A stretch of DNA of 63,107 nucleotides, filler included, from Octopus bimaculoides (taxonomy: Eukaryota), in NCBI RefSeq assembly GCF_001194135.2. It is 5 parts of 5 records of this genome, joined end to end, with 100 filler letters (N's around TTAATTAATTAA, not from the genome) between each part and the next. Parts side by side here need not be neighbours in the genome. Positions count along the whole stretch, not along the records: positions 1 to 29,442 come from NC_068982.1; positions 29,543 to 43,534 come from NW_026327786.1; 3 more parts are not named here. One strand, written 5' to 3'. Shown here piece after piece: positions 1-63,107 of the stretch. The notes beneath the pieces were generated by a model, which did not search any database, was not told the DNA's origin, and was given only the letters and a program-made list of their open reading frames with translations. How positions within the stretch are numbered: position 1 is the first letter of the stretch; each line of letters begins with the position of its first letter. A program made the position numbers and the translations under genes.

Positions 1-215
1 AGCTGAGGTGGCGAGAAATGCGATGCGCAGTTTCAGGTTTCGACGATGATTTTGCAGAAGTTGTGGTTCTGGGCAAAAATCCGTCAAGTTTTTAGGGATG
101 GGTGATTTCAGCCTCTCCAAACACTGTAGTCTTTGTCTACAACGCTCAAAGGACAAAAAGGACAGGCCCAAAACTTAAGAAAGCACACGGCCTACAACGT
201 ATTGTTTGTCTCGAC

Positions 216-638
216 CAGGGGTTCTCAGCTATTTTTCTTATCTATGGATCCCTTTGATGACTATTGTTTGCATTTTGGTGGACCCCCATAACCATTCGAT
301 GTTTAAAAACTAGTTTTATAGAAACTTCTTTAATAAATTCTGATGTTGATTTTCACCCGTATAGGTTTCACTCGTGTAGGTTTCACCCGTGTAGGTTTCA
401 CTCGTGTAGGTTTCACCCGTGTAGGTTTCACTTGTGTAGGTTGAACTATGTAAAATGTCAGAGAAAGAAACCTAGCAGTTTCACGCAATACATACCAATA
501 TATATATCTAAAGCAAAATGCTTTCCGGGGCTCTTAAAATACTATTATGGATTCTCAATTTACGATTTTGTTGCGTGAATCTCCAAAAATCTTATATGAA
601 CCTTTAGGGGCCATATGGATCCCGGTTTAGGACTACTG
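216..638. mobile_element. hAT-type (Charlie/Buster-like) MITE
   Basis: Starts CAGGGGTTCTCAGC. The reverse complement of the right end is CAGTAGTCCTAAACC (degenerate TIR). Flanked by 8-bp near-TSD GTCTCGAC (208-215) / GTCTAGAC (639-646), the typical NTCTAGAN target. Confidence 0.7.
350..443. repeat. 15-bp tandem repeat (GTAGGTTTCAC[C/T]CGT) x~6 inside the hAT MITE
   Basis: Directly visible; explains the RFHPC/RFHSC repeats in ORF 264..578. Confidence 0.95.
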
Positions 639-716
639 GTCTAGACAGATGCAGCACTGCTATGGCTGAACTATTTATGGGACTTGGGCTGTCAGTTTTG
701 ACTGTGTGTGGGATGG

Positions 717-718
717 AG

Positions 719-797
<79 letters not shown>

Positions 798-810
798 GAG
801 AGAGAGAAGA
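717..810. repeat. (GA)n microsatellite
   Basis: Direct. Confidence 0.99.
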
Positions 811-949
811 GAGGTCTACACGATAAGCATGTCACCCATCTAGCTCTTTCTGGAGGGTCTGACGTGAAGTATGAGCTGTCAGGTATAATTAATTGCAATT
901 TACTTATAGAGTTCCTATCAATCAGTTGACTTGATATCCAGGATGTGAG

Positions 950-1695
950 GGTAGGGTTTTATAGTGTGTAGATGTGTGCTGGGTATTCGTGACAGGCAGT
1001 GGTCGGATGACCCAGTAGGTGCACAGAAGTTCTGGTAGAGGCCGGGTTTGGAGTGTCTGTGTTGGTCAGTGAGGAGTGTAGTAGATAGAGGAGGGTTGCA
1101 AAAGATTTGGGATGAATGTAAAAGTCAAAGTAAGTTGTGAGCGTTGAAGTTATCGAGGACGAGTGAAGGCGCGTGGCTTAGTGGTTAAGGGTATTCAGCT
1201 TACGATCGCAAAGTCGTGAGTTCAATTCCCAGCGACGCGTTATGTCATTGAGCAAGACACTTTAATTCACGTTGCTCCAGTCGATTCAGCTGGCAAAATG
1301 AGTAATACCTGTATTTCAAAGGGCCAGCTTTTCCCATTCTGTGTCACGCCGAATCTCCCTGAGAATTACGTTAGGAATTATAAGTGTCTCTGGAGTACTC
1401 AGCCACTTGTACGTTAATTTCACGAGCAGGCTGTTCCGTTGACTGAATCAAGTGGAACACTCGTCGTCGTAACCGACGGAGGACGATATTTTCAAAGGGG
1501 ATTGAAGTGGTATTGATACCCTTTTCAAAAGCATTCGATGTCCTCGGTGTATTATGGTCGAAGAATTAGTGATGGCCGAAAGAGCTTAAAAAGCGGTAGG
1601 GGACACAGATATATTTGGCAGAATGGGGGACGGAGATTTCAATCAGAATAACCGTTGGACTGTGGGTTTGCTGGGGCACCGCATTGAAGAATTTT
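950..1695 (-). pseudogene. Decayed AP-endonuclease domain of a non-LTR retrotransposon, split by a SINE
   Basis: The minus strand reads ..AKYICVPYR.., then (SINE and one TSD removed) PFENIVLDNFNAH, then GSSDHCL. These match the APE motifs YRSP, GDFNAH and SDH. Stops and frameshifts present. Confidence 0.65.
1163..1478 (+). mobile_element. tRNA-derived SINE (head B + tail X)
   Basis: A/B-box-like head (TGGCTTAGTGG...GAGTTCAATTCC). 8-bp TSD GAGGACGA at 1155-1162 and 1479-1486. The 3' half is shared with the SINE at 8119. Confidence 0.9.
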
Positions 1696-2191
1696 NNNNN
1701 NNNNNNNNNNNNNNNNNNNNNNNNNNNNNNNNNNNNNNNNNNNNNNNNNNNNNNNNNNNNNNNNNNNNNNNNNNNNNNNNNNNNNNNNNNNNNNNNNNNN
1801 NNNNNNNNNNNNNNNNNNNNNNNNNNNNNNNNNNNNNNNNNNNNNNNNNNNNNNNNNNNNNNNNNNNNNNNNNNNNNNNNNNNNNNNNNNNNNNNNNNNN
1901 NNNNNNNNNNNNNNNNNNNNNNNNNNNNNNNNNNNNNNNNNNNNNNNNNNNNNNNNNNNNNNNNNNNNNNNNNNNNNNNNNNNNNNNNNNNNNNNNNNNN
2001 NNNNNNNNNNNNNNNNNNNNNNNNNNNNNNNNNNNNNNNNNNNNNNNNNNNNNNNNNNNNNNNNNNNNNNNNNNNNNNNNNNNNNNNNNNNNNNNNNNNN
2101 NNNNNNNNNNNNNNNNNNNNNNNNNNNNNNNNNNNNNNNNNNNNNNNNNNNNNNNNNNNNNNNNNNNNNNNNNNNNNNNNNNNNNNNNNNN

Positions 2192-2458
2192 TTAACAGTC
2201 TAGTTAATCAGAAATGTCAGAACTAACGGGGATTAATACGATATACACCGTTACAGCGCTAACTGTTTTCAACTGAATAGACGTCAGTGATTAGTAGAAA
2301 TTATCGAAATAAGACAATTTTTAACGTGAATTAACTTCGAATAGAAAATTTTTTATCTGTTCTATACCACAAAATATACAAGTATACGAAGTTTGAAAGT
2401 GTTTCGGTACCAAAAACACTACATAAAAAATGTTGCTCGTCAAACCCCAAAGATCCAA
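2192..2458. mobile_element. Right half of the GATCC-terminated non-autonomous element family
   Basis: Shares GACGTCAGTGATT(A/G)GT..AAATTATCGAAATAAGACAA and GAAGTTTGAAAGT..TTCGGTACCAAAA with 19030-19272 (partly with 52823-53146). Ends AGATCC. Confidence 0.7.
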
Positions 2459-2459
2459 G

Positions 2460-2504
<45 letters not shown>

Positions 2505-3110
2505 GTTATACACGATTCCTATTGATGTTTATTTTTACGATCCCTTTTGATCGAAAATCTAGTACCTTTCATTATTTTTTTTATTTTTTCATTTTTTCTA
2601 TTTTCTTTTTTTTTCTTTCCTTCCTTCTCCTCCCCAAAAGAAAAGCCCTACTTTGTAACTTGTCCCCTCTGTGTTTAGCTCTGTGTGGCTAATAAAGAAA
2701 CATATCTATAGGGTGCTAGTTACCTACCTACCTACCTACCTACCTACCTACTTGCTAATCCATCGATCCATCCAGCCATCCATCCGTCCCTCACACCAAC
2801 CATCCATTCATCTATCCATCAAGCAAGCAAGCAATCTCTGCCTGTTGGTTAGTCACCTTCTTTTAAAACACACACACACACACGCACGCACGCACGCACA
2901 CACACACACACACATACACACACGCGTACACGCATACACATACACACGTGTCGTTCACACGTTCATTCATTTATTCATTCATACACACGACAAGCAAATT
3001 CACTAAACAATAAAAATATTGTTAAAAACAGAAAACCCGATGCACACATTTACAACCACGACCTGCTAGAAATAACAGCCAAATCTCAAATTACACGCTA
3101 CCGTCATGAA

Positions 3111-3195
<85 letters not shown>

Positions 3196-3368
3196 TTTTG
3201 GATAATGTGTCCCACTTGGATAAAATGAACAATATGTTCCAAGGCAGTACTCTTGGAAAGACGTGATGGTCATGGCTGATCCTTGTTTTCTGCCGCCAAA
3301 GCTGACCAGGGACAAAACAACAACAGCAACAACAAGAAGCACACAATACATAGTATGTAGTGACTTAC

Positions 3369-3393
3369 CGATGACTTTAGGCCATGTCCCACA
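3369..3393 (-). other. Candidate 25-nt micro-exon
   Basis: Minus strand: TTTTTTTATATCTGTTACTACAG | TGTGGGACATGGCCTAAAGTCATCG | GTAAGT. Canonical acceptor and donor; could be chance. Confidence 0.25.
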
Positions 3394-4783
3394 CTGTAGT
3401 AACAGATATAAAAAAACATATCTAATCTCGAATTGTAAACCGGGTTTGCGAAGAGATGTAGTTCTTTGGTGTAAGAACCAGATTCTTTTTAATGCACTAA
3501 AATCGCATGCCATATTTTTTTTTCATTCTTGACAAAAATTTCTCCATTGATATTGCATATGATCGATCTGTTACAGTTTCTTTGTTTATTTTTGCAATAT
3601 TTTATATATGAATGTTATTGTCTGTTCATTGTGGCTGTTTGTCCCACGGGCAACCTTCGACGTTTTCTTTAAACCAATATTTTCACCCAATATATTTTTT
3701 TAACCCAATATTTTCACGCTATTAGTTTATATGTTTTCATATGCTTTCACGCTGTTAATTTATATGCTTCAAGATCCAATGTTCCAAAGAAGAATTATAT
3801 GTGTGTGTATGTTAAAATGATTTCAGTATTGGCATTTTGTTTTTCAAGATTGAGATATCCAGACAGTCGAGAATTCAAAATTCATACTATCGGATGAAGA
3901 CGAGTTTGTAACAATACAATTAATGATACAGTTAATTTGTAATGTACACCCGTGATTTAAACCACCTTAAAAAGCGTGGTGATATTACATATCTACAGAT
4001 ATTTATATCTTCTACAGAATGTGTAATAAATAAATATGTGTTGTGTTGTGAGTCCCGTTATATACTTAGTATTGACGTTTTTTTTCTTTTAGTTTAATAA
4101 ATTCATTTGATATTGAGTAAATAAAGGAAGAAAATGTATTACGAATGAGTAAATTGTTGTATGAGATAATACGTAACAGAATTAACATTATATGTTACTT
4201 AACTGGGTTACTTATGTTGTTCATAGCAACAACCAGAATTAATTGTGAAATTATAAGAAACAGTGAGTGAGTGGAAGGGAGAGAACTATGTAAGGAATAA
4301 AATGATAAGGGGAAATTCTGTGCTTTGAGCAATGAAGTGAGGATACTGTGTAAATATAAAAAGATATTTACTTTTAACGAAAATCTTATTTATGTTTACT
4401 ATATGTATGTGTATACATAAAGCACCGCGACGCGTAATCACGGGATGTGAGTTCGAATCCACAGCTAACCACCTACACTTTTTTCTGCAAAATAGGGGTA
4501 GCTTATCCTGTTCAGGCTATATTATTAGCATTATCCAGCGTTTGAGAATTTAAAATCACTTCTATATATGAGCATGTCTAGACATATACATACATACTTA
4601 ATACATACATATACATATACACGCGCATATATATATATACATGCGCACATATGTATAAATATCCATACATACTTTCACACACATATACATACATATATAC
4701 ACACATATGCATGCACACACATATATACCTATACATACATATATATACACATACATACAAACAACCAAACATATATACATACA

Positions 4784-4819
<36 letters not shown>

Positions 4820-5413
4820 TANNNNNNNNNNNNNNNNNNNNNNNNNNNNNNNNNNNNNNNNNNNNNNNNNNNNNNNNNNNNNNNNNNNNNNNNNNNNNNN
4901 NNNNNNNNNNNNNNNNNNNNNNNNNNNNNNNNNNNNNNNNNNNNNNNNNNNNNNNNNNNNNNNNNNNNNNNNNNNNNNNNNNNNNNNNNNNNNNNNNNNN
5001 NNNNNNNNNNNNNNNNNNNNNNNNNNNNNNNNNNNNNNNNNNNNNNNNNNNNNNNNNNNNNNNNNNNNNNNNNNNNNNNNNNNNNNNNNNNNNNNNNNNN
5101 NNNNNNNNNNNNNNNNNNNNNNNNNNNNNNNNNNNNNNNNNNNNNNNNNNNNNNNNNNNNNNNNNNNNNNNNNNNNNNNNNNNNNNNNNNNNNNNNNNNN
5201 NNNNNNNNNNNNNNNNNNNNNNNNNNNNNNNNNNNNNNNNNNNNNNNNNNNNNNNNNNNNNNNNNNNNNNNNNNNNNNNNNNNNNNNNNNNNNNNNNNNN
5301 NNNNNNNNNNNNNNNNNNNNNNNNNNNNNNNNNNNNNNNNNNNNNNNNNNNNNNNNNNNNNNNNNNNNNNNNNNNNNNNNNNNNNNNNNNNNNNNNNNNN
5401 NNNNNNNNNNNNN

Positions 5414-6436
5414 GCACCACTCTTTCCCACTGTTATAAATATTAACAAGTGCGGGCGTAGCAGAGAGCAGCCTGCTCTGTCATCACCTGACTGACTATTC
5501 CTTGCGCGGGTAAATTATCTCGTACCGTTCCCGCCAGGACGCAAACTGACCAACCGTAGCCCCTAATAAGGTCACGTGATAGTGTTTTTCTAATGCTTCT
5601 CTGGAGCCTACCTTCAACTATAAATAGCCTGCTAGATACCCGGCAAATTCGTCGCGGCTCAGATCTTAGATCTGGTCGTTCCGACCACACACGCGTAGCA
5701 CAGCACAAACCAACCAACCAGTTTCCAGCGACGACATCAACACCATCGTACAACTACGAACTACAAGCATCGCCCCCGACGTCGCCAGCAGCAACACAAC
5801 TCTATGTACTACCAGCATCGCCGCCAGCGTCAACATGACTCTACACGTACACAAGCTACCGACAGCTAACCGCAGCTTCTCTTCTCAGCCCTGTTTGTGT
5901 GAATCGCCTCACCACGAAATTAACAGACAAGAACCCAGCCTGCGAAGAACATCTGTATTCAAGAACCCGGCCCGGCATTGAAGCCCTAACATCACGACGA
6001 GTGATCGCTCTGCCCTAACGCTTTAACTTCTTATATACAGACACTTACCACTGTGTACTCTAACTAAGAACTGGTGTAATACCAATACGTGTTACTGACT
6101 CTATTCTATACTATGTATCACTTACATTCACATACATCTATTACTTGCACACATTCTTTTCTTTACATGACGGCCTGTCTATATTGTGGTTTATTATGTC
6201 GCATTCACACACACACAGACATACAGTTTAATGCTCCAATAAATCTTACTGTTATACATTTCTATCGGTTGCGTCCTATCTTGTCCTTCCTGGCATTTAC
6301 GAATTCTTTATGTTATAGAATTATAACATAATATCATTCATATATTTTTGTGTTCGACCGTATGACGCGTTAATAAAGGAGCCTGTTTTTCCATTCGTCA
6401 CCATTTCTCCTTTTGGTTCGCACGGTCGTTCTTACA
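5414..6436 (+). mobile_element. Probable solo LTR (5' end lost in gap)
   Basis: About 1 kb, GC-richer than its flanks. CACGTG near 5573, TATAAATA at 5619, AATAAA at 6238 and 6372. Ends ..CGTTCTTACA, then (TA)n; no PBS follows. Confidence 0.6.
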
Positions 6437-6505
6437 TATATATATNNNNNNNNNNNNNNNNNNNNNNNNNNNNNNNNNNNNNNNNNNNNNNNNNNNNNNN
6501 NNNNN

Positions 6506-6765
6506 CTAAAGTCCCTTAAAGGATGCAAGCATCCTAGTTCACCGGTTTATAACAGCGTTCAGAGAAAACCAAGTATATGAATTTATCACCGAAACGTGTA
6601 GGCATTTAAATAAACCTTTTTAAATAAGAAAACGAAGAAAATGGATGAAAATTTACGTTCAGATGTTTTTATTTAAAGACATTCAAATTCACACATAGAA
6701 ATTCTTACCTACAGCTGTTTTCATACATAGTTCTTTAATTTCAGAAATAAAATTCCATATTCGAA
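6506..6765 (+). mobile_element. Penelope-like element end with a decayed long-stem hammerhead relic
   Basis: CCGAAACGTGTAGGC (GAAA + short palindromic stem III + GUA). The upstream CUGANGA box is degraded (CCCTTAAAGG). Confidence 0.35.
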
Positions 6766-6876
6766 ACCAGTGTGTGTGTGTGCGTGTGTGTGTGTGTGTG
6801 TGTGCGTGCGCGCGTGCGCGTGTATATATGTATGTGTATACATATACACATATATATCCCCTATTTCATCTGATAG

Positions 6877-6957
<81 letters not shown>

Positions 6958-6959
6958 CC

Positions 6960-7150
6960 TTTATACTGGAAGCACAAGGCCTCAAATTTGGGGGAAGGGA
7001 CTAAGTCGATTACATCGACCCCAATGCTCATCTGATACTTATTTAATCGACCCCGAAAGGATGAAAGGCAAAGTCAACCTCGGCGGAATTTAAACTCAGA
7101 ACGTAACGACACGATTTCGCCCGACGTACTAACTATTCTGCCAGATCAAC
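6960..7150 (-). mobile_element. SINE type C
   Basis: ATCGACCCCGAAAGGATGAAAGGCAAAGTCAACCTCGGCGGAATTTAAACTCAGAACG; homologous to 15424-15650. Confidence 0.85.
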
Positions 7151-7171
7151 GCCTTAATACTGCTGCTGCTG

Positions 7172-7219
<48 letters not shown>

Positions 7220-8118
7220 ATAATAATAATAATAATAATAATAATGACGATAATGTTAGGAAAATATTTAGCTTCTGACCATTAGTTATTGATCAGATGC
7301 TAAATGTTTTTGAAACCAAACGTTCTCAGTCTGTATGGTTTCCAAGCAAATGACATATGGAACCTGTCAAACAAGTTTACGCAGAGTAACGGATTTACAC
7401 AGGTCAACAAGATGCTTTTAGTGTTGAATCGTCAGGCAACTATAAATAAAGAATAATCAATAATTAAGAAAGTGATAAAGCGGGCGGAAAAAAAAAGAAT
7501 ATTGTTGTTAAAGGGAAGTAATTAATATTAAATGCATTAAACTTCTTCAGATTTATTCCCCTTGTCACATTATTATTACTGTTTCACCCTGAGGTAAAAA
7601 AAAAATCTTTTATAATCAAATACTATTCCCAAGAAATTTTGTCAGAACTAAGACATTTTTGTCTTGATTTTAAACTAATTACTCAGAATAAAAAGACAGG
7701 ACATTCCTTAAATGGAAATTAGGTTCCTTAAAACAATAAAAACCCACTTCTGATGTACCTGTGCACTCTTTGCTCTTTATGTCTCTTTTCCTGTTCACTT
7801 TTCTGTCTTCTTGTGTTTTATCCTTCGTGCTATGCATGAACTGGTTTGGCTATCATCGTTATCTTTCTTTATTTGATTTATTACCGCTTTCTGTTTCATC
7901 TTTTATATCTTGCAACGAGTTGAAGTACATCTAAGTTGAAGTAAACTATTATCAACGGAAAGCGATACTTATTTAGCGCTCAGGGAGGCAGGGCGAATAA
8001 AGTGTAAAGTCAAGCAATGGATTTGATCTTAGAACATTAAGACACGCAAATAAGTACTGCAACACATTCTATCCGATGGTTTTGTACCGATTGTGGCATT
8101 CATTGTCTTCTTCAAACA

Positions 8119-8492
8119 TGTTGTTGGCACTCCGTCGCTTACGACGACGAGGGTTCCAGTTGATCCGATCAACGGAACAGCCTGCTCGTGAAATTAACGT
8201 GCAAGTGGCTGAGCACTCCACAGACACGTGTACCCTTAACGTAGTACTCGGGGATATTCAGCGTGACAAGGCTGACCCTTTGAAATACAGGCACAACAGA
8301 AACAGGAAGTAAGATGAGAGAAAGTTGTGGTGAAAAAGTACAGCAGGGTTCGCCACCATCCCCTGCCGGAGCCTCGTGGAGCTTTAGGTGTTTTCGCTCA
8401 ATAAACACTCACAACGCCCGGTCAAGGAATCGAAACCGCGATCCTATGACCGCGAGTCCGCTGCCCTAACCATTGGGCCATTGCGCCTCCAC
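8119..8492 (-). mobile_element. Full-length tRNA-derived SINE (head A + tail X, (CAA)n end)
   Basis: Head TGGAGGCGCAATGGCCCAATGGTTAGGGCAGCGG. 10-bp TSD TCTTCAAACA at 8109-8118 and 8493-8502. Confidence 0.95.
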
Positions 8493-8854
8493 TCTTCAAA
8501 CACACTAAATATTATTAAGAATATTTTCATGTCTTCCATTGGCACAAGGTTATACATCTGTATGTAAGTGGCATAGTTCACGGAATAGTTAACCGAACAT
8601 ATCAAGCGCCAGTTATATTATCTAGTGATAGGGGAAAGGTAAAGCCAATTGGATTTGAAACCCTGAGCGTGGAGTGTATTGACTCTGGAAAGAGAATCGG
8701 TTTCGGTATTTGCATAGTAACATTTCTAAATAGGCAACTAGTATTTACCCATTGCAATTCTAGAACTACCATTAAACTTGAATTAGACACACTGTCTTTT
8801 TACATTACCCTACGACGACGACCACCACCACCACCACCACCACCACCACCTTTA

Positions 8855-9391
8855 CGGTCTGGCTGCCGCCTTAATGCTGGTAGTTTCACTCGTCACACCG
8901 AGCTCAACTTAATCATTAAGCGAGCCCTGGCTCGGGTTAATATTTCCTCAGTTCTGGAGCCGACGGGATTATCCAGAAGTAATGGGAAGAGACCAGACGG
9001 TCTTACCCTCTGTTCCTGGGCAAGAAGTAGGTGCCTTATCCGGGACGTGACACTCTGTGACCCCTTTTTGTCCCTCCCACATCCTGGATGCTGCGGTAAA
9101 TGGGAAGGTCACTCCTCCGTAGCTGAACGGAACAAAATCCTGAAGTATCGGGACCTATCTGTGAATTATCTCTTCCAGCCAGTGGCGTTTGATATGTTTC
9201 GAGGGGATGGGCCGCTAACAGCGAAGTTTTTTTCATTGTTGGCAGCTCACCATACCGAGATATTAAGTGATGCCCGTAAGGGTGCTTGGCTGTTCCAATG
9301 CCTTAACCTCGCTTTCGCCCGTGGTAATGCCGCGAGTGCGTTGGCTTGTTTCAGTAGGTTTCGTCAAACCTTGTGGCTTGCGACCAATTGA
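8855..9391 (+). pseudogene. 5'-truncated CRE-clade non-LTR retrotransposon, restriction-like endonuclease (RLE) domain
   Basis: RH..LN..IKRAL...EP.GL.R.NGKRPDGLTL..W...CLIRDVT..D...AE..K..KY..L...Y.FQPVA.D...Q.L..A..RGNAAS is the characteristic CRE C-terminal PD-(D/E)xK region. Begins right after a (CCA)n tract. Confidence 0.85.
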
Positions 9392-9534
9392 GGTATTTGG
9401 TGTCGCATTGACGCTTTTCCCTTTTTTCTTTCTTTTCTGTTTTTCTTTTTTCTGTTTTTCTTTTTTCTTTCTTGTTCTTTCCTTGATCCTCTTCTTCCAT
9501 TTTTTATTTTTGAACATTAGATAAATGGATATAA

Positions 9535-10770
9535 GCACACCAACAATGAACTAAAAGTTGGAGGAGGACGGCATAAACTACCTGCATCAACTTGCTATAA
9601 AAGCAGGTAGTAATTTTACCTTGTACTTATTCTTAGTGCAAGTTTTGAAAAGTGCAGTTAGATTTTAACAGTAATTTTTTCAAGGCTATAATGGAAGTGA
9701 CAAAGGAGCATATTCGGCATATTTTGCTTTAAGAGTTCAGTAAAGGCAACAACGCAATTGAAAGTGTAAGGAATATTAATGCAGTATATGGGGATTCGAC
9801 AATAAGCATAAGCCAGTGGCAATGGTTCCAGAAATTCTGAGCCAGAAACTACAGCCTACAAGACGAGCCTCGTCTTGGAAGATCAGTAGAACTCGACGAG
9901 GGCGTCCTGCAAATCCTGGTGGAACAAAATCTCATTGTAACTGTTTAGGAACTAGCAGAGAAGCTTGGATTTGGTCATTCAACTATTCGTCGACGCCTGT
10001 GTTCTATCGGAAAAGTTAGCAAATTGGGTCAATGGGTTCCTCACAAATTTTCCGAGTCTAATCGCGCGCAGAGAGTGAATGTGTGCTCTTCTTTGGTGTC
10101 ACGAATGAACCTTTTTTCGGACCGAATAGTGGCTGCTGATGAGAAATAGGCTCTCTATAAAAATGTCAAGCGCCGAAGACGCTTGGTAGGGAAAGGAGAA
10201 ACACTGGCACTCCAGGCTAAAGAAGGCCTTCGCCCACGTAAGGTGTTGTTATCTGTATGGTGGGATATGAAAAGTTTAGTCCACTCTGAACTTTTAAATC
10301 CAAACCAAACGATAACAAAGGCGATTTACTGCGAGCAGCTTGAGCGGCTTAAGTCAGCGCTAGAAGAAAACGACCATCTTTGGTTTCAAGACGAAAGGTA
10401 TTCTTCCATCAGGATAATGATCGGCCACATACAGCGTGGAAGACATTCCAAAGGCTAGAGCAGTTTGAATGGGAAACGATGCCCCACCCACCATATTGTG
10501 CCTGACATTGCCCCATATGATTATCATTTATTCCGCAGTCTTCAAAATCAGTTGAATTCTCTAGATGAGATCAGAACAGTATTGGCGGAGTATTTTTCGT
10601 CAAGGACAAGTGAATTTTGGAAGAGGGTCCTTGCAAGTTTACCAGATAGATGGAAGAACATAGCAGAAAATGAAGGAGAGAATATTGTAGATTAAAAAAT
10701 AATTTTGTTTATCTTAATTTTTTAAAATAGAAGAAGTATAAAACACCGCATTATTTATGGGATGGCCCAA
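9535..10770 (+). mobile_element. Decayed mariner (D,D34D-type) transposon; left TIR missing
   Basis: Pseudo-ORF 9692-10695: MEVTKEHIRH.., WVPH, ADEK, WWD, HQDN.RPH, PPY.PDIAP.DYHLF, RW..I.ENEG. Right TIR ..CCGCATTATTTATGGGATGGCCCAA followed by TA. Several stops and frameshifts. Confidence 0.95.
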
Positions 10771-10904
10771 TAATTTAAAATTGATATTAATATATTTCAC
10801 TGTTGTTATTCAAGCGGAAAAATTATGAACGACACCAGGAATTTGACACTGTCGTGCGTTCGCAAATGATTTTTGTTGTGAAATAAATAATTCATCTAAT
10901 GTAA

Positions 10905-11210
10905 ATTTTTTGTGCTGTCTGGGGAGAGTCATTTTGTCTTTACGCCTTATTAACTAACAAACTCGCCGGTTCGATTTCCACTCAGTTTATTTATATATTC
11001 ATTTTTCTCTTTCAGAATTTTCGTTGCTTCTTGCAACCTTCTCAATAGTTGTTGACAGTCAATAACTATTGAGAAGTTTGTAAGAAGCAACGAAAACTCC
11101 GGAAGAGAAAAAAATAAATATATGTATTAATTGAATGAAAATCGAACCGGTGAGTGTGTTAGTTAATAAGGCGTAAAGACAAAATGACGCTCCCCAGACA
11201 CAACAAAATT
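10905..11210. mobile_element. Near-perfect ~300-bp palindromic (foldback/MITE-like) element
   Basis: Arms TGTCTGGGGAGAGTCATTTTGTCTTTACGCCTTATTAACTAAC.. / ..GTTAGTTAATAAGGCGTAAAGACAAAATGACGCTCCCCAGACA. Centre of symmetry at 11057 (GTTGAC-A-GTCAAT). Confidence 0.9.
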
Positions 11211-11232
11211 TGCTTCAATACCTGAATTCACA

Positions 11233-11452
11233 TAAAGAATCTTGCAAACTAGATATAAAAACGAAGTAAATTTATTGTTTCGTTTTTGGATTTGGTTTGC
11301 AAGATTCTTTATGTCTGTTCGAGTCAAAGCTATTGAAATGGTTGCAAGACGCAACGAAAATTTTAGAAAATAAAGAAGGAAATAAGTGGAAATTTTACCA
11401 GTGTGTGTGTTAAATTATAAGACACTAAAAAAGAATGACTCTCCCCAGACAC
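11233..11452. mobile_element. Older partial copy of the same palindromic family with an internal hairpin
   Basis: Hairpin TAAAGAATCTTGCAAAC..GTTTGCAAGATTCTTTA; ends GAATGACTCTCCCCAGACAC. A related fragment lies at ~42165-42222. Confidence 0.7.
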
Positions 11453-12403
11453 GAAAGTCAATTTATTGAATTACACTTAAAACTTTATGCAAGGGAGGTA
11501 ACTTTGAAAAACGTCTAAGGGACATAATTACTACGTTCTTGTGAGTACGCCAATTTAATGAGTAGGCGTTGGCAGAATGAATGAATGAATGAATAAAAAA
11601 GGTGACATGCAGGATTTCTGCCAGCTCGTCATATTCTAAGTTTAAATACTGTTGGGGTCAACATTGTCTTTCATCCTTTTCTAGAATCCTTAAAATGTGT
11701 CAGTCAAATACTGGGGTCGAAGTAATCGACTAACTCTCCACCATTTCAAAATTACTGGCCTTGGGCCTACATCAGAAGCCATTAATATGCTTACAAAAAC
11801 ATAAAAAAAAACAAACGTAAGTATACAAGTATGAGGCGAAGGTAAAATTTATAATCATGGATTATTAACTGTATTTAATTAATTTTTCTTTTTTATTTTC
11901 ATGGGCACCAACCTTCAGCCATATCTTGGTTTCATGCTGAGCTCACTAGCGAAGCTTAACCTTCTCTCTAGTTATGAAAGTAGAGACACAACAATACCTT
12001 TCGGAGATGAAAAATTTAATTTTTTAGTGTCTGAATAATTCAGAAACTACTTCCACATTTTAAACAAAGTAATTATAAGTAAATGTAAAATTTAGTTACA
12101 GTATGCTTCGAGAATGCCGTCTCCTTAGGAAGGAGTTTATCTCGCTTTCTGAAGCGCTTAAGCGACTGAGAATACAAGACTCCCTAGATCCTGGACAAAT
12201 GAGTTTTGTACGGTTAATCCCATCCAGCTGCTGCTGATATTTATTTTCAGTTGGATAGATAGATGAAACACGAAATGAAATTTCTTGTTCAAGGACTCAG
12301 CACATCGCTTGGACCACTTATCTTGTCCGCACGCAACTAATGATAAGTTATTGGGTAGATCTTTCTGTAACAAGTTGAAGAGGTTGTCTTTCTCTTTGTC
12401 CTC

Positions 12404-12660
12404 TCACTGTTTCTCTGTCTGTCTGTGTCTCTGTCTGTCTGTGTCTCTGTCTGTCTGTGTCTCTGTCTGTCTGTGTCTCTGTCTGTCTGTGTCTCTGTCT
12501 GTCTGTGTCTCTGTCTGTCTGTGTCTCTGTCTGTCTGTGTCTCTGTCTGTCTGTGTCTCTGTCTGTCTGTGTCTCTGTCTGTCTGTGTCTCTGTCTGTCT
12601 GTGTCTCTGTCTGTCTGTGTCTCTGTCTGTCTGTGTCTCTGTCTGTCTGTGTCTCTGTCT
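12404..12660. repeat. 16-bp tandem repeat (CTCTGTCTGTCTGTGT) x~15
   Basis: Direct; no spacers. Confidence 0.97.
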
Positions 12661-13124
12661 TCTCTCTCTTTCTCCCATCTGTATAACCGTTCTTCAGTAT
12701 TGAAAACTGTTCTTCAGTATTCAATGAACTTAGCCCTGCATAATGTTTTCTGGTGATTTTTGTTTGTTCAAGGACTTCAATGTTTGTTACTTCATCTATA
12801 TACGATCTCTTCAGCACTCGTCCAAGGGACCACGTATCTATAGCATAAATAAGCTTCTTTGCACATGTTTGTTGATGTTCAAATTCACAGAACTGTCTGT
12901 AATAATGACTTCTATGTATGTCTCTAGAACTCTTTTCCCTGTAGTGAATGATGGCCCTTTATTTGACAGTAATATATCTGATATTATCAAAAGCAGCTCT
13001 GAGCTGTCCAATCATTGACGGAATACCTTTATTGTTTTTCTAATCTGATGTAATGATTGTTAACACTGACAATAAATCACTATTAATTTGACATGAACTG
13101 GTGACACTATTAATTTGACATGAA

Positions 13125-13230
13125 CTGCGTGGCACCTTGGGCAAGTGTCTTCTACTATAGCCTCGGGCCGATCAAAGCCTTGTGAGTGAATTTGGTAGAC
13201 GGTAACTGAAAGAAGCCTGTCTTATGTATG

Positions 13231-13274
<44 letters not shown>

Positions 13275-13465
13275 TTGCCCCCACCATCGCTTGACAACCG
13301 ATGCTGGTGTGTTTACGTCCCCGTAACTTAGCGGTTCGGCAAAAGTGACCGATAGAATAAGTACTAGGCATCCAAAGAATAAGTCCTGGGGTCGATTTGC
13401 TCGACTAAAGGCGGTGCTCCAGCATGGCCGCAGTCAAATAACTGAAACAAGTAAAAGAGTAAAGA
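13125..13465 (+). mobile_element. SINE type D (internal (TG)n), 5'-truncated
   Basis: GTGGCACCTTGGGCAAGTGTCTTCTACTATAGCC..GCGGTGCTCCAGCATGGCCGCAGTCAAATAACTGAAACAAG; many homologues in the window. Confidence 0.92.
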
Positions 13466-13659
13466 GTAAAGAGAGTCTAGTCATGTGAATGAGATCCTAT
13501 AAATGTTCATATATAACACAACTGTCAGTGTGCAGCCAATATCCCAATCCCGATACTTTCGTATATTATTTATAACTGACATTAATTACTTTCACCCACT
13601 ACCGTCTTAGGACGCGTGTGTATTGTATAGTTTCTCAGGGGCCTCACAAGCCCAGAGAC

Positions 13660-13945
13660 CCAATTCTGATCTATATCTACTGTGGCTTGCTGTCAGTAAA
13701 TAAATACTATAGAGCTCACTGTATTGATTTGTCTGCAGTTCTCTCAGGCCTAGGCACTTAATTCCTGATCTATCCATGCTGTGGCTTGTTGTCAATAAAG
13801 ACATATTACAGGGTCCAATGCGTTGATTTGCCCGCGGGTCTCTCTGACCTCTCAAGCTTAGGGGCCCAATTCTGATTTATCCATGTTGTGGCTTGCCGCC
13901 AATGAATAAATGCTACTGGGCCCGGTACATTGATTTGTCCGGGAG
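13660..13945. repeat. Degenerate ~105-bp tandem repeat x3
   Basis: CCAATTCTGAT.TATCCATG.TGTGGCTTG..G.CA.T.AATAAAT..TA..G.G..C..T..ATTGATTTG.C recurs near 13660, 13760 and 13867. Confidence 0.8.
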
Positions 13946-14851
13946 CCTATACTGCTACTAAGACGATTCAGCCTCCACCATCTACATATGAAGAGCACTT
14001 TGAATTCCGTAAAACAACAACAAAATAAACTCATATATATTCACATCATAAATTCTCTTTTACATGCATACACACTTCTCCATGAGGTGTTTAATACTTT
14101 TGCTACCATACTTTTCTTGGAATACGCTGTTTTTATTTCATTACTTCTTTTAATTTATAGTTTTAGAAAATAAATTTATCGTTATTAAGCTCATATTTAC
14201 CATAAATTAACTCGGAATTTTGATGGGAAGTTTTAATTTAGATAGTTTTAAATATGAAGTTAATATCACAGAACCAGGGGTGGTGTAGGATAGCGAAGTG
14301 GGACGATTGGGCACAGCTGTTTGGACGCTGGCAATTTGGCACGGTTGACTGGAGACTCAACCTGTTTTGGCGACAGTTAAGCAAAGAAAACACGCATTAG
14401 AACGTCGGAAGAATGCTTTGTGGTATTTCTTTTAGCCCTTTTAATTCTGAGTTCAAATCCTGCCGAGATCAACTTTATCGTTCACCTTTCCGGTGAGTCG
14501 ATAAAATAACATACCAGTTGGTATCGGCTAACCGCTTTCCTTGAAAACTGATGGTTTGCCCCTAATTTAGAAACCACCATTACCCTCCTCCTCCTACNNN
14601 NNNNNNNNNNNNNNNNNNNNNNNNNNNNNNNNNNNNNNNNNNNNNNNNNNNNNNNNNNNNNNNNNNNNNNNNNNNNNNNNNNNNNNNNNNNNNNNNNNNN
14701 NNNNNNNNNNNNNNNNNNNNNNNNNNNNNNNNNNNNNNNNNNNNNNNNNNNNNNNNNNNNNNNNNNNNNNNNNNNNNNNNNNNNNNNNNNNNNNNNNNNN
14801 NNNNNNNNNNNNNNNNNNNNNNNNNNNNCCTCCCCTCCTCCTCCCCATCAT

Positions 14852-14883
<32 letters not shown>

Positions 14884-14889
14884 CCGTCG

Positions 14890-15170
14890 TCGTTGTAGTG
14901 CAGAGACAGTGGATTAGCAATATTGTGACCGAGGAAGTCATTGGGGGATAAAATGAAGAATGTGGGAGGTACGGTGAAGCCCCTAAAGTACACCATAATA
15001 GATGAAATGTAAATCGTGACGCATACACTTTTCCACAAGATGATTGAGAAATGGAACCCTTAGGCGACAGCTTGCTTTCAAGATTTACATTCCTAACAAG
15101 ATTGCAAGCTTTGTTGATGTCAAGAGTAACACTATTGTCCTCACCGAAATACTCAATGTAGGAAATCATT
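14890..15170 (-). pseudogene. Decayed reverse-transcriptase fragment of a non-LTR retrotransposon
   Basis: FGEDNSVTLDINKACNLV..NLESKL resembles G...ALDISKAFDRV..LLxKL. GVL*GFTVPPTFFILSPNDFL..NPLSLHYND resembles GVPQGSVLSPTLF...INDL...YADD. Confidence 0.75.
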
Positions 15171-15423
15171 ATTAAGAAAGGAAAGAAACTTAAATTGACA
15201 CCAAATGGGTGGAGTTATTTATGATTGCTTCCATCAGTCTTCTGATGATAGGCGCAAGCATAGTTGTGTAATTGGCTTCCGCAGGTGGCTGCGGAGGTCA
15301 TGGGGGAAAATTATTTCTACAGGGTGATGGATTTCTTTACTAAGGAAGAATATAATATTATCATTTATGGGACCCCGGCTTGCGACAGCAGGCTTGCTTG
15401 CAGGCGGCAACAGACTTAATCGG

Positions 15424-15650
15424 CCAGTTGGCAGAAACGTTAGCACGCCGGGCGAAATGCTTAGCGGTATTTCGTCTGCCATTACGTTCTGAGTTCAAAT
15501 TCCGCCGAGGTCGACTTTGCCTTTCATCCTTTCAGGGTCGATAAATTAAGTACCAGTTACGCACTGGGTCGATGTTATCGACTTAATCCCTTTGTCTGTC
15601 CTTGTTTGTCCCCTCTATGTTTAGCCTCTTGTGGGCAATAAAGAAATAAG
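15424..15650 (+). mobile_element. Full-length SINE type C
   Basis: B-box GAGTTCAAATTCC. 12-bp TSD AGACTTAATCGG at 15412-15423 and 15651-15662. Confidence 0.95.
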
Positions 15651-15934
15651 AGACTTAATCGGGGAGGCAGAGTAAGCGGTCTTAGCGCCTCGATTTGAGC
15701 TTGGAGATTGGTAAGAGGCTCAGCGCCTTAATTTGTAATTATTGTAAGAGGTTCAACACCTCGTTTGTGTTTTTTAAAAAAAGAACAATGTTATCGGGAA
15801 GTAACAATCGGCAGGCGTTGGCTGCTTCCCCCACCAACCATCTCTTTTTCATTCCATCATCATCATTGTGTCTGTGTCCAGCCCGCAAAGCTTCATCAAT
15901 GACTTTATGGCAAATGTAATGAGATAAAGAAGCC

Positions 15935-16325
15935 TCTTCCCAACCACATGGTTCCAGGTTCAGTCCCACTACGTATAACCTTGCGTAAGTGTCTTCTACT
16001 ATAGCGTCAGGCCGACTAAAGCCTTGTGAGTGGATTTGGTTGACGGAAACTGAAAGAAGCCTCTAAGATATATATGCGCGCACGTGCGTGTAAGTGTGTG
16101 TCTTTGCGTCTGTGTTCGTTTCCCCACAACTGCTTGACAACTGGTATTGGTATGTTTACGTCCCGATAACTTAGCGATTCGGCAAAAGATAGAATAAGCA
16201 TGAGATGAAATAAGTACCAGGCTTTAAAAATTTACGTGAGTACTCGGGTCGATTCATTCGACTAAAAGTTCTTCAAGGCGTTACTCCAGCTTGGCCGCAG
16301 TCCAATGACTGAAACAAATAAAAGA
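15935..16325 (+). mobile_element. SINE type D, diverged
   Basis: Homology to 13125-13465 and 24485-24935. Confidence 0.85.
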
Positions 16326-16649
16326 GAACAGAAAAAAGGTAAGAGATAGAAGTAGCGACAATTCAGTAGCAGGCAGGAATGCAGGACTGTTGTGTTCTAT
16401 ACAGAAAGGGTTAACGTGAAAGAGAAGGAGTCAACCCAAAAGCTCCTTAATTGAAAATAATACAGGAAACCCCCATCATGATTGGCCGCTTTGTTGGGTT
16501 GGTTGATGGGAAAAGTTTTTCCCATCGCATTTGCATTGAACTTACTGAGTGTAATGAGCTCAAAAAGTGATGAATTACATAGATGTTCTCAGGGCAGCAT
16601 GAAGTATAACGAGAAATTTCGAAGACCGGTTAATGACAGGTGATAAACT

Positions 16650-16703
16650 TAGAGGTCTGAAGAAGCGGGACAGTTTTTGTCAGCGAAATACCAAGTCTTT
16701 CTA
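16650..16703 (+). ncRNA. Hammerhead-like motif, degenerate
   Basis: CTGAAGA-A-GC(GG)GACA-GTTTT-TGTC(A)GC-GAAA-TACCAAGTC-TTTCTA. Core boxes and stem II are present; stems I and III are imperfect. Followed by (TA)n. Confidence 0.45.
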
Positions 16704-16706
16704 GTT

Positions 16707-16743
<37 letters not shown>

Positions 16744-17910
16744 NNNNNNNNNNNNNNNNNNNNNNNNNNNNNNNNNNNNNNNNNNNNNNNNNNNNNNNNN
16801 NNNNNNNNNNNNNNNNNNNNNNNNNNNNNNNNNNNNNNNNNNNNNNNNNNNNNNNNNNNNNNNNNNNNNNNNNNNNNNNNNNNNNNNNNNNNNNNNNNNN
16901 NNNNNNNNNNNNNNNNNNNNNNNNNNNNNNNNNNNNNNNNNNNNNNNNNNNNNNNNNNNNNNNNNNNNNNNNNNNNNNNNNNNNNNNNNNNNNNNNNNNN
17001 NNNNNNNNNNNNNNNNNNNNNNNNNNNNNNNNNNNNNNNNNNNNNNNNNNNNNNNNNNNNNNNNNNNNNNNNNNNNNNNNNNNNNNNNNNNNNNNNNNNN
17101 NNNNNNNNNNNNNNNNNNNNNNNNNNNNNNNNNNNNNNNNNNNNNNNNNNNNNNNNNNNNNNNNNNNNNNNNNNNNNNNNNNNNNNNNNNNNNNNNNNNN
17201 NNNNNNNNNNNNNNNNNNNNNNNNNNNNNNNNNNNNNNNNNNNNNNNNNNNNNNNNNNNNNNNNNNNNNNNNNNNNNNNNNNNNNNNNNNNNNNNNNNNN
17301 NNNNNNNNNNNNNNNNNNNNNNNNNNNNNNNNNNNNNNNNNNNNNNNNNNNNNNNNNNNNNNNNNNNNNNNNNNNNNNNNNNNNNNNNNNNNNNNNNNNN
17401 NNNNNNNNNNNNNNNNNNNNNNNNNNNNNNNNNNNNNNNNNNNNNNNNNNNNNNNNNNNNNNNNNNNNNNNNNNNNNNNNNNNNNNNNNNNNNNNNNNNN
17501 NNNNNNNNNNNTCACATATATATGTGAAATATATATATGGGAGGGGGGGGGGGCACAAAGGCCATAGAAACCGGGAAACCGGGCCCATGAGCCTGGTTAG
17601 GCTTTAAAATGGCGCATAAATAAAATAATAATATACTCGTGAGAGAAGCAAAATGTGGGAGAATAGATTCTTTACAGGTGCAGACATCACCTTCCAGAAA
17701 TAAACTGCAATAATAACGAATGTAGTCGAGAGAGTAGATGTATGTTAAGGGTAGAGGAGTATTGATTTGTCTCAAAGACGTTTAAAATGTGTGGTTCGCA
17801 TGTTTGTAGAAGTGGTATGTTACATCAAGGGTGAACTGATATAAGAGGGATGGACGGATATTGGCGAAATGAGATTTTTCCAGTGGATTGTGTTGTTGCT
17901 ATTACTGACA

Positions 17911-17947
<37 letters not shown>

Positions 17948-18971
17948 TGTGTGTGTGTGTGTATGTGTGTGTGTGTGTTTGTGTGTTTAACTGTTTGAAG
18001 AAGGTAAGGCAACTACTGTTTAAATATTTATAGTCTAATTAGCAAATCAGGTATTTCGAAAGATTTTACAGCAGAATAAAGATAGTAAGGTGAATGGACA
18101 CACACGCACACACACACACACACACACGCTCACACATATACACACATACATATATATACATACAGACACATGCCCCCCCCCACACACACATGCACACATA
18201 TACACACAAACACACATATACATACATATATATAATACAGACACATGCTCACAAGCACACGCACACACACACACACGCACACACACACACACGCACACAC
18301 ACACACACGCTTACATATATATACATACAGACACATGCCTCCCCNNNNNNNNNNNNNNNNNNNNNNNNNNNNNNNNNNNNNNNNNNNNNNNNNNNNNNNN
18401 NNNNNNNNNNNNNNNNNNNNNNNNNNNNNNNNNNNNNNNNNNNNNNNNNNNNNNNNNNNNNNNNNNNNNNNNNNNNNNNNNNNNNNNNNNNNNNNNNNNN
18501 NNNNNNNNNNNNNNNNNNNNNNNNNNNNNNNNNNNNNNNNNNNNNNNNNNNNNNNNNNNNNNNNNNNNNNNNNNNNNNNNNNNNNNNNNNNNNNNNNNNN
18601 NNNNNNNNNNNNNNNNNNNNNNNNNNNNNNNNNNNNNNNNNNNNNNNNNNNNNNNNNNNNNNNNNNNNNNNNNNNNNNNNNNNNNNNNNNNNNNNNNNNN
18701 NNNNNNNNNNNNNNNNNNNNNNNNNNNNNNNNNNNNNNNNNNNNNNNNNNNNNNNNNNNNNNNNNNNNNNNNNNNNNNNNNNNNNNNNNNNNNNNNNNNN
18801 NNNNNNNNNNNNNNNNNNNNNNNNNNNNNNNNNNNNNNNNNNNNNNNNNNNNNNNNNNNNNNNNNNNNNNNNNNNNNNNNNNNNNNNNNNNNNNNNNNNN
18901 NNNNNNNNNNNNNNNNNNNNNNNNNNNNNNNNNNNNNNNNNNNNNNNNNNNNNNNNNNNNNNNNNNNNNNN

Positions 18972-19272
18972 AGAGTTAGGGTTAGGGTTAGGGTTAGGGT
19001 TAAAGCAAATTTAAAATGAAAAAAGCAAATAAAACGAAGAATCGCTTGTTTATGTAGTCGGCACTTAATGTATATCGGCTGAATGGACGTCAGTGATTGG
19101 TTGAAATTATCGAAATAAGACAATTTTTTACATGAAATAAATTCGAATACAAAAATATTTTTGTGTTCTATAACACAAAATAGATAAGTATACGAAGTTT
19201 GAAAGTCTTTCGGTACCAAAAGCACTACGTAAAACATTAATGAAAAATGTGGCCCCCGTTTTAAAAAAGATC
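18972..19272. mobile_element. GATCC-terminated element with a (TTAGGG)n tract
   Basis: GTTAGGGTTAGGGTTAGGGTTAGGGTTA at the gap edge (18974-19001), then the conserved family body ending TTTTAAAAAAGATCC. Confidence 0.75.
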
Positions 19273-20358
19273 CCATGTGTGTGTGTGTGTAACACAATAC
19301 TCGCTCTGCTCCAACATAAAACAATATTTCCTTAATAATGGTTTATTTGATTTTGATTATCATTATCTTCTTTCTAAGCAACCGCAACATAACTAAAACA
19401 TGTTTGATCATGTTTTGCTGTTTAAGTTGAACTAATGCTATTACGTATTCATTTAATATAAATGTTTTTAACTCGCTTCAGTTTTTCACGTTTCCTTCAT
19501 GAAAAAAAAAAATTATCTTCTTTGGGACAACAATAGTGTGCCATCTCATAAATTGATAGAAAATTAATTAACGATGCTATTAAATTAAGTTTCTATGTGG
19601 GGGAGTGAAAGAAGATATGAATTATGACCGTTTCTGTTTTTTTATTGACGGATTGTATGACTGCATATATAGTTATTAAATAGCCGAGTCAGCGGTGTAC
19701 GAAGTAGGAGTCTAAAGGGATAAATAGAATAGGTCGTTATGGACGCAGGCATGGCTGTATTGTAAAGATTACTTATTAACCTGGTGGTTCAGTCCCACTG
19801 CACGAGACTTCGAGCCTTCTACTATAGCCCCGGGCCGCAATTTTTTTTTTCCCCACCAGAGTTCCGGATCCCAATAATGAATTCATTTGCGTACAGCCAA
19901 TCAGAGCTCACCTTTACCTTGTTGTCAAGTTAACAAACACACTTTACCAAGTAAACTCAGGACGATGAACGGTGTAAGTCGACATATCAAGTTATGCCTG
20001 ATTTTAGGAGACAAGTAATTAGATAGGTTTGCTTCTCTACCTATTATCGGATTTTGTTAGGGCCCCATATGGTAAAGATGTGGATGGGAAAAACTGTGGA
20101 TAGAGGGTGGTGTTCTAGCAACCCTCTCCCCTTACTGTCTTACAAAGTAAACAACAACACAAATAATTACGCAGAGGCAGCCATAGTTGAAACAAGAACA
20201 AGAACAACAAGCATTCTTAAAAGAGAAAAGAAACAAGGTCATTCCTTACCCAAGTGACCTTATCTTATCGCCATCCCATATGCGCGCACGCCGACCGGTG
20301 CCTTAGAAACGAACCTGAAAGACGGAAACTGCATGGAAGTCCGGTGTATATATATATA

Positions 20359-20478
20359 TGTACTAGATATATAGTATTTAGTATAGCGAAGGGTATTCTA
20401 TCCAGAGAAATTAGCGGGAGGACTGAATAATACGATATGAATGCCCCTCACTATACTGAATTGTATATATCTAGTACA
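20359..20478. mobile_element. 120-bp MITE-like element with ~40-bp imperfect terminal inverted repeats
   Basis: Left TGTACTAGATATATAGTATTTAGTATAGCGAAGGGTATTC; right end reverse-complemented TGTACTAGATATATACAATTCAGTATAGTGAGGGGCATTC. Confidence 0.8.
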
Positions 20479-21259
20479 AAGCTCTTACCTGTCTATTTTT
20501 CTCTCACCTGAATGTATTTTTTATTCCTCCTCTCAGTATTTGCACAACTTTGGAACTGCTAGCATTCATTTTCCTTCACTATGGAGTGCTGCATAACCGT
20601 TCTTTCCTTCCTTTCACCATGGTGCACTACCTAAACATCCTTTCTGCTCATGGATTTACCAACAGAATACCCGATCTAACTGGATTTAATTGAACCCATT
20701 CCACCCTCCTGAACATAATGGACCACAATAAATATCATTGATAAAGAACTTTCTCCCACTGTCTAACACATATCTCTCAGATGTCAGAATACCCAAATTA
20801 CAAAGTCTTCGCTAGATACAATGCTCCGATAGCTGGGATATCCCAGAAACAACTGTCAGAGACTATTTTTTACTATTTTTTACCATTCGTTATGTAGTTA
20901 AATTAGACCGAATTGAATTAAATTAAATGTCCTTGTCATATTTTGCCTAATTGTTTGCCTTCCCTCACTATTTTAACCTACACCTACCGACTCAAAGGGA
21001 AGCCACCTTTAGCCGTTGTGAACAAGGCAATCACATAACCACAATTTCAACTGCTGTTCAAACTGGAATTTTGGTGGTGCACCTTTTTAAGCACTCCGGA
21101 CACATACCTTTTAGTTTGAGTCATCCAGACGAAAACACCCCATATCCTTTATATGTATGTATGTATGTATGTATGTAGATTTGTATGTCTTGTTTTATGT
21201 ATGTCTTCTCTTGCATATACTTGCATATCTAGACATTCTCATATATACTTAAATGATAA

Positions 21260-21672
21260 ACTTTTGGAAAGTTTTACAGATTTTTACAGTTCCAGTAATA
21301 ACTTGGATCTGCAGTCTTCGAATCAGCTTTCTCCTTTCTGGTTTTGAGAAGCCTAATTTCTAAAGACTGGTATTCAGGCAATGTGCTACATATTCCAAAG
21401 CCCCAGTAATCACAGACGTAAATCTCAACTTGTACTCTGGATAGAGTAACAGCAGATTTACATGTGACCGCGTGTGTATCGTTTGCGATTTTCTTTCTCC
21501 GTCTTCCCTTCTTTGGACTTTTTCTATATTTCTGATGAAGAGCTCTGCTCGAAACCTGAAATTCTCTTTCCTTTCCTTTCCTTTCCTTTCCTTTCCTAAG
21601 CGTCCAATAACACAGTACTTGTTCCACGTACTCGCGTTGTTGTTTTTTCTTGCTTGTTCTTGTTTAGATTGA
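21260..21672 (+). mobile_element. Penelope-like element terminal region
   Basis: Contains the hammerhead-like motif at 21528, a (TTTCC)n tract, and ends at (TA)n. The family assignment is inference from the hammerhead and architecture. Confidence 0.5.
21528..21562 (+). ncRNA. Minimal type-I hammerhead motif, cleavage triplet mutated
   Basis: ATTT-CTGATGA-A-GAGC-TCT-GCTC-GAAAC-CTG-AAAT. Stem I ATTT/AAAT and stem II GAGC/GCTC; no valid NUH. Confidence 0.6.
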
Positions 21673-22514
21673 ATATATATATANNNNNNNNNNNNNNNNN
21701 NNNNNNNNNNNNNNNNNNNNNNNNNNNNNNNNNNNNNNNNNNNNNNNNNNNNNNNNNNNNNNNNNNNNNNNNNNNNNNNNNNNNNNNNNNNNNNNNNNNN
21801 NNNNNNNNNNNNNNNNNNNNNNNNNNNNNNNNNNNNNNNNNNNNNNNNNNNNNNNNNNNNNNNNNNNNNNNNNNNNNNNNNNNNNNNNNNNNNNNNNNNN
21901 NNNNNNNNNNNNNNNNNNNNNNNNNNNNNNNNNNNNNNNNNNNNNNNNNNNNNNNNNNNNNNNNNNNNNNNNNNNNNNNNNNNNNNNNNNNNNNNNNNNN
22001 NNNNNNNNNNNNNNNNNNNNNNNNNNNNNNNNNNNNNNNNNNNNNNNNNNNNNNNNNNNNNNNNNNNNNNNNNNNNNNNNNNNNNNNNNNNNNNNNNNNN
22101 NNNNNNNNNNNNNNNNNNNNNNNNNNNNNNNNNNNNNNNNNNNNNNNNNNNNNNNNNNNNNNNNNNNNNNNNNNNNNNNNNNNNNNNNNNNNNNNNNNNN
22201 NNNNNNNNNNNNNNNNNNNNNNNNNNNNNNNNNNNNNNNNNNNNNNNNNNNNNNNNNNNNNNNNNNNNNNNNNNNNNNNNNNNNNNNNNNNNNNNNNNNN
22301 NNNNNNNNNNNNNNNNNNNNNNNNNNNNNNNNNNNNNNNNNNNNNNNNNNNNNNNNNNNNNNNNNNNNNNNNNNNNNNNNNNNNNNNNNNNNNNNNNNNN
22401 NNNNNNNNNNNNNNNNNNNNNNNNNNNNNNNNNNNNNNNNNNNNNNNNNACACACACATACACACTTACGTACGTACGTACGTATGTATGTATGTATGTA
22501 TGTATGTATGTATG

Positions 22515-22563
<49 letters not shown>

Positions 22564-22984
22564 GTGTGTTTGTCCCCTACCACTCGAGAGTCAATGTTGG
22601 TTTGTTTACGTCTTCGTAAATTAGCAGTTTGGAAAAATAAATCTATTAAATAAGTATCAAATTTGAAATGAGTGCCGCGGCCATTTTGTTCGATTAACTT
22701 TTCCAAGTTGTACTCCAGAGTATCTACAGTTCAATTGCCGAAACAAGTAAAATATTAAAACAGTAAATTGTAATTTAGTAGACTCTTATTGAATACAGCC
22801 TGGTGTGTATTTGAATACACCCTGATACTTACTTAATCAGGCCTGGAAAAATGAATGCTAGACGGCCTCTAAGAAAGTTTGTTGTTAAATGAAAATATAC
22901 TGAAACATTTCATCCTATACGTAATTGCTTCTCCTACTCTGTTACTTTTCATTCAGTGACAGCTCTCCAGCAAGGTGAAGAGCC

Positions 22985-23190
22985 AGCAAACTCGTTAGCA
23001 CGCCGGGAAAAAATGCTTAGCTGTATTTCGCTCGTCTTTACGTTCTGATTTCAAATTCCGCCAAGGTCAACTTTGCCTTTCAGCCTTTCGGAGGTCGATG
23101 AAATAGGTACCAGTTGAACTTTAGAGTCGATGTAATCGACTAAACTCCTCCTCTTAAACTGCTGGCCTTGTGCCAAAATTTGAAATCAAT
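22985..23190 (+). mobile_element. SINE type C
   Basis: Homology to 15424-15650. Confidence 0.85.
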
Positions 23191-23677
23191 ATGACAGTTC
23201 TCTTTACAGAATCTGGTGCTTGCATGTCAAGACATTGCTTATTTAAAGCGATTAGTTTTAGCTTTTAGACTGACCATCTTTTATATATCGTGTACCGTTA
23301 GTATTACGACATCTATTTTATTTACGTACGCACATCGAGTTACGCTTGATTTCCTTCCACTTATAATCCTACCATTTAAAATAAGCTGATCGTGTGACAA
23401 ACTACATTTCCCTAGCAGCTGAATATTCAACCGAAAGGACGTCTAATCTTATCCCACTGACATCACTCAAACACTTTTCACGTGCAGGGCAGCTCCTACG
23501 TGTAATGGGGATAACTCCGCCTTCTTAAAACAAAATGTAAAATCAGAAAGTATTTCCAAGTGCCGCTCCCCCGTATAAAATTATAGTTACCTCTTCCTAG
23601 ATATAAGGTAAAAGCTGGAAGGAATTTTCTTGTTTGTGTACTTAATTGAGAACAATATTACTCTAACCTTAATTGCT

Positions 23678-24001
23678 GAGACCCCCTTCGGTCATGACTG
23701 ACCATGGGATTGCACCTAGAGGCACAAGTCCGGGCAAGGTTGTTTATGGAAGACCAGCAGTCGCCCATGCATACCAGCCTCCCCTCTCCACGCCACCGGA
23801 GTTATCCAAGGGAAAGGCAAATGGGCCGATACAGCTTGGCACCTGTGATGTCGCAACTCATTTCTACAGCTGAGTGAACTGGAGTAACGTGAAATAAAGT
23901 GTCTTGCTCAAGAATTCAACACGCAGCCCAGTCCGGGATTCGAATTCACAACCTCACAATCGTAAGCTCGACGCTCCAACCACTGAGCCATGCGCCTTCA
24001 C
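23678..24001 (-). mobile_element. tRNA-derived SINE (B-like head + different tail Y)
   Basis: Minus head TGAAGGCGCATGGCTCAGTGG..GAATTCGAATCCCGG and central TTGAGCAAGACACTTTATTTCACG shared with 1163. The tail ..CATGACCGAAGGGGGTCTC is not seen in the other SINEs. Confidence 0.85.
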
Positions 24002-24024
24002 TAATTATTACATGAAATAATCAT

Positions 24025-24305
24025 AAAGCACACGACTTAGCGATTAGGGGTATTCGGCTCACCTTCTTAAAGTCTTGAGTTCGAAACCCGGTGGTGCGTT
24101 GTGTCCTTCAGCAAGACATTTCGCGTTGTTCTAGTCCACTCAGCTGGTAAAAATGAGTAGTATCTGTCACATTGTGTGTCACACTGAATCTCCCTGTGTA
24201 CATTAAGGGTACGCAGGTCTGTGGAATGCACAGCCACTTGCGCGTTAAATTCACGAGCAGGTTACACTGTTGATCGAATCAGCTGGAACACTCGTCGTAG
24301 TAAAT
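24025..24305 (+). mobile_element. SINE head B + tail X, diverged
   Basis: Homology to 1163-1478. Confidence 0.8.
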
Positions 24306-24484
24306 GACAGACAGCCTGGCCGATTATATTTACATTTAGTATTTAATTGAAAATAAAGTTCTCTTTAGTAATGATGCAGTCTTGTTAAAATACTAAATAT
24401 ATGAAAGTGTAAAATTTAATATTCACTTTAATTGACTTTATTTTACTGCAAGAAATGGTTTTTCTTTCGTTTTTATACAAAGAT

Positions 24485-24694
24485 AGGCGCAGGGGTGGCT
24501 GTGTGGTAAGTAACTTGCTTACCAACCACATGGTTTCGGGTTCAGTCCCACTGCGTGGCACCTTGGACAAGTGTCTTCTACTATAGCCTCGGACCGACCA
24601 AAGCCTTGTGTGTGGATTTGGTCGATGGAAACTGAAAGAAGCCCGTCGTATNNNNNNNNNNNNNNNNNNNNNNNNNNNNNNNNNNNNNNNNNNN

Positions 24695-24740
<46 letters not shown>

Positions 24741-24935
24741 TGTGTTTGTCCCCCAACATCGTTTGACAACCGATGCTGGTGTGTTTACGTCCCCGTAACT
24801 TAGCGGTTCGGCAAAAAGAGACCGATAGAATAAGTACTGGGCTTACAAAGAATAAGTCCTAAGGTCGATTTGCTCGACTACAAAGGCGGTGCTCCAGCAT
24901 GGCCGCAGTCAAATGACTGAAACAAGTAAAAGCAT
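24485..24935 (+). mobile_element. Full-length SINE type D
   Basis: Head AGGCGCAGGGGTGGCTGTGTGGTAAG, internal (TG)n and conserved 3' tail. Confidence 0.92.
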
Positions 24936-25151
24936 AAAAGAAAAGAATACACTCAATTCAGTCCTTTCCGAGTTGTTTAAGCAACTTGTCTTGTCACTGA
25001 AGGATCAATGGTGTCGTATGATAGTGGGAGCGTATCAAAGAGATTGTCATGCCAGACATAATCGAAGGCCGTGAAACTTGCATGTGTGATGACATTACAA
25101 AGGCGTGACAGAACACTAGTCTGTGACATGGAAAAACTTATCTCCAGTACA

Positions 25152-25206
<55 letters not shown>

Positions 25207-26099
25207 TACTAGTGATCTCTGGGAGAGACACAAAGTGTTAGAAAAGCTGATTGTGAACGAATGTTCCTATCATTTTTGATGTATTGTAAATGAGAGCGAT
25301 AGGTCGATAGTTAGTGAATTTAATCTTGCTGCTCTTGGGAATGGGACGTACCGTCAGAAAATAGCGTGTTTCTAAAGATCAGGATGGATCCCTAAAGAAA
25401 GTGAAAGAATTCAGTGAGGATAGAGGATAGCTCATGGGTGCACTATTTGAGCATAATGGAAAATATAGGTTATGTCATGCTGTCGATTTCTAGAAAGAAC
25501 GGAATAGATAAACTGGTAGACACTTGGATGTGAGACAACCCTATAAATCCAGGTGGTGTTTACTTGGGATTTTAAATAAGGATCTATATCTTCATGGAAG
25601 TACCGACTAACATCCATATTCCCTGGAAAAAGATGAGTTGTGAGCATTATTCTCACGCCTGTATTCTACCTTTACTCACCACTAACTAGAAAATTTCAAA
25701 ACTTCGTAGTAAGTTAACAGAAAAAACAAAGAAATACGTGAATTCTATGCAGCTTTTTTCCTTATAATTTCTTAGCCACCGGAGATATTTTCGTACTCGG
25801 GAAGTATATGTCTACGATGGAGTGAAGAAAGAAAATTATGGAAGAGTCTTGTTGAATGTGTGAATTGTGGAGCTAGAAGAAAAGCAATAAGGTGGGAAAC
25901 TTCGCATGTGTACCGCATACGCAACCATCTTGGCAGGAAGACTTTGCGAAGTTGAAAGGGACACTCTAGAAAAAGGTAGTCCGACAGGATTTGTGGACTT
26001 GAGTAGATTTTCTTCTTCTTCTTCTTCTTCTTCTTCTTCTATATACATATATACGACGGGCTACTTACCACACAGCCACTCCTGCGATTATTTATATAT

Positions 26100-26720
26100 A
26101 TAATTTTTAAAATGTGTAGTAAATAAACGAACATATACTAAATACACAGGCAAACAGAAATCGCAGAAGGTTACCAACTCTTCATCAGTTATCGGCCAGA
26201 GGGGTCAAACGCAATTTCAGCCCTTATCGATAGTATTGATTCCACTCTGGAGACACCGACAAGAAACTTGCCGGAGACGGTACCAAAAACAGAACAAAAC
26301 GAGGCGGGCTCGAGACAAGACCGTTAGCGGAGGGACGAGGGACAAAATAAACAGAATAAAGGCTTAGAACCATACGAAGACAACGATTAATAATGATGAT
26401 ACATATACAAAACAAAAAAAAATGGTGTGTTTAACCTCGTGTCGCGGACAAAATTACAAATGTTCTTGCCGCGGAGAATGGTCGGAGAATGGTCATAGAC
26501 ACTAGCTGCAGTATCCACCCCATCACGCAGGCCTCATTTCTCGGACGGACCGCATTTATCCGGGAACAACTGATGAAGGGAATGTTCATTTTGTTGCATG
26601 TCTCGTTTCTCTGTTTTGTTTTTTATCGTTGTTCAAAAAAGGTTCGTTTTCTATGTTATTGTCTTTCATGTTCTCGTTTCCCATTCTGTCCACGTTTTTT
26701 GATGCCCTGTACCCATATAT
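26100..26720. mobile_element. Possible Penelope-like terminal sequences in inverted arrangement
   Basis: AACTGATGAAGAG on the minus strand (~26178-26192) and AACTGATGAAGGG on the plus strand (~26568-26580). The latter resembles the minus-strand motif at ~28676-28692. Confidence 0.3.
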
Positions 26721-26777
26721 GCATGCATATATACATAAATATGTCTGTACATATATGTATGTATACATGCATATATT

Positions 26778-26821
<44 letters not shown>

Positions 26822-27649
26822 NNNNNNNNNNNNNNNNNNNNNNNNNNNNNNNNNNNNNNNNNNNNNNNNNNNNNNNNNNNNNNNNNNNNNNNNNNNNNNN
26901 NNNNNNNNNNNNNNNNNNNNNNNNNNNNNNNNNNNNNNNNNNNNNNNNNNNNNNNNNNNNNNNNNNNNNNNNNNNNNNNNNNNNNNNNNNNNNNNNNNNN
27001 NNNNNNNNNNNNNNNNNNNNNNNNNNNNNNNNNNNNNNNNNNNNNNNNNNNNNNNNNNNNNNNNNNNNNNNNNNNNNNNNNNNNNNNNNNNNNNNNNNNN
27101 NNNNNNNNNNNNNNNNNNNNNNNNNNNNNNNNNNNNNNNNNNNNNNNNNNNNNNNNNNNNNNNNNNNNNNNNNNNNNNNNNNNNNNNNNNNNNNNNNNNN
27201 NNNNNNNNNNNNNNNNNNNNNNNNNNNNNNNNNNNNNNNNNNNNNNNNNNNNNNNNNNNNNNNNNNNNNNNNNNNNNNNNNNNNNNNNNNNNNNNNNNNN
27301 NNNNNNNNNNNNNNNNNNNNNNNNNNNNNNNNNNNNNNNNNNNNNNNNNNNNNNNNNNNNNNNNNNNNNNNNNNNNNNNNNNNNNNNNNNNNNNNNNNNN
27401 NNNNNNNNNNNNNNNNNNNNNNNNNNNNNNNNNNNNNNNNNNNNNNNNNNNNNNNNNNNNNNNNNNNNNNNNNNNNNNNNNNNNNNNNNNNNNNNNNNNN
27501 NNNNNNNNNNNNNNNNNNNNNNNNNNNNNNNNNNNNNNNNNNNNNNNNNNNNNNNNNNNNNNNNNNNNNNNNNNNNNNNNNNNNNNNNNNNNNNNNNNNN
27601 NNNNNNNNNNNNNNNNNNNNNNNNNNNNNNNNNNNNNNNNNNNNNNNNN

Positions 27650-27701
<52 letters not shown>

Positions 27702-28484
27702 GGGGGGTTACAGAATAATAGATATGCAGACAGGTATTTTATTTGTTTACGAACAAGTAAATAGACAAAAGCCGACCGACATGACAGACAGATAAACCAA
27801 TATGTAGAGTGACTGCGAAAGATAATAATGAGGAAAACGAGAGATAAACTGTGACAGACAATTCAGTGAGTAAATAAATAATTGTAATAATAGACGGTCG
27901 GGTACACCCATCTTCACAAACATATATTGGTAAACGTGCTTACACGCCTACACACATGCGTGCGCGTTCACACAGAGAGAGACACGTATGTATGTATATG
28001 TGAATGTATGCATGTATGGGTGTGTATATATATGTANNNNNNNNNNNNNNNNNNNNNNNNNNNNNNNNNNNNNNNNNNNNNNNNNNNNNNNNNNNNNNNN
28101 NNNNNNNNNNNNNNNNNNNNNNNNNNNNNNNNNNNNACACACACACACACACACACACCACATCACACACACCACACACATACACACACGCTCACATAAC
28201 ATACGTAGCACATACGTTGGGAGGGGTTTCCAAAGATTGGATTCGACAGGTTCGTACGACCTTCCTCGGCTAAATATGTGTGACTATGTGATTGTGTGTA
28301 CATACAAACACGAATTATACAGCTAACACTGAATCCATTTTAATACCTGAGAACGCAGCGCTGTCGATGTCCAAGACACACCCATGCATTCTGTCAAATC
28401 ATCTATTATGTTTGCGTACATTCGTACATACATACGTATATATGTATGTATGTATATATATACCTATGTATGTATGTATGCATG

Positions 28485-28515
<31 letters not shown>

Positions 28516-28789
28516 TAATACAAATAATATGTGAGTATATGCATATATACGTACATGTATGTACATACCTACATCTACATGTATATACAGATGCATATCT
28601 GGGTAGAGGACGTGGCAAAAAACGTGGACAAAATGATAAACAGAGTACAGAAAACACACAGGCCACGTAGAGAACATTTCCTTCATCAGCTGCCACCATT
28701 CTAAAACTAAGCGTTTCGAAGAGTTATGTATGTATGTATGTATGTATGTATGTATGTAGGTAGGTAGTCTCTATTTTTTAATTATTATA

Positions 28790-29300
28790 AATCTTCCACT
28801 GAGGAGGGAGCCGGTTTTCAACAAAGATACGAGGCTCCATCATTTGGATGTAGTTAACACAAACAAATTCACATTTGGAACTTGAGAAAAGTCTTGCATA
28901 TTTTTACTGTTCCACTCACAGATTTCACTTGTAATGTACGAATTTGTCGGTCGATTTCTCTTTCTGAAAATCACAGTTTATCCAATTTCTCCTTTAATAA
29001 TTTACTAACAAAACCTAGTGCTCCAATTATTATTGGTATGAATATGAATTCATTGTCTGGATATAGAAGCTGGAGGTTTCGAAGCAGTTGTCCATAGATA
29101 TCCTCTTTTTCTTTGATTTTCAACGAGATATTTGTATATTCAGGGCAGCTAACCTCTATGATGGTACATACCTTTGCCCCTCTGTCCCAAACAACAATGT
29201 CTGGCGTATTATGCTTACATTTGACAGAAGTTTTGATGGGAATATTCCATCAGAATTCCTTGAGCTGGTGTTTATGAATGAATTCCGTAAAAGAGGGCTT
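28790..29300 (-). pseudogene. 3' end of an RLE-type non-LTR retrotransposon (R4/NeSL/HERO-like)
   Basis: Minus frame: WNIPIKTSVKCKHNTPDIVVWDRGAKVCTIIEVSCPEYTNISLKIKEKEDIYGQLLRNLQLLYPDNEFIFIPIIIGALG..LQVKSVSGTVKICKTFLKFQM*. PD..E.K nuclease motif; internal stops; stop codon at 28869. Confidence 0.85.
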
Positions 29301-29378
29301 TTCTAAGTTTATTTCAGGACAGTCTGTCTGTCTGTCTGTATGTATGTATGTATGTATGTATGCATGTGTATACATACA

Positions 29379-29442
<64 letters not shown>

Positions 29443-29559
29443 NNNNNNNNNNNNNNNNNNNNNNNNNNNNNNNNNNNNNNNNNNNNTTAATTAATTAANN
29501 NNNNNNNNNNNNNNNNNNNNNNNNNNNNNNNNNNNNNNNNNNTGTTTTGCACAAGCATT

Positions 29560-29786
29560 TCTATAGCCAATTACACGGATGAAATTAACGTATGCTTAAT
29601 AATTTTACGCAAAACAACCTTCAGACTTTCCCTATTAATTTCATCGTCTTTTGAATTATGAACATATTTACATCAAAAGGGTTTTTTCGTTGTAAGGCTT
29701 TCTTTTTTAGTTGATTTTCACCTAGCAAGACTTTTCGTAGATGGCATAATAAGTCACACTCGGACAAGGTCGGGTTATACTGCTAG
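29560..29786 (+). mobile_element. Possible Helitron-like 3' end
   Basis: Ends ..CGGACAAGGTCGGGTTATACTGCTAGT before (TA)n. CTAG terminus present; subterminal hairpin degenerate. Confidence 0.3.
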
Positions 29787-29945
29787 TATATATATATACA
29801 TATATGACCGCGAGCCGAGGCTAGAAAACACGGCACCATACTGTGGGACTGAACCTGGAACCATGTGATTAGGAAGCATCCCTCTTCAGCACACATTGCG
29901 ATTGCTTCTACTGTATATTTCCAAAGTAGAGACATTAATCCATCT

Positions 29946-29962
29946 GATATATATATACATAC

Positions 29963-30013
<51 letters not shown>

Positions 30014-30096
30014 CATATATATATATATACATACATATATATATACATATGTATATAATCCAGAATATATATATATATATATATATNNNNNNNNNN

Positions 30097-30136
<40 letters not shown>

Positions 30137-30193
30137 TTACATTTCTGTAAATACACATGTATATATAAATATGTATATGTGAATATACATATA

Positions 30194-30237
<44 letters not shown>

Positions 30238-30553
30238 GTGTATTCATATAATAGAGATCATGAACACATTAATTCGCTGAGAGGAGCTCCATTCTCCATA
30301 AACATTCAAATGTATTCGTTTTTCCTGGTAGATATAATATTATAGCGTGGCAGAAAAACTGCAGATAACACTAATTGTTCCGTGGCGAAAATGGTTTATG
30401 TAAATCATATACACAAACATACAATTACTGACAGACACGCAAACATACACACACATATATACATACACTCGGAAGACGTTAATCTATTTATTGTAAATAT
30501 GAAGCGCTTATCAACCTATTATACGCAAACGTGTCAACATATATGTATGTATA

Positions 30554-30617
<64 letters not shown>

Positions 30618-30979
30618 TATATACATATACATATATACATATATATATACACACATATATATATATATAGATACGTACATATATATACATATATACAAGT
30701 GTATATATTTATACACACACACACACATATGTATATATACTCACACACAGTATACGCATGTACGTATGTATGTGTATATGTATGTGTGTGTATGTATGTA
30801 TGTGAATATCGTATATACATATACATATATGTGTGTGTGCGCGTTTCTGTGTGTGTGTGTGTGTGTGTGTAAATCTCAATACTTGTATATGTGTTAGATA
30901 GATGCATATTTATGAAGTTGTCCATACATATATGCTCATATTTACAGACACACACACTAGTGTGTGTATAAATAAATAA

Positions 30980-31060
<81 letters not shown>

Positions 31061-31300
31061 TCTACATTTATGCATATTCATGCATGCATCTATGCATATA
31101 GTTACATGTATACGCAACCATATGCTTATGGCCATATATATGTTTACGTACATACATGAATACATATTTATGCTCATATACGCATATCCTTACGTATATA
31201 CCCTTACACATTTAGATGCATAGCTATACATACATGGAAATATATTTCAAATACATATACATACATTTTTCTGATCCCGCTTCCATATATACATGTATAT
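29946..31300. repeat. Compound (TA)n/(TG)n/(TACA)n microsatellite field
   Basis: Direct. Confidence 0.95.
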
Positions 31301-31308
31301 ATATATCG

Positions 31309-31617
31309 TGGTACTCCGTCGATTACGACGAGGAGGGTCCTAGCTGATATGACTAACGGAACAGCTTGCTCCTGTAATTAACGTGCAAGTGGCTGAGTAC
31401 TCCACAGACATACGTACCCTTAACGTAGTTCTCAGGGAGAATGTGACAAGGCTGGCCCTTTAGAATTACAGGTACAATCCATTTTTGCCAGCTGAGTGGA
31501 CTGGAGAAACATGGAAGTAAAGTGTCTTGCTCAAGGACACAATGGGTAGAGGGGAATTGAACTCAGGACATTACGATCGGGAGCCGAATACCCTAACCAC
31601 TCGTCCACGCACCTTCA
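31309..31617 (-). mobile_element. SINE head B + tail X
   Basis: Homology to 1163-1478. Confidence 0.85.
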
Positions 31618-31652
31618 CTACACATACATACATGCATACATACATACATATA

Positions 31653-31687
<35 letters not shown>

Positions 31688-31937
31688 TTTATTTTGCTTG
31701 AAAGAGTTCCAACACTGTCTGTTTTTTATGTTTTATTTATATTCCTGCAGAACTAATGTGGGGTATAGAATATGGAATATACAATATATAATATGATATA
31801 CAATATACAATATAAAATAAAATAAAATAAAAATGGATGGCACCATGAAAGAAAGTATTGAATGTAGATGAAATATTGAGTGTTCAATATAAAGGATCAA
31901 ATATATAAATATATAAATATAAATATATATATATAAA

Positions 31938-31977
31938 GGCGACTCGAGTTTCAGGGCTATTTCCCTTCGTCATGGCC
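31938..31977 (-). ncRNA. Minimal type-I hammerhead motif with a 1-nt core lesion
   Basis: Minus: GGC-C(A)TGACGA-AGGG-AAATAG-CCCT-GAAA-CTCGAG-TC-GCC. Palindromic stem III ACTCGAGT and GUC site. Flanked by TA-rich runs on both sides. Confidence 0.7.
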
Positions 31978-32331
31978 GGTATATATATATATATANNNNN
32001 NNNNNNNNNNNNNNNNNNNNNNNNNNNNNNNNNNNNNNNNNNNNNNNNNNNNNNNNNNNNNNNNNNNNNNNNNNNNNNNNNNNNNNNNNNNNNNNNNNNN
32101 NNNNNNNNNNNNNNNNNNNNNNNNNNNNNNNNNNNNNNNNNNNNNNNNNNNNNNNNNNNNNNNNNNNNNNNNNNNNNNNNNNNNNNNNNNNNNNNNNNNN
32201 NNNNNNNNNNNNNNNNNNNNNNNNNNNNNNNNNNNNNNNNNNNNNNNNNNNNNNNNNNNNNNNNNNNTTTTTTTTTTTTTTTTTTTTTTTTCAGCTTTAT
32301 ATTACATTAATCTTAATCTTAATCTTATTTC

Positions 32332-32376
32332 GGCCAGAGTTCTTTCGTCACACTTCTGTGACCTCATCAGTGGTCC
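32332..32376 (-). ncRNA. Near-intact minimal type-I hammerhead ribozyme
   Basis: Minus: GGACCA-CTGATGA-G-GTCACA-GAAG-TGTGAC-GAAA-GAAC-TC-TGGCC. Intact core boxes, 6-bp stem II, stem I CCA/TGG and CUC site. Stem III AGAACTCT is one change from the palindrome AGAGCTCT. Confidence 0.8.
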
Positions 32377-32864
32377 TTTGTTTCCTTATATATATATATA
32401 TGTATATAGCACCACCTGATGGGATTATCTAAATCCTTTTTAAGTCAAGTTTCAGTTATGGCCCATTCAAGTGGTGAGTTTTTCTTGAGTGAGTTGTATC
32501 CAGGTATGGGTTGCTTGTCTGGTATTCCTTGAAGAAATCTGCAATTTATGACCGAAACAATATATATAGGTGCAGGTGTGGCTATGTGGTAAGAAGATTG
32601 CTTCCCAACCACATGGTTTCGGGTTCAGTCCCACTGCGTGGCACCTTGAATGTCCTCTATATGCTCACGCTACACACAGACACACACACACACACGCACA
32701 GACACACACACATATATAATAAGAAGAGGGATATGATATCTATGCAGATATGGAATTTCTCTTAGTAAAATGTCAAGGTTGGTTCCTTCTGCGGTTTTTG
32801 GTAATGTACGTTCCCCTCGCATCCGATGTTCCAGTTTATTTCTGGGCTACTTAGAATGTAAGGT

Positions 32865-32987
32865 ACAACATTGTTTTCTACACTTGGCACAAGGCCCGAA
32901 ATTTTTGAGGAGGGAGCCAGTCGATTAGATCGTCCCCAGTACGCAACTGGTACTGAATTTATCGACCCCGAAAGGATGAAAGGCAAA
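32865..32987 (-). mobile_element. SINE type C, 3' part (rest in gap)
   Basis: ATCGACCCCGAAAGGATGAAAGGCAAA. Confidence 0.85.
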
Positions 32988-33591
32988 NNNNNNNNNNNNN
33001 NNNNNNNNNNNNNNNNNNNNNNNNNNNNNNNNNNNNNNNNNNNNNNNNNNNNNNNNNNNNNNNNNNNNNNNNNNNNNNNNNNNNNNNNNNNNNNNNNNNN
33101 NNNNNNNNNNNNNNNNNNNNNNNNNNNNNNNNNNNNNNNNNNNNNNNNNNNNNNNNNNNNNNNNNNNNNNNNNNNNNNNNNNNNNNNNNNNNNNNNNNNN
33201 NNNNNNNNNNNNNNNNNNNNNNNNNNNNNNNNNNNNNNNNNNNNNNNNNNNNNNNNNNNNNNNNNNNNNNNNNNNNNNNNNNNNNNNNNNNNNNNNNNNN
33301 NNNNNNNNNNNNNNNNNNNNNNNNNNNNNNNNNNNNNNNNNNNNNNNNNNNNNNNNNNNNNNNNNNNNNNNNNNNNNNNNNNNNNNNNNNNNNNNNNNNN
33401 NNNNNNNNNNNNNNNNNNNNNNNNNNNNNNNNNNNNNNNNNNNNNNNNNNNNNNNNNNNNNNNNNNNNNNNNNNNNNNNNNNNNNNNNNNNNNNNNNNNN
33501 NNNNNNNNNNNNNNNNNNNNNNNNNNNNNNNNNNNNNNNNNNNNNNNNNNNNNNNNNNNNNNNNNNNNNNNNNNNNNNNNNNNNNNNNNNN

Positions 33592-33646
<55 letters not shown>

Positions 33647-34052
33647 GTATATATGTGTGTATATATTTACATGTGTACGTGTCTGTGTCTATGTTTATCT
33701 CTCACCACTGCTTGACTACTTGTACTGGTCTGTTTCCGTTCCTGTTGTCTAGCAGTTCGGCAAAAATAACCGATAGAATGGGTATCAGGTTTGAAGACGT
33801 GTACTGTGGTCACTCCATTCGACTGGAAATTGCTGCAAGGTTGTGCCCCAGGATGCCTGCAATTTAATGACCGAAACAAGTAAAAGATAAAAGACACATA
33901 TATGTGTATATATATTTAGTGTAAACAGAATTAGCGGTTATAATAACCAACTAAGGGATAAAATATCCGTATATACTATCAGTATCCGCTACCTGTATTA
34001 TTCTCGGACTTTGGTGTGCAGGAACACTATGCACGCAGTATATATATATAAA

Positions 34053-34089
<37 letters not shown>

Positions 34090-34404
34090 ATAAATAATCG
34101 AATAAATATTTAGATGATCTTTTCCTTAGCAAACGAAAAGAACAAATATCGCGCAAAATTGTTTCGTAACTCAGAAACACGTAAATATCTTATCTAAATA
34201 TTTCTCCATCCTTTATGACTTTAAGCATTCCTTATCTTTTCACTCTTGCATATTGCTAGATATTCCATACGGTTCATACAACGACACATTAGGGAGTTTT
34301 TTTAATGAGTACAACCGGATTATTTGCATCCATACATTGTTACTTAAATATATATATACATATACATACATACTTACATATATATATACATATACATACA
34401 TACT

Positions 34405-34753
34405 GCATAGTGCCAAAGATCCCAGCAATGCCATCGCGCTTCAGGACCAGTAACTGCAACAGCTTGGGATTCAGGGGCCCACAGCTTTTTAATATTCTCC
34501 CAAAGAGCCTGAGGAATCTGCACGAAGTAGATGTAGGAGTTTTTAAATCAAAACTGGACCTCTTCCTATCGAAAGTCCCAGATGAACCTACCTCGCGGCA
34601 GGAGGTGCAAATGAGGGTTGCTAAACCAAACTCCATTCTTCACCAAGTGCCACATATTGTAAGAGGCTCCCTGTAATAACAGCGTAGCAACACGGTGGTG
34701 CATCAGCATGACCGCAGCTGAGCTGAAACTTAAAAAAAAAAAATAATAAATAN
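34405..34753 (+). pseudogene. 3' end of a CR1/L2-group LINE (ORF2 C-terminus, 3' UTR and A-rich tail)
   Basis: RFRTSNCNSLGFRGPQLFNILPKSLRNLHEVDVGVFKSKLDLFLSKVPDEP..*, then a short 3' UTR ending CTGAAACTTAAAAAAAAAAAATAATAAATA. Confidence 0.85.
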
Positions 34754-35077
34754 NNNNNNNNNNNNNNNNNNNNNNNNNNNNNNNNNNNNNNNNNNNNNNN
34801 NNNNNNNNNNNNNNNNNNNNNNNNNNNNNNNNNNNNNNNNNNNNNNNNNNNNNNNNNNNNNNNNNNNNNNNNNNNNNNNNNNNNNNNNNNNNNNNNNNNN
34901 NNNNNNNNNNNNNNNNNNNNNNNNNNNNNNNNNNNNNNNNNNNNNNNNNNNNNNNNNNNNNNNNNNNNNNNNNNNNNNNNNNNNNNNNNNNNNNNNNNNN
35001 NNNNNNNNNNNNNNNNNNNNNNNNNNNNNNNNNNNNNNNNNNNNNNNNNNNNNNNNNNNNNNNNNNNNNNNNATTTT

Positions 35078-35468
35078 TGTTGTTGTTGTTGGCACTCCGT
35101 CGCTTTTGACGTCGAGGGTTCCAGTTGATCCGATCAACGGAACAGCCTGCTCGTGAAATTAACATGCAAGTGGTTGAGCACTCCACAGACACGTGTACCC
35201 TTAACGTAGTTCTCGGAGATTTTCAGCGTGACACACAGTGTGGCAAGGCTGACCCTTTGAATTACAGGCACACCAGAAACAGGAAGTAAGAGTGTGAGAA
35301 AGTTGTGGTGGAAGAGTACAGCAGGGTTCGCCACCATCCCCTGCCGGAGCCTCGTGGAGCTTTAGGTGTTTTCGCTCAATAAACACTCACAACACCCGGT
35401 CTGGGAATCGAAACTGCGATCCTATGATCGCGAGTTCGCTGCCCTCACCACTGGGCCATTGCACCTTC
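35078..35468 (-). mobile_element. Full-length SINE head A + tail X
   Basis: Highly similar to 8119-8492; (CAA)n tail. Confidence 0.93.
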
Positions 35469-35513
35469 GCCTTAGCGAAATACATGCATAAATACATACA
35501 TACATATATACAT

Positions 35514-35958
35514 ACGAGGGAGAGTCAGAAACTATACACATTCCTGTTTTCTCAATGTATTTACACAAAAGCAGGGGATAAAAAAGTACGCCATTTTTCT
35601 ATGTAGTCTCCTTCCTTTTCGATTCACTTGGTCCAGCGGTCCACAAGTTTGCTTATTCCCTCCAAGAAGAAAGTTTTCGATTGGTCGTGCTACTATTTAT
35701 GCGCCGCTACCTTCACATCGTCATCCATAGAAAATGGTCTAATTATACCAAATCATTAATCATACCAGAAGTTTTAATCACTGACTCTGGGGGAGGTATA
35801 ACATTCGACTATAGTCTTTTGTAAAATTATACGCACCCTAGTTTTTTCAATGTATTTACACAAAAGCAGGGGATAAGCAAGTACTTCTTTTTTCTGTATA
35901 GTCTCCTTTATTTTCGATGCACTTGATCCAGCGGGCCACAAGCTTGCTTATTCTCTCC
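35514..35958 (-). mobile_element. Mariner 3' end with the C-terminal segment duplicated
   Basis: Terminus TACGAGGGAGAGTCAGAAA. Minus frame ..KTFFLEGISKLVDRWTK*IEKEGDYIEK. Segment 35545-35660 is repeated at ~35840-35958. Confidence 0.75.
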
Positions 35959-35981
35959 ATATATATATATATATCAGCTGT

Positions 35982-36026
35982 CGAACGCCGACGAAGGGAA
36001 ATAACCCTGAAATCCGGATACGTTCG
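35982..36026 (+). ncRNA. Minimal type-I hammerhead motif (U4>C)
   Basis: CGAACG-CCGACGA-AGGG-AAATAA-CCCT-GAAA-TCCGGA-TA-CGTTCG. Perfect 6-bp stem I, 4-bp stem II, palindromic stem III ATCCGGAT and AUA site. Preceded by (TA)n. Confidence 0.8.
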
Positions 36027-36174
36027 TGCTGCTGATCGAGGTGAGAGGGATAACTTCCCTTGGCAAACAGGACACAGTCGTGTGTCGATAAGCCAGCTGG
36101 AGGAGATATCTTGTTCAATGGAATTAGTCTGGAAGATTATTGTTGCAATTGGTTTTAGTTAGGAACTCGTAACC

Positions 36175-36709
36175 TTGAAGAACATAGCATAAATACATCT
36201 ATAGATAGAGAACTCGGCTACAAATGGCAAGGATTTGTTGGGTACGCAGTTGAAGTGAAAAGTAAAGTGGAGTTGAAGTGAAAGGTAAAGGAAAGACTTT
36301 TTAAGAAGCAGGGTTCTTGAAATCGGTGAGGTATAGAAAAACTCCGCCGAAGAACTTGGCATAAATATAAATATAAATGAAAATTTTTTTACATACACGA
36401 TAGGAGTTTGTTTGGTGGGTTATACCAAAGAATGAAAGGAAAAAAAAAATAATGACATTTGTATGGAAGGTTGTTGTGGCGATCGGAAATAAGAAGAGTC
36501 ATGCAATGTTGAAGAATTTTGTTTAGTTATAAATATAAATGAAGAATTTTTTTTTATAAATATGACAGGGGTTTGTTGGGTGGGGTAGACCAATGGAGTA
36601 GAGGCGAAAAGAAAAGAAAAGAAAAGAAAAGAGAAGATCATTGATCACTTCTTATGAAAGAATTTTTTATGAACGATCACTTTTTATGAAGCAGAGTTCT
36701 TGCAATCCA

Positions 36710-36710
<1 letters not shown>
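36175..36710. repeat. Degenerate ~175-bp tandem units
   Basis: GAAGAA..ATAAAT..GG.TTTGTT(T)GG motif recurs near 36180, 36350 and 36520. Confidence 0.5.
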
Positions 36711-36741
<31 letters not shown>

Positions 36742-37561
36742 NNNNNNNNNNNNNNNNNNNNNNNNNNNNNNNNNNNNNNNNNNNNNNNNNNNNNNNNNNN
36801 NNNNNNNNNNNNNNNNNNNNNNNNNNNNNNNNNNNNNNNNNNNNNNNNNNNNNNNNNNNNNNNNNNNNNNNNNNNNNNNNNNNNNNNNNNNNNNNNNNNN
36901 NNNNNNNNNNNNNNNNNNNNNNNNNNNNNNNNNNNNNNNNNNNNNNNNNNNNNNNNNNNNNNNNNNNNNNNNNNNNNNNNNNNNNNNNNNNNNNNNNNNN
37001 NNNNNNNNNNNNNNNNNNNNNNNNNNNNNNNNNNNNNNNNNNNNNNNNNNNNNNNNNNNNNNNNNNNNNNNNNNNNNNNNNNNNNNNNNNNNNNNNNNNN
37101 NNNNNNNNNNNNNNNNNNNNNNNNNNNNNNNNNNNNNNNNNNNNNNNNNNNNNNNNNNNNNNNNNNNNNNNNNNNNNNNNNNNNNNNNNNNNNNNNNNNN
37201 NNNNNNNNNNNNNNNNNNNNNNNNNNNNNNNNNNNNNNNNNNNNNNNNNNNNNNNNNNNNNNNNNNNNNNNNNNNNNNNNNNNNNNNNNNNNNNNNNNNN
37301 NNNNNNNNNNNNNNNNNNNNNNNNNNNNNNNNNNNNNNNNNNNNNNNNNNNNNNNNNNNACATATACAAACGTACATATATATATACACATATATACATA
37401 CACACTTATACATATACATACATATGTACACATATACATACATATATACACATATACATACATATATACACATATACATACATATATACACATATACATA
37501 CACACATGTATATCTATGTGTATACATATATATCTACTTATACATATAGACACTATATACG

Positions 37562-37608
<47 letters not shown>

Positions 37609-37941
37609 TATATACGCATACATATATATATATATATTGAATGATTCTCAACTGACCGTTATTTCTATATGGAAGATATTGGAAGTAAGATGTTAGCATT
37701 TCGTGGTATTATAACTGACATAGAGAAAAGTATTTTGTTTTTTTTTGTTTGTTTGTGGGGAGGTTAATCACATACCCGATATCAAGAAGAAATATCTTCA
37801 TGATGATATATCAAATTTCTGACATAAAAGAAAGATATATTCTGGAAGAGGTGAGGCACCGTTGCCTGACAGACTTTCGTTTAACGACTTAACTACGTTT
37901 ACCATTTTCGATACCAACCCGCCCAAAATCACTCATGGCCC

Positions 37942-38327
37942 TTGTTGTTGTTGGCACTTCCGTCGCTTACGACGTCGAGGGTTCCAGTTGATCCGATCAA
38001 CGGAACAGCCTGCTCGTGAAACCAACGTGCAAGTGGCTGAGCACTCCACAGACACGTGTACCCTTAATGTAGTTCTCGGGGATATTCAGCGTGACACAGT
38101 GTGACAAGGCTGACCCTTTGAATTACAGGCACAACAGAAACAGGAAGTAAGAGTGAGAGAAAGTTGTGGTGAAAGAGTACAGCAGGGTCCACCATTCCCT
38201 GCCGGAGCCTCGTGGAGCTTTAGATGTTTTCGCTCAATAAACACTCACAACGCCCGGTCTGGGAATCGAAACCGCGATCCTATGACCGCGAGTCCGCTGC
38301 CCTAACCACTGGGCCATTGCGCTTCCA
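37942..38327 (-). mobile_element. Full-length SINE head A + tail X
   Basis: Highly similar to 8119-8492. Confidence 0.95.
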
Positions 38328-38672
38328 CATTTGGAACATTAACTAACATGAAATTTTGATGGAAGGTTTAAATTTAGATCGTTTGAACTTTTTTTCTTAC
38401 CATATTCCAATTGAAACACATTGCTTTGTTTTAATTAGTTTTGAAAATAAGGAATTTAGTAAAACAAGTTTGTCATTAACTTGGTGTTTGGAACATAAAT
38501 TTATAAGATACTCTGATGGAAGGTTTAAATTTTAATTACTTTAACCCTGCTTTTTTTAACCACTGAAAATAGTTAAGAATTTACTGAAAGAATTTTGTCA
38601 TTATTAAGTTATTTGGAAATTTTGATAGAAATATGTTTTCAATTTAGATCGCTTTGCACGATACTTCCATCA

Positions 38673-39321
38673 TAGAGCGCAATGGCCCAGTAGTTAGGGC
38701 AGCGGACTCGCGGTCATAGGATCGCGGTTTCGATTCCCAGACAAGGCGTTGTGAGTGTTTATTGAGCGAAAACACCTAAAAGTTCCACGAGGCTCCGGCA
38801 GGGGATGGTGGCGAACCCTGCTATACTCTTTCACCACAACTTTCTCTCACTCTTACTTCCTGTTTCTGTTGTGCCTGCAATTCAAAGGGTCAGCCTTGTC
38901 ACACTCTCTGTCACGCTGAATATTCCCCGAGAACTATGTTAAGGGTACACGTGTCTGTGGAGTGCTCAGCCACTTGCATAGGATCGCGGTTTCGATTCCC
39001 AGACCGGGCGTTGTGAGTGTTCATTGAGTGAAAACACTTAAAGCTCCACGAGGCTCCGGCAGGGGATGGTGGCGAACCCTGCTGTACTCTTTCACCACAA
39101 CTTTCTCTCACTCTTACTTCCTGTTTCTGTTGTACCTGTAATTCAAAGGGTCAGCCTTGTCACATTCTGTGTCACGCTGAATATCCCCGAGACCTACGTT
39201 AAGGTGTACACGTGTTTGTGGAGTACTCAGCCACTTGCACGTTAATTTCACGAGCAGGCTGTTCCGTTGATCGGATCAACTGGAACCCTCGACGTCGTAA
39301 GCGACGGAGTGCCAACAACAA
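38673..39321 (+). mobile_element. SINE head A + tail X as a partial dimer (38673-38978, then restart 38979-39321)
   Basis: The sequence breaks at AGCCACTTGCA and restarts at TAGGATCGCGGTTTCG of the head. Confidence 0.92.
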
Positions 39322-39658
39322 TGTTCCAATTAACTATATTCTTAATTATTTTCAAAATAACTGAAACGAAGACATCTTTCATTTGAAATATGGTAACAAA
39401 AGGGTTAACGTGATCAAAATAAAAAATGATCCATCAAAGCTTTATTCTATTTTATGTTTCAAACACTAGATTAATAATGACGAAGTTATTTTACTAAATT
39501 CTTAAAGATTTTAAAAATTAATTAAAACCGACATTGTATTTCAATAGAAATACAGTTTAAAAAATGGTTAAAGCGATCTAAATTAAAACTTTCCGTCAAA
39601 ACATCTTATAAGTAATAACGCCAAAATCATTTTACGAAATTCTTCGTTATGCTTTTAT

Positions 39659-40060
39659 CTTTTTACTTCTTTCAGTCATTTGACTGTGGCCATGCTGGAG
39701 CACCGTCTTTAATCGAACAAATCGACCCCAGGACTTATTCTTTGTAAGCTTAGTGCTTATTCTATCGGTTTCTTTTGCCGAACCACTATGTTACAGGGAC
39801 GTAAACACACCAACATCGGTTGTTAAGCGATGGTGGGGGACAAACGCAGACACACACATTCACACACACACACACACTCGCACACACATATATATACGAC
39901 GGGCTTCTTTGAGTTTCCGTCTACCAAATCCACTCACAAAGCTTTGGTCGGCCCGTGGCTATAGTAGAAGGCACTAACCCAAGGTGCCTCGCACTGGGAC
40001 TGAACCCGGAACCATGTGGTTGGTAAGCAAGCTACTTACCACACAGCCACTCCTACGCCT
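39659..40060 (-). mobile_element. Full-length SINE type D
   Basis: Reverse-complement homology to 24485-24935. Confidence 0.92.
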
Positions 40061-40332
40061 TTAGCTAAAACAAAGGCGGAGTTTTTCAACAGAAATATGG
40101 TAACGAAAGACTTAAAGTGATCTTAATTAAAATCTTCCATCAATATTTCATGTTAATTAATGATCCAAACACTAGCTTAACAATGATTAAGTTTGTTCAT
40201 GGACTGAATTCTTCCTTATTTTCGAAATTATTTGAAATGAAGGCAGCGTGTTTTAGCAGAAATACGGTAACAAAAGAGATAAAGAGATCTAAATGAAAAC
40301 CTCTCATCAAAACATTTTATAAATAATCCTGT

Positions 40333-40622
40333 AGGCGCAGGAGTGGCTGTGTGGTAAGTAGCTTGCTTACCAACCACATGGTTCCGGGTTCAGTCCAACT
40401 GCGTGGCACATTGGGCAAGTGTCTTCTACTACAGTCTCGGGCTGACCAAAGCCTTGTGAGTGGATTTGGTAGATGGAAACTGAAAGAAGCACGTCGTATA
40501 TATGTATATATATATATATATATGTGTGTGTATATGTTTGTGTGTCTGTGTTTGTCCCTCCCCCCAACATCGCTTGACAACCGATGCTGGTGTGTTTACG
40601 TCCTCGTAACCTAGCTGTTCGG
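40333..40622 (+). mobile_element. SINE type D (3' end in gap)
   Basis: Head AGGCGCAGGAGTGGCTGTGTGGTAAG. Confidence 0.92.
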
Positions 40623-40771
40623 NNNNNNNNNNNNNNNNNNNNNNNNNNNNNNNNNNNNNNNNNNNNNNNNNNNNNNNNNNNNNNNNNNNNNNNNNNNNNN
40701 NNNNNNNNNNNNNNNNNNNNNNNNNNNNNNNNNNNNNNNNNNNNNNNNNNNNNNNNNNNNNNNNNNNNNNN

Positions 40772-40905
40772 NCTTAATTTATCGACCTCGAAAGGATAAA
40801 AACCAAAGTCGACCCCGGTGGAAATTGAATTCAGAATGTTGCGTCTGGCGAAATACCGTTAAGTATTTCGTCTAGTACTCTAACAATTCTGCCTGCTCAT
40901 CGCCT
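40772..40905 (-). mobile_element. SINE type C, 5' part, diverged
   Basis: ATCGACCTCGAAAGGATAAAAACCAAAGTCGACCCCGG. Confidence 0.75.
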
Positions 40906-41071
40906 TACGTTTTATAAATAACAATTACAAAATTACGGAGATGTACTTGCATAGCAAGTGACCTGATCTGAGATCGTTTGCTGGAACGAAAACAATTGCA
41001 GCGTGGAAGGTGTTTATAAGCCATTTAAAATAACACACAAAAACCGTTAGATTCACTTCAACATTTAAATT

Positions 41072-41128
41072 TAATTTGTCAAAATATTTTCGTCGCTTTG
41101 AGACCGCGACCTGTTCACTGAAAAAATT
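41072..41128 (-). ncRNA. Minimal type-I hammerhead motif with a compensatory G3:C8 core
   Basis: Minus: TTTTTCA-GTGAACA-G-GTCGC-GGTCTCAAA-GCGAC-GAAA-ATAT-TT-TGACAAA. Stem II is 5 bp, stem III is palindromic (AAATATTT), stem I pairs at 6 of 7 positions. Confidence 0.65.
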
Positions 41129-43088
41129 CTGTGCTGCATCTCTTTAACAATATTATTTTATTAAATTCCTTATTTTAAAAATTAATTGAAATTAAAGCTA
41201 GGAATTTCAACAGAAATATGGTTAAATTGATCTTAATTAAAACCTTCAATCAAAATTTTATGTTAATTTTTGTTCCAAACGCTAGATTAATTAAGAGAGT
41301 TATTTTACTAAATGTTTAATCATTTTCAAAAATATTTGAAAACGAAGGCAAAAATATGGTAAGATTTTCAACAGAAATATGGTAACAAAAGGGTTAAAGT
41401 GATCCTAATGTGTTGTTTAGTTACACGCTTCTTTTATCGAACTTATTAGCGTGAGAAACCTCCCTCACTAATTAGCGAGGGTCGTTAATTATATTAGAGA
41501 AAGGAACACGTGTAAGAAATACCAGATACCATAGTTACTTCAGTATGTGTGTGTATGTGTGTGTGTGTGTGTGTGTTTCAGTCTAGGTGCGTGCGTGTGT
41601 ATAAGCAAGTGTGTGCATATGTGCGTGTGTACGTGTCAATGCACGTATGCGTGCGCATGCGTGCAAGTGTTTGCAACTTTGTGTGCGTGTGTGTGTGTGT
41701 ACGTACGTGTGTGTGTGTGTGTGTGTGTGTTTAGGTTTCGTTTGGCGCATGTGCAAATGAGCGCTAGCGCGTATGTATGTGCGTGCATTTGTGGGTGCGT
41801 GAGTGTGTGTGTGTGTGCATGTACGTGCGAATGTGTGCGTGCGTAAATACGTGTTTATATGTATGAGTGTAACTATGTTTGTGTTTATGTGTGTATGTGT
41901 GTATGTGTGTGTGTCATTGTGTGTACGTGTATGAACGTATGTGTGCGTAGGCACGTGTTTGAGTGGGCGTCTTAATGTATGTGTGTGTGTGTGTGTGTGT
42001 TTGTATGTGTGTACGTGTGTGTCATAGTGTCATTGTGTGTGATAATAAGTATATATGTGTGTGTATGTGTGTATGTATGCGTGTGTGTGTCTATGAGTAT
42101 GTATTTTGAAGATGTGAATGTGTGAGAATATATATATATATATATCGCTTTGTATGTGGTTTACAAGATTCTTTATCTGAATTCGTGTGTTGTAGCATGT
42201 TTTACTGATTTTCCCCAGACACAATAACATATATATATATATATGTACATACATACATATATATATATATATATAAGCGCGTGTGTGCCTGTGTTTGCGT
42301 TCATGTGTCTGCGTGTATGTGTGTACCTATGTGTGTATGTGTGTTGCCATTTTCGCTAATACGATCACTATTTTTATTTCATTTCATTCAGGCAGTATTT
42401 TCCATCCTATTTTCTGTTTTCTGACAGACAGACAAACAAACAAACAAAAGAAAAAAGAAAAACGGCTTTCTTCTTCATTTATNNNNNNNNNNNNNNNNNN
42501 NNNNNNNNNNNNNNNNNNNNNNNNNNNNNNNNNNNNNNNNNNNNNNNNNNNNNNNNNNNNNNNNNNNNNNNNNNNNNNNNNNNNNNNNNNNNNNNNNNNN
42601 NNNNNNNNNNNNNNNNNNNNNNNNNNNNNNNNNNNNNNNNNNNNNNNNNNNNNNNNNNNNNNNNNNNNNNNNNNNNNNNNNNNNNNNNNNNNNNNNNNNN
42701 NNNNNNNNNNNNNNNNNNNNNNNNNNNNNNNNNNNNNNNNNNNNNNNNNNNNNNNNNNNNNNNNNNNNNNNNNNNNNNNNNNNNNNNNNNNNNNNNNNNN
42801 NNNNNNNNNNNNNNNNNNNNNNNNNNNNNNNNNNNNNNNNNNNNNNNNNNNNNNNNNNNNNNNNNNNNNNNNNNNNNNNNNNNNNNNNNNNNNNNNNNNN
42901 NNNNNNNNNNNNNNNNNNNNNNNNNNNNNNNNNNNNNNNNNNNNNNNNNNNNNNNNNNNNNNNNNNNNNNNNNNNNNNNNNNNNNNNNNNNNNNNNNNNN
43001 AACCAAATTAAACTTCTCTGGCTATCAAAAGTCACGAAGAGAGCTATCTTGACAGTGAACATTTAAAAATAACAACAACAACAACAAC

Positions 43089-43128
<40 letters not shown>

Positions 43129-43135
43129 GTAATAA

Positions 43136-43534
43136 TACAACTGGAATAACAACAGACAAAAGATCGTATAAACACACGCCAGAAAAGGTCACAGAAAACG
43201 AGAAAGCAACCATACTCTGGGATATGCCAATACACCCAGATAGAGAAATTAAGGCAAATAGACCAGATATAGTTGTCAAATATATATAACATACAGAAAA
43301 TTGCACTACTGGGCACTGCATACATCCTACGCAAAACACTTTCAATACAGTAACCATAAGAGCATCACAGCAAACCACAGCACATACCCAAGGCACACAG
43401 AGCTACGCTCGGTAGTGAAGTGAAAGCACGTTATAAATATAAAACTACTGAACAATAATAATAATAATAATGAAAATAAAAACTACAGAAAAAAGATGGT
43501 ATAAGCACACGCCAGAAAAGGTCACAGAAAATGA
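43136..43534 (+). pseudogene. R4/Dong-like non-LTR 3' fragment (RLE domain, internally deleted) within (TAA)n, plus the start of a second copy at ~43475
   Basis: YKHTPEKVTENEKATILWDMPIHPDREIKANRPDIVVK // IQKIALLGTAYILRKTLSIQ*. (AAC)n/(AAT)n on the left, (AAT)n on the right. Confidence 0.85.
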
Positions 43535-43634
43535 NNNNNNNNNNNNNNNNNNNNNNNNNNNNNNNNNNNNNNNNNNNNTTAATTAATTAANNNNNNNNNN
43601 NNNNNNNNNNNNNNNNNNNNNNNNNNNNNNNNNN

Positions 43635-43671
<37 letters not shown>

Positions 43672-44182
43672 ATATATATGCAGGCATATATATAAATAAA
43701 TCATCATCATCAGCTGTACCAGCTTCAGCAGCAGCAGCAATATCAGCATCAGCATCATTTAACTTTTGCCTTCCTTGCTGGCATGGGTTGGACAGTTTGA
43801 TAAGATGCCACTAACCAGGACAGAGTTGACCTCAAGTGTCAGCTAAGGAATAGTCTCTAAGGCCTGATGCTGTTCCTTATGTCAGGAGCTTTTTCCATGA
43901 GACTACCACTAGTGATGTTCCTATGTAGCTTGGAACACACAGAGAATAATAAAGAAGAAGGGAACCCCTTCAACTGAGTGAGGTTGCTGTGGAGAGAGCG
44001 GGGGAGATTTATGCTAGGTATTGAGAATCTAAAGCATGAGAGAGGGATGAGTACAGGAGTCTGCCTATAAAAGAGTTACGTGGCTACCCAGCACTGGATT
44101 AACCATTAAGTAAAATAAGTACATGTTTGGGCATGAAGTGCAGAGATGAGGGGCACCATAGAAATGTAAATGATTTATGCCA

Positions 44183-44221
<39 letters not shown>

Positions 44222-46740
44222 TGCTAAAATAATATTTGAAATGGTTTTATATAACTGGAAATATAATTTTGAAGTGTTCATGGTGTCAATCAAAATCAGT
44301 AAGAGAAAACTTTTCAAATTTAAATAAAGAGATGTGTACAAACATAAACATTATTTTCCTTTTTATTGTTAGTTTTGCTTCATCATGAAAATGAAAAGTT
44401 TATTTCATAGTTTATTATTTAGGCGCAGGAGTGGCTGTGTGGTAAGTAGTTTGCTTATGAACCACATGGTTCCGGGTTCAGTCCCATTGCATGGCACCTT
44501 GGGCAAGTGTCTTCTATTATAGCCTCAGTGAGTTGGGGACAAAGATGAATGGAAGGGTGGGATGGGGATATGGGGGCAGTATCTGTAGCAGAAATGTGCA
44601 TTTAGTGATTCCACTATGACTACTAGACACTTAATTTCCATTACCAATAAATTTCTGTGCTTTTTGACTCTATACATTTCTAAGAGATGTTATCTCAAGT
44701 CGAATACTGCAGTTTCCAGGCTTTCTACATTATATCTGTGTTAAGTATGATATGCATAAAGCTATTTTGAAATAATACTGCTTCCATTGCTAAAAACGTA
44801 TTTTTACGCTGCCTGTTGGCTAATTGCAACACTAGTGGTTCATTATTTACTGTTTTTGTAGATCAGTAGAGACTATAATTGTCATAGTACATCAATAAGT
44901 AGTTAGCAATTTCCCTATTGCTGCTAAGACATTATTTTGTCTTCTACTAATATACTTCTGTGTTTTTTAACACTGTATGCCTATGAGGTACTTTCTTGAG
45001 ACAAATACCACAGTTTTCAGGCTTTTTGCAATATATCTGCATTATGTATGATACACAGAATACTATTTTGTACTAAAACCGATTCTTTAATTAATAATGA
45101 AAACACACACACACACACACACACGCATGCACACACGCACACACACATACACACACACACACACACAAATACACATTTATAAACATGTATACCATCATCA
45201 TCATCATTTTATGTTCTGTCTTATGTATGTATGCATGTATGTATGTATGTATGTATGTATGTATGTATGTATGTATGTACGCATGCATGCATGTATGTAT
45301 GTATATGATCCAACAGTTATCAGTTGGTTTGTAAATGGATATAGTTGATGATGATGGAGATATTGAGAAACTAACAGAAATATCAGATATGGTTTTGGTA
45401 AATTTCATGGTAGGGTGAAAGAAGTTAATGAAGTAGATAAAATTGTTGAGCTGTTGCTTGATAAGGGTGGTGGTGTTGACAAAATTGTCAATATGATACG
45501 TCCTGCATTATGATGACATATTTCATTGTCAACATGACTGGCCCATATGGCGTACCTCACCGACTGACCATGCTTGCTATGTCTGTCCATTATTTATCAG
45601 TAGTGGAACAGCCCACTTCTCACTTAGGGGTGTTCACCACAACACAATATAACAACGATATGGTGTTAATTTAATGACCATACTGGGATGAGTCCAATAA
45701 ATTGAGCAAATATTTGCTGCTCAGTTTGACTTACACAGAGGTTGACATAATTAGGGCCCATCTTAGTTCCCATAGTGGTACCACTGAATATGTTTATAAA
45801 ATTCCCTAGAGAAAGAAAATCAATTAAGAGTTAGGATGAGCTGTGCTAGGTGGAAGAGTGCAGTAGTGGTGGATACATGTAGGGGGTGATGCTCTTTGAA
45901 ATGCTGGAGGGCTCAGATCCTGTGGAGGTCAACTTTGTCTTTCATAGTTTCAAGGTCTAAAAAGATTTTTTCAGTTGAACATTGGTGGAGCAGGGTGTTA
46001 ATGTAATTGACTTCACTCTCCCTTTAAGACTACTGGTCTTTTGTGAAAATATGAAACCATTCTTCTTCTTCTTCTTCTTCTTCTTCTTTGGGTTGAAAGC
46101 AGCAGTCATCCCTTCAACTAACATATATTTGTTGAAACTCTCCTCCACACCCTCTCTCTCTCTCTCTCTCCCTCCCTCCCCATTGCTTCCCTCCCCATTG
46201 CTTCCCTCCCCATTGCTTCCCTCCCCNNNNNNNNNNNNNNNNNNNNNNNNNNNNNNNNNNNNNNNNNNNNNNNNNNNNNNNNNNNNNNNNNNNNNNNNNN
46301 NNNNNNNNNNNNNNNNNNNNNNNNNNNNNNNNNNNNNNNNNNNNNNNNNNNNNNNNNNNNNNNNNNNNNNNNNNNNNNNNNNNNNNNNNNNNNNNNNNNN
46401 NNNNNNNNNNNNNNNNNNNNNNNNNNNNNNNNNNNNNNNNNNNNNNNNNNNNNNNNNNNNNNNNNNNNNNNNNNNNNNNNNNNNNNNNNNNNNNNNNNNN
46501 NNNNNNNNNNNNNNNNNNNNNNNNNNNNNNNNNNNNNNNNNNNNNNNNNNNNNNNNNNNNNNNNNNNNNNNNNNNNNNNNNNNNNNNNNNNNNNNNNNNN
46601 NNNNNNNNNNNNNNNNNNNNNNNNNNNNNNNNNNNNNNNNNNNNNNNNNNNNNNNNNNNNNNNNNNNNNNNNNNNNNNNNNNNNNNNNNNNNNNNNNNNN
46701 NNNNNNNNNNNNNNNNNNNNNNNNNNNNNNNNNNNNNNNN

Positions 46741-46781
<41 letters not shown>

Positions 46782-47099
46782 GGTGGAAATTTACTCTCGT
46801 ACCTCTGAGTACTCTTTGTATTAACACGTTTCAGTTTGTTTTAAAACTGAAAACGTGTATTCACCTCTCAATGTTAGGTTAATGAACAATAAATTAATTT
46901 CATTTGTTATTTCCATTGCTCGAATCCTAAATCAAATTATGCCTGTACGAGTTATTTCCCTTACATTCTATCTTCTCAAAGTTTCCGGAGAGTATAAAAA
47001 TGAATTTTTTGGCCTCATGATTAGATCATAGTTTTAAACGGTAACAGCTCGGAACTGAATTCATTATAGTATTTAGTTCCCCACTCTATTAGTTATAGT

Positions 47100-47660
47100 T
47101 TCAAATCACATTGTGATCAATATCATTAATCGACATAATGAAATACCACAACGTATTTTTGGGTGATGTCATATTACCGATTCTACAAGCTACCCTTCCT
47201 CTCCACCTGCCAATATTGGCTTCCACGTAAATGCCGGCACCCAAGAGGTTTCGGGTCGATTCTTGGATATAGCAGATCACAATTACCCAACAGTATAACA
47301 CGTTGTAGGATCGAACCTGAAATTACGAGGTTGCCAATAGAATTTCTTAACTACACAGATATAATTTTTATCAGTCAGGTTATACGTTCAAACTCTGGTG
47401 TGGTCACTTTCACCTTTAATCCAGTCGACTCTAGAAGCCTCGGGTGAGGCACTTTCGAGGCTACTGTATAAGCGTTTATAGGTTTGGGGGCCCGGGCTGG
47501 TTTGGTAGGATGGCACACACTCTAGCGGCGCGACTGGTTCTCTTCGAGAGCCAATTCATTTACACCACTAAACTCGCAGAATAGACATCCAAGAAAGGGC
47601 CTCTTCATTGATTGGTATGATGTCACTCATAAACATATTCCAACCCCTGGATCGCAGATT
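47100..47660 (-). mobile_element. Possible 5' UTR and decayed endonuclease start of an RTE-like LINE
   Basis: GC-richer leader with hairpins (TGGCTCTC-GAA-GAGAACCA; GCCTCG..CGAGGC), then degenerate LLAT.N.R.., ICYIQESTR and GAGIYV, resembling APE motifs. Confidence 0.3.
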
Positions 47661-48611
47661 TGCTGCCTGTCTTTCTTTTTTCGGCTCTCTCGCTGCCTCT
47701 CAGCGTCACTTTATACTTTTTACTGCAGGGGTTTCACCTCTTTGAAGCTGGCTCTGGTATCAGGTCACCTCCAGTCTGGCACTCCCGTTGTACTTACGTC
47801 TCTTCTTCTCACATCGCTCATGTTGTGTTCACCACCGCCGTTGTCACCACCACCGCCGCCGCCGCCGCCGCCACCACCACCACCACCACCTCAGACTCCA
47901 CGCTGAACACTACACCTACACCTTCCCTTCCACTTTGCAGATTCTCCGTCCCATNNNNNNNNNNNNNNNNNNNNNNNNNNNNNNNNNNNNNNNNNNNNNN
48001 NNNNNNNNNNNNNNNNNNNNNNNNNNNNNNNNNNNNNNNNNNNNNNNNNNNNNNNNNNNNNNNNNNNNNNNNNNNNNNNNNNNNNNNNNNNNNNNNNNNN
48101 NNNNNNNNNNNNNNNNNNNNNNNNNNNNNNNNNNNNNNNNNNNNNNNNNNNNNNNNNNNNNNNNNNNNNNNNNNNNNNNNNNNNNNNNNNNNNNNNNNNN
48201 NNNNNNNNNNNNNNNNNNNNNNNNNNNNNNNNNNNNNNNNNNNNNNNNNNNNNNNNNNNNNNNNNNNNNNNNNNNNNNNNNNNNNNNNNNNNNNNNNNNN
48301 NNNNNNNNNNNNNNNNNNNNNNNNNNNNNNNNNNNNNNNNNNNNNNNNNNNNNNNNNNNNNNNNNNNNNNNNNNNNNNNNNNNNNNNNNNNNNNNNNNNN
48401 NNNNNNNNNNNNNNNNNNNNNNNNNNNNNNNNNNNNNNNNNNNNNNNNNNNNNNNNNNNNNNNNNNNNNNNNNNNNNNNNNNNNNNNNNNNNNNNNNNNN
48501 NNNNNNNNNNNNNNNNNNNNNNNNNNNNNNNNNNNNNNNNNNNNNNNNNNNNNNNNNNNNNNNNNNNNNNNNNNNNNNNNNNNNNNNNNNNNNNNNNNNN
48601 NNNNNNNNNNN

Positions 48612-48790
48612 CCAACATCGCTTGACAACCGATGCTGGTGTGTTTACGTCCTGTAACTTAGCGGTTCGGCAAAAAGAGACCGATAGAATAAGTACTAGGC
48701 TTCAAAAGAATAAGTCCTAGGGTCGATCTTCTCGACTAAAGGTGGTGCTCCAGCATGGCCGCAGTCAAATGACTGAAACAAGTAAAAGAG
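48612..48790 (+). mobile_element. SINE type D, 3' part
   Basis: Homology to 24485-24935. Confidence 0.9.
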
Positions 48791-48907
48791 TAAGCCACAT
48801 TCCTCGCATGAAAGTTATTGGGCCATCACTCAAAAATTTACTGAAGCTTGTATTAGTTATCTCCCCTACAACTAATACTATTTTGTTATCTATTACTCTC
48901 TTTTACC

Positions 48908-49198
48908 CTCTTTTACTTGTTTCAGTCATTTGACTACGGCCATACTGGAGCACCGCCTTTAGTCGAGCAAATCGACCCCAGGACTTATTCATTGTAAGGC
49001 TACTACTATTCTATCGGACTCTTTTGCTGAACCGCTAAGTTACGGGGGCCTAAACGCACCAGTATCGGTTGTCAAGCGATGTTGGNNNNNNNNNNNNNNN
49101 NNNNNNNNNNNNNNNNNNNNNNNNNNNNNNNNNNNNNNNNNNNNNNNNNNNNNNNNNNNNNNNNNNNNNNNNNNNNNNNNNNNNNNACACACACACAC

Positions 49199-49235
<37 letters not shown>

Positions 49236-49400
49236 TATATACGACGGGCTTCTTTCAATTTCCGTCTACCAAATCCACTCACAGGGCTTTGGTCGGTCAG
49301 AGGCTACAGTAGAAGACACTTGCCCAAGGGGCCATGCAGTGGGACTGAACCCGGAACCACGTGGTTCGTAAGCAAGCTACTTACCACACAGCCACTCCTG
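48908..49400 (-). mobile_element. SINE type D, full length (internal gap)
   Basis: Reverse-complement homology to 24485-24935. Confidence 0.9.
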
Positions 49401-49649
49401 ATGATTTATTAAAAAACTACCCTTTATCTTTTACTTGTTCCTGTCATCAGACTGGTCATGCTGGGGAACCGTCTTGAAGAATTAATCGACCTCAGTACTA
49501 ATCTTTTGTTAAGTCTGGTACTTATTCTATCGGTATTTCTTGCCGAACCGTTAAGTTACGGGGACGTAAAAATACAAATACCAGTCGTCAAATGGTGATG
49601 GGGAGACAAATACAGACACAAAGACATGAACGCACACACGCACACACAT

Positions 49650-50155
49650 ATGCTGAAATAGTTAAGGAACTGTTTGAAGTTGAAAACATTACTGTGATGC
49701 GTTGACCAGTTCAGAGAGCCCTGACCTTAATCCCATTGAAAACTTATGGAAGATACTTGGCGATAAGATCAGAGAGCACTGACTTGTGAATGTTACGATT
49801 TTGTGGGAGAAACTTCTGGAAGGAGGGTATAAAATTACGTCAGAACAATGTGAGAAGTTGTGCTGAATTAATTAAAAATAAAGCAATGTACACATTTTAT
49901 GAATATATTGTCGTGGAATGTAAAAAATTTCTGGCAAAATTTTGATGTCATACATTCTCTAATTTTGTGCATCTTGTAATTTTCAAATAAGCATTGTTTT
50001 GTATTATAAATTATCTAGTTATTAATCACTTCCTACAAAGTTCATTGTAAATAATGAACGTACTTTAAAATAAATGCAGTTCCATTCAGAAAAATGAAGT
50101 AGAAATGTAAATAACTTGAATTTTTATTTTCGTACTCTAATTTTGGCCACTATTG
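49650..50155 (+). mobile_element. Tc1-like transposon 3' fragment
   Basis: ..SPDLNPIENLWKILGDKI motif. Ends CGTACTCTAATTTTGGCCACTATTG followed by TA. Confidence 0.8.
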
Positions 50156-50671
50156 TATATGATCTCCTNNNNNNNNNNNNNNNNNNNNNNNNNNNNNNNN
50201 NNNNNNNNNNNNNNNNNNNNNNNNNNNNNNNNNNNNNNNNNNNNNNNNNNNNNNNNNNNNNNNNNNNNNNNNNNNNNNNNNNNNNNNNNNNNNNNNNNNN
50301 NNNNNNNNNNNNNNNNNNNNNNNNNNNNNNNNNNNNNNNNNNNNNNNNNNNNNNNNNNNNNNNNNNNNNNNNNNNNNNNNNNNNNNNNNNNNNNNNNNNN
50401 NNNNNNNNNNNNNNNNNNNNNNNNNNNNNNNNNNNNNNNNNNNNNNNNNNNNNNNNNNNNNNNNNNNNNNNNNNNNNNNNNNNNNNNNNNNNNNNNNNNN
50501 NNNNNNNNNNNNNNNNNNNNNNNNNNNNNNNNNNNNNNNNNNNNNNNNNNNNNNNNNNNNNNNNNNNNNNNNNNNNNNNNNNNNNNNNNNNNNNNNNNNN
50601 NNNNNNNNNNNNNNNNNNNNNNNNNNNNNNNNNNNNNNNNNNNNNNNNNNNNNNNNNNNNNNNNNNNNNNN

Positions 50672-50702
<31 letters not shown>

Positions 50703-50719
50703 CACATATATACATATAC

Positions 50720-50865
50720 ACACACGATAGACTTCTTTCAGTTTCCGCCTACCAAATCCACTCACAAAGCTTTGGTCAGCCCGAGTTTGTAGGTGCCATG
50801 CAGTAGGACTGACCCCGGAACCATGTAGTTGGGAAACAAACTTACCACACCCCTACGCCTGCACC
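50720..50865 (-). mobile_element. SINE type D, 5' part, diverged
   Basis: TTTCAGTTTCCGCCTACCAAATCCACTCACAAAGC. Confidence 0.8.
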
Positions 50866-51094
50866 TATATTATCGAACAATAATCATTTTGTATCTCGTG
50901 GGTGGGACGTTATGCCGGTAATAAGCATCCCTGCTGGTTTTTATTTCATGTCTTTTATTATTAGTCAATTAATTAGTCATTCAATGAAGTGTTTGATTAA
51001 TTAATCGGTCATTCAATATCTCAGCTACGTTTGTCAAAGTCCTTTCGTGACAATGCGCGATAAATATCCAGTAATTAGTAGTTAGAAAAATGGT

Positions 51095-51290
51095 GGTGAG
51101 CTGACAGAATCGTTTGCAAGTCGGACAAAACCCTTGGAGGCATTTCATCTGGTTTTTCACGTTCTGAGTTCGAATTCCACCGAGGCCAACTTTGCCTTCC
51201 ATCCTTTCCGATTCGATAAAACAAAATACCAGTCAAGTATTGGAGTCGATGTAATCGACTTGTCCCACTCCATTCAAAAATTGTTGGTTT
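51095..51290 (+). mobile_element. SINE type C, diverged
   Basis: GAGTTCGAATTCCACCGAGGCCAACTTTGCCTTCCATCC. Confidence 0.8.
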
Positions 51291-51350
51291 CGAATCTTGC
51301 AACGAACTGGTTCCCTTTCAGGTGGAATGTTTTGATCCTAGATCTCTATA

Positions 51351-51750
51351 CGGGATGTTCGGACTAAATTTGAAGTTTTGTAATGTGTCTTTTTGTTGTT
51401 TCAGGAACAGTTTGACGTGTTGGTGAACAGTCAACGGCGTTGGAGTGTATAATGATTAAAGCTGTAGTTAAGTAAAAGTTAGGTCATTTGAAGGACTGGA
51501 AGCCATCTGAATATTGTAAAAGAATTACCTGTATCATGATGATTTGCGCTGGGTGTCAAAATGCCGATTTGATAACTGCTGCTCAATGCTCTGTGAACAC
51601 TATAAAGGCTGTAAGACATGACATAGACAGCTTCAACGGAAACTACAAAGCCATGACCAGCAGGAAAGGACACAGAAAGCCTTCTGCCTGCATCTCCACG
51701 GAGTTTTTTCAATAAATGCAGGACATGGTGACAAAAAATCAGAGCAAGGG
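51351..51750 (+). mobile_element. Tc1/mariner (maT/DD37D-like) 5' end and transposase N-terminus
   Basis: TA followed by CGGGATGTTCGGACTAAATT terminus. KPSEYCKR..IMMICAG..NGNYKAMTSRKGHRKPSACISTEF resembles maT-type N-termini (recall-based). Confidence 0.55.
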
Positions 51751-52616
51751 TGACCTAATGCCAGCCAGCTCCAAAGAGGCGAAGTCGCTGCAGTAACAAG
51801 TTTAAAGAGACGCTGACAGGCATCGAGAGAGTAGAAAGAAGACAGACAGCAAGTCGTGAGTGGAAAAACAAAAAATATGGTTGATAAATAATACCTTTAA
51901 ATTATATATATATAAGAAAAAATCAACGTTGTATTGTTTGAGAAACATATCGTTAAAGATTCTGCCAATATCCTGCCAATAGGTAACACTTACATTCATA
52001 AAGTTGAAACTGTTTTCCAACCTATTACGTATGCTGCCGAAGATTATGAATATTTCAATGCTGCATTTTCAATATACTTTCTTTAGAATTAAGATATTTC
52101 CACTTTCCTGCGATTTTTCTAGTATTTTCCTACAATTCATTTTTTATTATTTCTTTTGAGCAGTTATAAATTTATGTTTATAATTATTTCTTTGTATTAT
52201 TGTAAGGAAATGCAAATTTATGCAAATGAGATAAAATTTAATGATTTTTAAAATCATTTATTTATTTGTTTGTGTGTCTGTTTATGAATTTATTTTAAAG
52301 CTGTTTTAAGAATTATCTTATTTGTTTCAAGTTCTTCAATGAAAACTTCTCGGTTAGGAAAAATAAAAAAAGAATTGGTAAAAGAACTTTTCTGTCGATA
52401 AAGACGATGACGATGACGTCATGATATCACGTGTCATCAAACAGAATATTGAGATGATGACGCGCCTACATGTGTTGAAAGTAGTTGTTGGATACATCAA
52501 ACCGACTATCAAGTAATTGTGGCGTTATATATATACACATGCATATATACATACGTACGTACATATATACATACATACACACACTCACACACACATGCAT
52601 GCATGCATACATACAT

Positions 52617-52647
<31 letters not shown>

Positions 52648-52822
52648 TATACGCACATACATGTATATATGTATATATACATACATAAATTCATACATAC
52701 ATACATATATATATATATATATNNNNNNNNNNNNNNNNNNNNNNNNNNNNNNNNNNNNNNNNNNNNTTAATTAATTAANNNNNNNNNNNNNNNNNNNNNN
52801 NNNNNNNNNNNNNNNNNNNNNN

Positions 52823-53146
52823 AGATACGCACAGCGTAATTTATTATATAAACAATATATGCGTATAAATTACGATTAAACCGGGTGAAATATGTCACAG
52901 GGAATAACATTTTTATGACCGCCCAGCAGTAACTCTATTCAGCTGAATAGACGTCAGTGATTGGTTGAAATTACAGAAATACGACAACTTTAACATGGAA
53001 TAACTTGCGAATTCCTTTTTTTTGTTAAGAAGACTAAGAGTAAAAGATGTTTTATATGACACATTCTACCAGTGTCCCAAGTTTCAAAGTGTTTCGTTAG
53101 TGTTTCGTTAAGAAAATACTGGTGCCCCCGTTTTAAAATAGATCCG
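52823..53146. mobile_element. Right half of the GATCC-terminated element family
   Basis: GAATAGACGTCAGTGATTGGTTGAAATTAC..GCCCCCGTTTTAAAATAGATCC. Confidence 0.75.
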
Positions 53147-54749
53147 AAAAGACAGATATTAACGGTGGTGCATCAGCATGGCCGTAGCTCTAAGCTGAAA
53201 CTAGAGGAAAAAATTAATTATAAAAGATGATGATAAAATAAACAAATCCATCCTTATTAAGACAGCTATTATTAAGAACAGAATCGCTAGAGCATCGGAC
53301 ACAATGCTTTGTGGTTGGTTTATAGTTACGTTCCTGAATGTTTTTTTCATTCCGAAATACAAAACACGTTCTTAGAGGTTTTGAACGTCTAAAGTTAAAT
53401 GTTCCTATATCATCACGCTCACACCACTGCTGCCACTATTACCATCACCACCACCACCACCACCACCACCACCATTATTTTCGTGATCACCACTGCCTTA
53501 ACCTTCCTTCCTCATCTACATTCTGGTCTGTCCTAGCTGAACATCAGCCGCAATAATTCAATCTCGACTACATATGGAAAGGAGCAAAGTTCATGGGCAT
53601 TGTCCCTCCTTTATCTGACTACCTTATAAACAACACAACAACAACAACAACAACAACAATAAAAAGTAAAAGGTCAAAAATAAAAGCCAGGAGATAAGAG
53701 ATAAAATCTTGGAAATTTACCAAAGAATTCTTGTACAGAAATAAATGTTACCATTTTATAGAATTGTCCATGCTGGAGGTTTTTATTCCCAACTTTGTTC
53801 TCTCAAAGTCAGCTTTACATGAAATAGCAATTTCTACTTACATCAGCGTTATTATACTCCCAATAATTTGTCTTTCTCTCTCCATCTCTCGTTCTTCTAT
53901 TATTGCTTCTATATGTCTCTATTATGTTCCCTCTCTTTCTCTCTCTCTCTTACACACACACACACTCTTCCTCTGTCTCCGTCTTTCTCTTTCCCTGTTT
54001 CTGTTATCTCTTTTGGTATTTGTTTACAAATTACACATGCATGTATGTATGTGTTTATGTATGTACCTATGTATTATGTATGTGTGGTTGTGTGTGTGTG
54101 TGAATATACACACTCGTGCGCGCGCGCACACCACATATGCAATGTATACGTTCATATTTAATACGTATATGTATGTGTTTGTATCTGCGTTAGAGCGTAT
54201 GTAAGTTGTTGCCATGCTCCTTGCTCATAGAAACTACAGACATTCCATAATAACTGTTCTATTCCACACTCTATATATTTTTTTAACCTTATTTTGTTAT
54301 TTTTAACATATCTTGAGATGTGAAAACAATCAAAGTTACCATTTTCCAATTCTAGGTGCTCTTATAGCTTTTCCATCCATTTTCCAGAACCATGAGTGAT
54401 CTCTGAAGAATTCCAGCAATGTCCATTTTACTATAATTTTCTCACTTTTGTTGATAAACCTATAATCGTTTATATTATATCGCCAATTGTGAACAATAGC
54501 GTCGCAGGGATTCTAACAAGTTAGAAATCTGTTTCTGACAGCCAGACAGCCAGACAGACAGACAAACAAAGGAGTATTTGTAACTCGTTAAATAAGACTT
54601 CGTTCGAAGACCACCGTTTTCCATCGATATTTGCGCATCTGTAACCGTCAGTGATGTATACAACCCTATGCATTACAAACACACACACACACACAGAGTT
54701 CAGCTTTTGCTGAATGGCCTGCACAAATGATTTTTTTCATTGTGATCAA

Positions 54750-54962
54750 ATGTATATGCTTTACATTAACTCACTTTTCCCTATCAAATCGACGTTGTCT
54801 GAACACTTGCACAGTGTACCATGCGTCAGGTGTCGAAGTGATCGGAGAGCATCACAAAATGAAGCGTTTTGCTCAAGAACAACGCACCACCCAGTCTAGG
54901 AATTGAAGCCACGATCTTCCGATCATGTGTGCAACAACCTAACAAATGTAACACCCTAACAA
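54750..54962 (-). mobile_element. Diverged tRNA-derived SINE (B-like head)
   Basis: TTTGCTCAAGAACAACGCAC..GAATTGAAGCCACGATC..CAACCTAAC. Confidence 0.65.
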
Positions 54963-54968
54963 TGTGTC

Positions 54969-55000
<32 letters not shown>

Positions 55001-56656
55001 NNNNNNNNNNNNNNNNNNNNNNNNNNNNNNNNNNNNNNNNNNNNNNNNNNNNNNNNNNNNNNNNNNNNNNNNNNNNNNNNNNNNNNNNNNNNNNNNNNNN
55101 NNNNNNNNNNNNNNNNNNNNNNNNNNNNNNNNNNNNNNNNNNNNNNNNNNNNNNNNNNNNNNNNNNNNNNNNNNNNNNNNNNNNNNNNNNNNNNNNNNNN
55201 NNNNNNNNNNNNNNNNNNNNNNNNNNNNNNNNNNNNNNNNNNNNNNNNNNNNNNNNNNNNNNNNNNNNNNNNNNNNNNNNNNNNNNNNNNNNNNNNNNNN
55301 NNNNNNNNNNNNNNNNNNNNNNNNNNNNNNNNNNNNNNNNNNNNNNNNNNNNNNNNNNNNNNNNNNNNNNNNNNNNNNNNNNNNNNNNNNNNNNNNNNNN
55401 NNNNNNNNNNNNNNNNNNNNNNNNNNNNNNNNNNNNNNNNNNNNNNNNNNNNNNNNNNNNNNNNNNNNNNNNNNNNNNNNNNNNNNNNNNNNNNNNNNNN
55501 NNNNNNNNNNNNNNNNNNNNNNNNNNNNNNNNNNNNNNNNNNNNNNNNNNNNNNNNNNNNNNNNNNNNNNNNNNNNNNNNNNNNNNNNNNNNNNNNNNNN
55601 NNNNNNNNNNNNNNNNNNNNNNNNNNNNNNNNNNNNNNTATATATATATATATATATATGATTTCCACTGCAATAGCAACTAGAAGAAAAAGCCATATTA
55701 CAGCCATGTTAGGAGAAACTGAAGGTCAGTTAGACCAGTCAGTCTGTGGTGGTGGTAGTGGTGGTAGTAAGAGTAAAGTATCCAGTAAAAGTGGTCCAGT
55801 AGGTATATTTAAATGTCAGTAGATTTTAGTGAAGAGAAGTAGACAGGGAAATAAGAAACAACAGCGAATATCGAGATACCTGGATCCAGTGTGAAAGTTT
55901 GTACCCAAGCTTGGTTTTAAGCCAGATTTGTTCAAATTGGACCCGCGCCAAGAGAGGGCTCTACGCACACGCTGCAGCGGAGGACGCTGTGATAAATTTT
56001 TGATATATCATTGCGATTAATGGTGGAGTCCCAAATCTTCAATGCTTTTTGGCTGGGATTGTCGTGCTGCACGAAGCATAAAACATCAATCTTCAGTTTT
56101 GTAGAGTTGAGGGCTCCACCGACAATTCTCTAATTGGATCCCGCACTTCCGAGCGTCCGCCTAGCCTGTGTCTCATGGTTGGGGGAAACTTTGTAGTCCC
56201 AGGGGCGCATTGTATGTACGTAAGGCACTCTTGGAAGAGATCTGCATTACGAAATGTAATGAACTGGCATCCATGTACCAATGATACACATTCCAAACAT
56301 TTATAATTATCGGAGTAATTTAGGACTTATGATTTTCTGAATTTTATAAATTCTTAGATATTTAAATTATATGAAATGATTCTGTGTTCTCGTTGTTCTT
56401 TCAAGAATTCTCTTCTAATTGTGCTGACACCATTTTCAGTCTTACAATTCCATTTCTTCCTGACTCAAAGACAAGCATACCATATTCTAAAGTACCTTGT
56501 TGTTTGGATGATTTACAAAATAATGGAAACATTTTATATTCACTCGTTCAAGTGACTCCAGTATTTTATCCCCGTATCCGTGATACAAAGGATATATTAC
56601 CCTGGCGTTCATGCACTAAATATGATACACATTCCCGAATTCCTTTATCACCAGAT

Positions 56657-56748
56657 TGGCAGTATATTTTGCACCATAGTGGCCAGTATATTTTGCACCA
56701 TAGTGGCCAGTATATTTTGCACTTAAAATGAAAAAAAATATACTGCCA
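56657..56748. repeat. 92-bp element: 14-bp inverted ends enclosing a 24-bp tandem repeat
   Basis: TGGCAGTATATTTT ... AAAATATACTGCCA. Internal (CAGTATATTTTGCACCATAGTGGC) x2.6. Confidence 0.8.
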
Positions 56749-57089
56749 CGTAACACTAATGCACGGACGTAGCGAGAAACGTACAGAGGCTTCTAAACTT
56801 AATCACATGTTCATTCTCTACAAACACTTAACATTCAGAGCATTGATTGTTTAGTACTACCACTAGACTAGTTCAGTCAACCGTGTCTGCCTTAACTTAG
56901 TCATTAACTCCCTACAAAAATAGAGCAAACTTCAAACACTAGTCAGAAGCAAAACAGCTGTGACATAAGCCATGTCTTTCTATTTCAAATTTTTGAAAAG
57001 CAGTGTAATCTGTGAAACCGGTTAAATCTATAAATATAATAATAAAAATATTTTAACTATTCTCAGTGCATTTTAAACTTCAATTTTTC

Positions 57090-57125
<36 letters not shown>

Positions 57126-57127
57126 CT

Positions 57128-57286
57128 CTTTTACTTGTTTCAGTCTTTTGACTGTGGCCATGCTGGAGCACCGCCTTTAGTCGAGCAAGTCGACCCCACG
57201 ACTTATTCTTTTAGAAGCCTAGTACTTATTCTATCGGTCTCTATTGCCGAACCGCTAGGTTACGGGGACATAAACACATCAGCATC
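57128..57286 (-). mobile_element. SINE type D, 3' part
   Basis: Reverse-complement homology to 24485-24935. Confidence 0.88.
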
Positions 57287-57386
57287 NNNNNNNNNNNNNN
57301 NNNNNNNNNNNNNNNNNNNNNNNNNNNNNNTTAATTAATTAANNNNNNNNNNNNNNNNNNNNNNNNNNNNNNNNNNNNNNNNNNNN

Positions 57387-57434
<48 letters not shown>

Positions 57435-57602
57435 TATATGTATAAGTGTGTGTGAGTGCGTGCGTATATGTGTGTGCGTATAAATATATGTATATATATA
57501 TCCATCCGTCCATCCATCCACCCATCAATACGTACATAATGCATACATACATATATACATATATATATATACATATATATTTATATATAAATGTATAGAT
57601 AA

Positions 57603-57633
<31 letters not shown>

Positions 57634-57946
57634 CTACATATCTACANNNNNNNNNNNNNNNNNNNNNNNNNNNNNNNNNNNNNNNNNNNNNNNNNNNNNN
57701 NNNNNNNNNNNNNNNNNNNNNNNNNNNNNNNNNNNNNNNNNNTATATATATATATATATATGTGTATGTATGTACGTATAGGGTAAGCTTACGATCCTTT
57801 CTTTTCACAAATTTATGTAATTTATTTCTGCTGCGAAGCTTTGTGATTAATGTGATTATCTCCAACATTTCGTAAATTCTTTGTCACAGATCAATTACTC
57901 ATTATTGGTTTCAGATCGAATATTACGCCGGTGATTTGTTGCATCT

Positions 57947-58250
57947 GGATCTCTCTTCAAAGAGTCGTATTTCATATTTTCTCGGCATATTTGTCTGTTT
58001 TAGAATCCTTCGGTTTATAACTTTGATTCGCTTATCAAATGGGAAATTGTGGTGTTTCTTTAGCGCGTGTGGTCTACCGTAGTATCCGCAGACTAAATAA
58101 TCTGGTTGAGGTTAGGATTAGAGTTCGAGTTTAGGGTTAGGTTTTAGGGTTAAAGTGTTAGGTCATGGTTTAGGATTAGGGTTAGGGCTAGTGTTAAGGT
58201 TAGAGTTAAATTATAGAGCGTGGGCTTAGGGTTACGGTTTATGATTAATG
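57947..58250. mobile_element. GGATC-initiated element with a degenerate TTAGGG tract (putative left half of the family)
   Basis: Starts GGATCTCTCTTCAAA, matching 11 of 15 positions of the reverse complement of the 53146 end (GGATCTATTTTAAAA). TTAGGG-like units at ~58110-58235. Confidence 0.55.
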
Positions 58251-58609
58251 TGATTAATGTGAGCTCATCCAGCTCAAAAGGTCCCTGGATAGGTGTTGTT
58301 TAAGGATGTTGAACGAAACACCCATGTTTCTAGAGGTGAATTATTCAAACCCCAAGGAATTCCTCTCAACACAAGGCTATGATGCTCCCCCCACTACATC
58401 TACTCATGATCAGAGATGCACATATCATCAGCCACCAAGGGACATGCTCAGCCGGTTAAGGTCAAACAACTGACAAGCAAATCTGTCGTATTGATCAGAA
58501 TATTTGTTGCAGCCCATTTTTTATACCAAGAGAAAACAATGTACATGATAAGACTTCCAATCAGTTAAGATCAGAAGCCATGAGACCCATTGCCTGGTAT
58601 TGCATCAGG

Positions 58610-58634
58610 GCATTTATTATCATTATCATCATCA

Positions 58635-58695
<61 letters not shown>

Positions 58696-59010
58696 CCTCT
58701 TCACTATCGTCATCTTCGACGGCGTCATCATCATGAACGTCATCATTATAATTACTACCACCACCAACACCATCATCGTCATCATCTCATCACACCTCCT
58801 GCTCTTCCTCCTTCCTCCTTTTCCCTCCTCCTTCCTCCTTTTCTCTCCTCCTTCTCATCCTCATCAACATCATCATCATCATCATCATCATCATCATTAC
58901 CACCACCAACACCATCATCGTCATCATCTCATCACCCCTGCTCCTCCCTCTCTTCCTCATCAACATTCTCATCAACACCATCATCAACATCATCATTATC
59001 GCCATCATTC
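58610..59010. repeat. Compound trinucleotide low-complexity tract (ATT, CAT, CCT, CAC) with a 33-bp internal duplication
   Basis: ACCACCAACACCATCATCGTCATCATCTCATCA occurs at ~58761 and ~58902. Confidence 0.9.
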
Positions 59011-59374
59011 CCCACCCTCTCAAAACGTGTGGTCTGATGCCAATATACCAAATCCTTATTATGTCAACAACTAAGGAGGTGTGTGGTTACTATGTAAGTA
59101 GCCACCTTATCTTCCCGATCACATTCCTCTCTTTATCTCCATCTTTCACACTATTTTACTCCGGAATAGTTTTTCTCACGCAATTAACTCCATCTTTGCT
59201 CATTTCGTTTTCTTTTCACATTATTTTCCGATTGCTAGAGACCCTGATCGTCTCCAGGTGTCCCAATTCATCTCTTTCTGTCTATCTATCTGTCTGTCTG
59301 TCTGTCTGTCTGTTTGTGTGTGGTTCTGTCTGTGTCTATCTATCTATATATCTATCTATCTATCTATTTATCTA

Positions 59375-59427
<53 letters not shown>

Positions 59428-59701
59428 GAGAATTACTTAATGCAGTTTTGAAGTGAAAAGGTGATTTAAAAAAAAGTTTTTTTAATTAAAATGTTATGAA
59501 ATCTTCTATCAGGATGTNNNNNNNNNNNNNNNNNNNNNNNNNNNNNNNNNNNNNNNNNNNNNNNNNNNNNNNNNNNNNNNNNNNNNNNNNNNNNNNNNNN
59601 NNNNNNNNNNNNNNNNNNNNNNNNNNNNNNNNNNNNNNNNNNNNNNNNNNNNNNNNNNNNNNNNNNNNNNNNNNNNNNNNNNNNNNNNNNNNNNNNNNNN
59701 N

Positions 59702-59747
<46 letters not shown>

Positions 59748-60293
59748 CCAGTGGTATATTGGATATTTATTATCCCTTAGACGGTTGCTTAATCTCTAAC
59801 TCATACAGATATATATATATATAATTTGTATATGATCTATATAAGGAGAAAAACGGAGAAGGCATAGAATGAATAGATATAATAAGTTTTGAGGGGATAT
59901 CTTGTGTGAAAGGTAACTATAGAAGGAAGCAGTAGAATTAATCGTCAGAGAAAATAATAAATAAACTAACGAGAGACAGAAAAAGCTCTAAGTTAAATTG
60001 CTATGTAATATTAATGACTTGGGTGGTGAAAAGTGATATAGGGGAGATAAGTCACATTTAAATCGTATAATTATAGATGTGAGAAAGAATGAACGAGAAT
60101 TAGCGAGAGGAAAGACAAGTTCGCTGATATAGACACGCATACGTTCAAAGCGTCTTTAAGTAAACGAATAAATAAAGATATTCATACGAGAATAAAGAAG
60201 GACAAAGAAAGGCAATTACTAGAACAAAGTAAGAAGAGATTGTTAACAGATTTTTAGCTTCTTTTTTTGCCTTTTAAATTATGTCTGCCATAG

Positions 60294-60359
60294 AATTTAT
60301 TTCGCCTCAATCATCAAAGGAGGAAGAAACTGTTTGCTGCTTCTGGACAAAGGAAAGCG
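60294..60359 (+). other. Candidate 66-nt internal exon
   Basis: T-rich tract ..TTCTTTTTTTGCCTTTTAAATTATGTCTGCCATAG | exon | GTGAGG. Length is a multiple of 3 and all three frames are open (e.g. NLFRLNHQRRKKLFAASGQRKA). Not recognised. Confidence 0.3.
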
Positions 60360-60554
60360 GTGAGGCCATCATCACGATAGATTCAGTTGATAAGTGGATC
60401 TATTCGACATTTTACACATGACATCACCAATTCGACAAAATTTCACAAGATAGTAATGTTTGACTGCTGAAGAAGTATGTGCGGACCGGTTCCGTCGCTC
60501 CTCGCGTGTGTCTGTCTGTCTCTCTAAGGATTCAACCAGTGCCGTCGGCTGGCC

Positions 60555-60592
<38 letters not shown>

Positions 60593-60654
60593 TACAGACA
60601 AACTGACAGACAGGCGCGCGCGCACACACACACACACATGCAATAATCCTTTGT

Positions 60655-60855
60655 TCTACAGCCACAAGGCCTGAAATTTTTGGGGAGGGGACTAGTCGTT
60701 TACATCGACTCCAATCTTCAACTGGTACTTATTTCATCGATCCCGAAAGAACGAAAAGTAAAGTCGATCTCGGTGGAATTTGAACTCAGAACGTAGTGAC
60801 GAGCGAAATACAGCTAAGCATTTCGTCCAGCAACACTAACGATTCTGCCAGCTCC
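60655..60855 (-). mobile_element. SINE type C
   Basis: ATCGATCCCGAAAGAACGAAAAGTAAAGTCGATCTCGGTGGAATTTGAACTCAGAACG. Confidence 0.85.
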
Positions 60856-60867
60856 CCGCAAACCAAT

Positions 60868-61130
60868 AAAATCTTGTTTATTGATAGACACGAGCACACC
60901 TTGTGATCATAATATCTCGGCAAAAGGATTTAATAAGCTCAGAAAATATAAAGATTTGCTGATTGAAATCGAAAAATGGTTAGAATCCCAGAGATTACAG
61001 CAGCGCTTGGAATGATCAAAAAAGGAACTGAAAATCATTTGAGAATCATCCGTGTCTTACCATTCCTGCAAAGGATGCAAAAGAGGGTTTCCACTGCTAC
61101 GTCACATGAATTGAGAACGGCGTTGTTGCT
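60868..61130 (+). pseudogene. R4/Dong-like RLE C-terminal fragment
   Basis: KSCLLIDTSTPCDHNISAKGFNKLRKYKDLLIEIEK, then a frameshift, then AALGMIKKGTENHLR..LQRMQK..TATSHELR. Confidence 0.8.
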
Positions 61131-61372
61131 GCGAATTTTTGTCTTGTTTCCTCTTCACTTTTTTTGTTTCCCTTTTGACCACTTTTTTTTTTCTGTTTAC
61201 CTTCTTTCCTTTTTCTCTCTGTCTTTCTTCCCCCCTTTTATTTTCTATCACATGCTTTGTAAATGAACAATCTGGTGTATTTTAATGGCCTACCAATGTA
61301 TACAGTGAGTTTCTTTGCCCTAGGCATAGGGATGACAGTCGACAAAAAACGGAAAGGAGATTGAAAGAAGAA

Positions 61373-61418
<46 letters not shown>

Positions 61419-61804
61419 TGTCCACAAGGGCAGCAATTCTTTCTTTTATTTTGGTGGGGATCAATTTTATCGATCCCAGTGTTTAACAATAATTTGCGAC
61501 GTAACTACATGGTCTCATATTTTAAGGGCTGAATGCCCTCAGTTGCACCAAAACCACTAAGTATAAACTTATACACCTTTGTTATCAATCCCTGGAGAGC
61601 TGAAAGTTAGAGGGCAACAACGGAAGTATTTGAACTTGGAACATGAAACCACAGAGCTAAATACTACATGGTATTTTGTTTGTCGCACCAGTGATTATGT
61701 CACCCTACCGCCTGTATATAACAAATGGTACAGGAGCAGCAGCAGCAGCAACATAAACTGCAGTCGCAGTACCAGTTGTGGTAGTATTAGCAGAGAAACA
61801 AGTT

Positions 61805-61837
<33 letters not shown>

Positions 61838-61912
61838 CCTCATTATCCTTTCAAACATATGACATTTGTTATATATGTGTGTGTGGCGGGGTGAGTACAC
61901 ACACACACCCAA

Positions 61913-61952
<40 letters not shown>

Positions 61953-63107: not shown

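Follow-up and report, generated by a model that had tools for sequence, protein, structure and literature searches.

The closest described systems are the metazoan non-LTR retrozymes and the Penelope-like elements. Metazoan non-LTR retrozymes (PMC7229834) fall in a size range of 150-450 bp, with units of about 350 nt (350-390 in mussel, 330 and 350 in axolotl), and occur in thousands to 10^5 copies. They show tandem arrays and circles and carry a type-I hammerhead of canonical geometry, whose weak palindromic helix III needs a dimer in the amphibian representatives. How their circles stop the ribozyme from cutting is left open in that work, and its main text, in the portion available, mentions no cephalopod or octopus. 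Non-LTR retrozymes are expected to be non-coding, to lack LTR, PBS and PPT, and to yield abundant linear and circular RNA of unit length. Retrozymes are reported to descend from Penelope-like terminal repeats (bioRxiv 10.64898/2026.07.22.740005).

Minimal Penelope-like hammerheads (PMC4209133) have an unpaired base before helix II and a palindromic or short helix III and are mostly solo. Elements of the Hydra clade, the octopus family Hydra-1_Obim included, carry a hammerhead near the 3' end with a long near-palindromic helix III, U at position 11.1 (17 of 25 families, counted by eye in File S2) and a preference for (TA)n (26 of 27 Hydra rows, counted by eye in File S1; PMC8557442), traits that recur at the locus described here. 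The general scheme of hammerheads in (TA)n-preferring Penelope-like elements, with an octopus family among them, is already published in the supplements of that paper. Solo copies are the rule for Penelope-like hammerheads.

We analysed a stretch of Octopus bimaculoides DNA of 63,107 nt (the window), in which six hammerhead-like motifs (m1 to m6) had been noted. Reading the sequence bore out the order of their parts and their positions, with the core letters CTGAAGA at 16657(+) in m1, CTGATGA at 21532(+) in m2, C[A]TGACGA at 31974(-) in m3 (one base inserted), CTGATGA at 32370(-) in m4, CCGACGA at 35988(+) in m5 and GTGAACA at 41118(-) in m6. A seventh motif, m7, lies at 56993 (Table 1). The initial annotation had taken all six as minimal. 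They are not one single class, nor of equal standing: m1 and m2 are at chance level, and m3 and m5 are of the canonical type, with a 4-bp helix II and a helix III of 2 bp plus a palindromic tetraloop. With moderate confidence, we read the motifs as remnants of hammerhead retroelements. In this reading m5 is 135 nt of a repeat present in very many copies, likely a 345-nt non-LTR retrozyme, with C4 as its family core, a predicted monomer lock and a predicted double-hammerhead dimer.

Table 1. Hammerhead-like motifs and associated features in the window
Feature	Coordinates	Strand	Distance to (TA)n (nt)	Description
m1	16650..16703	+	6 (upstream of tract)	core boxes; helices II and III broken
m2	21528..21563	+	110	core boxes, 4-bp helix II, helix I
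m3	31938..31980	-	0	hammerhead-only insert, ~45 nt, flanked by two TA tracts
m4	32330..32376	-	11	core intact; 6-bp helix II preceded by unpaired base; helix III non-palindromic
m5	35974..36036	+	1	type-I hammerhead, canonical geometry, C at core position 4 (35989)
m6	41072..41128	-	549	minimal-type hammerhead
m7	56989..57028	+	65 (upstream of tract)	minimal-type hammerhead; beyond the six first noted
(TA)n tract	35959..35974	+		5' junction of m5 copy; two letters common with element end
Repeat piece holding m5	35973..36107	+		135 nt; both ends cut short in this copy
Penelope-like RT remnant, decayed	45319..45918	-		profile from 109 RT/GIY-YIG relatives, best E 3.8e-11

The motifs might instead be chance matches in repeat-rich DNA. 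A strict descriptor (Watson-Crick 3-8 pair, Y4, G5, A6, A9, helix II of at least 4 bp, 15.2-16.2 pair, NUH, helix I of at least 3 bp), composed after the matches were known, gave three matches (m4, m5 and m6); 300 local dinucleotide shuffles averaged 0.010, and none reached three. A control descriptor with a non-paired 3-8 gave 0 matches, compared with 0.033 in shuffles. Tolerating one core change or insertion yielded m3, m4 and m5 against 0.10 (0 of 60 shuffles reached three), and the exact-core descriptor matched only m4 in a scan of the window. m3, m4, m5 and m6 satisfy full hammerhead descriptors far above chance, the descriptors being tuned post hoc; m7 is missing from the strict set because of its G-U pair. 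Neither m1 nor m2 satisfied any of six full descriptors. Both match the bare core-box pattern, which occurs four times in the window and 2.15 times per shuffled window, so that individually they are not above chance. With E values allowed up to 10, Rfam assigned none of m3, m4 and m5 to a hammerhead, and no hammerhead was among 150 of the 261 matches listed for the window. Chance therefore has m1 and m2, the later adjustment of the descriptors and the Rfam result in its favour, and against it the shuffles, the empty control and the data on the m5 family, for which it is already refuted; we consider it extremely improbable. Weak matches from a two-mismatch scan, at 8663, 39385, 39417 and 39605, failed the strict descriptor and were dropped as chance.

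m4, m6 and m7 resemble the minimal Penelope-like hammerheads of PMC4209133, whereas m3 and m5 are not minimal. All three minimal traits are present in m6: a base left unpaired ahead of helix II, G10.1-C11.1 and a palindromic helix III. Its helix II has 5 bp, and in its core G3-C8 replaces the C3-G8 pair, a compensatory swap absent among the variants in the available portion of PMC4209133; no ORF adjoins the motifs here. m4 lacks the palindrome. m7 has the palindromic helix III, a G-U pair at 10.1-11.1 and a U3-A8 swap, as in the Schistosoma Cercyon elements (PMC4209133), which is already known as a core variant (PMC3088659). To judge from its letters, m4, with poly(A) behind it after a short AT-rich tail, is likely a truncated Penelope-like 3' end. 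m1, by itself not above chance, is possibly a decayed one, and m2, whose copy holds no valid helix III or NUH, is decayed or chance. m4, m6, m7 and perhaps m1 and m2 are likely solo 3' ends of Penelope-like elements, and most of the six first noted are real, though likely ordinary Penelope-type remnants. The "several families" of the initial annotation would be distinguished by differences in sequence only. By eye, none of the seven matches the Hydra-1_Obim motif in sequence, and a short motif search in the available part of the PMC8557442 supplement gave no family match. We also considered m3 and m4 as a tandem dimer and rejected this, as their sequences differ and poly(A) and a gap lie between them.

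The earlier observation that five of the six motifs lie within 110 nt of a TA tract stands (Table 1); four are no more than 11 nt from (TA)5 or longer, and 4.3% of random 50-nt stretches of the same span lie within 20 nt of one. The idea that TA belongs to the element fails for m5, since the family is without it: depth on 35964-35969 was 35 in run X1 and 0 in three other runs, whereas the element reached about 2 million. This rules out (TA)n as part of it. The tract is the junction of the m5 copy, as described for Hydra-clade Penelope-like elements that prefer TA. Machinery from such an element would explain why truncated copies (m3, m5) abut (TA)n.

A proposed linkage of the motifs to an RT and GIY-YIG ORF was not borne out: across the window, no motif has such a remnant beside it. 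Pfam detected no RT and no GIY-YIG on 393 window ORFs, the only hit above cut-off being a mariner transposase piece at 10150. A profile search did uncover a single decayed RT remnant (Table 1), which shows that Penelope-like elements were in this genome; it shares its strand with m6, from which it is 4.2 kb away on the upstream side with nothing in between, and adjoins no motif (the panel is one clade). A HMMER search with the RT piece gave seven matches, five RT-like and two unrelated, and a word search with a 60-aa piece found none among 29 candidates.

m5 has the type-I geometry of a non-LTR retrozyme: a 6-bp helix I (35982-35987/36021-36026) plus a distal helix, a 4-bp helix II (35995-35998/36005-36008) and a short helix III with a palindromic loop (palindrome 36012-36019), with a predicted cut after 36020. 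Its fold has a z of -4.53, and none of 200 shuffles was equally stable. Measured against CUGANGA...GAAA...NUH, all fixed positions of the family are kept except U4, which is C. Position 35989 shows no variant at 6% or more in any of four runs, which rules out CCGA as decay of this copy; the family consensus core is C-C-G-A (U4C). The initial annotation missed this most unusual point, that the "imperfect" core of m5 is the family consensus. m3 is a relative of m5, sharing 22 of 23 letters from G5 to A15.1, with C-G replacing U-A in helix III (a double change of the 15.2-16.2 pair) and C at H17.

Family-wide C4 and an A-U pair at 10.1-11.1 set m5 apart from the metazoan non-LTR retrozymes in the part of PMC7229834 available, while the type-I hammerhead, canonical geometry, weak palindromic helix III and high copy number are shared. 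The Hydra hammerheads listed in PMC8557442 have U4 in 25 of 25. U4C is known from a viroid variant with low in vitro activity that suffices in vivo, and is rare in the available part of PMC3088659; in the m5 family, a high-copy animal repeat, it is the consensus. m5 is a known kind of element with a new core variant. We found no high-copy animal family with consensus U4C in the literature searched; Repbase, subscription papers, Lunse et al. 2017 or the supplement of PMC7229834 may already list the family.

The repeat family that the initial annotation suspected is supported for m5, with a very high copy number, a unit that is likely 345 nt and variation at tolerated positions. Summed contig depth on the repeat was 2.7 and 2.4 million in two DNA runs, compared with 47.7 and 48.3 in unique flank, a ratio of about 5x10^4 that overlapping short contigs inflate and that we take as of order 10^4. 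Other copies extend with shared sequence beyond 35973 (34 contigs, 86 reads) and beyond 36107 (36 contigs, 209 reads). In one contig of a relative (organism C), 36107 joins back to 35973 via 210 letters; this 375-nt contig, from a run guessed as RNA, has ends that overlap by 30 letters, giving a period of 345 nt, of which the window covers 135. On the basis of this one contig, which may represent a circle, a multimer or DNA, the unit falls inside the 150-450 bp of non-LTR retrozymes and is close to the ~350 nt of metazoan ones. The check for tandem head-to-tail copies found none in the window, the organism C contig being the only one. Known retrozymes show arrays and circles, whereas m5 is known here from sequence and read depth. 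The downstream part of the family does not recur elsewhere in the window, where matches stay at chance level, and a pattern scan for the m5/m3 motif gave 0 in metagenome contigs, viral contigs and prokaryote genomes. A search of sequencing runs listed no RNA run containing the sequence, which speaks neither for nor against the reading.

Alternatively, m5 could come from a Penelope-like element of the Hydra or Neptune type, either autonomous or with an internal deletion, and represent its terminal repeat. The period of 345 nt would then reflect a short, incomplete tandem of the element's end, and every motif would be a Penelope-like end. The Hydra-like U11.1, the TA junctions and the RT remnant in the window are in line with this, and an inverted junction at 35975 (17 RNA reads) is reminiscent of Penelope-like insertions, which include inverted copies. 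However, helix I is canonical with a distal helix and helix II has 4 bp, which is not the minimal form. About 70 nt of shared sequence and more follow 3' of the ribozyme before the unit is back at its start after 345 nt, and a coding remnant beside m5 is absent (in a panel of one clade). We regard this alternative as rather unlikely; the non-LTR retrozyme is the preferred reading. We rejected an RTE/R4 LINE with m5 as its 5' ribozyme, as LINEs of that type bear HDV-like ribozymes and the unit closes at 345 nt.

Within 35973-36107, 14 of 135 places vary at 6% or more. Five of the variants fall inside 35982-36026 and none at the 11 fixed core positions, which is not significant alone given the 14 variable places. 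The five include N7 (20% in X1), H17 A>C (20% in X1, 38% in X23) and a helix I A>G that yields G-U (31%); the remaining two are changes in either partner of pair 15.2-16.2, at 10% and 4%, which are unphased and of unequal frequency. That both free positions fall among 5 of 45 has a chance of 0.010. The family is young or little methylated, with a transition at only one of 10 CpG sites, so the fixed C4 may be a founder state.

Such a founder U4C would suit a satellite or SINE-like repeat with little or no catalytic activity, whose copies multiplied without self-cleavage, either through amplification at the DNA level or through borrowed retrotransposition. U4C considerably lowers activity in vitro (PMC3088659), which also counts against our preferred reading, and the monomer is predicted to fold into an inactive form. 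In three RNA sets of organism A, 542, 557 and 360 reads aligned from 12.9, 12.0 and 11.5 million (about 6% of each run); they cover both m5 strands about equally and form no end pile at 36020, a pattern that fits passive transcription inside other RNAs. Reads of 150 nt are too short for the 210-nt gap, and such libraries may lose circles. Against a dead repeat stand the variation at N7 and H17 with helix-compatible changes, at the chance given above, and a viroid U4C variant that remains infectious (as cited in PMC3088659). We judge it still less likely than a Penelope-like end.

In the predicted monomer fold of m5, C3-C4-G5 pair with the helix III loop (probabilities 0.99, 0.99 and 0.86) at -23.7 kcal/mol, compared with -21.5 for U4, with which the lock pairs also form (0.79, 0.78 and 0.67). 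The dimer is predicted at -52.3 kcal/mol against -47.4 for two monomers, the 8-nt palindromes of two copies pairing and freeing both cores to give a double hammerhead. The proposed dimer geometry through a palindromic helix III was recovered by cofolding for m3, m5 and m6, but not for m4. U4C is predicted to lock single copies off, whereas pairs would still cut. On the preferred reading, slowed cleavage after 36020 would release single units from multimeric transcripts, a host ligase would circularise the units, and a Penelope-like element that prefers TA would supply the RT and GIY-YIG nuclease that insert the copies. That eight of nine frog dimers tested did not cleave (bioRxiv 10.64898/2026.07.22.740005) counts against it. 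A stronger version, which we hold to be unlikely, is an active retrozyme family of order 10^4 copies in which fixation of C4 is due to its pairing of the catalytic core with the palindrome of helix III; circular monomers would be locked against re-cleavage, and multimers would unlock by dimer pairing.

Within 63 kb the window holds three core variants (C4, G3-C8 and U3-A8), and Rfam misses m3, m4 and m5; together this suggests that standard searches undercount hammerheads in such genomes; CYGANGA already serves as a search descriptor (PMC13481778). If the stronger version were true, CUGANGA descriptors and Rfam would miss large ribozyme families, and C4 would offer an intrinsic explanation for how circles of metazoan retrozymes escape linearising. 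The m5 family is a directly testable candidate, of three base pairs, for the question of circle self-cutting.

To evaluate the six hammerhead-like motifs of the initial annotation (m1-m6), we located each in the sequence; position and strand agreed for 6/6. The window of 63,107 bases contains 33 gaps (10,395 N) and is dense in microsatellites. A descriptor relaxed by one core change or insertion matched three motifs (m3, m4 and m5), whereas 60 shuffles gave 0.10 matches on average. A descriptor with paired positions 3-8, devised after the matches were known, matched m4, m5 and m6 versus 0.010 in 300 shuffles, and the control with unpaired 3-8 gave 0 matches versus 0.033 in shuffles. The bare core-box pattern, which is all that m1 and m2 keep, occurred four times versus 2.15 expected by chance, and the Rfam search did not recognize m3, m4 or m5 as hammerheads. 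That the motifs are chance matches appears extremely unlikely. The G3-C8 pair of m6 is the reversed form of the C3-G8 tertiary pair, and the swap in m7 is shared with Schistosoma elements described in PMC4209133.

Features located in the window
Feature	Position	Strand	Observation
m1	16650	+	core boxes, helices broken
m2	21528	+	core boxes, helices broken
m3	31938	-	found once one core change or insertion is permitted
m4	32332	-	sole match of exact-core descriptor
m5	35982	+	found once one core change or insertion is permitted
m6	41072	-	departs from core at positions 3 and 8 only (G-C pair)
m7	56993	+	U3-A8 swap; absent from initial annotation
Penelope-like RT	45319-45918	-	decayed; best E 3.8e-11
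Mariner transposase fragment	10150-10455	+	PF01359, E 2.9e-19
ORF piece	28974-29249	-	no Pfam match
ORF piece	60967-61263	+	no Pfam match
ORF piece	8519-9388	+	no Pfam match
SINE-like copies, first group	8115-8492, 35080-35466, 37942-38328, 38676-39325		
SINE-like copies, second group	24480-24946, 39654-40063, 40314-40622		
Internal tandem duplication	38715-39239		261 bp, in one SINE-like family
295-bp piece	35514-35959		about 1.5 copies, some hundreds of times unique depth
Near-unique stretch	36108-36711		internal partial repeats of 160-170 bp

The several SINE-like families show 85-94% identity. The three ORF pieces resemble restriction-like endonuclease ends of R4/NeSL/CRE-type retrotransposons.

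Motif m5 lies in a repeated piece (35973-36107). In two DNA contig sets placed on 35520-36715, summed depth was 2.7 and 2.4 million over m5 and 47.7 and 48.3 over its unique flank, a raw ratio of about 5x10^4. Because overlapping short contigs inflate summed depth, which is not copy number, we read the family as being of order 10^4 copies. Depth drops sharply at 36107, and other copies extend with common sequence both upstream of 35973 (34 contigs, 86 reads, organism B included) and downstream of 36107 (36 contigs, 209 reads). A single 375-nt contig of organism C leaves the piece at its end and, after 210 other letters, re-enters it at its start, which gives a period of 345 nt; the two contig ends overlap by 30 letters. 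This contig could be a circle, a multimer or DNA, the RNA nature of the run being a guess. Organisms B and C may be close kin or mislabelled, since one or two letters differ from the window. The piece starts and stops at the same 6-nt palindrome, CAGCTG (35975-35980 and 36102-36107), where 17 RNA reads carry an inverted junction, either a genomic inversion or a library template switch.

The complete table of m5 differences at a threshold of at least 6% holds 14 rows. None falls at 35989 (depth 2.1 million in run X1, about 170 reads in X23), and rows flank it at 35984 and 35992. Therefore, for copies sharing at least 80% identity, the family consensus has C at core position 4 (C4). The organism B contig also has C4, its one difference falling at 36033, and organism C probably does too, one of its differences being unplaced. 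Further-diverged subfamilies with U4 may have been clipped from the comparison. In run X21, 11 RNA reads match the ribozyme from G5 onward (35990) with a different 5' arm ending C-U. Like m3, these reads suggest a related subfamily that carries the usual U4. Within 35982-36026, five places vary. Two are the free core positions, N7 and H17 (A>C); another lies in helix I, where the change yields a G-U pair; the remaining two are the partners of the 15.2-16.2 pair, whose changes are unphased. The chance of both free core positions being among 5 of 45 is 0.010. Motif m3 has C at H17 plus a double change of the 15.2-16.2 pair, and is identical to m5 at 22/23 letters from G5 to A15.1.

The family varies little overall, and thus its invariant core positions prove little. 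Three raw RNA runs from organism A were sampled to about 6% each, and 542, 557 and 360 reads were placed on the m5 region (the first two counts including flanking repeat), with the two strands about equally represented. In this sample, read ends did not accumulate where the ribozyme is predicted to cut, after 36020, and no back-joint was seen, a result compatible with circles as well as with their absence. Given the tolerated variation, we regard a dead repeat as improbable.

In m5, helix I spans 6 bp and is joined by a distal helix; 4 bp make up helix II, and a palindromic tetraloop closes the 2-bp helix III. The motifs had been described as minimal; m5 instead has the canonical metazoan geometry as defined in PMC4209133. 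Its fold stability z is -4.53. In the predicted monomer, C3-C4-G5 pair with loop 36015-36017 (probabilities 0.99, 0.99 and 0.86), and this locked form is 7.8 kcal/mol more stable than the active shape. Replacing C4 by U4 weakens the predicted lock by 2.2 kcal/mol but does not abolish it. Cofolding of two copies gave -52.3 kcal/mol versus -47.4 for two monomers; the predicted structure is a double hammerhead in which helix III reaches 8 bp and both cores are free. The proposed dimer through a palindromic helix III was thus predicted for m5, and likewise for m3 and m6, partially for m7, and for none of m1, m2 and m4.

The association with (TA)n was borne out: 4/6 motifs lie at most 11 nt from a TA tract versus a 4.3% background within 20 nt. 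The tract next to m5 has a depth of only 35 (contig placement on 35964-36125), and therefore is the junction of this copy, outside the repeat family. The near-unique stretch spans from the m5 piece to the next TA tract. The second copy of the 295-bp piece is broken by the TA tract and m5; this piece starts like a mariner terminal repeat. A profile from 109 RT/GIY-YIG proteins, a panel of one clade, found one decayed RT in the window and nothing beside any motif.

Earlier work already describes hammerheads at the ends of Penelope-like elements, a preference for TA, and retrozymes in animals. Hydra-clade elements carry a hammerhead near the 3' end (Craig et al. 2021, PMC8557442); counted by eye in that source, 26/27 rows prefer (TA)n, octopus family included. 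Because of this preference, our favoured reading of the TA link is that a putative borrowed Penelope-like nuclease selects these targets. The Hydra-clade hammerheads listed there have U at 11.1 in 17/25, as do m5 and m3, and U4 in all 25, whereas the m5 family has C4. That m5 is itself a Penelope-like terminal repeat seems rather doubtful. According to PMC3088659, U4C occurs in a viroid variant whose in vitro activity is low. Our literature search, which did not extend to Repbase, the PMC7229834 supplement or Lunse et al. 2017, turned up neither a high-copy animal family whose consensus has C4 nor a natural genomic G3-C8 hammerhead.

We lean slightly towards m5 being a retrozyme-type family with monomer lock, dimer release, circle and Penelope-like-driven insertion. 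The family, its consensus core, its tolerated variation and one head-to-tail unit are observed; by computation, the monomer would be locked and the dimer would release the core. On the model of PMC7229834 and a 2026 preprint (bioRxiv 10.64898/2026.07.22.740005), multimer transcripts would be cleaved by the hammerhead, a host ligase would close the unit into a 345-nt circle, and a TA-preferring Penelope-like enzyme would insert the copies.
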